Source: Clostridia bacterium (GTDB lineage Bacteria > Bacillota > Clostridia > Christensenellales > Aristaeellaceae). Taken from it: a DNA stretch of 29,419 bases. Position 1 is the first letter of the stretch. Every line of letters starts with the position of its first letter. Of the stretch, positions 1 to 29,419 are shown piece after piece. Location of the stretch: positions 1-29,419 of the forward strand of contig JAUNDF010000021.1 of assembly GCA_030526225.1 (NCBI GenBank). The letters are read 5' to 3'. The notes below the pieces were generated by a model. It saw only the letters and a program-made list of their open reading frames with translations, was not told where the DNA came from and did not search any database. The position numbers and the translations under genes are program-made.

Positions 1-803
1 CCACCAAGCTGAACGAAATCTACATGAACATCGTCAGCAACGCCATCAAGTACACGCCGGGCGGCGGAACGGTCAGCGGCGTGATTGACGAGCTGCCCTG
101 CGATGAGCCGGGCTATGCACGGATTCGCACCCGCATCAGTGACACGGGCGTGGGCATCAGCGAGGAATTCCTGCCCAAAATCTTCGATTCCTTCACCCGC
201 GAACGCAACACCACCATGGGCAAGGTGGCCGGTACCGGTCTGGGCCTCTCCATCGTGAAAAAGCTGGTGACCCTCCTGGGCGGCACCATTGAGGTGGAAA
301 GCGAGCCGGGGAAGGGCTCCACCTTCATCGTTACCCTGAAGTTTAAAATCGCCGACGAGGCGCATTACGCCGCGATGCCTGCCCATGCGGACGGCGGGTT
401 GGATGATGTTGCCCTGTCCGGCCGGCATATCCTGATGGCAGAGGACAACGAGCTGAACGCAGAAATCGCCGCCGCAATTCTGGAGGAAATGGGCCTGATT
501 GTCGACCACGCCGAGGACGGCCGTGCCTGCGTGGATATGCTGCAGAAGGCCGAACCGGGCTATTACGATTTAATCCTGATGGATATCCAGATGCCCGTGA
601 TGAACGGCTACGAAGCCACCCGGGCCATCCGCGCACTGCCGGACCAGGTCAAGGCCGCCATTCCCATTATCGCCATGACTGCCAACGCCTTCGAGGAAGA
701 CAAGAAAAACGCCTTCGAGGCCGGCATGAACGGCCACGTCGCCAAGCCCATCGAGGTGAAGGTGGTGGAGAAGGCCGTCAAGCGTGCACTGGCGGGAAGG
801 TAA
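1..803 (+). CDS. hybrid sensor histidine kinase, C-terminal part (GHKL ATPase + receiver domain); 5' end lies outside the window
   Basis: The frame is open from base 3. TKLNEIYMNIVSNAIKYTP is an N-box, followed by the DTGVGI, GTGLGLSIVKKLV and GKGSTF boxes. A receiver domain follows (ILMAEDNELNAEIA, DLILMDIQMPVMNGYEATRAIR, PIIAMTANAF, GMNGHVAKP). Stop is TAA at 801-803. Confidence 0.9.
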   Translation, partial: TKLNEIYMNIVSNAIKYTPGGGTVSGVIDELPCDEPGYARIRTRISDTGVGISEEFLPKIFDSFTRERNTTMGKVAGTGLGLSIVKKLVTLLGGTIEVESEPGKGSTFIVTLKFKIADEAHYAAMPAHADGGLDDVALSGRHILMAEDNELNAEIAAAILEEMGLIVDHAEDGRACVDMLQKAEPGYYDLILMDIQMPVMNGYEATRAIRALPDQVKAAIPIIAMTANAFEEDKKNAFEAGMNGHVAKPIEVKVVEKAVKRALAGR

Positions 804-840
804 CGGGGAAGACAAGCTGGCATAAAGCATATGAACAAAG

Positions 841-880
841 GGGCTGTGAAATCACATTTTCACAGTCCCTTTGCTTTATC
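841..880. terminator. hairpin between convergent genes (candidate bidirectional terminator)
   Basis: gggctgtgaaa (841-851) pairs with tttcacag-t-ccc (858-869) with one bulge, followed by tttgctttatc. It lies between the TAA at 803 (+) and the TAA at 906 (-). Confidence 0.55.
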
Positions 881-905
881 TGTCAGGTGCTTTTTCGCAT
901 CCCTC

Positions 906-2303
906 TTATTGTGCTCCAGCGCCCTTTTCCTCCAGCTTCCTTTTCGCATTTTCACTGCCAAGCTCTGCGGCCTGACGGTACCAGATGAGGGCGGGGTCAT
1001 CGATGCCGTAGCGGTGGTCAAGGCACCAGCCGACCATGTACATGGCATCCTTGTCGCCCAGCTGGGCCGACTGCCACAGCCACCGGAAGGCTTCCTCCGG
1101 GTTCTCCTCTGTGCCGATGGCGTTTTGCAGCATCATGGCGGTGTTGAACATGGCCTCGGCATCGCCGTTTTCGGCGGCCATCTTCATCCAGCGGAAGGCC
1201 TGCTCCGGGCTGCCGTTGTCCATGCAGAGATTGGCGGAGGCAATCATGGCGCGGGTGTTGCCCTGCTCTGCGGCCTGGGCAAACAGCTTTGCCGCCCGAA
1301 GGGGATCGGCTTGGGTGCCTTCGCCGTACAGCAGGCACAGGGCAAGGTTAATCATGGCCTCTGTGTTGCCCTTTTCCGCGGCTTTTTCGTAGTAGGGAAG
1401 CGCCGCCGCAACATCCTTGGCAACGCCCTCGCCGTTGATGTAGCAGTTGCCCACGGCGGCAAGCGCGGCGTCATTGCCGTAGGAAGCACCCAGTTCAAAC
1501 CAGCGGAAGGCCTCCTCGGGATTGACTTCAACGCCGCGGCCCCGCTGGTAGGAATCGCCCAGCATCAGGCAGGCCTGCTCGTTCCCAGCCAGCGCCGACT
1601 GCTCCAGCATATCCACCATGTCCGGGCTGACGGCGTTGTTTTCCGTCCATTCAAGGATGACGTTGCCGTACTGCAGGTAGCGCTTTTCGTTTTCCGTCTG
1701 CCAGTTGCGCCACAGCAGGGTGCCGGTGACGGCGGCGGCAATCATCACAGCCGAAACGATGGCGGTCACGCGGATGCGCTTCCTGCGGCGGTCGCGGTCC
1801 ACCAGCCGGTTGAAGCGCACATCCAGCAGGATGGAAATCAGCCGCAGAAATGCCTTCTGTTTGCCCAGCTCCTGCACATTCGCCCCGAGATAATGGTGGT
1901 CCTGCACGTTGCGCAGCTCGGCGGAATAGCATTCCAGCTCCGGCTTGTCCGTTTCCGGTTCGCCCTCCACAATAAAGGGGATGATGTTCTGCTCCCGCCC
2001 CAGCTGCTTGAAATAGGCGATTTCTGCCGCCACCCACGGGGAGGCCGCGCTGTTGGGGGAGCAGATGACAATCAGGTAGCGGGACAGGCGCAGCTCCCGC
2101 TGGATGGATTCCTGCAGCTCCACCCCCGCAAGGTCGGTCTGGTCGCGAAAGACCTTCAGGTGCTTGCCGCGGATGCATTGCTTTTTGCGCACATCCGCCG
2201 GAATGCGCCAGCTTTCCAGCCGGGCTTGCAGCCAGCGGCCCCAGTTCATGTCCCGGTGGCTGTAGCTGATAAAGGCATCATATTCGTATGCTTGGTTCGT
2301 CAT
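906..2303 (-). CDS. TIR domain - single TM helix - Sel1-like repeat protein
   Basis: 465-aa ORF. The N-terminus has TIR hallmarks (YDAFISYSHRD, LIVICSPNSAASPWVAAEIAYF with a conserved Glu). A basic stretch RDRRRKRIR is followed by the TM helix VTAIVSAVMIAAAVTGTLLW. About 6-7 Sel1-type repeats follow (GDSYQRGRGVEVNPEEAFRWFELGA, GNCYINGEGVAKDVAAALPYYEKAAEKGN, and others). GGAGG lies 4 nt upstream of the ATG. The ATG overlaps the upstream TGA as ATGA (2300-2303). Stop is TAA. Confidence 0.85.
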   Translation of the reverse strand: MTNQAYEYDAFISYSHRDMNWGRWLQARLESWRIPADVRKKQCIRGKHLKVFRDQTDLAGVELQESIQRELRLSRYLIVICSPNSAASPWVAAEIAYFKQLGREQNIIPFIVEGEPETDKPELECYSAELRNVQDHHYLGANVQELGKQKAFLRLISILLDVRFNRLVDRDRRRKRIRVTAIVSAVMIAAAVTGTLLWRNWQTENEKRYLQYGNVILEWTENNAVSPDMVDMLEQSALAGNEQACLMLGDSYQRGRGVEVNPEEAFRWFELGASYGNDAALAAVGNCYINGEGVAKDVAAALPYYEKAAEKGNTEAMINLALCLLYGEGTQADPLRAAKLFAQAAEQGNTRAMIASANLCMDNGSPEQAFRWMKMAAENGDAEAMFNTAMMLQNAIGTEENPEEAFRWLWQSAQLGDKDAMYMVGWCLDHRYGIDDPALIWYRQAAELGSENAKRKLEEKGAGAQ

Positions 2304-4138
2304 GCTTCCTCCGCTGCCTGCCGCATCAAATCGGGCAGGGCCAGTACGTTGCTTCGGTCCATGGCCTTGTAATCCACCTTGCCGCCGGTGACGGCGTTTT
2401 CCCGGGCAGATAAATCATCCAGCTGCTCCCATGGAATCAGGCAGGCGTGAAGGCGCTTTTGCGTATCCTTGCCGATGCGGATGGCTTCCCCTGCGGCATA
2501 GCGCGATGCCCGTTCCTGCCAGATGTCCTCCGGCATGGTGTGGTAGCCCATCACCTCATGGAAGGCGCACCAGCGAAGATGTTCTGTCTGGGCAAGGTTC
2601 TCCAGCATGTCCTCCCGGGGCGGCCAGGGCGAAGACAGCGGCGCATCCGGCGCAAGGCCCACCGCGGCCGGAAAGGCAGGGGCAAAGTCGGCGCTGGCCC
2701 TGCAGCTGATGCGGCTGAAGTAGTCACACCTTTTCCAGTTATCCTCCGCAGACAGGCCGTTTCCGGCGCAATACTGCTGATTGATGACCATGGCCAGCCG
2801 GTCCAGCTGATGGAAGTCCAGCGCATCGGAGGCGTAGATGCTCTGCCACTGCAGGTCGGTTTTGCCGCCCTCGGAGCAAAGCAGGCTTTCCTTGGTCAGC
2901 TGCACAATGGCGGGCAGATGCTCAAAGCCGCCGTACCATGCGGTGATTTCCTGTGCAATCTCCTGATTCTGCTGCTTTCGTCCGGTGGAGATGACGATGT
3001 AGTTCACCGAATCCCGGTATTCCCGCAGGAAGGCGTAGAAATCGTTGGAGCGGCCGTCGGAGGCGTGAAAGTTGATGTGATGGTTTTGCAGCAGCTGGCT
3101 GTCAAGCAGGCTGCCGGCCTGTGCATGGCTGTCGAAGACATCCGCCCGGAAATCACTGCCGCAGAACTGACCGTTCATGGCCAGCTGCTTCAGGGCGGCG
3201 CGGCCCATCTGCCCGAAGCCGATAATCACCGCGTGAACATCCTGCACGGCTCTGCCGGCTTCGTCAAAGGCGATGGTGCGGCAGGGGGGCAGGCGGCGGG
3301 TCATCAGCCGGGCGGCCAGTCCGTAGGCATCATAGGCGAATACGTTGCCAAAGCCGGGGCCGTCCTGTGCCAGAAGATATCCGGCCTGCTGCTCCTCTAC
3401 CCCTTGCACAAGCAGGGTGGTCTGCCGGGGCTGGATGCCCCTGTCCGTCAGGGCGGAAAGCAGCTGCTGGGCCCAGGCAAGGTTGCGCAGTCCGTCGGGA
3501 TGCATGGCGGCGGCATGGAGCATCCGCTTGCCCGGCACCATGCCGATGTGCCGCAGGAAGGCCGCATCCGGGCTTAAGGCCGAGGCGGATTTTTCCACCA
3601 GCCCGCCCATGGCCGCAATGGCGGATTCGGCGGCGCTGTCACAGCTGTCATCCACAAACAGCAGTGTCAGATGCTGCTTTGCCTGTCTTGTGCGGGCATA
3701 GTCGATGGATTCGCTGTTGGCGCCGAAAATTACCAGCAGATCGCCGCGGCGCAGCAGCATGGTGCGCAGCCGGTGCAGCAGCCTGCCGCCCAGCGTGGCA
3801 ATGGCTGTGCTGGCGGTGGCATAGAAGGCAAGAAAGTGGCCCACCCAGAACACGGTCATGGGGATTTCTCCCTGCCAAAGGGGCACGGACTGCACCAGCG
3901 CGGCATCGTTAACGCCGCCGAACATGCGGCAGACCGTCAACAGCGCCCGCAGAACGGGAATCACGCCCAGCCCGCCCTGCCACATGAAGGCATAGCCGTA
4001 CATCACAATGCCGATGCAGGCGGCCATGGCGGCGGAACAGCCGGTCATGCGGTTGCGGAAGGAGGTATCGGCGGCCAGGTTCAGCAGTGCCGCCAGAAAC
4101 AGGGCGGCAACCAGCAAAATGGCAACAAAGGCGGTCAT
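2300..4138 (-). CDS. multi-pass membrane protein with Rossmann-type (TrkA-N-like) modules and a C-terminal RyR-like domain
   Basis: 612-aa ORF. AGGAGG lies 8 nt upstream of the ATG at 4138. The N-terminal ~130 aa are hydrophobic helices. It has a GxGxxG motif (VIIGFGQMGRAALKQL) and a W-x-C-x-Y-F-x-R-x-S-x-RA-x-AD motif shared with the neighbouring channel. The C-terminal EHLRWCAFHEVMGYH...HACLIPWEQLDDLSARE resembles bacterial RyR (PF02026-type) domains. The family call is from memory, not from a search. Confidence 0.7.
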   Translation of the reverse strand: MTAFVAILLVAALFLAALLNLAADTSFRNRMTGCSAAMAACIGIVMYGYAFMWQGGLGVIPVLRALLTVCRMFGGVNDAALVQSVPLWQGEIPMTVFWVGHFLAFYATASTAIATLGGRLLHRLRTMLLRRGDLLVIFGANSESIDYARTRQAKQHLTLLFVDDSCDSAAESAIAAMGGLVEKSASALSPDAAFLRHIGMVPGKRMLHAAAMHPDGLRNLAWAQQLLSALTDRGIQPRQTTLLVQGVEEQQAGYLLAQDGPGFGNVFAYDAYGLAARLMTRRLPPCRTIAFDEAGRAVQDVHAVIIGFGQMGRAALKQLAMNGQFCGSDFRADVFDSHAQAGSLLDSQLLQNHHINFHASDGRSNDFYAFLREYRDSVNYIVISTGRKQQNQEIAQEITAWYGGFEHLPAIVQLTKESLLCSEGGKTDLQWQSIYASDALDFHQLDRLAMVINQQYCAGNGLSAEDNWKRCDYFSRISCRASADFAPAFPAAVGLAPDAPLSSPWPPREDMLENLAQTEHLRWCAFHEVMGYHTMPEDIWQERASRYAAGEAIRIGKDTQKRLHACLIPWEQLDDLSARENAVTGGKVDYKAMDRSNVLALPDLMRQAAEEA

Positions 4139-4171
4139 GCAATCATCCTCCTGTGGGGGATTTGTGGGGGG

Positions 4172-5641
4172 TTACTTGGGCAGCTGTTCCCAGGCCAGAT
4201 CATCCTTGGCCTGCTCCGCCTCGCTGAGTTCGTCAAAGGGAACCATGCAGGGGTGGGTTCTCAGGAGCGCATCCTTATGGGGGCCATAGCGCCAGCCGTG
4301 CAGTGCATGGAAGCGCAGCCAGCGGTCGTGCTCGTTTTGGCGGCACATGCGGCGCAGGGAAGCATCCGCCTGCTCAAAGGGCGTCCCCTGCAGGAGGGAC
4401 AGCTTGACGGGAATGTGGTCTGTGGCGGCGCGGTTGGAGGCGCGCAGGAAGCAGGAGAGTTCACCCCACGCCGGTGCAGCGGGATTGACGGCGCGGTAGG
4501 CTTCGTGCATGGCGCGGGCGGCTGCATCCTGTGTTTGCTTCATGACAAGGTCTTCGGTGTACAAATCGGCTTCTTTGCCGAAGGCTGTGCCGGGAACGGT
4601 TTCGTCATCGGTCAGCACATGCAGTGCGCCGGTGACGGGCAGCCAGCGGCTGATGCGCAGGGTCAGGGCGGCGTTCTCCTGCCGGTCATCCCCGCAGATG
4701 ATGATGCGTTTCGCGTTTTGAAGTGCTTCGGCGGTCCATGGCGCTGTGTGGAAAAACAGGCTGTCTTTGGTGCCTGCGGCTTCACCCATGGCAAAGACCT
4801 GCTGCAATCCCTCGTGCAGGCGGCGGTATTCATCCCAGTTGCCGTACAGATGCCATGCAAGGGTGCGGAAGGGCGTGAGGCAGCTGACATTCACCGCCTG
4901 ATTCATCAGGGCTTGAGCATAGCGGCCATCCCCCAGCAGAAGGACGGTGTCTTCCCCGGCTTGCAGGGGGAAGCGCTGCCAGTAATCCCGCGCACAGCTT
5001 TCACAGGCATGGAAGAAGGTCACGCCGGGGAGGGTGTCTGTTTCCACACTGCGGCAGTACAGCCGACAATCATCGGTGGATAGGGAACGCAGGGCCAGGG
5101 CATCGGCGCGGTTGGCGGCTTCGTCTTCATCCATCAGGAACAGGGAACGATGTCCTTTGGCAAAGCAGGGGAAGGCAGACAGGGCGCGAATGTCACCGGC
5201 AAAATGCACGGGGCTTCGGGCGTGACCGCCGCTTCGGCAAAGCACCGGCAGTGCTTCAGGGTGATGGCGCAGGATGTCGGCCATCAGGGTGCGGGCCTCC
5301 GCGTTATCCGAAGAGAACACAGCCCACGGACGGCGGCGGTTTTGCCACAGGCGCAGGGTGGGGAACAGGCGGCCTGTCATCAGCCCCCAAAAGGCACTGA
5401 CGGCCAAGGCCAGAAAGCCCAGACTCAACAGCAGAAATACACTGCCGATGAGCTTGCCCGCCGTTGTCACCGGATACAGATCGCCGTAGCCCACGGTGGT
5501 CATGGTGACAAGGGAGTACCAGAAGGCATCCCCGAAGGTGCGGATAGGCCCGCCGGTGCCCTGTTCAAATATGGTCAGCAGCAGCACCAGCAACAGATAA
5601 CAAACCGCGGCCGAAGCAGCGCGGCATATGGCTTTTTTCAT
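4172..5641 (-). CDS. 2-TM potassium channel (TVGYGD selectivity filter) with a cytoplasmic Rossmann-like region and a C-terminal RyR domain
   Basis: The pore is [18 protein letters not shown], flanked by helices [15 protein letters not shown] and [22 protein letters not shown]. The C-terminal [46 protein letters not shown] is a typical bacterial RyR-domain signature. I set the start at ATG 5641 (MKKAICR...) because cGGAGGttgctcccATG gives an 8-nt spacing. The ORF-track start at 5911 is an unsupported upstream extension. Stop is TAA. Confidence 0.85.
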
Positions 5642-5892
5642 GGGAGCAACCTCCGGCGCATCAAGGGTGGAAAATGATGGATTGATATCCTTTAGTATAC
5701 CCGATTCTGCGGGCAAATGCAAAGCCTTTGCGTTTTCTCCCTTGACCGGAGCAACCGTATCTTTTATAATCAAAATGACGAAATCTGCGCTTTCCTCGAC
5801 CGGAAAACACATAATATCAGAACGAAATCCCTGTTTATCCATGGAAGTTGACATATATTGACAGCATCCCGCCATCCGGGATGGGAGGAACC

Positions 5893-8800
5893 ATGCTGAA
5901 CAAGATGACAAAACTCCGTCAGCGGCTGCTGTGCCTGATGGCAGCCCTTATGCTGCTGATGACAATCCTGCCCGCAGCATCAGGTGCTGATGCACAGCAA
6001 AGCCGGGAGTGCCTTCGGGTGGGCTGGTATCAACTGGATATGTTTCAGGAGGGCATGGGCGATGATGCGCCCAAGAGCGGCTACAGCTATGACTATCTGC
6101 AGAAGGTATCCAATTATACCGGCTGGCAGTATGAATATGTGTACGGCACATGGCCGGAGCTGTTCGGCATGCTGGAGCGGGGCGAAATCGACCTGCTGGC
6201 CGGTGTATCTGCCACGGCAGAGCGGCGGCAGGTGATGCTCTTCCCCGATTCCGCCATGGGATAGGACGTATACTGCCTGTACCGCCATGCGGATGATGCC
6301 GCCCTGTCCTCGGGGGACCGTTCCCTGCTGGCGGGCAAAAAGGTGGGCGGCATTGCCGACAACCGCATGAGCGACATGGCCATGGTCTGGAGCGAGCAGA
6401 ACGGCCTCGGGCTGGAGCCGGTGCTGTTTGAGACACAGGCAGAGCAGCTGGCGGCCTTTGAGCGCGGCGAAGTGGACCTCATCTGCCAGACACAGAGCAA
6501 TGTATCCGGTGTTGTGGGCCTGAGCATGGTGGCCAAGCTGGGGGAGGAGCCCTACTATCTGGCGGTATCCGGCAAACGGCCGCAGCTGCTTGCCCGTTTG
6601 AATACGGCGCTGAACCGTATGTTCTCCATCGAGCCCTTTTTGCTGCAGAACCTGCAGTACGCCAACTATTCCTCTGCCATCACCAGCAAAGATTTGACGG
6701 AGGAGGAAAAGAACTGGGCGGCTTCGCATCCGGTGATGCGGGTGGGCTATCTCAACAATTATCTGCCCTATTCCGCCAAGGGCGAGGACGGCGAGGCCGC
6801 GGGCCTGATGACCGATGTGCTGGCGGGCATCCTGACCGCACTGGGGCTGGATAACCAGGTTCGGGTGGAGTATGTTCCGTCGGACAATTACAACGATATG
6901 ATGGCAGCACTCCGGCAGGGCGAGCTGGATGCGGCCTTCCCGGTGTACAGCCGTCCGTGGGATCTGGAGCAGCTGCAGCTGGCGGCCTCCACGCCGGTGG
7001 TCACCTGCAGTGAAAGCTTTGTGTTCCGCGGCCAGTATGACAAAAACCAGCTGAAGACCATTGCGGTTAACAGCAACAATCAGATGCAGATTGCCTACAC
7101 CCTGCGGACCTTCCCCGGGACGGAGCTGCTGCTGCTGCGCTCCATTGACGAATGTCTGGAGGCCGTGCTGGAGGGCAGGGCGGACGGTACGGTGCTCAAT
7201 CCCCTGCGCACGGAGCTGGTGACCGCAGCAGAAAGTACCGCTCCCTGTCCTATGTGCAGATGGGCACGCAGGACAGCCGCTGCTTCGGCGTAAGGGATAC
7301 GGATACGGCGCTGCTGCTGCTGCTCAACCGCGGCCTGCGGCTGCTGGGCTCCTCCTATGGCATGGAGCATTCCTACAAGTACATCGAGGCACTCAATCCC
7401 TATACCTTTGCAGATTTCCTGATTGACAATATGCTGTGGTTCGGCCTGTTCTTCCTGCTGGTGCTGGTGGTCATCATCACCCTGCTCAGCTACAACCTGA
7501 CCAAGAAGGAGCAGAACATGCGTCAGGTCAACGCTCTCAATGACAAACTGAGCGTGAACCAGCGCAAGCTGCAGGATCAGGTGAACATTGCCGGCGGTCT
7601 TTCCAACGCGTATTTCTCCGTGTATTTCGCTGATTTGGCCACCGGACGCTACAAGGCGGTGAAGGAAATGCCCCGGGTGCAGGAGCTGCTTCGGGGCTGC
7701 CGCACGGTGCAGGAGGCCATGGACATCGGTCTGCCCCACATGATTGACCATGACGATCTGGCGAAGATGCAGGAGTTTACCGACACCGGCACCCTGATTG
7801 ACCGCCTTGGGGACAGCGACAGCATCAGCGCCGAATTCCATTCCGTTGACCCGCAGCGCCCATGGTGCCGCGCCAGCTGGATTGTTGCCGGGCGCGACAA
7901 GGGCGGCGAGGCGGCCTCCGTGCTGTATGCGGTGGAGGATATCACCGCGCTGGTGGGCAAGCGCATGGCCCGCGAAAAGCAGCGCCGGGAGGCGGAAAAG
8001 CTGGAGCGCCTGCGCCTGCAGACCATGACGGAGGCCATCCACGGCAGCTTCAAGCGCGGCTTGAATGATGACGAGTTCACCTTCCTGATGGTTTCCGAGC
8101 AGCTGGCGAAAATGCTGGGCTACGAATCACCCCAGGAGATGATTGATGCCGGCAGCGGCTGCATGATGAACCTGATGGACTTCAGCGACACACGGCACGA
8201 AATCGAGACCGTGCTGAAGGACGTGCACAGCGGCAAGATGTACACCATGCACTACCGCCTGCGCTGCAAGGACGGCAGCTGGAAGAATGTAGAGGACCGG
8301 GGCCGCCTGATTCGCAACCCCGACGGCGTGGAGGAGTTCTGGAGCTTCATCGTCGATCAGGATACGCTGACCAGAACCGAGGAAGCCCTCTCCCGGGCTA
8401 ATCAGGCCAACGCGGCGCTGCAGCAGGCCCAGCAGGAGCTGGAGGCCGCCCGCGACACAGCCGAAAAGGCAAGTCAGGCCAAGAGCAACTTCCTGTTCAA
8501 CATGAGCCACGACATCCGCACCCCCATGAACGCCATCATCGGCTACACAGAGCTGCTGGGCCGCCATCGGGAGGAGCCGGAGAAATTCAGCGACTATCTG
8601 CAGAAAATCCGCTCGGCCAACAGCTTCCTGCTGTCGCTGATTAACAACGTGCTGGAAATGGCCCGCATCGAGGCCGGCAAGATTACCTTCGATGAGCAGG
8701 TGCACCGCCCCGGCAGAATCATGGATGACATCACCGCCGTGTATGAGGAGCTGATGCGGCAGAAGGGCATCGACTTCCGGGTGTCTGTGAGCATTCGCGA

Positions 8801-9185
8801 CCGGCTGATTTACTGCGATTCCCTGAAGGTGAAGGAAATCCTGCTCAACCTTGTTTCCAACGCTTACAAGTACACCCCCGCAGGCGGCAGGGTGAACGTG
8901 GAACTGACGGAGATTCCCTCCATGCGCCCGGGCTGGACCAGCGTGAAAACCGTGGTATCCGATACGGGCATCGGCATGAGCGAGGAATTCCTGAAGACCA
9001 TCTTTGAGGAATTCACCCGGGAGCATACCTTTACCGAAAACAAGATTGAGGGCACGGGCCTTGGCATGCCCATCGTGAAGAAGCTGGTGGAGCTGATGGG
9101 CGGCTCCATCACCGTGGAAAGCACACCGGGCAAGGGCACTGCCTTCACCATAATTATTTCCCCACCGGCTGGCGCAGGAAATTGA
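5893..9185 (+). pseudogene. sensor histidine kinase with a signal peptide, two periplasmic SBP_bac_3-type solute-binding domains, TM, PAS, HisKA and HATPase. It is interrupted by an in-frame TAG (6262-6264) and a 1-nt frameshift near 7232-7234.
   Basis: The standard-code pieces are 5848/5893..6264, 6343..7293 and 7152..9185. Pieces 1 and 2 share a frame, and the text reads straight through the TAG (..LFPDSAMG*DVYCLYRHADD..KKVGGIADN..). Pieces 2 and 3 join if gcagcagaaag(7231-7235) once had one more A (..ELVTAAEKYRSLSYVQMG..). The total length of 3293 nt is 3n-1, which fits one lost base. The TM helix is MLWFGLFFLLVLVVIITLL, the H-box is FLFNMSHDIRTPMNAIIGY, and the N/G boxes are NLVSNAYKYTP, DTGIGM, GTGLGMPIVKKLV and GKGTAF. 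A GGGAGG RBS precedes ATG 5893. Confidence 0.75.
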
Positions 9186-9210
9186 ACAGCACGAGGCCGA
9201 GGAGGAGGCT

Positions 9211-10053
9211 GTGGATGCGGATGCCTTTGCCGGCAAGCGCATCCTGATGGCAGAGGACAACGAGCTGAATGCCGAAATCGCCACAGAGCTGCTGGAAGCC
9301 GTGGGCTTTGAGGTGACATGGGCGCAGGACGGTATCCTTTGTGTGGATGCACTGCGCAAGGCCCCCGCCGGGACCTTTGACCTGATTTTGATGGACATCC
9401 AGATGCCCAACCTCAACGGCTACGATGCCGCAAGGCGCATCCGTGCTCTGGAGGACAGGGAAAAGGCGGGCATCCCCATCATCGCCATGACGGCCAACGC
9501 CTTTGAGGAGGACAAGCGCAACGCCCTGCGGGCAGGCATGAATGCCCACATCCCCAAGCCCATCAAGGTGGACGAAATGCTGAAGACCCTTGGCCGGGTG
9601 CTGGCGCTGAGCAAAATCAACAGCGAGACCTTCCCGGCCTACAAGGCACAGCTGGGGGACTGCGCACCCTTCCGCGCCTTTGAACAGGAACACGCTGACT
9701 GCGGCTGGTTCATCTACGAAGCCTTCGGGGACGAGCGCATCCTCTGTGCGGATGGAGCCCTGTGCCGGATTTTCGGCTGCAGCAGCTTCCGGGAGTTCCA
9801 AAAGGCGGTCTCCTGTTCGTTCAAGACCATGGTGCATCCGGAGGATATCGACCGGGTGGAGGCCGAAATCCGGCGGCAGATTGATGACTCCGGCGACAAC
9901 ATCGACCGGGTCAGCTACCGCATCATCCGCGCGGACGGTCAGGTGCGCCGGGTGGATGACATCGGCCGCAAGGTGCTGCTGCAAGAGGGCATTCCAGTGT
10001 TCTATGTGGGCATTGCGGATGTCACGGGGGAGGAAGACCTCCAACAAGCCTGA
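9211..10053 (+). CDS. response-regulator receiver + PAS domain protein (possibly the frameshifted C-terminal part of the preceding kinase)
   Basis: Receiver motifs are ILMAEDNELNAEIATELLE, DLILMDIQMPNLNGYDAARRIR, PIIAMTANAFEED and GMNAHIPKP. A PAS-like region follows (FIYEAFGDERILCADGALCRIFG...VSYRIIRADGQVRRVDDIG). A GAGGAGGAGG run lies 6 nt upstream of the ATG, but the same frame is open back to 9154 (LFPHRLAQEIEQHEAEEEAV). Removing one base from the ttt/cccc run at 9157-9163 would fuse it to the kinase (..GTAFTIIIPHRLAQE..), like the fused paralogue at 1..803. Confidence 0.8.
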   Translation: MDADAFAGKRILMAEDNELNAEIATELLEAVGFEVTWAQDGILCVDALRKAPAGTFDLILMDIQMPNLNGYDAARRIRALEDREKAGIPIIAMTANAFEEDKRNALRAGMNAHIPKPIKVDEMLKTLGRVLALSKINSETFPAYKAQLGDCAPFRAFEQEHADCGWFIYEAFGDERILCADGALCRIFGCSSFREFQKAVSCSFKTMVHPEDIDRVEAEIRRQIDDSGDNIDRVSYRIIRADGQVRRVDDIGRKVLLQEGIPVFYVGIADVTGEEDLQQA

Positions 10054-10071
10054 AACGGGAGAATATGCTGA

Positions 10072-11676
10072 ATGAAAGAATTGATGTCCTTTTTCGCCGT
10101 CAGCCGGGATGATTACAGCGAAATCCGCCGGGAGGCATGGGAGGAGAGCTGGCTGAGCCTTCGCCTTGTCAGCGCCATTGCCGCCATTGCCTTCGGCATC
10201 ATGACCGGGCTGGGGCTGCTGATGACAAGCTACGGAAAGAACGTGACCATATATGCCGTGTATACGGTGCTGTCGGCGGTCTTCTGGGGTATTTCCTTCC
10301 TGAAGACGGACAGCCTGCCCCTGAAGGCATCGGCCTGCTACGGCTGCTATGCCATGCTGCTGAGCATGGGCATTGTCATGGGCACCCTGATTTCGCCGGA
10401 TATGCTGACCGTCAGCTTTATCGTGATGATGCTGGGCATTCCGCTGCTGTTCACCTTCCGCAGCTGGATTTGCAACGCGGTGATGGCTGTGTGCGTCATC
10501 ATCTACTGCGCGGCGGCCAAATACACGCAGCCGCCTGAAATCTTTTCCGTCAATATGCTCAATGTCATCCCCTACAGCATCATCAGCATGTTTGTTACCT
10601 CCGCCACCATGCGCAGCAAAATGCAGCGCGTGCTGATGCGTACCCGGCTGCAGGCGGAAGAGGAGGCCCGCAGAGCCACAGAGGACAGGATGAACCGCTT
10701 TGACGCGTTTATCACCGACATGGTGCGCTATGCCACCAGCGAGGAGGAGCTGGAGAAGATTGTGGAGCAGCTGGTGGAATACATCGGCGAAAAGCTCCAT
10801 TCCGACCGGGCGTACATCTTTGAGAAAAACGAAAAGGGCGGCTTTGACAACACCTACGAGTGGTGCCGCGAGGGCGTTTCTGCCGAGAAGGACAACCTGC
10901 AAAACGTTCCCTTTGAGGGCGTGATTGAGCCCTGGTACACCCAGTACAAAAAAACGGGCAGCGTGATTATCGAGGACATTGAGGAGTACAAAAAGGTCAG
11001 CCTGCCCATCTACAATCTGTTAAAGCCCCAGGGCGTGGAAACGCTGGTCACCGGCCCCATCATCATCGAGGGCAAAATGGTGGGCTTCTACGGCGTGGAC
11101 AATCCCCCCAGGGACATGATTCACGACATTTCCGACCTCATCTGCGTGATGGAATTCGTGGTGTCCTTCATCATGCGCATCCGCGACAACGCCTCCGAGC
11201 TGGCGTATTCCGCCGTGCATGACCAGCTGACCGGCTGCAAAAACAGAAAGGCGCTGGAATGGCTGTACCGCAAGCAGTATGACGAAAACGGCTCGCTGGC
11301 GGTGCTGATGTGTGACCTGAACAGCCTGAAGGAAATCAACGACCGTCAGGGTCACGATGCCGGTGACAAGTTCATCCGGCGCACGGCAGAGGTGCTGCAG
11401 TCCGTATTCGGCACGGAGCATGTGTACCGCATGGGCGGCGACGAGTTTGCGGCCATCATTGCGGGCATCAGCCAAAAAGAATTCAGCGAAAAGATTGAGC
11501 TCAGCCGCATCCTGCTGGGCAACACCGCCTCCCTTGGCGTTGCCTACCGGGAAACCATGTGCGATGTGGGGTTTGATGCGGTGCTGAAGGACGCGGATGT
11601 GGCCATGTACCACCAAAAGGGCAGCTACTACGCCAATGCCACCGTGGACCGCCGCAGAAGAAGAACAGACGATTAA
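10072..11676 (+). CDS. membrane-anchored GAF-GGDEF diguanylate cyclase
   Basis: 534-aa ORF. About 5-6 N-terminal hydrophobic helices are followed by a GAF-like region (RAYIFEKNEKGGFDNTYEWC...GFYGVDNP). The GGDEF domain has HDQLTGCKNRKAL, LAVLMCDLNSLKEINDRQGHDAGDKFI and YRMGGDEFAAI. Stop is TAA. Confidence 0.9.
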   Translation: MKELMSFFAVSRDDYSEIRREAWEESWLSLRLVSAIAAIAFGIMTGLGLLMTSYGKNVTIYAVYTVLSAVFWGISFLKTDSLPLKASACYGCYAMLLSMGIVMGTLISPDMLTVSFIVMMLGIPLLFTFRSWICNAVMAVCVIIYCAAAKYTQPPEIFSVNMLNVIPYSIISMFVTSATMRSKMQRVLMRTRLQAEEEARRATEDRMNRFDAFITDMVRYATSEEELEKIVEQLVEYIGEKLHSDRAYIFEKNEKGGFDNTYEWCREGVSAEKDNLQNVPFEGVIEPWYTQYKKTGSVIIEDIEEYKKVSLPIYNLLKPQGVETLVTGPIIIEGKMVGFYGVDNPPRDMIHDISDLICVMEFVVSFIMRIRDNASELAYSAVHDQLTGCKNRKALEWLYRKQYDENGSLAVLMCDLNSLKEINDRQGHDAGDKFIRRTAEVLQSVFGTEHVYRMGGDEFAAIIAGISQKEFSEKIELSRILLGNTASLGVAYRETMCDVGFDAVLKDADVAMYHQKGSYYANATVDRRRRRTDD

Positions 11677-11684
11677 CAGGTTGG

Positions 11685-11720
11685 CCCCTTCCGGGTAAAT
11701 TCGGAAGGGGCTGATTTTTT
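11685..11720 (+). terminator. rho-independent terminator after the GGDEF gene
   Basis: A perfect 9-bp stem, ccccttccg (11685-11693) with cggaagggg (11702-11710), has an 8-nt loop and is followed by ctgatttttt. Confidence 0.75.
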
Positions 11721-11743
11721 GTTCATATTCAGTTGACAAACGG

Positions 11744-11752
11744 TGTTATAAT
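11744..11752 (+). promoter_or_regulatory. extended -10 promoter element (TGtTATAAT) upstream of the activase-like gene
   Basis: tgttataat is at 11744-11752, about 95 nt upstream of ATG 11846. The nearby TTGACA at 11733 is only 8 nt from the -10, so it is not a usable -35. Confidence 0.4.
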
Positions 11753-11845
11753 GTACGATGGGCCAATTTTCATTATGAATCCATCAGGGTATCAGGTGAA
11801 AATGCCCGGCTGAAATATAGACAACCAGAAAAGAGAGCATGACTG

Positions 11846-14800
11846 ATGAAAATCTATCACGCAGGAATTGATATCGGTTCCACCACGGTGAAGCTGGTGG
11901 TTGTGGATGATAACGGCCAAATTCTCTTTGGCGATTACAGGCGGCACCATGCCCATACCCGGGAGACGGTTTATGATTTGCTCACCGATGCCCGGGCGCT
12001 GCTGGGCGAGTGCAGCCTGAAGGTAAAAATCACCGGCTCCGGTGCCATCAACCTCGGCAAAGCGCTGGGCATCGGGTTTATTCAGGAGGTGGTGGCGGTT
12101 GCCGCTGCCCTGAACCATGCTGCCCCCCAAACGGATGTGGCCATCGAGCTGGGCGGCGAGGATGCGAAGATTATCTACTTCGCCGGCGGTCTTGAGGAGC
12201 GGATGAACGGCGTTTGCGCCGGCGGCACGGGCTCCTTTATCGACCAGATGGCATCCCTCCTGCAGACGGATGCCGAGGGGCTGAACGAGGCTGCCAAGGA
12301 GTACAGGCAGATTTACCCCATCGCGGCCCGGTGCGGCGTGTTTGCCAAGTCGGATATTCAGCCGCTGATTAACGAGGGCGCCACCAAGGCAGACCTTGCC
12401 GCCTCCATCTTTCAGGCGGTGGTTAACCAGACCATTTCCGGTCTGGCCTGCGGCAAGCCCATCCGCGGCACGGTGGCCTTTCTGGGCGGTCCGCTGCATT
12501 TTCTCACATAGCTTCGGGCGGCCTTTGTCCGCACATTAAAGCTGACGGAAGAGACCGCGGTGATGCCGGAAAACTCCCACCTGTTTGCGGCCATGGGCGC
12601 GGCACTGGAGGCACAGGATGCCGATGCGGTGCCCCTTTCCAACCTGATTGAAAAGCTGCAGTCCGGGGTGAAGGTCAATTTTGAAATGCCCCGTCTGGCT
12701 CCCCTGTTCGGCAATCAGGAGGAGTATGACGAGTTCTGCCGCCGCCACCAAAAGGCAACAGTGAAGCGGGCGGAGCTTGCGGCCTACCGCGGGAACTGCT
12801 ATCTGGGCATTGATGCCGGCTCCACCACCACCAAGCTGGCGCTGATTGGCCAACAGGGTGAGCTGCTGTGGGATTACTACGCCAACAATCAGGGCAACCC
12901 CATCCTGACGGCGCAAAACGCCATCCGTCAGCTGCAGCAGCTTATGCCCAGGGGCGCGGAAATTGCCCGGGCCTGCTCCACCGGCTATGGTGAAGCACTG
13001 CTGAAGGCCGCCTTCTCCCTGGACGAAGGCGTGGTGGAGACCATCGCCCACTGCACCGCCGCCACCTTCTTTGACCCGGCGGTGGACTGTGTGCTGGATA
13101 TCGGCGGTCAGGATATGAAGTGCATCCGGCTGAAGAACGGCACGGTGGACAGCATCATGCTCAACGAGGCCTGCTCCTCCGGCTGCGGCTCCTTTATCGA
13201 GAACTTCGCCACTTCCCTCGGCTATACCGCAGAGGGCTTTGCCAAGGAGGCGCTGTTTGCCGAATCTCCTGTGGACCTTGGCACCCGCTGCACCGTGTTT
13301 ATGAATTCCAACGTCAAGCAGGCCCAGAAGGAGGGCGCATCTGTTGCGGATATCTCCTCGGGTCTGGCATACTCGGTCATCAAAAACGCGCTGTACAAGG
13401 TCATCAAGCTGACATCCCCCGAGGAGCTGGGTCGGCACATTGTGGTGCAGGGCGGCACCTTCCACAATCAGGCGGTGCTTCGTGCCTTTGAGAAAATCGC
13501 CGGTGTGGATGCCACCTGTCCCGATATTTCCGGCCTGATGGGTGCCTTCGGTGCGGCGCTGGTGGCAAAGAACCACCATGCGGAAAAGAGCAGCATGCTC
13601 TCCTTTGATGAAATCCTGAACCTGTCCTATACCGCATCCTCCGTGCGCTGCGGCGGCTGCTCCAACCGCTGCATGCTCACTGTCAACCAGTTCCCCGGCG
13701 GCAGAAAGCACATCAGCGGCAACCGCTGTGAAAAGGGTGCCGGCAATACGGACAAGCAGGCACAGGCACCCAACATGGTGGCCTATAAGCGTCAGCGGCT
13801 GTTTGACTATCAGCCCCTTGCGGAGGATGCTGCCCAAAGAGGCACCATCGGCCTGCCGCGGGTGCTGAGCATGTACGAGAACTATCCCTTCTGGGCCACA
13901 TTCTTCGGCAGCCTTGGCTTCCGGGTGGTGCTGTCCCCCTGGTCATCAAGAAAAATCTACGAGCGGGGCATGGAGTCCATCCCCTCCGAATCGGAGTGCT
14001 ATCCGGCCAAGCTGTCCCACGGCCATGTGCAGTGGCTGATTGATCAGGGCATTACCACCATCTTCCACCCCTGCATCTTCTATGAGCATCAGGAGGCGAA
14101 GAACGCTCAAAACCACTACAACTGCCCCATTGTGGTTTCCTATGCGGAGAACCTGAAGAACAACATGGAAACCATCAGCAGCGGGGAAGTGCGCTACATT
14201 CGCCCCTTTATCGCCTTTACGGATGAAAAAACCGCCGCCGACCGGCTGGTGAAAACGGCGGAAAAGGAATGGGGCATCCCGGCAGGGGAGGTGCGCCGTG
14301 CGGTGCATCTGGCATGGGCCGAGCAGCAAAAGGCCAAGGCAGATATCCGCGCCGAGGGTCAAAAGCGCCTTGCGGAAATGGAAGCCGCCGGCGGCCGCGG
14401 CATTGTTTTGGCCGGGCGACCCTATCACATCGACCCTGAAATCAACCACGGCATTCCGGAGCTGATTGCCTCCTACGGCCTGACCGTGCTGACCGAGGAC
14501 AGCCTGCCCCTGAATGTGGCCCCGGAAAGCACCATCCGCGTGGTGGACCAGTGGGTGTACCATTCCCGCCTGTACAACGCGGTTGAATTTGTGGCCCGCC
14601 GCAACGATCTGGAGCTGATTCAGCTCAACTCCTTCGGCTGCGGTCTGGATGCCGTGACCACCGATCAGGTGAGCGAGATTCTGGAAAAGCACAACAAGCT
14701 GTACACGGCGCTGAAGATTGATGAGGTGAACAACCTTGGCGCGGTGCGCATCCGCATCCGGTCTCTGCTGGCGGCCATGGAAATCCGGCAGGAGAAGGGC

Positions 14801-16072
14801 ATTTGCGCCTGTGAAGGTGATGACAGCTACAAGCGTGTCGCCTTCACCAAAGAGATGTTCCGGGAGGGATATACCATTCTGGCACCTCAGATGAGCCCCA
14901 TCCATTTTGATTTGCTGGAGCCTGTGTTCCGCAAGCGCGGCTATCAGCTGGTGATGCTGGATAACGACAACCGGCAGGCCATCGACACCGGCTTGAAATT
15001 CGTCAACAACGATGCCTGCTTCCCCTCCATTACCGTGGTGGGGCAGATTATGCAGGCGGTGCTGTCCGGCAAGTATGATACCAACCGGCTGGCGGTGATT
15101 ATGAGCCAGACCGGCGGCTGCTGCCGGGCCAGCAACTATGTGGCCTTCATCCGCCGTGCGCTGGAAAAGGCAGGGCTGAGCCACATCCCCGTCATCTCCC
15201 TCAACGCCAACGGCATGGAGAAGAACGATGGCTTCCGCCTGTCCCCGGGGCTGATTGTGGATCTGGTGAAGGCGGTGGTATACGGCGATTTGCTGATGCG
15301 CTGCCTGTACCGGGTGCGCCCCTATGAGCTGGAGCCCGGCTCTGCCAACGCACTGCACCGCAAGTGGCGGGACATCTGCATTGAGGAGCTGACTTGCGAG
15401 CACGGCAAGCGCGGCTACCGGACGCTGTGCCGGCAGATTGTGGAGGCCTTTGACGCGTTCCCCATTGATGAAACTGTCAGGAAGCCCAAGGTGGGCATTG
15501 TGGGCGAAATTCTGGTGAAGTACATGCCCCTTGCCAACAACCATCTGGTGGAGCTGCTGGAGCAGGAGGGTGCCGAAGCCGTGGTGCCCGATCTGGTGGA
15601 CTTCTTCAACTACTGCGTGTATGGCGGCAAGTATCGCTTTGCCTTCCTCGGCGCGCAGAAGAGCAGCGACATCATCGCCAACATCGGTGTCAAGCTGATT
15701 CGCCGCATCCGCAAGCCTGCCCTTGATGCGCTGAAAAACAGCAAGCGCTTTGAGGTCCCCATGCCCATTGAGGACATTGCCCGGCAGACAAAGCCCTTCC
15801 TGTCCCTTGGCAATCAGTACGGCGAGGGCTGGTTCCTCACCGGCGAAATGATTGAGCTGGTCAAGACCGGCGTGCCCAACATTGTGTGCATTCAGCCCTT
15901 TGCCTGCCTGCCCAATCATGTGGTGGGCAAGGGTGTCATCAAGAAGCTAAAGGAAGCCTACCCGCAGGCCAATATTGCCGCCATTGACTACGATCCCGGC
16001 GCCAGCGAGGTCAATCAGCTCAACCGCCTGAAGCTGATGCTGACCACTGCCAAAAACCGCATGCAGGAATAA
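11846..16072 (+). CDS. acyl-CoA dehydratase activase-related protein (two BcrAD/BadFG-type ATPase modules + HgdB/DUF2229-like C-terminal region), full length only if TAG 12509-12511 is decoded
   Basis: The standard-code pieces 11846..12511 and 12560..16072 share a frame. Translation across the TAG gives ..VAFLGGPLHFLT*LRAAFVRTLKLTEETAVMPENSHLFAAMGAAL.., which continues a single ATPase module. There are two ASKHA phosphate-1 motifs (GIDIGSTTVKLVV and GIDAGSTTTKLAL) and a Cys cluster CGGCSNRC. The joined length of 1408 aa matches what I remember for this fused family (about 1400 aa). Stop is TAA. Confidence 0.85.
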
Positions 16073-16103
16073 GCATTCCTGCCTTCCCTATGGAACACAA
16101 AAA

Positions 16104-16160
16104 CGCTCCGGTGAATATCTGCGGCTTCATGCAGAATCATTCATCGGAGCGCTTATTTTA
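16104..16160. terminator. candidate terminator hairpin between convergent genes
   Basis: cgctccg (16104-16110) pairs with cggagcg (16145-16151). An inner ctgc/gcag stem sits in the loop, and cttatttta follows. Confidence 0.4.
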
Positions 16161-16223
16161 TGGAAGAAGCATTTGACCGTCATCGGCTTGCCTTGGCCTG
16201 ATTGGCAAATGCTGGTAAATGTG

Positions 16224-17273
16224 TTATGATGATGCCAGCTCCTGCATCAGCTCATGCACGGAGACGATGCGGTCAATCCGTCCGGCGTTGGCGCCGCAGA
16301 AGAGCAGACCGTTGTCCACATCCCCCTGTACGGCCATGATCAGCCGCTCGGTGATGCAGTAGGGGATTTCATTGGGCTTGCAGCCGGCCAGACAGCCAAG
16401 GCATTTTTTCGGGCGGAAGGTCTCCGTCTCCAGCTGCTGCAGAAAGCGGTTGCTGATGGCTCTGCCCGGCATGCCCACCGGAGACTTGATGATACGCAAA
16501 TCCCCATCGGCGGCGCTGATGTATGCCTGCTTGTAGGCATCGGCGGCGTCGCATTCGTGGGTGCACACAAAGCGGCTGGCCATCTGTACGCCGCTTGCCC
16601 CCAGAGAAAAGGCATGCTCGATGTCCTGCCTGTCCCAGATGCCGCCGGCCACAATCACAGGGATGGCGGTGCCGTTTTCTTCAGCCGTTTCGTTAACGAA
16701 ATCAATGATGCGGCGGATTTCCTCGTCATAGTCCGGGATATCCGGCAGCTGTTCCGGCTTAAAGCCCAGATGGCCGCCTGCCTTGGGGCCCTCGATGACC
16801 ACAAAGTCCGGGAGACGATGATCACTCCGCAGCCATTTTTTGATGATGACCTGTGCCGCCCGCAGGGATGACACAATGGGCGCAATCTTCACATCCGAGC
16901 CTGCGGTCAGTGCGGGCAAATCAAGGGGCAGACCGGCACCGGAAATGATGACATCCGCGCCGCAGGCCACCGCCTGACGGACATGGGCGTGGTAATCAGC
17001 CAGCGCCACCATGATGTTGGCACCCACAAGGCCATTGCCGCCCGAAAGCTGACGGGCCAACAGGAGCTGCTCCTCAATGGCCTTCAGATTGCATTCCTTG
17101 GGATTGTGCGGAAAATCCGCCATATAAAAACCAATCTGCGCCGTGGAGATGATGCCGATGCCGCCTTCTTTGGCCACGGCACCCGACAGCTTGCCCATGC
17201 TGACACCCACACCCATGCCGCCCTGAATAATCGGGATGGCGGCTGTTTTATTGCCAATCACCAATGGATTCAT
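16224..17273 (-). CDS. nitronate monooxygenase / NPD-family FMN oxidoreductase (FabK-like fold)
   Basis: MNPLVIGNKTAAIPIIQGGMGVGVSMGKLSGAVAKEGGIGIIS, GADVIISGAGLP, VIEGPKAGGHLGF and IPVIVAGGIWD are typical of the 2-nitropropane dioxygenase/FabK family. I set the start at ATG 17273 (GGAG lies 9 nt upstream). The ORF-track start at 17351 adds 26 unsupported residues. Stop is TAA. Confidence 0.85.
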   Translation of the reverse strand: MNPLVIGNKTAAIPIIQGGMGVGVSMGKLSGAVAKEGGIGIISTAQIGFYMADFPHNPKECNLKAIEEQLLLARQLSGGNGLVGANIMVALADYHAHVRQAVACGADVIISGAGLPLDLPALTAGSDVKIAPIVSSLRAAQVIIKKWLRSDHRLPDFVVIEGPKAGGHLGFKPEQLPDIPDYDEEIRRIIDFVNETAEENGTAIPVIVAGGIWDRQDIEHAFSLGASGVQMASRFVCTHECDAADAYKQAYISAADGDLRIIKSPVGMPGRAISNRFLQQLETETFRPKKCLGCLAGCKPNEIPYCITERLIMAVQGDVDNGLLFCGANAGRIDRIVSVHELMQELASS

Positions 17274-17340
17274 TTCAATACACTCCGTTCGTTTTGTCTT
17301 AACCAGTATAAACGCCCGCGGCCATCCGTTCAATTTACAG

Positions 17341-17362
17341 AAATGTGGCAATTGTCACATTT
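17341..17362. promoter_or_regulatory. 22-bp near-perfect palindrome, candidate TetR operator in the divergent intergenic region
   Basis: AAATGTGgCAATTGtCACATTT has perfect 7-bp arms, a palindromic CAATTG core and one mismatched pair. It sits about 20 nt upstream of the TetR RBS (AAGGAG, 17383-17388) and between the divergent starts at 17273 and 17396. Confidence 0.45.
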
Positions 17363-17395
17363 GGCGGCGGGGCGATGAAGCCAAGGAGCATGACC

Positions 17396-17899
17396 ATGGA
17401 AAAGAACGCGAAGCATTATCTGGCCGAAGCGCTGATTCTGCTGATGAAGGACTCGCCCCTGTAGGAGATTTCCGTCAGCCAGATTGTCCGGCGCGCCGGT
17501 GTATCCCGCATGACCTATTACCGCTATTTCTCCGACAAGGAGGAGCTGCTGCAGTTCTACATGAATTACCTTTTCTCCCTGTTTATGGAGCAGGAGGCGG
17601 TTTCGCATGCGCCCTTCGGCAGCAGGGAGCATGTGCGGGATACCCTGCTGTTTTTTCGGGATTACGGGGACTTTGCCCGGTGCATTTATCGCTCCGGCAA
17701 TGACGGCATCATGCTGCGGATGGTCAACCGCTACATGGCCATGCAGCCCGGCTTTGAAACGGCCAGCGCGGCCAGACGGTACGCCTTTTACTACTACGCC
17801 GGTGCCATCTACAACTGCTATATCGAATGGGCGCTGGAGGATTTTGCAACGCCGGTGGAGGAACTGACCGGCATCATCTGCGCCTTCCCGCGGCCATAA
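17396..17899 (+). CDS. TetR/AcrR-family transcriptional regulator, full length only if TAG 17462-17464 is decoded
   Basis: AAGGAG lies 7 nt upstream of ATG 17396. Translation gives MEKNAKHYLAEALILLMKDSPL*EISVSQIVRRAGVSRMTYYRYFSDKEELL. This is a canonical TetR N-terminal HTH with the TAG just before helix 2. The standard-code ORF (17510..17899) would start inside the HTH at the M of SRMTYY and has no RBS. Stop is TAA. Confidence 0.8.
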
Positions 17900-17902
17900 G
17901 AA

Positions 17903-17948
17903 AAACGCTCCCGGCACCTCAGCCATTGCTGAAGGGTCGGGAGCGTTT
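17903..17948. terminator. hairpin between the convergent TetR and CotH genes
   Basis: aaacgctcccg (17903-17913) pairs with cgggagcgttt (17938-17948). The loop contains a smaller cctcagc/gctgaagg stem. Confidence 0.55.
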
Positions 17949-17962
17949 GCGTGTCTTGGTTG

Positions 17963-19323
17963 TCAATTGGTGCCGAATACAATCAGCATCAGCTCATAAT
18001 CCGGCAGCTCGCGGATTTGGGCAAGGTTTTCATCCACCCATGCGATTCTGTCCCTGGTCCACTGCTTGATGGTCGCCACCTCGCCGTCGTAGGTGGCGTT
18101 TTCATCCAGCACATACGTGGGCGGGATTTCCTCCAGCTCGCCGTTCATGTAGGCGGTCAAATCGATTTCCTGCGGATTCAGGATGGTCTTGATGACGGGC
18201 CAGATGCTGTAGTTCAGCGCCTGTGCCGCGTACTGCTTTTGACTGAGCTCGTCAATCAGCCCGCCGTCTGAAGACGCATCGGTGAGGATGGCCTTCAGCA
18301 CCTGCCAGCGCTCCAGCACAAGCTGCAGGAAGGCGTCATCCGCCAGCAGCCTCTGCAGCCAGCTATTGTTCAGGCTGGTCAGCTGGAAGCCCTCGCTGTC
18401 CTCGTTCAGTGCACCCCAGGGGCAGTAGTCGAAATCCCACAGGGGCCGAAGAACAGCTTGCTGTCCTTTGTCTTGTAGAAATAATTGTTGCCGCCGCTGA
18501 TGCCGTCGGAATTTTTGGTGACCATCTGCATCAGGAAATAATCGGCGGCGCTGGTCACATCCATGTACTCCGAGTAGTGCACGCCGTCGGCATCGCACCA
18601 TGTGCCGCTCATCAACGCTTCATCCAGCCGGCGGATAAAATCAGCTGTGTCGGCCTTTACATCATCGGCAACATCGCTCTCAAAGCACAGGGATACCTGG
18701 CTGGGAAGATTGATATCGCCGGTCACGCTCAGGCTGAGCATGCAGGCACCGTCATCCTCATCCAGATCGATGGAATTGCCGGCAATGCGCACCTGATTGC
18801 CCAGCTCGTACACGCCCAGATATTTGCCGTTCATCATCAGATTCACCGGCACCATTTTGGGGGTATAGGGCAGGCCCAGCTGCTGAGCGATGCGGTAGGT
18901 CAGCTCGTTGCGCATCATGGTGGGGTCAAGGGCGTTGGCCAAAAGCACCCAGTGCTTGCCCTTGCCCATGCCCAGCAGATTGGCGCCCTTTTCCAGCTTG
19001 AATTTGTAGGGCTTCTTGTCCTGCTTCCAGGTGGAATTGCCGCGGCCGCGGATGTACGACAGGGTGTAGGCGGTCTCCGCAGGCTGATTGCACCCGTAGG
19101 CGTTGGTGTACCCATCGGGCAGGGTGATGGTCACCGTGCCGGTGCAGGTTGTTTTGTGGTCAGGGTCGCTGTGCATGGCATCGATGCCGTCCTCATTCAG
19201 GCTCAGGGATACCAGCGGAATGCCCGTCTCCAGCAGTTTTTCGGGGGTGATGTCCTCCGCACCCAGCGCGATGCAGGGAAGCATCACCAGCAGGGCCAGA
19301 AGCCAAATCAGTTTCTTCATCAT
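17963..19323 (-). pseudogene. cotH: CotH-family protein (secreted, with signal peptide) carrying a 1-nt frameshift in a G4/C4 run at 18442-18445
   Basis: AAGGAG lies 5 nt upstream of ATG 19323. The signal peptide is MMKKLIWLLALLVMLPCIALG. CotH signatures are NSTWKQDKKPYKFKL, KHWVLLANALDPTMMRNELTYRIA, VNLMMNGKYLGVYELGNQVR and GGNNYFYKTKDSKLFFGP. The text continues in another frame as LWDFDYCPWGALNE... to the TGA at 17963. Restoring ggcccCctgtgg (C5 instead of C4) joins the frames. The length of 1361 nt is 3n-1. Confidence 0.8.
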
Positions 19324-19495
19324 GGCTGCTCCTTTTTTGAAATGCAATGGTATCATTATACCCGGAACAGGGGAAGTGTGCAACAAAGGGATGCAAAGCC
19401 CAGGGAAGGCATGTGTACCGGCATGCAGGAAGAAATGATATCCTCTGCTGTTTGCAGCCAACGCAAACAATCCGGGACATATAAATAATGAATTG

Positions 19496-19654
19496 AAATG
19501 TAAGACTATCTATGCTACAGTAATAGTAAATCCAAAGAAGTCGGGTGTAAACGATGAAGGAAATGCTGATAAAAAAGAGAATTTCTTTCCAAAGAAAATG
19601 GCGCTTAATAAACTGGGCGTTAAGCAGATAACAGCAATTATTCAACGAGTGTGA
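19496..19654 (+). pseudogene. 3' remnant of a gene; its last ~23 codons are a diverged copy of the 3' end of the 19722..21227 gene
   Basis: The frame-2 stretch ..NADKKENFFPKKMALNKLGVKQITAIIQRV ends in TGA TAA. The second copy reads ..RRIKYFFPKKMALNKLGVKEIIAFLQRK, also ending TGA TAA. There is no start codon or RBS, and the frame opens right after a TGA at 19493. Confidence 0.4.
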
Positions 19655-19762
19655 TAACAATCAGGTGTTTTGTGAACGCTGTCCTGATGAACGCACAATC
19701 TATCGCAACGAGGTGAATTACATGGGCAATTATCCGCAAACACAGCAGAAAGCTGTTGAACT
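19581..19762. repeat. direct repeat, copy 1 (182 bp, roughly 90 percent identical to copy 2, no indels)
   Basis: atttctttccaaagaaaatggcgcttaataaactgggcgttaag ... caatcaggtgttttgtgaacgc.gtcctgatgaacgcacaatctatcgcaacgaggtgaatta.atgggcaattatccgcaaacacagcagaaagctgttgaact recurs exactly 1573 bp downstream. The repeat spans a gene 3' end, the TGA-TAA stops, the spacer, the RBS and the first 14 codons of the next gene. Confidence 0.9.
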
Positions 19763-21227
19763 CTGCCAGTCCATTCGGCAGAGGCTTGATGAAATCAGAG
19801 CAACTCACATACAGTATAAAAACCGACTTGCCCAGCTTTCAACCACAGCAACGAAAAAGAGCAGAAAAGCTTTATGGTTCACATTGCTCGGCGTATTTTT
19901 AACCGAATTTGTATTTATAATATTCAATATAAGCTTCCTTCTGCTTTTTTGGCTTGAAATTGCGATTGTTGTTATCGGCATTGTAGCAGGTCGGATAGAA
20001 AAGAAAGCAATCGCCAATAAAGAAATCGAATGCATGGTTCAATAGATTCAGCTTCAGAAAGAGAAAGATAAACTTGAAGAGGAATTCCGGGCATGGTCAA
20101 AATGCGAGGATATCCTTTCCCGCTATATGCCGGTCGATGGACAGATTACCGGATAGTCTGTTCATTTTTGGGATGTTTTGCTTGGTCTCGCTGACGGTAT
20201 CAAAGCAGACATATCCAAAGCCTCCCAGCGGAACAATGTCGATAACGACTCAGAATTCGTTTGGAATACACTGCAGCGCATTCGGTTGGCTCCTGTTCTA
20301 AATGCATACCGAAAGGAACGAGTGGAGGCTAAAAAGCAAATTTCGGCTTAGCAACACAATCAGTCGGTTTCTGCGGACACCAGTCAGAAGGAAAGCTCAA
20401 CTGCGGAAAACTCAGCAGCTGATAATGGCGGCAATGAAGCATGTGGCAATGAGAACCCCGGAAGCCAGGTATCAACGTATATTCGAACATTATATGCTTA
20501 GGCTGTACCTGACTATCATGACCAAAGAGAATACTTTAAGTTCCTTTATTCAAAAAATGGCATAGGATTTATTGTAGATTACGAGTACTATAACGGATAT
20601 GCGTCTTTTTCTGCTTTATAGGTACCGGATTTATCATTGAGCAATGATGAACTGCTTGTATATGAATATGAACATAGGGTTTTTTACAGCAACATAGGAG
20701 TTGTTCAAGACGATTATCAGAGCGTCATTGGTCATTTGCCATTATGCGAACAATACATCGTAAAAGCCGATCGTTCGCAAATGAACATACAGACCATTCT
20801 CCTGTTGCTAAAAGCGTATGAATTGTCGGGGAAATCCTTATTCCCATGTCATAACAGCGCTGCACCGCAAAAATCCAATGAAAATCAACAGCAAAAGCCA
20901 ATCAATTTGAAGGGTATGATACAAGTGCAATACTCCCGTACTGCTGTCGGTATGGGTGATGAGTACATGATGGGCATTTACACCATCACGCTGCCAGAAT
21001 CTGCTACTTTAAGCGACCTGATTAATACAGCACTGGACGGCGGGCACGGAAATGACTGGCCAATTGCGCATGTAGTAGGTGACCCGGAGTGGCTTATTGA
21101 GTCTGATCGGGGGACGCTTGCCAGTGTCAGAGCGACAAGCCGTAGAATAAAGTATTTCTTTCCAAAGAAAATGGCGCTTAATAAACTGGGCGTTAAGGAG
21201 ATAATAGCATTTCTGCAACGAAAGTGA
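19722..21227 (+). CDS. hypothetical membrane-anchored protein (501 aa) whose frame contains five in-frame TAG codons
   Basis: GAGGTG lies 6 nt upstream of ATG 19722. The frame has TAG at 20043, 20154, 20349, 20499 and 20619, and no TAA or TGA until the TGA-TAA at 21225-21230. The N-terminus has two hydrophobic helices (ALWFTLLGVFLTEFVFIIFNISFLLLFWLEIAIVVIGIVAG). A coiled-coil-like stretch (QLQKEKDKLEEEF) and a low-complexity linker follow. A C-terminal ~100-aa domain (MIQVQYSRTAVGMGDEYMMGIYTITLPESATLSDLI..) is homologous to the ORF starting at 29309. The standard-code pieces are 19665..20045 and 20637..21227. Confidence 0.65.
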
Positions 21228-21335
21228 TAACAATCAGGTGTTTTGTGAACGCCGTCCTGATGAACGCACAATCTATCGCAACGAGGTGAATTATATGGGC
21301 AATTATCCGCAAACACAGCAGAAAGCTGTTGAACT
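21154..21335. repeat. direct repeat, copy 2
   Basis: This is the same 182-bp unit as 19581..19762, offset by 1573 bp. Similarity stops at 21335/19762. Confidence 0.9.
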
Positions 21336-21342
21336 TTGGTGA
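21295..21342 (+). pseudogene. truncated duplicate of the first 14 codons of the 19722 gene (MGNYPQTQQKAVEL), ending at TGA 21340
   Basis: It has the same RBS and the same ATG context as 19722. The repeat ends after codon 14 and a TGA follows two codons later. Confidence 0.6.
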
Positions 21343-21402
21343 GCTGTCAATCACAAATTTTATTAGATTCCGGTATCAAAGCGCGGCAGAGCCCTGGCAT
21401 GC

Positions 21403-22011
21403 ATGCTGCTGAGCCATATAGGCATAACCGAAGTGAAGCAAGAGCAGCCAAAGCAAAAAACAACTGAAGAATTATAGGTACTGGGTTGTCAATAGGTATA
21501 TCGTAATCTTGTAGAAACCCTTGAGCAAGCAACTCAAGTTTCCGAAGGAAATCTGGCCATGTTGGTTGAAGAACAACTGGTAAAAGATAACGGCCAGACA
21601 ATGACCATTGACGAAATTATGAAACTCACACCATAGGCTAAAGCTCAAAAGGCTGCAAAGGAACTGAAAGCAAGAGAGGAAAGGAAACAAAAACTGTCAG
21701 AGATGCTGGAAAAAATGACAGTGATTGCTGAACGGGCTGACTTTTCCTTCAGCCATGATAGGGCAATAAAGCCGGATGGGCTGCGGTTTGCAGCCAGGTT
21801 TGAAGGTTGTGGCCGTGGCCATGAAGAAACGTATTTAGGCTATGTGCTTAAAGAGGGAATGTATTATTTTTATGAAGAGGACATTGCGCCGTCGGCAGGT
21901 TACTTTACATGGATTGTGTTGACCGTACCGGCATCAGCAATCAGCAACAAGGACGAGCTGAGGATATTGTGCGTTATTTTGGAGAAAAAGAGATTCCCAA
22001 GTCGTTGGTGA
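21403..22011 (+). CDS. hypothetical protein; the frame contains three in-frame TAGs; the start is uncertain
   Basis: Frame 1 is free of TAA/TGA from 21343 to the TGA at 22009-22011 (223 codons) but holds TAG at 21364, 21475, 21493 and 21634. Candidate starts are ATG 21403 (no clear RBS), ATG 21559 (GAAGGA 9 nt upstream) or ATG 21703 (the standard-code ORF). A terminator hairpin directly follows the TGA. Confidence 0.45.
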
Positions 22012-22015
22012 TTTG

Positions 22016-22043
22016 AGACCGGGAGCAGTCCCGGTCTTCTTGT
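22016..22043 (+). terminator. rho-independent terminator
   Basis: agaccggga (22016-22024) pairs with tcccggtct (22029-22037) across a 4-nt loop. tcttgt follows. Confidence 0.6.
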
Positions 22044-22094
22044 ATATCCAAAACCCAACGCTAGATGTGGGGGGAAGAATTTTGGGGTGATTTG

Positions 22095-22103
22095 TGGTAT
22101 AAT
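22095..22103 (+). promoter_or_regulatory. extended -10 element TGgTATAAT upstream of the 22177 gene
   Basis: tggtataat is at 22095-22103, about 75 nt upstream of the ATG. There is no convincing -35. Confidence 0.45.
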
Positions 22104-22176
22104 CATGTTGATATATGTAGCTGGTTCTGTTCTAAATAGTTTTTGAACAATCAGAAGAATATGAAAGGAGAACAAT

Positions 22177-24606
22177 ATGACCGATAAGTTCCTTTCCACT
22201 TTTAATGCAATCTCTGTGCCTTCTGAAAAAATATGGGATTCCGTTTTGAATACTACCGACATGCACTTTTCATCGGATAGCTGGGCCGGTGAAACGGAAG
22301 ACATGCGGCTGGAATGTGATGCTGCGGTGCTCAAGCCCGGTGCTGAAGTGGGACAATCTATCATTCCGTATTTTGGTGCTGATGCAAATCGGTTCTTTGA
22401 AGTGTTTCCGGTTTAGTCTCCTGATTCTGCTGCGGGTAGTGCTAATGTTGCCGCTGCAGAGGATTATGCGGACTGGCTGGATGTGAGTGTGGCTGCATCC
22501 AGCGGGCTGATTGCCGGAATCGTTGATGTGCTGTTTGTTGGCGAATTCTCACTTGACCGTGCAAAGGAATACGGCGAAAAGGATGTCAATAACCTTGTCA
22601 TCAAAACAGCACAGAAATTCGGCTATGACGGAAATAATATCAAGGACGCCATAGAATGTCTGGAGAAGAAGTTTCCATTTAATTCCGATCGTTTGGTGAA
22701 TGAATTTGGCGGAGCGAAACAGCATCACTTATGGGATTTTTCACACCATTTCAGTGTGCTTGGTTTGCTGTGTGCCATCCTGACGCAGTTTACAGGGAAA
22801 GTATTTGGTACCAACAAGGATGGTATATTTATTGTAAGAGAGGTTCCGGATTATCAGATTAAGGGAAAAAACTTTGTTGAAAAAATCCTTTTCGGAACAG
22901 TCAATTGGTTCTTTCATATGGTGAGTGACATGGCAGGGTCTAGTCAGTGCATTGGGCGCGGCACAGGCATTCCCGGTCCGATTGTATCACTGCTGAAATC
23001 TGTTTCTTCTCTGCCGTTTTTCAGGAACAAAAAAATCGGAGAAACTGAGTTCCATACATGGGTGTCAAAGTTATTTAACGGGACACTTCTGGCAAAACGA
23101 AACGCAGACAACAAAATCACAGAATCCATGCCTTTTGACCTGAGAACGGAAATCGGTATTCTACATGAAGGCAGCAGGCAATTGGTTCCCGTATTGATTA
23201 ACGAAGCCATCGTCCGCGGCGTTTACTGCATTCGCCGTTTGTGCCGCGAAATTGAGCAGAAGGATATTCACTCCATTGCTGACCTTGGCAGAATTGACGC
23301 GGAAAAGGTTCTGCCCTTCAACACGCCTGCCATTAAGAGAATGTGTACCATTGCATCCGGTGTGTTCTGCGTGGTTGATTCGGTTGATGCGCTGGTTCAC
23401 TCCTTGGTCGAAAGAAAAGTATCCACATTCTTCCTGCATTTGAATTTTGTTGGTGTGGCAAGATTTGTTTTGGCCATCGGGGATGATTACACTGCATTCC
23501 TGCAGGAAACACAGATCGAACGTGAGAAATCAGAATATAGAAGCTATCGGTTTGAGCGGGAAGTGGCTAAACTTGATTGGTTTGAACTGGATGCTGAACA
23601 AACGCAGCTGCTGTATTCCCTTGAACGGCTGGTATGCCTGCACGATGCCAATAATACAAAAGACGAAAAGAAAAAAGCACAGAAAATCAAATGGCTTCAT
23701 GCATGGGAGGAAAGTGCAGTCAGGAGTCTGCGCTTAGCGCCCGGAGAAGAGCAGCATTACTTCCTTGACGATGAGGAACTGTTCAGAAGATTTTCGTCAG
23801 AGAAAAACGAGAAGACCGCTCGAATGCTGATAACATTAGAAGCAGTCACCTTCAAACCTTATTTCCCGACAAATGAAGATGAAATCGCTGCATGCAAAGA
23901 ACTGAAGCTGGAACATCGTTTTATGGATACAATCTTTCTGCAGCGGCAGCATGCTGTTCAGAGAAAAGAACTGAATGATATTAAGAATGCTTATCAGTGG
24001 TACTATGATGCTTATTCCGGGACAATCCGCAATCGTTGGCTGATTGGAATCGGCACGGCTGCCGCAACTGCGTTGACTGCCGGTGTCGCACTGCATTTTG
24101 CTCCGGCAATTGCCGTTGCTCTTGTGGGAAAGGGTGCAGCTGCTTTATCGGGTGCAGCCTTGACAAGCTTTAGCCTCGCAGCCATTGGTGGCGGTGCGAT
24201 AGCAGCCGGTGGACTGGGAATGGCTGGCGGCACGATGATTATTGCCGGTGGCGGTGCGATTGTTGGATTGCTTGGCGGTGCAACGCTCACGTCTGCGGCT
24301 TCCATGCTGCTGCTCGAGGCAGATGGATATGTGTTGAATGAATGTGCCAAGCTGCTCAGCTACAGCGAGAAGGTGCTTGTATATGAACCCAATGCCGGTG
24401 AGAGAATCAATGCCCTGGCCAACACCATCAGTACCCGACTTGATACCATTAAACAGCGTTTGAACGTTTAGAGAAAGGAATTGTTGAATACGAAAGAGCA
24501 GCAGGCGCGGAAAAAGCAGGAAGACCGCATCAAAACCATTGAAAAAAGCATCGGCTACCTGCAGGAGACGGCCAAAAAGCTGGGTGAGCTGGCAAGGAGA
24601 AGTTGA
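22177..24606 (+). CDS. large hypothetical protein (809 aa) with a C-terminal Gly/Ala-rich (glycine-zipper-like) membrane segment; two in-frame TAGs
   Basis: AAAGGAG lies 6 nt upstream of ATG 22177. TAG 22414-22416 joins the same-frame ORFs 22177..22416 and 22483..24471 (..FEVFPV*SPDSAAGSANVAAAEDYADWLDVSVAASSG..). TAG 24469-24471 is followed by 44 more in-frame codons of helical text (RKELLNTKEQQARKKQEDRIKTIEKSIGYLQETAKKLGELARRS) up to TGA 24604-24606. A strong terminator follows 38 nt later. The C-terminal region IGIGTAAATALTAGVALHFAPAIAVALVGKGAAALSGAALTSFSLAAIGGGAIAAGGLGMAGGTMIIAGGGAIVGLLGG is predicted membrane-inserting. I recognised no family. Confidence 0.7.
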
Positions 24607-24643
24607 GAAAAACAGTACGTAAAGAAAAAATCATATTAACCCA

Positions 24644-24686
24644 AAAGGCTGCGGGGAGTTTTTCTTCCGCAGCCTTTGCTTTATTT
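24644..24686 (+). terminator. rho-independent terminator
   Basis: A perfect 11-bp stem, aaaggctgcgg (24644-24654) with ccgcagccttt (24667-24677), has a 12-nt loop and the tail gctttattt. Confidence 0.75.
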
Positions 24687-24947
24687 GAAGTCGAAGTGGC
24701 GGGATTCGAAGCGAATGTCATATCTGGTTTCAAAGACGGCCACATTAAACTAGGTGTAACTGCAGAAATGACTTCGATGGTGATTTGACCCTGAAAACAA
24801 TTGCATGAAACTACATTCTATTGGTGTTGGGGTGTATTCCTTATACCCCAGTCGATTCCCGCACACTTTTTTGGAATTGGGGTATAATTTGAGAGCGTTC
24901 AGAGCAGTTTTCTTCGTTTCATTATGCATGAAAACGGAGGATAACAT

Positions 24948-25367
24948 ATGCATAATTATGACAACAAACGGCTTCCTGCTGTGATTCAGGACACCGAGAA
25001 TGGGATAACTTACATTCTCAATGGCGACTACTATTTCCCCTTGCTCTGTGATGAGGAGGACGATGAACCGCTTGGACGCTGGGGTTGGATTCGCATGCAG
25101 CATCTGATGGAGAACCATCCCGGTCGCTACTCGTATCTGCTTCTGTCCGGCCAATTGTTCCCACACCTGCGTGAAGTCGAGGAACAGGCCGAGCGTCGGT
25201 TTGATGTGTTGATGGCACAGTTCAAAGTAGCTTTGGGTATCACAGAGAAGCTGAAGGCTGCTGATCAGCTGCGTTGGGTACAGCTGATGAATTCCGCACG
25301 GCACGATGTGGAGGAAATCATCATGGACGAATTGATTTATGATGAAGGAGGGGCTGTGCATGGCTAA
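24948..25367 (+). CDS. tnpV: TnpV-like transposon-encoded protein
   Basis: A GGAGG RBS is present. The 139-aa product has the C-terminal signature GITEKLKAADQLRWVQLMNSARHDVEEIIMDELIY. I recognise this from the TnpV family of clostridial Tn4451-type and related elements, from memory and without a search. Stop is TAA. Confidence 0.7.
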   Translation: MHNYDNKRLPAVIQDTENGITYILNGDYYFPLLCDEEDDEPLGRWGWIRMQHLMENHPGRYSYLLLSGQLFPHLREVEEQAERRFDVLMAQFKVALGITEKLKAADQLRWVQLMNSARHDVEEIIMDELIYDEGGAVHG

Positions 25368-25665
25368 GAAGGTAAACAAACCTGTTGACGAGCAGAATAT
25401 CAACACGTCACATGAGCAGGATCCTGTTTGGGAGAATTGCGGGATGGATTTGAGTATGTATCCCCCTTGCATGAACGCCCAACAGTTGGCTGCTGTTCTG
25501 AAGACTCACGACAAAGCGGTGTATCGTGTCATTAAACGGCATGACTTTTTCCCCGGGTTTAAAGTGTTAGGAGCTGTTCGTATCAGCCGTGATGCCCTGA
25601 TTGACTGGATTGAGCTCCAGTGCAAGAAGCAGTTTGAAGAAGAGGAGGAAGAACAGGATGAATAA
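25360..25665 (+). CDS. helix-turn-helix DNA-binding protein (excisionase/MerR-like HTH) with an acidic tail
   Basis: GAAGGAGGGG lies 6 nt upstream of ATG 25360, which overlaps the TnpV stop. The HTH-like text is MNAQQLAAVLKTHDKAVYRVIKRHDFFPGFKVLGAVRISRDALIDWI. The tail is EEEEEEQDE. Stop is TAA. Confidence 0.65.
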   Translation: MAKKVNKPVDEQNINTSHEQDPVWENCGMDLSMYPPCMNAQQLAAVLKTHDKAVYRVIKRHDFFPGFKVLGAVRISRDALIDWIELQCKKQFEEEEEEQDE

Positions 25666-25876
25666 CCGTGAAACAAAGTTCATGGACGCTTCTGTGAGCG
25701 AGCCGGCTGTGTATACCATAAATGACATCAAGGATATCCTTCAAGTAAGCAGACCAACCGTCGATAAGCTTATTAAGCAGCATGAATTCCCCTGCTTCCT
25801 CTGGTGCGGCAAGTACAGGATTCCAAAGAAAGGTTTTGATGAATGGCTCCGACGGAAGGGAGCGGGCATGCGGTGA
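25658..25876 (+). CDS. excisionase-family helix-turn-helix protein
   Basis: GAGGAGGAAG lies 5 nt upstream of ATG 25658, which overlaps the previous stop. YTINDIKDILQVSRPTVDKLIKQHEFPCFLWCGKYRIPKKGFDEWL is typical of Xis-type HTH_17 proteins. Stop is TGA. Confidence 0.75.
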   Translation: MNNRETKFMDASVSEPAVYTINDIKDILQVSRPTVDKLIKQHEFPCFLWCGKYRIPKKGFDEWLRRKGAGMR

Positions 25877-25884
25877 TTTGTTTC

Positions 25885-26172
25885 ATGCTTAAGTTGACCA
25901 CACGGCTGGTAACTGCTCCGATGATGCTGATGGCTGGCATTATCTACATCATCGGCCATGTGGCAGCATCGCTTTCCTCCCTCGTCACCAATCTGGTGGG
26001 CACTGTTTTCCTCATCGGCTCCTTCTGCTCCTGGCGGATGGGTGTCAACACCGATACCGTTGCACTGATGGTTGTTACCGGCGTGGTTGTCCTGCTGCTT
26101 CCGATGATTGTGAAGGGCCTGCTGTATGCCGGGCTGAAGCTGATAGGGCTGCTGGCAGGATTGGTTCATTGA
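25885..26172 (+). CDS. small hydrophobic membrane protein (about 95 aa, 3 predicted helices)
   Basis: MLKLTTRLVTAPMMLMAGIIYIIGHVAASLSSLVTNLVGTVFLIGSF...VALMVVTGVVVLLLPMIV. The start is uncertain (ATG 25885, GTG 25873 or ATG 25843). Stop is TGA. Confidence 0.55.
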   Translation: MLKLTTRLVTAPMMLMAGIIYIIGHVAASLSSLVTNLVGTVFLIGSFCSWRMGVNTDTVALMVVTGVVVLLLPMIVKGLLYAGLKLIGLLAGLVH

Positions 26173-26187
26173 TTCCTGATAAGATCA

Positions 26188-26277
26188 GGGGTGTGGTCAC
26201 CATGGCCACACCCCTGTGGCCGCCATGGCCACGCTACTGGGGCCACCATGGCACCACCCCGGGGCTATCATAGCCCC
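26188..26277. repeat. GC-rich patch with three CCATGGC(C/A)C motifs about 23-24 bp apart and two inverted repeats
   Basis: The motifs are ccatggccac at 26200, ccatggccac at 26223 and ccatggcac at 26247. One hairpin is ggggtgtgg (26188-26196) with ccacacccc (26206-26214). A perfect palindrome, ggggctat-c-atagcccc, is at 26261-26277. The patch stands out from the surrounding AT-rich DNA. Confidence 0.5.
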
Positions 26278-26410
26278 ACCTCTGGTGTTTTCATGATAAC
26301 GAAATCATTTGAACTCAAATGCAAAAGTTCAGGTCAGTGAAAAAGCCAAGGACGGCTATATGGTTTCCTGAAAGAGCGTGTTTGTTTGGGCCGAAGCAGG
26401 CGTAACACTA

Positions 26411-26446
26411 AAAGTGCTGTATCGAATAGTATCGGTACAGCACTTT
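26411..26446 (-). terminator. strong hairpin terminator after the 26460..27428 gene
   Basis: A stem of about 15 bp is formed by aaagtgctgtatcga (26411-26425) and tcggtacagcacttt (26432-26446), with one G-U pair and a 6-nt loop. It lies 13 nt beyond the TAA at 26460-26462. Confidence 0.65.
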
Positions 26447-26459
26447 CGATTGTGTAGGC

Positions 26460-27428
26460 TTAGGCGAATAAGTCTTCCCAACGAATGATTGATTCTGGCA
26501 GATTGTTTCGGTATTCGGCATAAAAGCTCAAGAGATCTCTTCGTTCTATGTAGTGTATAGATTCATGCTCTATCTCATTATCATAATTCTTTGAACTCGA
26601 AAAAAGAAAAACAGTGAATCCGCTACTTAGGAATCCATCATAGTCTTTGACATTGATAATCCCATCTTTTCCCTTGACCTGCACAACTGCGCGCTAAGAA
26701 TTTCCAAGTTCTCGCGAATGCAGAATACACTCAATCAGCGGTGTGGTTGACTTGTTTGCAATGGAATTTGAGAGCACATACATATTATACCTTACTTGAA
26801 TATAGCTAATAACTAGTTCCTCGAGATCAAAATCCGGCAGACGATCGATTACATCTTGCCCCTGCGACGATTTATCTACGGTGTAAAAATGGCTTTTGGA
26901 AGCAACATTGTAAGCATGTTTAGAAAACTCAATCATAATCTTCTCGCGGTTTCGCTCGACAATGCCGCCTCGAGCCCGAGTAAACATAGCCTTGATTTGC
27001 CCTGGAACATCGGTTCCGTAACGAAACGCATAGACTGGCAAACGAGCGCCTATGTCGTAATCTTTTATGCAATACGGTTCTGCCGCGCCTTTTGCTCTGC
27101 ATATCCAATAGAAGCCGCTACTGTCACGTGTCCAGAACAGATCGTTCTATCCTGCTTCAAGAAAAAGATTTAAAGCAGAATCAATTCGATATTTCTTTTT
27201 CTTTTTTGTTGCTTCAGCTTCTCCTTGTTTTCGTGCAGCATCATAAAAATCTTCGAACCCGGTAAAGCAATTGTCCGGGGTGTGTACACAACTCCAACCA
27301 ATCACCAAGTATTGTTCCTTTGGATTACTTAAGCAATAGCGAAGGACATCAGGTCGTACTTGCTACGCTTGTTCTTTTGTTTCTCCAGGTTTCAGATGAA
27401 TTCGTGCCACAAAATCATTATTTGTCAT
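26460..27428 (-). CDS. hypothetical protein (322 aa), possibly Mrr-like (N-terminal GW-type module + PD-(D/E)xK-like C-terminus); three in-frame TAGs
   Basis: GGAGG lies 6 nt upstream of ATG 27428. The frame holds TAG at 27365-27363, 27149-27147 and 26696-26694 (CTA on the plus strand) and no TAA/TGA until TAA 26462-26460, which the terminator follows. The standard-code pieces 26694..27041 and 26460..26684 share the frame. The nuclease idea is weak and rests only on YLVIGWSCV...DLFWTRDSSGFYWICRAKG and DFDLEELV...PLIECIL...VVQVKGK. Confidence 0.65.
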
Positions 27429-27678
27429 TTTCGACCTCCATCTAACATACAAGATCAATATAAACGGAACGATAAGCCAGGCTTTGCAGAATACTTTTGA
27501 ACCTCACAAAAGGCTTCTTTTCATAGTTTGTTAATAGTTATGGCAATCATTGTGAAAACTAAATAGACATTTTGAAATCTGGTGCAATGGCAAGGGAAAG
27601 GGCGTTTTTCGAGTTTTGCCACAACGGAAAAAACTGTGGATTTGACAGAAATAGGGCTAAAGATGAATTGATTTATTC

Positions 27679-28881
27679 TTACTCTAGTGTATCTAATGCT
27701 TCAAGATTCGCCCTATATTGAGATGCACGCCCCTTCTGAGAATAGATGGTATAGCCTTCAATCTGTGATAGGCATTTTCTGATGATGTAAAGACTGCTAT
27801 CGCAGATGTTGGAAAGCTCAGAAATAGAAAGGCTATCGCTTTCGCAAATTGATACCTGAATCAATATGAAAAGGACTTCCTTGGTTTTTTGTTCAAGAAT
27901 TAGTCTGTCTACAATATCACTATAATGGTTTAGAAGAGACTCTTTTTCTTGCAAAAACAGGAATACTTGTTCGCTTGCTTCGCGGATAAAAGACAAAAAG
28001 CTGATTACGAAGCGGGTCATATCACCAAAATTTCGTTTATCATTTGTTGTTTTGAACATTTTATAGTATTCTGTTCGATGACTTTTAATAACGAACGAAA
28101 GTCGCAGTGCGACAAGAAGGTGTATGTTTTCTTGAGATAGCATACAACTACTGATAAAACGTGTCATACGACCATTGCCGTTATAGAATGGATGTGCATA
28201 TCCAAACATATAGTGAAATGCGGAAATTCTGATAAGTGGATCATAATTTGCATCATTAAGAAACTGAAGAGCATGCTCCATAGCTTCATTTAGCGCAACT
28301 TCTGGATATATACCATCATGAATGGAATGCCCGCCTTTAACAACAGAAACTGTACCTTTTCTAAAGTAAACGCCATCAGGAGCATCGTTGAAGTCTTCTT
28401 TGACAACTTCGTCGAGAACAAAGCTATTATATAGTTCTCTTATATCAAGACATGATTGGAGCGGTATCCTATCTTTTTGAAGCAGCAATTGATATTTCCT
28501 AATCATACCATCAAATCGTTTCCCCTTTTGCCCATTCTCAACAACTATCAACTCATCCTTGATTTCTTTTCTCGTACTATGAATATTTTCCATTTCATTT
28601 GTTTGATGAATTTCTTCGATGATGGCCTGCCTTAAAAACTGGCGACGGGCAACCGAAGGGAGTCGACTTGAGCACCTATCAATGTATAGGTTGATGTTTC
28701 TGATTTCTGAGAGCTCGTGCAATATCTCATCACAATACAGGATAAAGCAAGGATGTCCATTGATTGCAAAATTTGGCGTTATTGCGGACACGCTATCGCG
28801 CATAGACATAGCCATCGTGGCTACATTCTTCTTATCTTTTGATTCAAAGTACATTTTATACATGCCTCTGTATTCTTTCAT
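27679..28881 (-). CDS. Fic-family protein (AMPylase-type Fic domain + C-terminal winged-helix-like region)
   Basis: AAGGAGG lies 7 nt upstream of ATG 28881. The canonical Fic motif HPFYNGNGRMTR (HxFx[D/E]GNGRxxR) is present. The 400-aa product has no internal TAG. Stop is TAA. Confidence 0.9.
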   Translation of the reverse strand: MKEYRGMYKMYFESKDKKNVATMAMSMRDSVSAITPNFAINGHPCFILYCDEILHELSEIRNINLYIDRCSSRLPSVARRQFLRQAIIEEIHQTNEMENIHSTRKEIKDELIVVENGQKGKRFDGMIRKYQLLLQKDRIPLQSCLDIRELYNSFVLDEVVKEDFNDAPDGVYFRKGTVSVVKGGHSIHDGIYPEVALNEAMEHALQFLNDANYDPLIRISAFHYMFGYAHPFYNGNGRMTRFISSCMLSQENIHLLVALRLSFVIKSHRTEYYKMFKTTNDKRNFGDMTRFVISFLSFIREASEQVFLFLQEKESLLNHYSDIVDRLILEQKTKEVLFILIQVSICESDSLSISELSNICDSSLYIIRKCLSQIEGYTIYSQKGRASQYRANLEALDTLE

Positions 28882-29308
28882 GCTTTATCCTCCTTTGAGC
28901 AACACAAGTGTAGTATATCATCTTTTTTTTATTTAGTCCATTCACAAAAGTCGGTTCAATGTAAAAAAACGCGATATTTTTATATTGAAATCAACAAAAA
29001 ATAATGCAAAGTAAAAAGTGCTGTGTTTGTGAATGCCAACTAGTATCTGGATATTGTGAGAATGAGTAACTGAGATAGATGGAGAAGCGGATAGAATGCT
29101 GGTTTGGCAAATAGTCAGGGGAAAAGTAATCTTCAGAAAACCAATGCCAACTGTCCGGTTATACAACATGAATCACATAATAGTTGTTTTACAACTTTTT
29201 TCTCTGGATTAATTTATTCGATTCACTTGATTGCAATGGGTCATGACTAGCAGTAGAATAACAATGTGTTAGTAGTTGCCTAGTATGGCATGAGAAGGAG
29301 GAGTGGCC

Positions 29309-29419
29309 ATGATAACAATCATATACGGCAGAGACTCTGTCTGCATGGGTGATGACGCCAACAACGGCCTCTACACCATCACAATGCCGGACGATGCCCT
29401 CCTGGGCGATTTCATCCGC
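29309..29419 (+). CDS. hypothetical protein, 5' part only (runs off the window); homologous to the C-terminal domain of the 19722..21227 gene
   Basis: GAAGGAGGAG lies 6 nt upstream of ATG 29309. MITIIYGRDSVCMGDDANNGLYTITMPDDALLGDFIR aligns with MIQVQYSRTAVGMGDEYMMGIYTITLPESATLSDLIN (20916 onward). Its codons are GC-richer than the island's. Confidence 0.6.
   Translation, partial: MITIIYGRDSVCMGDDANNGLYTITMPDDALLGDFIR

Follow-up and report, generated by a model that had tools for sequence, protein, structure and literature searches.

The genome of a Clostridia bacterium carries a TIR-domain gene next to genes for two membrane proteins, one of them a K+ channel (GCA_030526225.1 JAUNDF010000021.1:1-29419; the window is this whole stretch of 29,419 nucleotides). 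This raises the question of whether the three genes act together and, if so, how a TIR protein could be connected to an ion channel. We observed three ORFs, g1, g2 and g3, that run in one direction on the minus strand (5641-906) and lie between a promoter-like site at 5723-5694 and a terminator hairpin of 16 bp at 836-873. The gene limits given by the first-pass annotation, its 33-nt gap with AGGAGG ahead of g2 and the ATGA at which the stop of g2 overlaps the start of the TIR gene were all recovered. The features are as follows.

5694-5723, minus strand: promoter-like site TTTGCA-18-TATACT, about 50 nt upstream of g1 (consensus match only)
4172-5641, minus strand: g1, 489 aa, counted from the ATG behind GGAGG
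5480-5506, minus strand: g1 selectivity filter TMTTVGYGD, T46-D54 (G51 and G53 in 118/118 homologues, Y52 and D54 in 117/118)
4202-4363, minus strand: g1 RyR (Repeat12-type) domain, residues 427-480, with H438, W441, H463 and K479/D480
4139-4171, minus strand: g1-g2 spacer of 33 nt, with the ribosome-binding site AGGAGG 8 nt ahead of the g2 ATG
2300-4138, minus strand: g2, 612 aa; a membrane domain of four helices is followed by two RCK-like Rossmann domains and a RyR-like C-terminal part
3755-4138, minus strand: g2 membrane domain, residues 1-128, with conserved YGYGY and CRMFGGxND
2834-3247, minus strand: second Rossmann/RCK-like domain of g2, with invariant GFGxxG (G307, G309, G312) and D336 in 93/118
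2339-2626, minus strand: g2 RyR-like domain, about residues 505-600, with E519-H520-x-R522-W523, H564, E580-N581 and D594
906-2303, minus strand: g3, 465 aa, with TIR, one membrane helix and Sel1 repeats
1935-2273, minus strand: cytoplasmic TIR_2 domain of g3, residues 11-123, with the catalytic-type Glu94 (SPWVAAEI)
1713-1769, minus strand: g3 membrane helix, residues 179-197, with 8 Lys/Arg before and 3 after it
939-1586, minus strand: extracytoplasmic Sel1 domain of g3, five repeats (Pfam)
836-873, no strand assigned: 16-bp hairpin, bidirectional terminator-like, between g3 and a convergent kinase gene

To compare gene neighbourhoods, we used 80 non-redundant g2 loci, each from a different species. 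A g1-type channel adjoins g2 in 55 of these (69%) and a TIR gene in 52 (65%), with both present in 34. When only the loci flanked on either side by 3.5 kb or more of further sequence are considered (n=38), a TIR gene is found in 30 (79%) and g1 in 26, and five contain g2 and g1 without a TIR gene. In three Butyrivibrio isolates, g2 stands by itself. The genes occur in seven orders (g1-g2-TIR, g2-g1-TIR, TIR-g2, TIR-g1-g2, TIR-g2-g1, g1-TIR-g2 and g2-TIR), and 4-nt overlaps are present at many junctions among the 80 loci. Across about 1.2 Mb of locus DNA, all 60 TIR ORFs are on the strand of the cluster and no more than 3 kb from it, and no TIR gene was found elsewhere in the flanks. The reverse search, starting from distant g1 homologues, gave g2 and a TIR-membrane gene nearby in three of three cases. 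As TIR adjacency is high in several gene orders and TIR genes are absent from the rest of the flanks, we conclude that the linkage is not coincidental. The co-occurrence across genomes implied by a functional module is thus confirmed, and the three genes form a conserved module in gut and rumen Clostridia. The 137 flanking ORFs contain no fourth conserved gene, with no family recurring more than three times. One protein, P0449, joins TIR_2, two membrane helices and RCK-RCK-RyR in a single chain and is encoded directly downstream of a full g2 homologue; this fusion is a singleton on one 5.8-kb contig. Two further candidates, P0410 and P0417, were rejected as g2-g1 fusions and consist of g2 with Peptidase_C1 and a lectin-like domain.

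The constant member across genomes is g2 rather than the K+ channel. This corrects the earlier view: g2 forms the core, and the channel is present in about two-thirds of the loci.

The protein g1 is a K+ channel that contains two consecutive RCK-like domains and ends in a RyR domain. It matches the Pfam families Ion_trans_2 (E 7e-14) and RyR (PF02026; 37.6 bits, where the cut-off is 27.4; E 2.8e-9), and its RyR part resembles Repeat12 of RyR1/RyR2 (E about 1e-13 to 3e-19). The filter is essentially invariant in the 118-homologue alignment; together with the Pfam matches, this upholds the combination of a TTVGYGD filter and a RyR-type end that had been read from the sequence at first pass. The AF2 model of g1 (pLDDT 95.8) gave GsuK (E 2e-7), MthK, Slo1/2 and KcsA as best Foldseek matches. 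GsuK is a tandem-RCK K+ channel with structures in which NAD and ADP are bound, and g1 contains a near-complete dinucleotide-binding motif (G237, G239, A242). As in GsuK, MthK and Slo (BK), a two-helix K+ pore with a TVGYGD filter is followed by two Rossmann-type RCK-like domains, whereas the C-terminal RyR domain of g1 is additional.

When comparing g2 to g1, we find that the entire cytoplasmic part is homologous (hhalign E 2e-30, 390 columns). Judged from these profiles, g2 is a paralogue of g1 that has the same cytoplasmic module and a different, four-helix membrane domain; compared to GsuK, MthK and Slo, the filter is absent and the pore is replaced by this unrelated but conserved domain. 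The RyR sub-domain of g2 aligns with the RyR domain of g1 (hhalign 97%, E 9e-11), the W..F.R.S.RA..D helix is common to both proteins (hhalign E 1.5e-12), and GFGxxG is invariant among the 118 homologues. The first-pass description of g2 as a multi-pass protein with a GxGxxG Rossmann motif, a RyR-like C-terminus and a motif shared with g1 therefore stands. No match was found for g2 in Pfam, NCBIfam or PADLOC, its RyR-like domain scoring below the Pfam threshold. The g2-family profile found nothing significant among PDB sequences except a weak RyR1 motif match, and Foldseek against viral models gave no significant RyR match (one phage RyR protein, E 0.14). The AF2 model of g2 is confident (pLDDT 94.8), with GsuK as best fold match (E 2e-4); Slo channels also rank among the best matches of the two models. 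The label 'RCK-like' rests on fold-level E-values, because the TM-scores of g1 and g2 to GsuK are low (0.3-0.49) and neither protein matches TrkA_N or TrkA_C in Pfam. Thus, of the domains named at first pass, profile searches recovered TIR_2, Ion_trans_2, Sel1 and the RyR domain of g1, but not TrkA_N or any Pfam domain in g2. Two further ideas on g2 were dropped: a degenerate K+ pore is unsupported (hhalign probability 3.7% against the g1 pore, though YGYGY aligns with the filter), and a degenerate first RyR repeat or internal duplication in the region of the conserved W..F.R.S.RA..D helix has an hhalign probability below 1%.

The third protein, g3, contains a TIR domain (TIR_2, E 1e-16; ThsB_TIR, E 5e-8) and five Sel1 repeats (E 4e-38). 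The SPWVAAEI context of the conserved Glu had been pointed out before, and Glu94 is indeed kept in 95% of 58 cluster-linked TIRs, among which FISY, D54 and S82 are also conserved. The excess of Lys/Arg ahead of the membrane helix places the N-terminus inside. The same arrangement recurs among the TIR partners: about 55 of 57 have a single membrane helix 15-50 residues past the TIR domain, and Lys+Arg (mean 5.5 before, 2.1 after the helix) are more numerous before it in 55/57. The C-terminal outside domains vary and include Sel1, TPR, LRR/DUF285, MORN, RHS and beta-propeller domains. By their predicted topology, the TIR partners are membrane receptors with an outside sensor domain, a point absent from the first-pass annotation. 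Homologues with the TIR-membrane-Sel1 architecture were solitary among housekeeping genes in three of four sampled contigs; thus, the partners are not obligatorily linked.

What could connect the TIR protein to the channel is suggested by phage proteins. Two preprints from 2026 reported that phage RyR (PF02026) domains bind, at nanomolar level, or hydrolyse the TIR products 2'cADPR, 3'cADPR and cADPR, with a preference for the cyclic isomers (PMC13232231; bioRxiv 10.64898/2026.06.04.730250). The RyDEP ligand residues H75, W78, H100 and D117 align with H438, W441, H463 and D480 of g1, so that g1 keeps four of four, each in 117-118 of 118 sequences. Three of the four are kept in g2, namely H520 and W523 (118/118) and H564 (112/118), while the position of D117, the Asp of the RyDEP catalytic dyad, holds Asn, Ser or Thr, with E580 adjacent. 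The phage RyDEP and RyR Tad proteins belong to the same PF02026 Repeat12-type family and share 40-51% identity with the RyR domain of g1 across some 50 residues; they are small soluble dimers that sequester or hydrolyse a host signal as counter-defence. In the present cluster, by contrast, cellular membrane proteins carry the RyR domain at their C-terminus, their genes lie next to a TIR gene, and the domain would serve as the receiver for which the signal is meant. From these conserved residues, the RyR domains of g1 and g2 probably read an ADP-ribose signal of the TIR protein. The earlier idea of a TIR nucleotide acting on RyR thereby gains a binding precedent and conserved residues, whereas gating itself is something we infer.

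Domain composition, topology, paralogy, conserved linkage and the retention of ligand and catalytic residues lead us to a model whose steps beyond gene linkage (TIR activity, identity of the signal, RyR binding, gating and biological trigger) are put forward conditionally. In this model, g3 would be a type II single-pass membrane protein with its Sel1 repeats outside and its TIR domain in the cytoplasm. Ligand binding or clustering at the outside domain would gather the TIR domains and lead to cleavage or cyclisation of NAD+, yielding a nucleotide derived from ADP-ribose, for which a cADPR isomer is the likeliest candidate. The C-terminal RyR domains of g2 and g1 would sense this product, and the Rossmann sites of the RCK-like domains may add to the sensing. 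A shift in the conformation of the RCK assembly would then open the K+ pore of g1 and activate the membrane domain of g2, resulting in ion flux and a changed membrane potential. In this arrangement g2 would be the primary receiver and effector, and g1 a paralogous K+-conducting partner that is often added. We consider this outside-in scheme, in which a TIR receptor makes a nucleotide that gates membrane effectors of the RyR/RCK kind, reasonably probable. That the module answers a cue from the envelope or from phage, in a response of the stress or immune type, has close to an even chance in our estimate. To our knowledge, known Thoeris TIRs are soluble and detect events within the cell, and we found no bacterial precedent for an outside sensor on a TIR enzyme.

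The same genes could also be read without a cyclic messenger. If the TIR were a plain NADase, the Rossmann sites of g1 and g2 might bind NAD+ as GsuK does, and the channel would answer falling NAD+ or rising linear ADPR, with the RyR domain binding or clearing ADPR. The dinucleotide motif, invariant in g2 and nearly so in g1, fits such sensing of the NAD+ level, as do the best fold matches, which are GsuK structures containing NAD or ADP, and the complete His/Asp dyad in g1, which makes RyDEP a glycosidase. However, this leaves unexplained why both proteins keep a RyR domain in which the residues that contact (g)cADPR are strictly conserved, and the phage domains prefer cyclic isomers; we regard it as unlikely. 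The two routes are not mutually exclusive. A non-enzymatic TIR adaptor, as in animal Toll-like receptors, would regulate g2 and g1 by direct membrane contact and without a nucleotide. Every partner is a membrane protein whose gene is adjacent and often translationally coupled, and the P0449 fusion puts TIR and RCK-RyR in one chain; yet the TIRs conserve the catalytic-type Glu along with FISY, D54 and S82, neither g1 nor g2 has a TIR domain for TIR-TIR contact, and the nucleotide-contacting RyR residues are conserved in g1 and mostly in g2, which makes an adaptor very improbable. A TIR gene that happens to lie beside ordinary genes of K+ homeostasis, the fallback of the first-pass annotation, would agree with RCK-gated K+ channels being common housekeeping proteins, with the housekeeping genes in the flanks and with a locus (L102) that adjoins trkH/trkA. 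This coincidence is refuted by the linkage across g2 loci, which spans dozens of species and all seven gene orders, and the TIR::RCK-RyR fusion and the common start/stop overlaps also speak against it, so that we give it hardly any credence.

More weight falls on abortive infection of the Thoeris type, in which phage would be sensed at the surface or via envelope damage, and the K+ and membrane effectors would depolarise and arrest the infected cell. The logic of TIR and membrane effector is that of Thoeris, of which type X pairs the ThsB TIR with the ion channel ThsK and protects B. subtilis (bioRxiv 10.64898/2025.12.03.692087). The modular, highly variable sensor domains, the genomic neighbourhoods that are unrelated from species to species, and the wide distribution of RyR-domain sponges and hydrolases among phages, with matches to the RyR domain of g1 in 242 phage records, point in the same direction. 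The location in a defence island, in contrast, was not borne out. The 137 flanking ORFs comprise 133 different Pfam families, mostly housekeeping, and no enrichment beside known defence genes was found among them with Pfam and PADLOC. At E<=1e-10, PADLOC matched six of the 137 (three mad3, two mad2 and one DrmC), of which the mad3 matches, and probably also the mad2 matches, look like HSP90-type look-alikes. Furthermore, g1 and g2 match no PADLOC model, the sensor domain lies outside the cell, unlike known Thoeris sensors, and the GC content of the cluster equals that of the surrounding chromosome. We therefore view abortive infection as a serious candidate that falls somewhat short of an even chance. 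Discovery screens built on defence-island enrichment would miss this cluster family.

To compare the cluster to Thoeris type X, we used one metagenomic locus, L093. In both, a TIR gene adjoins the gene of a membrane or ion-channel effector, and the presumed logic is common: the TIR makes an NAD+-derived signal that the effector reads. As in Thoeris, g3 has a TIR with a catalytic glutamate (TIR_2, Glu94). Candidate effectors are encoded next to it, and their RyR domains, with conserved ligand residues, may bind the product. Type X calls for a small soluble ThsB_TIR protein from the II/VII/X group of TIRs and for a small effector that consists of a pore domain. The type X TIR of L093 is a soluble ThsB_TIR of 168 aa, whereas g3 has 465 aa, a TIR_2-type domain, a membrane helix and a large outside repeat domain. 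The effector of L093 (L093:3358-3984) has 208 aa with Ion_trans_2 only, compared to effectors of 489-612 aa here, which contain tandem RCK-like and RyR domains and usually come as two paralogues outside any defence-island context. As both TIR and effector differ, we rejected membership in type X. In plasmids, tblastn searches with type X TIRs gave only type II (Macro) systems.

The outside-in model also invites comparison with animal signalling. In the cADPR/ryanodine-receptor and SARM1 systems, an NAD+ product (cADPR) of a TIR or cyclase is linked to a Repeat12-RyR ion channel. The animal RyR conducts Ca2+, and direct cADPR binding is not established, whereas the cluster has a K+-type pore, a single RyR domain in each chain and a link that is genetic (an operon) rather than physiological. 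Toll-like receptors have an ectodomain of repeats, joined by a single membrane helix to a TIR domain in the cytoplasm, as do the TIR partners, many of them with LRR ectodomains. In the partners, however, the order is inverted, with an N-terminal TIR and type II topology, and the cluster contains no TIR adaptors. As the catalytic Glu is kept, the partners would be enzymes rather than adaptors, and as the order is inverted, the resemblance is an analogy that implies neither membership nor common descent. A far-reaching reading is that these are bacterial counterparts of Toll-like receptors wired to ion channels, where outside ligands activate a TIR cyclase and its product, of the cADPR type, gates channels with RyR domains. 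Such a pathway would be a prokaryotic, possibly ancestral form of the animal cADPR-to-ryanodine-receptor axis with Repeat12 as the original cADPR receptor; we offer it as speculation that is more doubtful than the model itself. Candidate outside ligands in this reading are phage particles, envelope fragments and molecules of the host or of neighbours.

It has long been asked whether cADPR acts on ryanodine receptors, and in what way; a bacterial system that is small, tractable and contains the same domain could be used to address this. If the Toll-like reading is true, the cluster would provide the first case of outside-in TIR signalling in bacteria. The swappable outside sensors suggest that bacterial TIR signalling can be driven from outside, beyond internal events. 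The RyR domain, for which binding of TIR-made cADPR isomers was shown only in 2026 and for phage proteins (PMC13232231; 10.64898/2026.06.04.730250), would gain a cellular role in bacteria as the receiver of channels encoded beside a TIR enzyme. The first-pass statement that no system of this composition had been described holds for the cluster itself, which we did not find in the literature on RyR with TIR, on PF02026 or on the gene neighbourhood (most subscription-journal papers were outside this scope, and absence is no proof), but a TIR and ion-channel system does exist in Thoeris type X. The cluster is largely confined to uncultured gut and rumen Clostridia. Lastly, the g2 family comprises about 411 clusters (50% identity, E<=1e-30), none of which is annotated, and judging by its sequence would represent a new membrane effector family.

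The three genes form a compact operon in the window, and its features are as follows:

5723-5694, minus strand: promoter-like site, bracketing the three genes upstream
5641-4172, minus strand: g1, ORF of 489 aa, K+ channel with a RyR domain
4138-2300, minus strand: g2, ORF of 612 aa, membrane protein
2303-906, minus strand: g3, ORF of 465 aa, TIR-Sel1 protein
836-873: terminator hairpin of 16 bp, bracketing the three genes downstream

The arrangement described in the first-pass annotation was found in full, with three co-directional genes on the minus strand, AGGAGG inside the 33-nt spacer between g1 and g2, and an ATGA at which the stop of g2 overlaps the start of g3. The GC content of the operon (0.61-0.64) is the same as that of its surroundings, and the contig is part of an uncultured Clostridia MAG.

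In g1, a K+ pore of two helices (Ion_trans_2 in Pfam, E 7e-14) carries the filter TMTTVGYGD, and the C-terminal RyR domain reaches 37.6 bits where 27.4 are required. The selectivity filter and RyR-type end proposed earlier are thus backed by two Pfam profiles. The RyR part also matches Repeat12 of animal RyR1/RyR2 (E 1e-13 to 3e-19). An AlphaFold2 model of g1 from 118 homologues (pLDDT 95.8) has its best structural matches in GsuK (a tandem-RCK channel, E 2e-7), MthK, Slo1/Slo2.2 and KcsA. The g2 protein has no match in Pfam, NCBIfam or PADLOC; its model, as confident as that of g1 (pLDDT 94.8), opens with four membrane helices, continues with two Rossmann-type domains and ends in a helical C-terminal part, and the top fold matches are again GsuK and Slo channels (E 2e-4). 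The RCK assignment of g1 and g2 is one at the fold level only.

When comparing the g1 and g2 families with hhalign, the whole cytoplasmic parts align (99.8% probability, E 2e-30, 390 columns), and the RyR region alone aligns with E 9e-11, with a 19-residue insert on the g2 side. The earlier description of g2 as a multi-pass membrane protein with a GxGxxG Rossmann motif and a related RyR-like C-terminus holds. The alignment over the entire cytoplasmic parts identifies g2, as judged by sequence, as a g1 paralogue that has a different, strongly conserved membrane domain instead of the K+ pore. This domain carries YGYGY, CRMFGGxND and H101, and has no significant similarity to the K+ pore.

The g3 protein, which had been read as a TIR protein with a conserved Glu, indeed combines an N-terminal TIR_2 domain (E 1e-16) and, beyond one membrane helix (residues 179-197), a set of five Sel1 repeats (E 4e-38). 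The count of Lys/Arg is eight ahead of the helix and three behind it, and no signal peptide was found, which places the TIR domain on the predicted cytoplasmic side and the Sel1 repeats outside the cell. The TIR proteins beside g2 homologues range from ~270 to 1411 aa, yet their layout is constant: an N-terminal TIR domain, one membrane helix 15-50 residues further on (~55/57) and then a variable C-terminal domain (Sel1, TPR, BspA-type LRR/DUF285, LRR_4, MORN, RHS or beta-propeller). In 55 of 57 proteins, more Lys plus Arg precede the helix than follow it (means 5.5 versus 2.1), and the catalytic-type Glu (E94 in g3) is retained in 95% of 58 TIR sequences. In Solobacterium-type loci (L060:11840-14506; L103:7550-10402; L061, L066, L069), a gene for a secreted protein of 888-950 aa separates the g2/g1 genes from two TIR-membrane genes, one short (~280 aa) and one TIR-TPR (~680 aa). 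This secreted protein has a signal peptide, a Pro/Thr-rich linker and no other Pfam domain, and may be an extra outside component.

The first-pass annotation had proposed testing whether the TIR gene, the RyR-domain channel and g2 co-occur across genomes, and co-occurrence is what we observed. A g2 profile scan of one genome per species gave 259 hits, and 80 of these loci were fetched, nearly all of them MAG contigs, mostly from rumen or gut (Lachnospiraceae, Oscillospiraceae, Christensenellales, Butyrivibrio, Solobacterium and relatives). The queries run against their six-frame ORFs, which are crude gene calls, were the three proteins of the operon and a TIR profile built by iteration. Among the 80 non-redundant loci, g1 is adjacent in 55, a TIR gene in 52, both in 34 and neither in seven, most of the latter being truncated contigs. 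The 38 loci with at least 3.5 kb past the cluster on both sides comprise 26 with g1, 30 with TIR, 21 with both and three with neither. We found seven gene orders, with 4-nt overlaps at many junctions. Each of the 60 TIR ORFs found in these loci shares the strand of the cluster and is at most 3 kb away from it; the rest of the flanks contained none, which serves as an internal control.

When the search started in reverse from distant g1 homologues (36-39% identity), g2 was the next gene upstream in three of three contigs, and TIR-membrane genes lay in the vicinity. The converse is weaker, as TIR-membrane-Sel1 homologues occur alone amid housekeeping genes in three of four sampled contigs. Such homologues (45-48% identity) are single genes without g1 or g2 nearby in L086, L087 and L088; therefore, the receptor family is wider than the three-gene module. 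An exhaustive profile search (E<=1e-30) recovered 411 g2-like representatives (50% identity clusters). One representative (P0449, L105:2120-4267) joins TIR_2, two membrane helices and an RCK-RCK-RyR module in one chain, and its gene comes right after that of a complete g2 homologue (L105:131-2107). As it is a singleton sequence on one 5.8-kb contig, it is supportive of the linkage but not decisive. Two g2 homologues of ~1150 aa (P0410, P0417) are extended at the C-terminus by a further membrane helix, a papain-type Peptidase_C1 domain and a lectin-like domain. The sole cultured strains among the 80 loci, Butyrivibrio sp. YAB3001, MC2021 and AE3009 (L068, L076, L080), carry g2 alone, with neither a channel gene nor a TIR gene beside it. 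One g2-g1 locus (L102:1543-3534) adjoins the K+ uptake genes trkH and trkA, and its TIR-LRR genes are convergent, not co-directional.

Phage RyR-domain (PF02026) proteins target TIR products, as reported in two 2026 preprints (PMC13232231; 10.64898/2026.06.04.730250). The ligand contacts of RyDEP are H75, W78, H100 and D117 (PMC13232231). RyR Tad binds 1''-3' gcADPR with a KD of 43 nM, as well as 1''-2' gcADPR and cADPR, through H129/W132, K147/H154 and K170/D171 (10.64898/2026.06.04.730250). The RyR domain of g1 has 40-51% identity to such phage proteins. Residues were mapped by aligning g1 and g2 with gp81 of mycobacteriophage Aegeus (L100:1303-1713), a 136-aa RyR-domain protein encoded between two NARP1 NAD+-salvage genes; like RyDEP of phage DyoEdafos, it lies within a NARP1 operon, and its H75, W78, H100 and D117 agree with the published RyDEP numbers. 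These residues correspond to H438, W441, H463 and D480 in g1, conserved in 117-118 of 118 sequences, and g1 thus retains the full binding and catalytic residue set of RyDEP. In g2, H75/W78 correspond to H520/W523 (118/118) and H100 to H564 (112/118), and the position of D117 is Asn, Ser or Thr beside a conserved E580. The g2 RyR domain hence looks like a putative binder without the acid residue. We take the RyR domain to be the probable receiver of the TIR signal. A second nucleotide site is plausible in the second Rossmann domain of g2, where an invariant GxGxxG and an acidic residue after strand 2 are retained; the closest structure, that of GsuK, contains bound NAD and ADP.

The analysis shows the composition of the cluster, its topology, the paralogy of g1 and g2, the gene linkage and the conservation of residues; beyond this, we propose that a cue from outside would meet the repeat ectodomain and cluster the TIR domains, which would turn NAD+ into an ADP-ribose-derived signal. 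This signal would be bound by the RyR domains of g2 and g1, and possibly by the Rossmann sites too; the RCK-type assembly would then open the K+ pore of g1 and activate the g2 membrane domain, and ion flux would alter the membrane potential. As a whole, we consider such an outside-in route from TIR via a nucleotide to a RyR/RCK membrane effector reasonably probable. Its main mechanistic rival, in which the Rossmann sites sense NAD+ depletion or linear ADPR, seems unlikely to us as the explanation, and the two are mutually compatible. That the TIR acts as an adaptor is very improbable, since retention of the catalytic-type Glu points to an enzyme. A coincidental gene neighbourhood is hardly credible, given that every TIR ORF detected in the g2 loci lies near the cluster.

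A role in phage defence is possible, and we lean slightly against it. The Thoeris-like logic and the existence of phage RyR sponges speak for it, whereas the sensor faces outward and the flanks lack defence genes. No defence island, which the first-pass annotation had suggested looking for, was found: the 137 neighbouring ORFs represent 133 Pfam families, and PADLOC gave few hits among them (three mad3, two mad2, one DrmC). The mad3 hits are HSP90-type look-alikes by appearance and the mad2 hits probably likewise, which leaves DrmC.

Among described systems, Thoeris type X (ThsB plus ThsK) comes closest, and it too pairs a TIR with an ion channel (10.64898/2025.12.03.692087). The screen that defined it demanded enrichment near defence genes (10.64898/2025.12.03.692087), an enrichment that the window cluster lacks. 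A metagenome type X locus (L093:3358-4495) encodes a soluble ThsB_TIR of 168 aa and, directly upstream and adjoining a DNA methylase gene, a pore-only effector, a 208-aa Ion_trans_2 protein with the filter-like motif TLTYGGF. The cluster is not type X, as both defining features, a small soluble ThsB_TIR and a pore-only effector, are absent. We found no link between a bacterial RyR-domain channel and a TIR gene in the searched literature, whose coverage excludes most subscription-journal papers. We classify the cluster as a form of TIR-nucleotide signalling; what is new in it is a TIR of membrane-receptor type, the use of RyR domains as likely receivers, and a new family of effectors.

Lastly, the operon shares a 245-bp promoter region with a divergent hybrid sensor kinase (5848-9185, plus strand, continuing to 11676) that has two solute-binding-type domains, PAS, HisKA and HATPase. 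It is split into three ORFs (5848-6264, 6343-7293, 7152-9185), either as a frameshifted pseudogene or by a MAG assembly error, and is followed by a response-regulator-PAS gene and a GAF-GGDEF gene. From ~19000 to 29419, GC falls from ~0.60 to 0.37-0.49; this stretch, which contains a 662-aa ORF without a Pfam match (22483-24471) and a Fic-domain protein (27679-28881), is probably foreign or mobile DNA.

Follow-up and report, generated by a model that had tools for sequence, protein, structure and literature searches.

In-frame TAG codons, very probably translated, in four genes of a low-GC island on a Clostridia contig

In bacteria, UGA has been reassigned to Trp in Mycoplasmatales and others, and to Gly in Absconditabacteria and Gracilibacteria. 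Some anaerobic Clostridia carry pyl genes. In the known pyrrolysine-using bacteria in-frame TAG is limited to a few methyltransferase genes, and in some archaea every TAG codon is read as pyrrolysine. According to a screen of 250,000 genomes, every known bacterial code change concerns UGA (PMC8629427). Decoding of TAG by a whole cell, at which three chromosomal genes described below hint, would therefore, if true, be undescribed in any bacterium. [quoted passage not shown] Topaz, 23.7 kb long and integrated into the genome of an Oscillospiraceae member, has a TAG-free integrase, and the GC content shifts at its borders (10.1101/2021.08.26.457843). Isolated in-frame stops are common among annotated bacterial genes, and some are presumed to be read through (Belinky et al. 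2021, PMC7918605).

The DNA analysed here (the window, 29,419 nt) corresponds to one contig of a gut-type Clostridia MAG at NCBI, with locus tags Q4C54_. Its NCBI annotation under the standard code contains broken gene calls (pieces P0121, P0241, and P0242). A separate, k-mer-based assembly of SRR24915835 (Logan) agreed with the window base for base over 8.3 kb, 7 TAGs included. The Logan contig L087 was identical to the window across 21306-26252, with the island TAGs of that range, and the TAG at 12509 together with its flanks was found in an identical Logan contig of SRR24915835. When the sequence contexts of the TAGs were compared, no common motif, hence no error motif, was found.

When reading frames were listed with TAA or TGA as their sole boundaries, those described in a first-pass annotation of this DNA were recovered exactly. 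All 16 in-frame TAGs counted there were present, with one further at 21364. On the plus strand, the open frames were 5815-7293 (TAG 6262), 11843-16072 (TAG 12509), 17312-17899 (TAG 17462), 19632-21227 (TAGs 20043, 20154, 20349, 20499, and 20619), 21343-22011 (TAGs 21364, 21475, 21493, and 21634), and 22165-24606 (TAGs 22414 and 24469); on the minus strand, the frame was 27503-26460 (TAGs 27365, 27149, and 26696). It had also been claimed that no gene ends in TAG, and our count of 21 gene ends (11 TAA, 10 TGA, 0 TAG) agreed. In relatives, TAG makes up 11-18% of gene ends, and the probability of 0/21 was ~0.07, within a range of ~0.02-0.09. The absence of TAG ends from the window is marginally unusual, and is weak evidence.

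Three of the TAG-bearing genes are chromosomal. The gene for a sensor histidine kinase (5893..9185, plus strand; TAG 6262-6264, TGA end) encodes two SBP_bac_3 domains, PAS, HisKA, and HATPase by Pfam. Three-frame translation revealed a 1-nt frameshift near 7223-7240, which had been overlooked earlier. A 1,096-aa homologue (in L164), with K opposite the TAG, aligned through that codon in frame +1 and in another frame past ~7185-7239. The second gene (11846..16072, plus strand; 1,408 codons, TAG 12509-12511, TAA end) encodes a fusion protein related to acyl-CoA dehydratase activases, the nearest relatives of which belong to Oscillospiraceae and Ca. Faecousia. An uninterrupted ORF was found in 31/31 listed relatives (67.5-81% identity, 1,350-1,415 residues aligned). 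Among 120 homologues, the residue in the TAG column was E in 103, Q in 16, and A in 1, encoded by GAG, GAA, or CAG. The amino-acid divergence of the window activase is only ~2-3 points above that of sister lineages, which indicates that the gene is not long dead. The third gene, a TetR-family regulator (17396..17899, plus strand; Pfam TetR_N, TAA end), has a good RBS (AAGGAG) and ATG, and its TAG (17462-17464, codon 23) lies downstream of them within the N-terminal HTH domain. The alignment with EthR crosses this TAG, the EthR residue being A.

Core genes contain 3 in-frame TAGs per ~6,300 codons. When these three were tested against nonsense mutation, P was 0.19-0.25, TAG being the likeliest nonsense codon there. 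Statistically they resemble plain nonsense mutations, and are weak evidence. In the 19-kb chromosomal stretch, the kinase and CotH genes are each broken by the loss of 1 nt from a short homopolymer; hence, gene-breaking lesions occur there anyway. It may be noted that both the P values and the frameshifts nearby, one of them in the TAG-bearing kinase gene, speak against decoding by the host cell.

Near 19.3-19.6 kb the GC content drops from ~0.57 to ~0.42. The island that begins there has a GC content of 0.42-0.50, compared with 0.55-0.64 outside, and the contig ends within it. The TTG/CTG ratio was 0.08 for core genes and 0.49 for island genes, so that compositional bias explains ~6-fold of the 15-fold gap in TAG density. 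A direct repeat bounds the span 19570..21338 (plus strand), its 196-nt copies (19570-19765 and 21143-21338) sharing 93% identity. At the left edge of the island, the left copy represents what remains of the 3' end of a gene-A paralogue (relic gene end 19570-19654). Not all island genes carry TAG. A TAG-free module (24948..26172, plus strand) holds TnpV, two HTH_17 (excisionase-like) genes, and a 109-aa ORF, with Pfam and PHROG matches. Also TAG-free is a SoFic-like Fic/DOC gene (27679..28881, minus strand; 400 codons, TAA end; Pfam Fic, PADLOC SoFic 1e-32). Four genes, referred to here as A to D, contained 13 TAGs, against 0 in the 922 codons of the TAG-free set (TnpV, the two HTH_17 genes, the 109-aa ORF, Fic, and a 75-aa ORF; P ~9e-4). 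This uneven spread, closer to switchable phage recoding than to a uniform code, also speaks against host-level decoding; the first-pass annotation had overlooked it, along with the known TAG-recoded prophages of standard-code Oscillospiraceae.

Gene A (19722..21227, plus strand; 501 codons) carries TAGs at 20043, 20154, 20349, 20499, and 20619 and ends in TGA. Its product has a membrane/coiled-coil N-terminal part, linkers, and two conserved domains. Among homologues of its domains, the representatives P0243 and P0248 align across the TAGs at 20499 and 20619, and P0274 aligns across 20043. The three pieces of the gene at 20157-20618 lack an in-frame ATG, as had been reported. Gene B (21403..22011, plus strand; TAGs 21475, 21493, and 21634, TGA end) has an uncertain start. 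Its frame, 21343-22011, is free of TAA and TGA, the TAG at 21364 lies upstream of its first ATG, and no homologue was found in searches that included Pfam, PADLOC, and PHROG. An exact duplicate of the start of gene A, at ATG 21296, stays open for 15 codons, up to TGA 21341, where the 196-nt repeat ends. With its 5' end, gene B adjoins the repeat junction at 21338; this end is accordingly a recombination scar, and a convincing RBS or ATG, ascribed to the gene earlier, is lacking.

Gene C (22177..24606, plus strand; 809 codons, good RBS, TAGs 22414 and 24469, TGA end) is BnzB-like and PDC-M09A-like by PADLOC and has a glycine-zipper membrane segment. Among its 1,519 homologues, the nine nearest of full length (56-61% identity, 812-1,161 aa) align over 96-100% of the query, with both TAGs inside the alignment. 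Gene D (26460..27428, minus strand; 322 codons, TAGs 27365-27363, 27149-27147, and 26696-26694, TAA end) belongs to the PDC-S02 family (PADLOC E = 1e-46, residues 8-321) and carries a QVK motif that is PD-(D/E)xK-like. Homologues encoded by megaplasmids of Streptococcus salivarius (41% identity, 98% of the length) align in one piece through the three TAGs. Genes A to D are of defence type and not of phage type. Three terminators had been proposed for the island genes; a consensus scan placed hairpins only behind TGA ends, at 22015-22038 (gene B) and 24644-24677 (gene C), and gave no match at 26411.

In the 1,833 codons of genes A to D there were 13 TAG, 0 TAA, 0 TGA, and 0 frameshifts. Under random nonsense mutation, where TAG makes up 37-41% of the one-step nonsense paths, the probability of this outcome is ~2e-6 to 8e-6. 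Since homologues align across the TAGs, the interruptions are by TAG only, and other lesions are absent, TAG is very probably read as an amino acid in these genes, whose products would need efficient readthrough. The earlier claim that TAG is translated in the organism or element thus stands for genes A to D. For ordinary chromosomal genes it is established neither by their TAGs (P = 0.19-0.25) nor by the absence of TAG ends.

A search of the whole window for tRNAs and Rfam RNA families yielded no hit. The homologue residues opposite the TAGs were K, E/Q, A, S, R/W/C, P/I, D/T/N/V, L/M/F, E/L/K, and R, and no column favoured Gln. Judged from these columns, which are inconsistent, a single amino acid cannot be assigned to TAG here. 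The lack of a decoder in the window and the lack of a consistent residue are both points against host-level decoding.

We tentatively prefer, at somewhat less than an even chance, the explanation that the host cell which carries this contig reads UAG as an amino acid. The agent would likely be a tRNA with a CUA anticodon, encoded outside the window, that competes with or replaces termination by RF1. Such a capacity may have the form of a suppressor that is constitutive or frequent, or of a young reassignment. Host-level decoding would explain the single TAG in each of three otherwise intact-looking chromosomal genes, as well as the 0/21 TAG ends and TAA as the commonest stop despite 60% GC. 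As in organism-wide reassignments of bacteria, the codon is missing from gene ends and is found at sense positions of conserved genes. The known cases, however, concern UGA (PMC8629427) and not UAG, and TAG is very rare in the core genes here (3/~6,300 codons).

It is also quite possible, if doubtful, that only the element is recoded, in a switchable manner, the low-GC island being part of a mobile element in a standard-code host. TnpV, the excisionase-like HTH_17 genes, and Fic would be TAG-free because they are needed in the standard-code state, and A to D would be made only with a suppressor tRNA supplied by the remainder of the element or by a recoded phage in the same cell; the host TAGs would be ordinary nonsense mutations, and the missing TAG ends chance. 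Topaz, in an Oscillospiraceae genome, is a precedent, and the nearest activase relatives are Oscillospiraceae and Ca. Faecousia. Like Topaz and Garnet, the island lies in an Oscillospiraceae-type chromosome with a GC content unlike that of the host (lower here, 0.42-0.50 vs 0.55-0.64), many of its genes are interrupted by TAG only, integration and regulatory genes are TAG-free, and gene calls fragment under the standard code. The heterogeneity inside the island (P ~9e-4) and the fit of the chromosomal TAGs to nonsense mutation (P = 0.19-0.25), with two real frameshifts adjacent, also favour this explanation, and as the contig stops inside the island, the tRNA could be encoded further on. But the TAG genes here are defence-type cellular genes that, unlike those of Topaz and Garnet, lack phage hallmarks, PHROG matches, and viral relatives. 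Viral contigs scanned with Fic and with parts of genes A and D gave no relatives; a DNA search of phage genomes and a protein search with gene D were empty, and gene C gave one weak match, its five viral relatives being without in-frame stops. Phage structural genes, an integrase, and a tRNA (the suppressor included) are all absent from the window, and no TAG column points to Gln, the residue of known TAG-recoded phages. Moreover, three flanking chromosomal genes carry TAG and no gene of the contig ends in it, so that 4/11 chromosomal genes would have to be broken, including a 1,408-codon gene intact in 31/31 listed relatives.

The defence character of A to D allows another, improbable, explanation, namely that they serve a standard-code host as defence genes or toxic effectors, silenced by several in-frame TAGs that act as a tripwire against phages of alternative code and translated only when an infecting TAG-recoded phage brings a suppressor tRNA. 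In PADLOC, the matches are BnzB and PDC-M09A for gene C, PDC-S02 for D, and SoFic for the adjoining Fic gene; TAGs are concentrated in precisely A to D, mostly at variable or inserted homologue positions where any residue would be tolerated, and sensing of suppressor tRNAs has been raised as a possibility for phages (10.1101/2021.08.26.457843). However, a literature search for in-frame stops in defence systems found no precedent, the PADLOC families involved are mostly candidate systems, SoFic is TAG-free though likewise defence-type, and the chromosomal TAGs and missing TAG terminators would be left unexplained. That TAG is not translated at all, the frames being pseudogenes in decay or artefacts of sequencing or assembly, is quite improbable. 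The 1-nt homopolymer deletions in the kinase and CotH genes, the scar at gene B, and the relic gene end at 19570-19654 are in its favour, and the single TAGs of the activase, TetR, and kinase genes do resemble the isolated stops common in annotated genes (PMC7918605). Isolated stops, however, do not account for four neighbouring genes that each contain 2-5 TAGs and no other kind of stop. Five nonsense codons would mean a gene long dead, in which other lesions would be expected, whereas the 1,833 island codons have none (P = 2e-6 to 8e-6); the Logan assembly agrees over 8.3 kb, the TAGs share no motif, and homologue residues such as K, E, L, R, and D misfit one systematic miscall, e.g., C to T. 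As to the inserted residue, a sub-case of host-level decoding, pyrrolysine (via pylT/pylS, as happens in some anaerobic Bacillota) is highly improbable. The host lineage is anaerobic Clostridia, a dedicated tRNA(CUA) does read UAG as an amino acid in pyrrolysine decoders, and K, R, or E in several columns is loosely compatible with a lysine derivative. But other columns hold L/M/F, P/I, or D/T, the window has no pyl gene, methylamine methyltransferase gene, or tRNA, and the TAGs lie in unrelated genes, mostly at variable positions.

If host-level decoding is correct, the higher TAG density in the island would reflect its AT-richer genes and, probably, a longer time spent in an amber-reading gene pool. 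In that case, TnpV with the two HTH_17 genes, and likewise Fic, would be TAG-free modules that reached the island recently.

The window was scanned in frames bounded only by TAA or TGA, and every in-frame TAG reported in the first-pass annotation was recovered. On the plus strand these lie at 6262, 12509, 17462, 20043, 20154, 20349, 20499, 20619, 21475, 21493, 21634, 22414 and 24469, with a further one at 21364, upstream of gene B; those on the minus strand are at 27365, 27149 and 26696. The statement that no gene ends in TAG also held, the 21 ends that could be placed being 11 TAA, 10 TGA and 0 TAG. Likewise, a hairpin-plus-T terminator was seen 3' of the TGA of gene B and of the TGA of gene C, and after no TAG. 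Logan contigs, built independently from the raw run, were 100% identical to the window over 9492-12844 and 21306-26252, ranges that take in the TAG at 12509 and six TAGs of the low-GC island, and no flanking motif was common to the 17 TAGs. The observation is therefore real, not an assembler artefact, and it is unusual. A systematic base-calling or methylation-motif error was rejected on the same two grounds, and also because the residues opposite the TAGs in homologues are incompatible with one base change.

Among relatives, TAG terminates 18% of activase orthologues and, pooled over the relatives' loci, 11-14% of long ORFs. Given TAG shares of 11-18%, the probability of zero TAG stops in 21 is ~0.02-0.09; 11 of the 21 ends are chromosomal. 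Very common TAG stops in the nearest relative (locus L005) were set aside, as the high count was due to antisense ORFs. In the chromosomal part (1-19400), TAA closes 7 of 11 genes despite a GC3 of 0.77, while relatives of similar GC use TAA for ~39% and TGA for ~47% of their stops. The chromosomal TAA excess is about as large as the relatives' TAA and TAG shares combined, and is not significant (P ~0.09).

Four island genes carry most of the TAGs. For gene C (22177-24606, plus strand), 1,519 homologues were found; among those of full length, the nine nearest (812-1,161 aa) are 56-61% identical to it, with a query coverage of 96-100% that runs through both TAGs. Gene D (27428-26460, minus strand) matched the PADLOC PDC-S02 profile end to end (1e-46) and, over 98% of its length, aligned in one piece with Streptococcus salivarius megaplasmid genes, to which it is 41% identical. 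Gene A (19722-21227, plus strand) encodes a multidomain protein for which an exhaustive search returned domain-level relatives only; the alignments of homologues P0243 and P0248 cross the TAGs at 20499 and 20619, and that of P0274 crosses 20043. As had been proposed, three internal pieces of gene A contain no in-frame ATG. No homologue was detectable for gene B (21403-22011, plus strand), and one concatenated query of genes A, B and D returned none. A good ribosome-binding site (RBS) and ATG had been claimed for the 5' end of each joined gene; this fails for gene B, whose 5' end is a recombination scar. The gene B frame is, nevertheless, free of TAA and TGA for 120 codons upstream of ATG 21703.

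To model nonsense changes, all single-base paths from the existing codons to each stop were counted for each gene set. In genes A-D, all 13 in-frame stops were TAG (0 TAA, 0 TGA) in 1,833 codons, with no frameshift. TAG accounts for 37-41% of the nonsense paths in these genes, so that 13 of 13 has a probability of 2e-6 to 8e-6. Random decay, which would leave the lesion mix expected of pseudogenes, was thus rejected for genes A-D, and it follows that they evolved where TAG is read. Judged from their sequences, these four genes very probably require efficient translation of UAG.

The same count gave a different answer for the chromosomal genes, which have 3 TAGs and no in-frame TAA or TGA in ~6,275 codons. 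Here TAG makes up 57-62% of nonsense paths, and 3 of 3 (P = 0.19-0.25) is no evidence by itself. One TAG falls in each of three plus-strand genes: within the first SBP_bac_3 domain of the kinase (5893-9185), in the activase (11846-16072), and within the HTH domain of TetR (17396-17899), 22 codons past a good RBS and ATG. In addition, two 1-nt homopolymer deletions were found in the chromosomal 19 kb, at the motifs GAAAG and GGCCCCTG, in the kinase and CotH genes. The kinase is frameshifted within 7185-7240 (plus strand), near 7223-7240, where its homologue L164 goes on in the -1 frame, and CotH near 18425-18440 (minus strand), where FFGP|LWDFDY is split and homologues go on in the shifted frame. 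These two frameshifts are either real pseudogenes or consensus errors, and the chromosomal lesions taken together (three TAGs and two frameshifts) are compatible with decaying pseudogenes. The activase is an intact ORF in all relatives among the 31 matches listed (alignments of 1,350-1,415 residues). A long-dead activase pseudogene was set aside, since its distance to outgroups is only ~2-3 points in excess. The strongest evidence for recoding comes from the island, not from the chromosomal genes on which the first-pass annotation had put weight.

TAG use is uneven within the island as well. No TAG was found in the 922 codons of TnpV, the two HTH_17 genes, the 109-aa ORF, Fic and the 75-aa ORF, and the heterogeneity against genes A-D (13 in 1,833 codons) has P ~9e-4. 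Between genes A-D and the core genes there is a 15-fold gap in TAG density. The synonymous pair TTG/CTG served as a control for T versus C at codon position 1; its ratio rose from 0.08 in core genes to 0.49 in genes A-D, and composition therefore covers ~6-fold of the gap. For this reason the argument that the gap excludes host-wide decoding was set aside. TAG usage in genes A-D lies nearer to 'equilibrium' than that in the core genes, by a gap that is modest given three counts.

The inserted amino acid had been said to be beyond inference, and compiling the columns of all available homologues bore this out, no consistent residue being found. Opposite the chromosomal TAGs stand K at 6262 (one homologue, of 30% identity), E in 103, Q in 16 and A in 1 of 120 sequences at 12509, and A at 17462 (EthR only). 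In the island, the columns hold S at 20043, R/W/C at 20499, P/I at 20619, D/V/T/S/N and others at 22414, E/L/K at 27149 and R at 26696; at 24469, close homologues have L/M/I and distant ones F, and 27365 lies within an insertion. Glutamine, for which there is phage precedent, is not favoured, as Q occurs at the activase site only (16/120) and is absent at the other sites, in a test of low power because most TAG sites are variable.

The GC content is 55-64% from position 1 to ~19.4 kb and 37-50% from ~19.5 kb up to the end of the contig. Genes of the GC-rich part code for a hybrid kinase fragment, TIR-Sel1, an ion-channel/RyR protein, a large sensor kinase, a response regulator, a GGDEF protein, the 1,408-codon acyl-CoA dehydratase activase fusion, a nitronate monooxygenase-like protein, the TetR regulator and CotH. 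Within 19323-19641 (minus strand), CotH starts at about ATG 19323 with the signal peptide MMKKLIWLLALLVMLPCIALG; a longer ORF from TTG 19470 was rejected as lying, with the TAG at 19512, in noncoding sequence upstream of the gene. The best relatives of the activase, at 80-81% identity, come from uncultured Clostridiales, Oscillospiraceae and Ca. Faecousia MAGs. Scanning genome contigs with the activase gave no relative above 81% and no conserved synteny, the species being missing from the GTDB representatives. With the GGDEF protein, the top match in the metagenome collection was only 51%, so the species is not in that collection either. Exact look-ups of the window proteins queried returned contigs from a single public run, SRR24915835, or none.

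The genes on either flank of the GC boundary (906-5911, minus strand; 22177-28881) have the flavour of a defence island. The left flank holds, all on the minus strand, TIR-Sel1 (906-2303), an unknown 612-aa protein (2300-4138) and a protein with Ion_trans_2 and RyR domains (4172-5911). Against PADLOC models, gene C matched BnzB (Bunzi) at 1.6e-47, partially, over profile positions 161-375 of 504, and PDC-M09A at 1.4e-12, and the Fic gene matched SoFic at 1.1e-32. On these profile matches, Bunzi (BnzB), PDC-M09, PDC-S02 and SoFic are candidate defence families for the island genes.

The island resembles TAG-recoded (code 15-like) phages and prophages in that many genes are interrupted by TAG only and a subset is TAG-free. 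It differs from them in that neither hallmark genes (terminase, capsid, tail, lysis) nor membership of a viral clade was found in the part seen; since the contig breaks off within the island, such genes may lie in parts not seen. Genes A-D gave zero PHROG matches, no relatives turned up when viral contigs were scanned with Fic and with pieces of genes A and D, and neither the phage (50,697 records) nor the plasmid collection showed DNA similarity to the window. For gene C, viral contigs contain five relatives, 0/5 with in-frame stops, and phage genomes one weak match. Within the window, ARAGORN reported 0 tRNAs and Rfam 0 matches at E <= 0.1, the island running on past the contig end at 29419. 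TAG suppressor tRNAs were detected in only 40% of TAG-recoded phage genomes (Borges et al., bioRxiv 10.1101/2021.08.26.457843). The presence of TnpV and of two HTH_17 genes that are excisionase-like hints at a mobilisable element.

We know of UAG recoding only in phages and prophages and in pyrrolysine users, and stop-codon recoding on a non-phage island with defence-type genes is at least a new variant. We lean, tentatively and at a little under an even chance, to decoding of UAG at the level of the host, by a constitutive suppressor or a young reassignment, a capacity that we infer. Such decoding would account together for the TAGs of the island, the three in chromosomal genes and the missing TAG stops, and also the prevalence of TAA at chromosomal ends despite 60% GC. 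The fuller claim, that an uncultured, Oscillospiraceae-related Clostridia host reads UAG as sense genome-wide, is plausible and is held with more reserve; it would entail a young reassignment, or a fixed strong suppressor with weakened RF1, in which TAA would by now have replaced TAG at gene ends, with TAG starting to enter core genes. In a variant, the host may have been forced into amber reading by an amber-recoded mobile element that resides in it. Against any host-level decoding stands the want of a bacterial precedent, the known bacterial code changes being all of UGA and none of UAG (PMC8629427). There is an appreciable probability that these genes are the first sign of a bacterium reading amber as sense. 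With host-wide decoding, the organism would rank as the first natural amber-reassigned bacterium, a counterpart in nature to the engineered RF1-free E. coli, and it would bear on how reassignments begin, e.g. by codon capture or mobile-element-driven suppression.

A switchable recoding restricted to the element is somewhat less likely than host-level decoding. A direct precedent is given by Topaz, TAG-recoded prophages that are integrated in Oscillospiraceae of standard code and keep their integration genes TAG-free (bioRxiv 10.1101/2021.08.26.457843), and the reading fits the heterogeneity of TAG use in the island. Against it, the genes that bear TAGs here are not those of phages, and 4 of 11 chromosomal genes would have to be broken, among them the conserved activase, in whose lineage the rate is only mildly raised. 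Were it true, recoding would reach beyond phages to a non-phage mobile island carrying defence genes, and amber codons might gate toxic or defence genes; such amber-gated defence, the more speculative variant, is quite unlikely. That TAG is not translated at all, or is an artefact, is most unlikely in view of the Logan identity and of the rejection of decay for genes A-D. Pyrrolysine is a sub-case that concerns the inserted residue; pylT, pylS, pylBCD and methylamine methyltransferase genes were all absent from the window.

Whichever reading is true, at least seven genes on the contig are split by standard-code annotation. The NCBI protein records for the contig (MDO4483714-MDO4483718) include MDO4483714, -715 and -718 (locus tags Q4C54_04575, _04580 and _04595), and gene pieces of 107, 196 and 660 aa.

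The island also contains repeats. A 196-nt direct repeat (93% identity) occupies 19570-19765 and 21143-21338. Its left copy, at the left edge of the island, is a relic of the 3' end of a gene A paralogue (FFPKKMALNKLGVKQITAIIQRV, up to the stop). The right copy duplicates the RBS and ATG of gene A at 21296, from which a frame runs for 15 codons to TGA 21341, just upstream of gene B. Another copy of the gene A C-terminal domain begins at ~29290 (MITIIYGRDSVCMGDDANNGLYTITMPDDALLGDFIR; 29290-29419, plus strand), and the contig ends within it; the island therefore holds a small family of that domain. Elsewhere, proteins of ~100 aa consist of this domain alone (P0244-P0273). A tandem repeat with a 22-23-nt unit, TGTGGCCACCATGGCCACACCCC, was found downstream of the 109-aa ORF at 26192-26280, corresponding to 4948-5096 of the Logan contig L087. 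The Logan assembly of the same run has more copies of it than the MAG contig, which points either to collapse of the array in the MAG or to variation in the population.

Follow-up and report, generated by a model that had tools for sequence, protein, structure and literature searches.

Genes and features of the locus

The window, i.e., the whole stretch of DNA that was analysed, is a 29,419-nucleotide contig of a MAG from an uncultured gut-type Clostridia bacterium. It consists of a host part of ~13 genes and an AT-rich mobile defence island. Three of the chromosomal genes, otherwise intact, carry one real in-frame TAG each, giving three in-frame TAGs in the ~5800 codons of the host part of this single 29 kb contig. 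The features are as follows.

5893-9185, plus strand: histidine kinase gene (two SBP_bac_3 domains, PAS, HisKA, HATPase_c) with TAG no. 1 and a frameshift
6262-6264, plus strand: in-frame TAG no. 1, residue 123 of the kinase precursor, in the first SBP_bac_3 domain
11846-16072, plus strand: acyl-CoA dehydratase activase-related gene, 1408 codons (two BcrAD_BadFG modules, DUF2229, HGD-D-like)
12509-12511, plus strand: in-frame TAG no. 2, codon 222, in the first BcrAD_BadFG ATPase module
17390-17899, plus strand: TetR/AcrR regulator gene, divergent from an NMO/FabK-like gene (16224-17351, minus strand)
17462-17464, plus strand: in-frame TAG no. 3, codon 25 of the TetR gene, directly ahead of the helix-turn-helix
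17963-19470, minus strand: CotH kinase-family gene (Pfam CotH) with a -1 frameshift in a C run (GGGG on the plus strand, 18442-18445)
19480-29419, no strand: mobile defence island, AT-rich (GC 0.37-0.50); continues past the contig end
19722-21227, plus strand: island gene with five in-frame TAGs, in a frame open from 19632 to 21227
21343-22011, plus strand: island reading frame with four in-frame TAGs; the coding status of the full stretch is less certain
22483-24606, plus strand: BnzB-like/PDC-M09A-like defence gene; TAG 24469 lies within the gene, which ends at TGA 24604
24948-26172, plus strand: TAG-free mobility and regulation block (TnpV, two HTH_17 proteins of the excisionase/AlpA type, a small membrane protein)
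26460-27428, minus strand: homologue of the defence candidate PDC-S02, 322 codons, with in-frame TAGs at 27363, 27147, and 26694
27679-28881, minus strand: TAG-free gene with a Fic domain, a match to the SoFic defence system (Pfam, PADLOC)

No in-frame TAA or TGA is present in any real frame of the window, host or island. The 29 kb window holds no universal marker genes.

Amber codons in three chromosomal genes

The original prediction placed the three TAGs inside conserved domains and described the pieces downstream of them as having no RBS and, on their own, lacking essential parts of the fold. Re-reading of the sequence, Pfam searches, and comparison with homologues confirmed the positions and the peptide contexts, and the downstream pieces are indeed not genes in their own right. 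Each TAG falls in a domain-bearing gene (SBP_bac_3; BcrAD_BadFG with DUF2229; TetR_N), and no in-frame restart codon up to 50 codons downstream of a TAG has a good Shine-Dalgarno match. In other words, all three TAGs are premature stops within conserved domains, without a functional restart.

TAG 12509 (..GGPLHFLT*LRAAF..) is the sole interruption in a frame of 1410 open codons (11846-16072). All 120 activase homologues read straight through this column, with Glu in 105 and Gln in 14 of them, and the codons found there in 78 genomes are GAG (45), GAA (24), and CAG (9). The motif expected at this point, F-L-x-E-L-R/K, was correct. TAG is one base change away from both GAG and CAG. Furthermore, over its first 616 residues the gene shows no deviation at 248 near-invariant columns, compared with 0-10 deviations in homologues. 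The gene is skipped in the protein accession numbering; from this gap, it appears that the NCBI pipeline treated it as a pseudogene.

TAG 17462 lies in the frame 17390-17899 (..KDSPL*EISVSQIVRRAGVSRMTYYRYF..). All 18 TetR matches are uninterrupted at this position, and the 24 residues preceding the TAG are conserved too. Its closest homologues, at 74% and 65% identity, carry Glu at the column, encoded by GAA in contig L163 and by GAG in contig L167, and the pairing of the TetR gene with the NMO/FabK-like gene is also conserved in both contigs. No further decay was seen in the TetR gene when it was aligned with homologues.

TAG 6262 (..FPDSAMG*DVYCLY.., frame 5848-7293) occupies a variable column at which homologues have V, T, L, M, N, A, Q, or I. 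The column is uninterrupted in 28 of 29 aligned solute-binding matches and gapped in the remaining one. Alignment, which had been proposed as the way to read the residue at each TAG, thus yielded Glu or Gln for the activase and Glu for the nearest TetR homologues, but no single residue for the solute-binding domain. A Codetta-like sum over five columns ranked Glu best (+5 bits), followed by Lys and Gln, in a small test dominated by the activase column. The TAG columns, being Glu/Gln or variable in homologues, are not Lys-specific, and neither pylTSBCD nor TAG-bearing methylamine methyltransferases are encoded within the window.

Independent contigs from the same sample

Four Logan contigs from run SRR24915835, built with a different assembler from that of the window, are 100% identical to it across ~15 kb that contain two of the TAGs and one of the frameshifts. 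L001 corresponds to positions 9492-12844 and contains TAG 12509, and L162 corresponds to positions 15998-19610 and contains TAG 17462; both TAGs are in the contig interior. At neither site was the assembly graph interrupted by a competing allele. We consider all three TAGs real amber codons, and they appear as the sole allele in the contigs of the sample.

Could the TAGs and frameshifts nevertheless be read or assembly artefacts, due for instance to low coverage or to homopolymer errors on a long-read or flow-based platform? Both frameshifts are single-base homopolymer deletions (by inference, A4 to A3 and C5 to C4). In addition, exact look-ups found the organism in run SRR24915835 only, so the Logan contigs and the MAG probably derive from the same reads. 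However, at an error rate high enough to create three nonsense codons, ~60 substitution errors would be expected in 19 kb, whereas the activase agrees with its homologues at 248 of 248 near-invariant columns. The sequences around the three TAGs have no motif in common of the kind expected from a methylation-linked systematic error, and eight genes are intact on an 8 kb contig that this run yielded for a different organism. Taken together with the identity of the Logan contigs, these findings make an error in sequence or consensus very improbable.

Frameshifts in the host part

Two -1 frameshifts in short homopolymers were overlooked in the original prediction. The first, at ~7232, lies in an AAA run (~7232-7234) of the kinase gene. 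The frame-corrected kinase query is 98% covered by homologues of 762-792 aa, and the NCBI annotation splits the gene into MDO4483706.1 and MDO4483707.1. The second, at ~18442, lies in the CotH gene, where the Pfam CotH profile aligns over its positions 1-208 on ORF 18406-19470 and over 204-321 on ORF 17963-18601; this region is identical in L162. The frameshifts show real gene disruption that suppression cannot rescue, in one case in the very gene that carries TAG 6262, and no code change accounts for either of them.

These disruptions bear on a rival explanation, namely that the affected genes are plain young pseudogenes. The host would then use the standard code and leave the TAGs unread, and three nonsense codons and two frameshifts would recently have hit dispensable accessory genes: a sensor kinase, an activase-related gene, a TetR regulator, and a CotH gene. 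The occurrence of two frameshifts in the same 13 kb, with one gene bearing both a TAG and a frameshift, fits this explanation, as do the inferred treatment of the activase gene as a pseudogene and the standard code of the relatives. However, five seemingly very young lesions in four of eight adjacent genes are far above usual densities, and the activase gene has kept all of its near-invariant columns. We regard the pseudogene explanation as a real possibility, albeit short of probable.

A TAG-recoded mobile defence island

The AT-rich element had been considered recoded, and its genes bear this out. TAG is a sense codon in four island genes, which are still homologous end to end while carrying 13 in-frame TAGs in ~1855 codons, and a terminator in none. 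The frame 19632-21227 runs for 532 codons with five in-frame TAGs and no TAA or TGA in DNA of 42% GC. For the BnzB-like gene, including the 45 codons after the TAG extends the PDC-M09A match from 85-203 (36.9 bits) to 85-274 of 282 (45.7 bits). The PDC-S02 homologue has a full-length PADLOC match (E = 2.6e-47), shares 42% identity from end to end with a protein of a Streptococcus salivarius megaplasmid, and keeps every invariant family residue across its three TAGs, aligning end to end with standard-code homologues; the catalogue's gene caller also called it through its TAGs. Because the island TAG genes are undecayed, TAG is translated now, or was very recently, wherever the island lives.

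The island contains SoFic, PDC-S02, BnzB-like, and TnpV genes, of which SoFic, PDC-S02, and BnzB are PADLOC matches, and its junction with host DNA is spanned by L162. PHROG gave no match to structural, replication, or lysis genes of phages in the visible island, which is cut by the contig end; all of its matches are to excisionase/HTH families or to families without an assigned function. IMG/VR and GenBank phages contain no relatives of the island. ARAGORN and Rfam detected no tRNA or Rfam family anywhere in the window, including 10 kb of the island.

The TAGs are unevenly distributed: the mobility, regulation, and SoFic genes (847 codons) are TAG-free and the other four genes hold all 13. 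This partition looks like that of recoded prophages and suggests conditional decoding. If the host genes are pseudogenes, the island TAG genes would be translated only under certain conditions, for example when a recoded phage infects or is induced, or else in a different host. That explanation is consistent with a window without a suppressor tRNA, but it leaves a TAG-sense island next door as an unexplained coincidence.

Codon statistics and stop usage in relatives

The original prediction took three TAGs out of three nonsense events as a mild lean toward decoding by the host itself. Of all single-base changes that would create a stop in these genes, 52-58% produce TAG, as computed from their codon usage, so three out of three has P ~0.14-0.19 under random nonsense mutation, and the lean is lost. 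In pseudogenes of a GC-rich genome, a predominance of TAG would follow from GAG, CAG, AAG, and TGG being the commonest one-step precursors, although the lack of any TAA or TGA nonsense codon speaks against that origin.

TAG terminates none of 11 host genes and none of nine island genes. The host count is uninformative (P ~0.44) because TAG accounts for just 14 of 194 stops (7%) in GC-rich relatives. Genes ending in TAG are present in L003, which has a ~80% identical activase, and in L163 and L167, which share the TetR/NMO synteny. These relatives therefore use the standard code, so a TAG reassignment is not shared at the clade level and any TAG decoding is lineage-specific. The collections searched contain no sister genome, with no genome or contig closer than 81% (activase) or 51% (GGDEF neighbour) identity.

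These findings weigh on a host-wide reassignment, in which TAG would natively encode an amino acid, Glu or Gln fitting best, and would be frequent in the AT-rich island and rare in the GC-rich core through base composition. Such a code would account for in-frame TAGs in core and island alike, for the absence of TAG terminators from both, and for Glu as the best-fitting residue; moreover, the island is not a recognisable phage, and a non-phage element is expected to rely on host translation. However, the nearest and the TetR-syntenic relatives have TAG terminators, three TAGs in ~5800 host codons is far from any equilibrium usage, TAG-free genes lie beside TAG-rich ones in the island, and the frameshifts require a separate cause. 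Besides pyrrolysine use, no bacterial TAG reassignment is known (10.64898/2026.05.24.727570; PMC8629427). We regard host-wide reassignment as unlikely.

Suppression as a possible explanation for the amber codons

How might the amber codons have arisen and persisted? We lean, tentatively, toward lineage-specific amber substitutions tolerated through TAG suppression. Each host TAG would have arisen from a sense codon by one base change, in a lineage with standard-code relatives; for the activase and TetR genes, the likely ancestor is GAG (Glu). The TAGs would persist in otherwise intact genes through a TAG-decoding activity of the cell, most simply a suppressor tRNA, and the neighbouring island would rely on the same decoding for four of its own genes. 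With an active suppressor, full-length kinase-domain, activase, and TetR proteins would be made; with an inactive one, translation would stop at the TAG. We infer the existence of this decoder in the cell, its action on host messages, and the place of its encoding.

Several observations count for suppression. TAG is the only stop codon in frame, three times in the host part and 13 times in the island, whose genes are undecayed and joined to host DNA. The activase is otherwise defect-free, no minor allele is evident at TAG 12509 or TAG 17462, and the TAG columns suit a polar residue, Glu best. Furthermore, four disrupted genes of 13, all with young lesions, are by our estimate hard to obtain at ordinary pseudogene rates; if the TAGs are not lesions, just the two frameshifted genes are disrupted, which we estimate to be easier to reach. 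Counted against suppression are a window without tRNA or Rfam families, the two frameshifts, and the chance level of three TAGs out of three. Suppression in recoded prophages is also thought to be conditional (10.1101/2021.08.26.457843), and conditional suppression would be unable to protect host genes in the normal state.

The original prediction had set native decoding of TAG by the host against recoding of the AT-rich element only, with core TAGs as nonsense mutations possibly tolerated through a resident suppressor tRNA. The sites, the Glu/Gln column of the activase, and the TAG-sense island all stood, whereas the statistical argument for the first model fell; the evidence leans to the second. 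Our reading is this second model with suppression, and it would be an early, ambiguous stage and not an established host genetic code.

Comparison with known systems

In amber-suppressor laboratory strains such as E. coli supE and supF, a tRNA inserts an amino acid and single in-frame TAGs are tolerated. Amber TAGs are one step from codons for Gln, Glu, Tyr, Lys, Ser, Leu, or Trp. The host genes described here show the same single TAGs in otherwise intact genes, but in a natural, uncultured gut-type bacterium with a putative suppressor.

The TAG-recoded prophages Garnet and Topaz sit in standard-code Prevotella and Oscillospiraceae genomes (Borges et al., 10.1101/2021.08.26.457843). Like them, the island is a low-GC, TAG-rich element beside higher-GC genes of an Oscillospiraceae-type host, its integration and regulation genes are TAG-free, and its TAG-rich genes are homologous end to end to normal proteins. 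Unlike them, its visible part consists of defence genes with TnpV and HTH_17 proteins, has no phage structural or lysis genes, and has no suppressor tRNA in the visible 10 kb. The hosts of published recoded prophages are reported to use the standard code, and in-frame TAGs in host genes, carried here by three of them, are not described in that work (10.1101/2021.08.26.457843).

Stop reassignments of prokaryotes include translation tables 4 and 25 (TGA) and UAG-to-pyrrolysine in some archaea (PMC8629427; 10.64898/2026.05.24.727570). As in these, a stop codon occurs within conserved genes, and it ends none of the genes counted here. However, genome-wide reassignments involve whole clades, many genes, a dedicated tRNA, and release-factor changes, whereas the present case has standard-code relatives and three TAGs in ~5800 codons.

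Lastly, ordinary pseudogenes in MAGs also combine premature stops with homopolymer frameshifts in accessory genes, and annotation splits or drops such genes, as it does here. The locus differs from them in an unusually high density of lesions that all look very young, in nonsense codons that are all TAG, and in a TAG-sense element directly adjacent.

In-frame TAG codons in the host part

The window covers nearly all of a contig of 29,421 bp, which belongs to a metagenome-assembled genome (MAG) listed at NCBI as "Clostridia bacterium" (proteins MDO4483706.1, MDO4483707.1, and MDO4483711.1). The GC content is ~60% over positions 1-19,500, where the genes are of chromosomal type (the host part), and drops to 0.37-0.50 from ~19,480 to the window end (the AT-rich island).

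Genes of the host part (1-19,500)
Hybrid kinase fragment
906-2303, - strand, TIR-like/Sel1-repeat protein
2300-4138, - strand, unannotated membrane protein of 612 residues, overlapping the TIR-like/Sel1-repeat gene by 4 nt
4172-5911, - strand, ion-channel protein with RyR domain
5848-7293 and 7152-9185, solute-binding histidine kinase in two frames (Pfam-supported)
Within 9154-11676, response regulator with PAS domain
Within 9154-11676, GAF-GGDEF protein
11846-16072, acyl-CoA dehydratase activase-related gene of 1408 codons (Pfam-supported)
NMO/FabK-like gene
17390-17899, TetR gene (Pfam-supported)
18406-19470 and 17963-18601, - strand, CotH gene in two ORFs

The original prediction placed TAG codons at 6262, 12509, and 17462, in the kinase, activase, and TetR genes, and all three were found at these positions and in the predicted peptide contexts, each within a Pfam-supported gene. 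Homologues run uninterrupted over the TAG column in 120 of 120 cases for the activase, in 18 of 18 for TetR (including the 24 residues preceding the TAG), and in 28 of the 29 aligned for the solute-binding domain. No in-frame restart with a convincing ribosome-binding site was found within 50 codons downstream of the TAGs. Together, these observations indicate single TAG-interrupted genes rather than gene pairs, and the downstream pieces are, as predicted, not independent genes. Many truncated activase matches were rejected as further in-frame-stop cases because they look like partial catalogue genes whose genomic loci are uninterrupted for ~1400 codons. Genomes of this kind are mis-annotated in practice: here, annotation broke the kinase and TetR genes into pieces and assigned no protein to the activase.

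Two of the TAGs recur in contigs from another assembler. Logan contigs from run SRR24915835 match the window with 100% identity over 9492-12844, 15998-19610, 21306-26252, and 26267-29343. They cover TAG 12509, TAG 17462, the CotH frameshift described below, and the junction of the host part with the AT-rich part. Both TAGs are internal to their contigs, so the assembly graph was not broken at these sites by a competing allele. Exact-protein look-ups gave matches in Logan contigs of this one run only, and found neither Logan support for TAG 6262 nor any sequence continuing past the contig end. A literature search for the run gave no result. A systematic error tied to a methylation motif was rejected because no motif is common to the sequences around the TAGs (gga TAG gac, aca TAG ctt, and ctg TAG gag). 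The identity between differently assembled contigs and this lack of a motif argue against the TAGs and frameshifts of the host part being consensus errors. We rate such errors as quite unlikely, and go no lower because the Logan contigs and the MAG were probably built from the same reads.

Several other features of the host part were observed. The three grouped - strand genes at 906-5911 may form a second defence-like cluster. Two long frames opposite them were rejected as antisense artefacts, namely a + strand ORF at 831-2372 and a GC-rich ORF at 3578-5677 whose single TAG would have made a fourth case. The response-regulator/PAS and GAF-GGDEF genes share one frame, 18 nt apart, with only two TGA codons between them, which is probably a coincidence. 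The CTAG tetranucleotide is absent from the host part (0 observed versus ~9.6 expected from trinucleotides) and occurs 8 times versus 13 expected in the island. Its absence may reflect a CTAG-specific restriction system or a general avoidance of CTAG in the lineage.

Frameshifts near the TAGs

Two frameshifts, missed in the original prediction, also disrupt host genes. The kinase gene carries a -1 frameshift at 7225-7241 (AAA run 7232-7234) that links frame 5848-7293 to 7152-9185. A frame-corrected query is 98% covered by homologues of 762-792 residues that are continuous over the frameshift, and NCBI annotates the gene as two separate proteins. The CotH gene carries a -1 frameshift in a C run at 18430-18453 (GGGG at 18442-18445), which splits it into 18406-19470 and 17963-18601, with Pfam profile positions 1-208 and 204-321 on overlapping frames. 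This sequence is identical in the independent Logan contig. The host part thus holds five disruptions in four of ~13 genes, all within the 13 kb adjoining the AT-rich part.

Residues and codons at the TAG columns

Of the 120 activase homologues, 105 have Glu and 14 have Gln at the TAG column, whose codons in 78 genomes are GAG (45), GAA (24), and CAG (9). The motif F-L-x-E-L-R of the original prediction was borne out, as F-L-x-E-L-R/K. The TetR column holds Glu, encoded by GAA and GAG, in the two nearest homologues (74% and 65% identity) and D/E/S/K/R in more distant ones. The solute-binding column is variable (V/T/L/M/N/A/Q/I), and its closest homologue is only ~50% identical. In other words, each TAG is one step from a plausible ancestral codon, a distance that is compatible with both a mutation and a decoded codon. 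A Codetta-like sum over five TAG columns (three in the host part and two in the island) gave Glu +5 bits, Lys -0.1, and Gln -2, with the activase column dominating. Glu may therefore be taken as a lead only, because a GAG-to-TAG mutation predicts the activase column equally well. The activase shows 0 deviations at 248 near-invariant columns, versus 0-10 in homologues. This lack of decay indicates that its TAG is either very young or translated.

Stop codon statistics and relatives

That all three nonsense codons are TAG had been taken as mild support for decoding by the host, but it is uninformative. Given the codons that these genes use, TAG is the outcome of 52-58% of single-base nonsense paths, so that three out of three has P ~0.14-0.19 if nonsense mutations are random and P ~0.04 if they follow a pure G:C-to-T:A spectrum. 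Likewise, the lack of TAG terminators in the host part (0 of 11 genes) was rejected as evidence of recoding and carries no weight, because TAG makes up just 7% (14/194) of stops in GC-rich relatives, a baseline at which 0 of 11 has P ~0.44. Genes terminate with TAG in a relative with a ~80% identical activase (L003) and in two sharing the TetR/NMO gene pair (L163 and L167), indicating that the family uses the standard code. No sister genome was found by a genome-contig scan with the activase (best match 81% identity, neighbouring genes not syntenic), and no sister strain by a metagenome-contig scan with the GGDEF neighbour (best match 51% identity).

The AT-rich island

The region 19480-29419 encodes TnpV, two HTH_17 genes, and the following defence-related genes.

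Defence-related genes of the island
22483-24606, BnzB/PDC-M09A-like gene, read through TAG 24469
26460-27428, PDC-S02 homologue, full-length (322 residues), with three in-frame TAGs
27679-28881, SoFic-type Fic gene, with no TAG

It looks like a mobile defence island and not a recognisable phage. A known phage or plasmid was rejected as its identity, because phage and plasmid records gave no near match and IMG/VR gave no relatives. Four island genes use TAG as a sense codon. One frame stays open over 532 codons that include five TAGs but neither TAA nor TGA. The PDC-S02 homologue, 42% identical end to end to a Streptococcus salivarius megaplasmid protein and also aligned with 18 other family members, retains every invariant residue across its three TAGs, and the gene caller of a public catalogue ran through the TAGs of this 322-residue gene. 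Including the 45 codons past TAG 24469 extends the PDC-M09A profile match from 85-203 to 85-274 of 282. No island gene ends in TAG. The TAGs are unevenly distributed: TnpV, the HTH genes, a membrane protein, and SoFic (847 codons) have none, and the other four genes have 13 in ~1855 codons. The window yielded no tRNA and no Rfam family, and hence neither a suppressor tRNA nor a recoding-linked RNA (ARAGORN; Rfam at the gathering threshold and at E up to 1).

Copies of a 196-nt direct repeat lie on both sides of the five-TAG gene (19570-19765 and 21143-21338; 93% identity). Each copy contains the end of one reading frame (..FFPKKMALNKLGVK..) together with the leader of the following one, a layout that suggests duplicated gene cassettes. 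Two Logan contigs, L162 and L165, break within the repeat copies. L165 departs from the window after 26252, and its positions 5000-5096 are just 85% identical to 26192-26288, suggesting that the sample also contains this part of the island as a second copy or strain variant.

Are the host TAGs translated?

How are the host TAGs best explained? The weights given here are judgements and not computations. Tentatively, and at less than even confidence, they are lineage-specific amber substitutions tolerated by suppression. TAG is the sole in-frame stop in both the host part and the island, translation through TAG must take place somewhere for the genes of the island, which is physically joined to the chromosome, and the activase is otherwise perfect. 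Moreover, four freshly disrupted genes among 13 are hard to obtain at ordinary pseudogene rates, and two much easier. However, the two frameshifts, one of them in a TAG-bearing gene, prove that unsuppressible disruption occurs here. No decoder is visible in the window, TAG density in the host part is very low, and the relatives use the standard code. These points keep plain young pseudogenes a serious but also less than even possibility. A native, host-wide reassignment is doubtful; it would be an early, genome-wide change (Glu or Gln the best fit) in a free-living, GC-rich, gut-type Clostridia, with ambers spreading into core genes beside a TAG-sense, non-phage island. Of the two models in the original prediction, recoding of the AT-rich element alone is favoured over decoding by the host itself; its island recoding stood, and its statistical lean to host decoding did not.

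Readthrough of the three TAGs would make this bacterium a natural case of the "ambiguous intermediate" state that codon-reassignment theories require and that has rarely been seen. Ambers would then be moving into conserved chromosomal genes of a bacterium whose relatives keep TAG as a stop, the adjoining mobile element would depend on the same decoding, and TAG recoding would extend from phages to a non-phage defence island. If the TAGs are fresh nonsense alleles, the finding is ordinary, and the adjoining recoded defence island is still of interest in itself. Its TAG-laden genes (PDC-S02 and BnzB-like) might remain unexpressed until the cell is infected by a recoded phage that suppresses TAG, and would in that case sense a switch of genetic code; a literature search turned up no paper describing such amber-gated defence.

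Comparison with known recoding

The known prokaryotic stop reassignments are of TGA, or of UAG to pyrrolysine in archaea, and no TAG sense reassignment in bacteria was found in PMC8629427 or 10.64898/2026.05.24.727570. An early reassignment here, if true, would be the first of TAG to sense in bacteria outside pyrrolysine use. The island resembles recoded prophages, whose genes are also partitioned into TAG-free and TAG-rich sets (10.1101/2021.08.26.457843). This split in the island argues against decoding of the host TAGs. In those prophages, suppression is believed to be limited to certain times, and the bacteria that carry them reportedly follow the standard code (10.1101/2021.08.26.457843).

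What the first reader, a model, noticed from the sequence alone, without database searches (positions are those of the whole stretch)
19722..21227. A 502-codon frame in AT-rich DNA with five TAGs and no other stop
Seen:
- From ATG 19722 (RBS GAGGTG) to the TGA-TAA at 21225-21230, one frame contains TAG at 20043, 20154, 20349, 20499 and 20619 and no TAA or TGA.
- In AT-rich sequence, a random frame this long with no TAA or TGA is extremely unlikely.
- The translated text looks like protein throughout: two TM helices, a coiled-coil stretch, an acidic/polar linker and a folded C-terminal domain that has an independent homologue at 29309.
- The competing frame-1 ORFs (20074..20301 and 20302..20565) look like non-coding translation.
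- The gene ends in two tandem stops (TGA TAA), as does the remnant copy at 19652-19657.

This is the cleanest single locus for testing amber decoding.
Basis: seen in the sequence. Interest (0 to 1): 0.75.

Follow-up and report, generated by a model that had tools for sequence, protein, structure and literature searches.

The report
Bacterial genes read through amber codons
The 501-codon frame with five TAGs is most likely a real gene, because seven genes on this bacterial contig, including three ordinary chromosomal ones, carry in-frame TAG codons and no other stops, which suggests that this uncultured gut-type Clostridia bacterium translates TAG instead of stopping at it.

Summary
From ATG 19722 to TGA-TAA 21225-21230 the frame holds exactly five TAGs and no TAA or TGA. 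Chance probability is about 7e-9, and 0 of 200,000 simulations reproduced it.

The amber-decoding reading is supported, and the pattern is wider than one gene. There are 16 in-frame TAGs and no in-frame TAA/TGA in seven genes:
- A: 5 TAGs
- B: 3
- C (BnzB-like): 2
- D (PDC-S02): 3
- Three 60%-GC chromosomal genes (solute-binding protein, CoA-enzyme activase, TetR regulator): 1 each

For six of these, homologues or domain profiles run uninterrupted across the TAG. None of the 21 genes ends in TAG.

Independent Logan contigs reproduce 11 of the 16 TAGs and the chromosome-island junction. The five in gene A are not covered.

Gene A has homologues only for its last ~100 residues, a beta-grasp domain. 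Its own support is therefore frame statistics and codon usage.

The window holds no tRNA. The encoded amino acid is unresolved, but the aligned columns are polar or charged. The nearest relative (80% identity) still uses TAG as a stop.

No natural bacterial TAG reassignment turned up in the literature searched. It could be organism-wide, or supplied by a mobile-element suppressor; this is open.

The parts
19722..21230 (+). Gene A: 501 codons plus TGA TAA, with five in-frame TAGs. Predicted membrane protein: N-terminal helix, two membrane helices (residues ~49-94), coiled-coil-like stretch, polar linker, unassigned middle region, C-terminal beta-grasp domain.
19710..19715 (+). GAGGTG ribosome-binding site, 6 nt upstream of ATG 19722
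20043..20045 (+). In-frame TAG 1 (codon 108)
20154..20156 (+). In-frame TAG 2 (codon 145)
20349..20351 (+). In-frame TAG 3 (codon 210)
20499..20501 (+). In-frame TAG 4 (codon 260)
20619..20621 (+). In-frame TAG 5 (codon 300)
20916..21224 (+). C-terminal ~100-residue beta-grasp (ubiquitin-like fold) domain. It is the only part of gene A with homologues, which are mostly stand-alone ~100-aa proteins. No Pfam family matches.
19570..19765 (+). Left copy of the 196-nt direct repeat: tail of a truncated A-like gene, TGA TAA, spacer with RBS, and the first 15 codons of gene A
21143..21338 (+). Right copy of the direct repeat (93% identical): last 29 codons of gene A, spacer, and a dead start 'MGNYPQTQQKAVELW*'
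21403..22011 (+). Gene B: ~202 codons with TAGs at 21475, 21493 and 21634. The start is uncertain (no clear RBS). The TAA/TGA-free frame runs from 21343.
22177..24606 (+). Gene C: 809 codons, BnzB-like (Bunzi) with a PDC-M09A-like C-terminus. TAGs at 22414 and 24469. Strong GGAG RBS before ATG 22177. Homologues of 812-815 aa are contiguous across both TAGs.
26460..27428 (-). Gene D: 322 codons, PDC-S02 defence-candidate family. TAGs at 27363, 27147 and 26694. GGAGG RBS. The Streptococcus salivarius plasmid homologue (41% identity) is contiguous. The Logan gene caller translated it with Q at each TAG.
5893..7293 (+). Chromosomal solute-binding protein (signal peptide plus SBP_bac_3) with an in-frame TAG at 6262, inside the domain
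11846..16072 (+). Chromosomal CoA-enzyme activase (1408 codons plus stop) with an in-frame TAG at 12509, inside the first BcrAD_BadFG ATPase domain. At that column 120 homologues carry E (108), Q (11) or A (1).
17375..17899 (+). Chromosomal TetR-family regulator with an in-frame TAG at 17462, inside the helix-turn-helix
29309..29419 (+). Start of another copy of the beta-grasp domain gene, with its own RBS. It runs off the contig end.

Best explanation
Gene A (19722-21230) is a genuine 501-residue protein gene. Its five UAG codons are translated rather than used as stops.

The reason is not local to gene A. In the cell that carries this contig, UAG behaves as a sense codon, at least much of the time. 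The cell is an uncultured Clostridia bacterium (NCBI MAG, locus tags Q4C54_).

Shown:
- TAG-only interruptions occur in seven genes on both strands. Four are in the 45% GC defence-type island and three in the 60% GC chromosome.
- Protein homology continues across the TAG in six of the seven.
- No gene in the window uses TAG as its terminator.

Inferred:
- A tRNA with anticodon CUA, encoded outside this window, inserts a polar or charged residue. Candidates are Gln or Glu, or Lys or pyrrolysine.
- Release factor 1 competition is absent or weak.

TAG is near its neutral frequency in island genes A-D (0.46 of the composition expectation). It is about 30-fold depleted in chromosomal genes (0.03). 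It is absent from the island's mobility and regulatory genes. I therefore infer that the island gene pool has lived with UAG = sense for longer than the chromosome has. The decoding system may be mobile-element-derived and only recently tolerated or fixed by the host.

The function of protein A is only weakly constrained. It is a two-pass membrane protein ending in a cytoplasmic or extracellular beta-grasp domain. It sits in a cassette-like array next to a Bunzi-like defence gene. It is probably a membrane-associated accessory or sensor component of a defence or conflict locus.
For: Frame statistics: 531 codons without TAA/TGA, P ~7e-9, 0 of 200,000 simulations.

Codon usage favours the TAG frame over the other five frames across the interrupted region.

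Stop-type bias: 16 in-frame TAG against 0 TAA/TGA in seven genes. P is about 6e-6 to 2e-5 if these were random nonsense mutations, and 6.5e-3 for gene A alone.

Continuity across TAGs:
- CoA activase: 120 homologues cover the site with E/Q.
- Gene C: homologues of 812-815 aa align on both sides of both TAGs, including the 45 residues after TAG 24469.
- Gene D: the PDC-S02 profile matches residues 8-321, and a 41%-identical plasmid protein is contiguous.
- SBP_bac_3 and TetR_N domains span their TAGs.

Strong RBS plus ATG lie upstream of the first TAG in genes C and D.

All 21 credible genes end in TAA or TGA.

An independent assembly (Logan, SRR24915835) is 100% identical over 9492-12844, 15998-19610, 21306-26252 and 26267-29343. 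It therefore reproduces 11 of the 16 TAGs and the chromosome-island junction. The five in gene A are not covered.

TAG observed over expected: chromosome 3/87, island A-D 13/28.5, other island genes 0/12.3.
Against: - There is no tRNA gene in the window and no Rfam match. Release factor genes and pyl genes cannot be examined, so the decoding machinery is entirely inferred.
- Gene A's TAG-bearing part (residues 108-300) has no homologue anywhere searched. Its continuity rests on statistics only.
- The 49-codon polar linker scores marginally better in the +1 frame.
- Residues aligned to TAG in homologues are heterogeneous: E/Q; A; A/S/N; E/L/K; R; N/D/R; L/I. No amino acid can be assigned.
- The nearest relative in GTDB (L007, 80% identity in the activase) uses TAG as a real terminator between separate genes. 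No TAG at the activase site was found in JGI metagenomes.
- Everything comes from one 29-kb contig and probably one read set.
- The contig also carries one frameshifted gene (CotH), so some real decay or error exists.
- A 2026 screen of about 2.7 million assemblies reported no bacterial TAG reassignment.
Confidence: 0.78

Rival explanations
1. The island is part of a TAG-recoded mobile element or prophage of the kind described in gut Firmicutes (genetic code 15, TAG = Gln), sitting in a standard-code host. Genes A-D are silent until the element's own suppressor tRNA, encoded beyond the contig end, is expressed. The three chromosomal TAGs are tolerated nonsense mutations or leaky readthrough made harmless by that suppressor.
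For: - TAG-recoded prophages with lower GC than their standard-code Oscillospiraceae and Prevotella hosts are documented. Their integrase genes are free of TAG.
- Here the island is 45% GC against 60% for the chromosome.
- TAG is near neutral frequency in A-D. It is absent from TnpV, two Xis-like HTH_17 genes, a small membrane protein and Fic: 0 observed against 12.3 expected from composition, or about 5.7 at the A-D rate.
- Chromosomal TAG is about 30-fold depleted.
- The nearest relative uses TAG stops.
- The Logan gene caller chose Q for gene D.
Against: - Three of about 11-12 chromosomal genes have an in-frame TAG inside conserved domains and are otherwise intact. This is far above any normal pseudogene rate, so the host itself must be living with UAG readthrough.
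- No chromosomal gene ends in TAG.
- No phage hallmark gene, integrase or tRNA is present in the 10 kb of island seen. The only PHROG hits are to the Fic protein.
- There is no match in IMG/VR, phage or plasmid collections for A, C or the island DNA, and none in IMG/VR for D.
Confidence: 0.15
2. UAG is read as pyrrolysine throughout this bacterium. This would be a bacterial counterpart of archaeal genetic code 34. It is a sub-variant of the main explanation that differs in the amino acid and the machinery (pylTSBCD).
For: - Genome-wide TAG = Pyl exists in archaea. It gives scattered in-frame TAGs at non-conserved positions without loss of coding density.
- Here the TAG columns show no consistent standard amino acid and lean to charged or polar residues including K and R.
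- Screens that omit Pyl from their reference would not call it.
Against: - In bacteria Pyl is known only in a few methylamine methyltransferases and one serine dehydratase. Code 34 was explicitly not observed in bacteria.
- There is no methylamine-related gene, PYLIS-like element or pyl gene in the window.
- The best-populated column is E/Q.
Confidence: 0.12
3. The TAG-interrupted frames are decaying pseudogenes. Alternatively, the small ORFs annotated by PGAP are the real products, for example the 196-aa C-terminal piece of A (MDO4483715.1), the 660-aa piece of C and the 138-aa TetR piece, and TAG is an ordinary stop.
For: - NCBI annotated the pieces as separate proteins.
- The contig has one frameshifted gene (CotH), so not everything is intact.
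- Gene A is flanked by truncated copies of itself, which shows local rearrangement.
Against: - There are 16 TAG and 0 TAA/TGA, and no frameshift in the seven genes.
- The annotated pieces would start inside domains: the activase ATPase, the TetR helix-turn-helix and SBP_bac_3.
- The RBS plus ATG of genes C and D lie upstream of their first TAG.
- Codon usage stays in frame through the TAGs.
- Seven pseudogenes among 21 genes, all by the same stop codon, is not credible.
Confidence: 0.04

Closest known systems
TAG-recoded (genetic code 15) gut phages and prophages, such as crAss-like, Lak, Garnet and Topaz (Borges et al. preprint 10.1101/2021.08.26.457843; Peters et al. PMC9523058)
   Same: - Many in-frame TAGs and no other stops.
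- Lower GC than the flanking Oscillospiraceae-type chromosome.
- A split between TAG-free mobility and regulatory genes and TAG-bearing genes.
- A gene caller reads TAG as Q.
   Different: - No phage genes, integrase or suppressor tRNA in the part seen. The TAG-bearing genes are defence-type cargo (BnzB-like, PDC-S02) and orphans, not structural or lysis genes.
- The host chromosome also carries in-frame TAGs, whereas the described hosts use the standard code.
Archaeal genetic code 34, all TAG = pyrrolysine (Kivenson et al. preprint 10.1101/2024.09.30.615893)
   Same: - Cell-wide sense reading of TAG.
- Internal TAGs in ordinary genes with homology on both sides.
- Sporadic, recent-looking distribution: close relatives are not recoded.
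   Different: - That code is archaeal, tied to methylamine methanogenesis and the Pyl machinery, and was reported as not observed in bacteria.
- Nothing in this window points to Pyl.
Bacterial stop-codon reassignments of UGA (codes 4 and 25: Mycoplasmatales, several endosymbionts, Eggerthellaceae clade, Gracilibacteria/Absconditabacteria)
   Same: A stop codon used as sense in chromosomal genes of a bacterium. It presumably requires a cognate tRNA and the loss or weakening of one release factor.
   Different: - The codon is UAG, not UGA, so the release factor concerned would be RF1, not RF2.
- The genome is 60% GC and not reduced. Known cases are mostly AT-rich or reduced genomes (my own knowledge).
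- All bacterial cases in the literature read here involve UGA.
Laboratory amber-suppressor and RF1-deleted E. coli strains (e.g. PMC4434889, PMC11903333)
   Same: They show that a bacterium can live with UAG unassigned or reassigned once a suppressor tRNA is present and RF1 is removed.
   Different: Those strains are engineered. Here the state would be natural, and in-frame TAGs have accumulated in native genes.
Bunzi defence system (BnzA membrane TerB protein plus BnzB; Millman et al. preprint 10.1101/2022.05.11.491447)
   Same: - Gene C matches the PADLOC BnzB model (E = 1.5e-47).
- Gene A, like BnzA, has two predicted membrane helices and lies upstream in the same orientation.
   Different: - Gene A has no TerB domain and no match to any PADLOC or Pfam model.
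- Gene B lies between A and C.
- Loci of gene C homologues have unrelated upstream genes.

Membership tests
Stop-codon (UAG) reassignment or suppression acting on a cellular genome | In-frame UAG inside conserved chromosomal genes, with homology on both sides | tested here: met
   CoA activase TAG 12509 (120 homologues contiguous, E/Q). SBP_bac_3 TAG 6262 and TetR TAG 17462 lie inside Pfam domains and PDB alignments.
Stop-codon (UAG) reassignment or suppression acting on a cellular genome | UAG not used as a terminator | tested here: inconclusive
   0 of 21 credible genes end in TAG. The sample is small: P is about 0.01-0.03 if TAG were 15-20% of stops, a share taken from my own knowledge. The relative L007 has 2 TAG stops in a 24-kb locus.
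Stop-codon (UAG) reassignment or suppression acting on a cellular genome | Cognate tRNA with anticodon CUA | not testable with these tools
   ARAGORN finds no tRNA in the window. The rest of the MAG cannot be fetched.
Stop-codon (UAG) reassignment or suppression acting on a cellular genome | Loss or alteration of release factor 1 | not testable with these tools
   prfA is not in the window.
Stop-codon (UAG) reassignment or suppression acting on a cellular genome | A consistent amino acid at UAG columns | tested here: inconclusive
   Seven columns give E 1.6, R 1.2, K 0.7 and Q 0 bits. Among the ten best-scoring residues, all polar or small, nothing separates them; the aromatic and most hydrophobic residues did not reach the top ten.
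Code-15 TAG-recoded phage or prophage | Element is a phage: structural, lysis and integrase genes | tested here: not met
   PHROG and Pfam scans find only Fic/DOC, TnpV and HTH_17. There are no matches in the phage, plasmid or IMG/VR collections for the island DNA, A or C, and none in IMG/VR for D. Only 10 kb of the element is visible.
Code-15 TAG-recoded phage or prophage | Host genome uses the standard code | tested here: not met
   Three chromosomal genes carry in-frame TAG.
Code-15 TAG-recoded phage or prophage | Partition into TAG-free early or lysogeny genes and TAG-bearing genes | tested here: met
   13 TAGs in genes A-D against 0 in TnpV, the HTH_17 genes, the small membrane protein and Fic, where 12.3 are expected from composition.
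Pyrrolysine-encoding genes / genetic code 34 | Pyl machinery (pylT, pylS, pylBCD) and methylamine methyltransferases | not testable with these tools
   None in the window. No Rfam match.
Pseudogene | Mixed stop types and/or frameshifts, and loss of coding signal downstream | tested here: not met
   16 TAG against 0 TAA/TGA, and no frameshift in the seven genes. The coding frame is kept. Downstream parts are conserved with homologues.
Bunzi BnzA (for protein A) | TerB domain plus membrane helices, encoded next to BnzB | tested here: not met
   No TerB or PADLOC BnzA match at E <= 0.1. Two membrane helices are present. Gene B intervenes between A and C.

The most novel reading that the evidence does not exclude
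This MAG represents the first natural bacterium in which UAG has become a sense codon across the genome. It would be at an early stage: few chromosomal TAGs, and nearest relatives still standard. The change may have been driven by capture of a suppressor tRNA from the pool of TAG-recoded mobile elements or phages, whose genes (A-D) already use TAG freely.
Probability: 0.5. Interest if true: 0.92.

Novelty: new variant of a known kind. Interest (0 to 1): 0.82.

Why it matters
- All natural stop-codon reassignments of bacterial genomes in the literature read here involve UGA. UAG reassignment is known from phages, some eukaryotes and, as pyrrolysine, some archaea.
- A free-living-type, 60% GC Clostridia bacterium that tolerates or requires UAG readthrough would be a natural analogue of engineered RF1-free strains.
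- It would also be a possible snapshot of a code change in progress, perhaps seeded by a recoded mobile element. That would make the 'ambiguous intermediate' route to code change directly testable.
- Practically, standard annotation has already split at least five of these genes into fragments in GenBank.
- Defence-type genes written in a private code would be unreadable after transfer to ordinary hosts.

Tried and rejected
Homologue searches for gene A:
- The word-indexed search found nothing, not even its own annotated fragment, so it was uninformative.
- The exhaustive HMMER search found relatives only for the last ~100 residues.

No family match for gene A in Pfam, PHROGs or PADLOC, and none for its C-terminal domain family in Pfam.

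No DNA or protein relatives of A or C in the phage, plasmid or IMG/VR collections, and none of D in IMG/VR or JGI metagenomes. The A C-terminal domain found nothing in GTDB genomes.

Neighbours of gene C homologues are unrelated to A or B.

Synteny in relatives did not cover the solute-binding or TetR genes.

A degenerate DNA pattern requiring TAG at the activase site found nothing in JGI metagenomes.

No shared sequence motif surrounds the 16 TAGs. This argues against both a systematic base-calling artefact and a local recoding signal.

AF2 of residues 301-501 left the middle region at low confidence. The fold search for the C-terminal domain gave only weak ubiquitin-like matches with TM ~0.5.

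Assembly artefact was considered and rejected, because an independent assembler gives identical sequence over the regions it covers. Chimeric contig was rejected because Logan contig L090 spans the junction. The same reads probably underlie both assemblies.
Full report
**Observation**

ATG 19722 is preceded by GAGGTG at 19710-19715. The frame contains TAG at 20043, 20154, 20349, 20499 and 20619, and ends in TGA TAA at 21225-21230.

No TAA or TGA occurs in this frame between 19632 and 21224, a run of 531 codons. Outside the gene, the same frame meets one every 20-60 nt. From the island's own trinucleotide frequencies the chance of such a run is 7e-9. None of 200,000 Markov simulations gave one.

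The 'remnant' TGA TAA at 19652-19657 and the second copy of the C-terminal domain at 29309 are also real.

**Context**

The window is not uniform.

- Bases 1 to about 19,480 are 58-64% GC. They encode ordinary bacterial chromosomal genes: histidine kinases, response regulators, a GGDEF protein, a solute-binding protein, a ~1,400-residue CoA-enzyme activase, a nitronate monooxygenase, a TetR regulator, CotH, an ion channel and a TIR-Sel1 protein.
- From about 19,500 to the end the DNA is 37-50% GC and looks like a defence-type mobile island. It holds gene A, gene B, a BnzB-like (Bunzi) protein with a PDC-M09A-like C-terminus (gene C), TnpV, two Xis-like HTH_17 genes, a small membrane protein, a PDC-S02 defence-candidate protein (gene D) and a Fic/DOC protein.

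The contig is a GenBank MAG contig labelled 'Clostridia bacterium', with locus tags Q4C54_.

Four contigs assembled independently by Logan from run SRR24915835 are 100% identical to window 9492-12844, 15998-19610, 21306-26252 and 26267-29343. One of them crosses the chromosome-island junction.

**TAG-only interruptions are not confined to gene A**

Reading TAG as sense joins fragments into full-length genes in six further places.

- Gene C (22177-24606, 809 codons; TAGs at 22414 and 24469). It has three full-length homologues of 57-61% identity: two of 812-815 residues and one of 1,161 residues with an extra N-terminal domain. They align on both sides of both TAGs, including the 45 residues after the second one. 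Its strong GGAG RBS and ATG lie upstream of the first TAG.
- Gene D (27428-26460, minus strand, 322 codons, three TAGs). It matches the PDC-S02 profile over residues 8-321. It also matches a contiguous 297-residue protein of Streptococcus salivarius megaplasmids at 41% identity. The public Logan gene call already reads it through with Q at each TAG.
- Gene B (about 21403-22011). It has three TAGs and no other stop.
- CoA activase (chromosomal). Its TAG at 12509 lies inside the first ATPase domain. All 120 best homologues are contiguous there, with E (108), Q (11) or A (1).
- Solute-binding protein (chromosomal). Its TAG at 6262 lies inside SBP_bac_3, downstream of its signal peptide.
- TetR regulator (chromosomal). 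Its TAG at 17462 lies inside the helix-turn-helix. For this gene and the previous one, the Pfam domains and PDB alignments span the TAGs.

In total there are 16 in-frame TAGs and no in-frame TAA or TGA in seven genes, with no frameshift. Given the codon content of these genes, random nonsense mutation would give all-TAG with probability about 1e-5 or less.

All 21 credible genes in the window terminate with TAA or TGA.

**Gene A itself**

Codon-usage likelihood was trained on TAG-free island genes. It ranks the TAG frame first of six for the N-terminal segment, three of the four inter-TAG segments, the C-terminal segment and the whole 20046-20618 stretch, even though the internal TAGs are penalised. 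Only the 49-codon polar linker (20352-20498) scores marginally better in the +1 frame. The competing +1 ORFs translate to unconvincing text.

No homologue covers residues 1-398. The exhaustive HMMER scan of 1.84 billion representatives finds 34 relatives, all limited to residues 399-496. The one exception is a weak repeat-protein match to the Q/N-rich linker just upstream. Most of the 34 are stand-alone ~100-residue proteins. A few carry unrelated N-terminal regions.

This domain is in no Pfam family. It is predicted with pLDDT 96.5 as a beta-grasp (ubiquitin-like) fold. Only weak structural neighbours were found, such as YukD, ubiquitin and EapH1, at TM ~0.5.

Residues 49-94 form two hydrophobic helices.

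Gene A is bracketed by a 196-nt direct repeat made of its own 3' end, spacer and 5' end. A truncated A-like tail lies on the left and a dead start on the right. A third copy of the domain gene starts at 29309. This looks like a cassette array trimmed by recombination.

Function is therefore only loosely inferred. Protein A is a membrane-anchored protein with a beta-grasp domain in a defence or conflict locus. It is positionally reminiscent of the two-helix membrane partner BnzA of Bunzi, but it does not match BnzA or TerB.

**What decodes TAG?**

Nothing in the window answers this. There is no tRNA and no Rfam family. Release-factor and pyl genes lie elsewhere.

The residues that homologues carry at seven TAG columns are polar or charged but inconsistent: E/Q; A; A/S/N; E/L/K; R; N/D/R; L/I. 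A BLOSUM-weighted score does not separate E, R, K and Q, and the aromatic and most hydrophobic residues did not rank among the ten best.

No common motif surrounds the TAGs.

**Distribution of TAG**

The comparison is with the frequency expected from position-specific base composition.

| Gene set | TAG observed | TAG expected | Ratio |
|---|---|---|---|
| Island genes A-D | 13 | 28.5 | 0.46 |
| Island mobility/regulatory genes and Fic | 0 | 12.3 | 0 |
| Chromosomal genes | 3 | 87 | 0.03 |

The nearest GTDB relative is Clostridiales bacterium UBA6386, 80% identical in the activase. It uses TAG as a true terminator between separate genes.

This pattern fits a recent, narrow change in the host. 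It also fits an island gene pool that has long used TAG as sense. The partition resembles the one reported for TAG-recoded prophages, in which TAG-free lysogeny genes sit beside TAG-bearing genes in standard-code Oscillospiraceae and Prevotella.

The key difference is that this host's own conserved genes contain TAG. UAG readthrough must therefore be a normal condition of this cell, whether the suppressor is chromosomal or element-borne.

**Comparison with what is known**

- In the literature searched, all natural bacterial stop reassignments are of UGA.
- Genome-wide TAG reading is described for phages (TAG = Gln) and for some archaea (TAG = pyrrolysine, code 34). The authors of the archaeal work state it was not observed in bacteria.
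- Bacterial pyrrolysine is confined to a handful of enzymes.
- A 2026 k-mer screen of about 2.7 million assemblies lists no bacterial TAG case and warns about contamination artefacts. That caveat is addressed here because the TAGs lie in genes of the 60% GC chromosome on the same independently assembled contigs.

**Verdict**

The amber-decoding interpretation is supported (confidence about 0.78 that UAG is translated in this cell and that gene A is one gene).

The most interesting reading is a natural bacterium part-way through a UAG reassignment, possibly seeded by recoded mobile DNA. It is about even odds and can be decided quickly from the full MAG: tRNA-CUA, RF1, pyl genes, and a census of internal against terminal TAGs.

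Pseudogenes, separate small ORFs, and assembly or chimera artefacts are rejected by the stop-type bias, the domain continuity, the RBS positions and the independent assembly.

Noticed in passing
19570-19765 and 21143-21338: A 196-nt direct repeat (93% identical) brackets gene A. It consists of the gene's last 29 codons, TGA TAA, the 64-nt spacer with RBS, and the first 15 codons. A truncated A-like C-terminus (about 19500-19657) precedes the left copy. A dead start 'MGNYPQTQQKAVELW*' (21295-21342) follows the right copy. This looks like a recombining cassette array. The Logan contigs break in or near these repeats.
   Followed up: partly
17963-19470, minus strand: The CotH kinase-family gene is split by a frameshift into ORFs 18406-19470 and 17963-18601, with Pfam CotH positions 1-208 and 204-321. 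The frameshift is also present in the independent Logan contig L090.
   Followed up: partly
22177-24606, 26460-27428 (minus), 27679-28881 (minus), 906-2303 (minus): Defence-type content: a BnzB-like (Bunzi) protein fused to a PDC-M09A-like glycine-zipper/coiled-coil C-terminus, a PDC-S02 candidate, a Fic/DOC protein, and a TIR-Sel1 protein in the chromosomal part. Two relatives of the BnzB-like protein carry an N-terminal ADP-ribosylglycohydrolase domain that this one lacks.
   Followed up: partly
24948-26172 versus 19722-24606 and 26460-27428: Within the island, TAG occurs only in genes A-D (13 TAGs). It never occurs in TnpV, the two HTH_17 (Xis-like) genes, the small membrane protein or Fic, where 12.3 are expected from base composition. 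This two-class pattern resembles that of code-partitioned recoded prophages.
   Followed up: yes
20916-21224 and 29309-29419: The ~100-residue C-terminal domain of protein A defines an unannotated family. Consensus: MIxIxYxRxSVCMGDD...GGxGNDWPxP...W.I.SNIG.LA. It is mostly stand-alone small proteins, has a beta-grasp fold predicted at pLDDT 96.5, and has no Pfam model.
   Followed up: partly
GenBank annotation of this contig (MDO4483711.1, MDO4483715.1, MDO4483718.1): Standard-code annotation has deposited fragments as separate proteins: a 138-aa TetR piece, the 196-aa tail of gene A and a 660-aa piece of gene C. The activase N-terminus appears only as a 221-aa Logan product.
   Followed up: yes
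L001:5000-5096 versus window 26192-26288: The last ~100 nt of Logan contig L001 are only 85% identical to the window. This suggests a second variant or strain, or a diverged repeat, at the spacer between the small membrane-protein gene and gene D.
   Followed up: no
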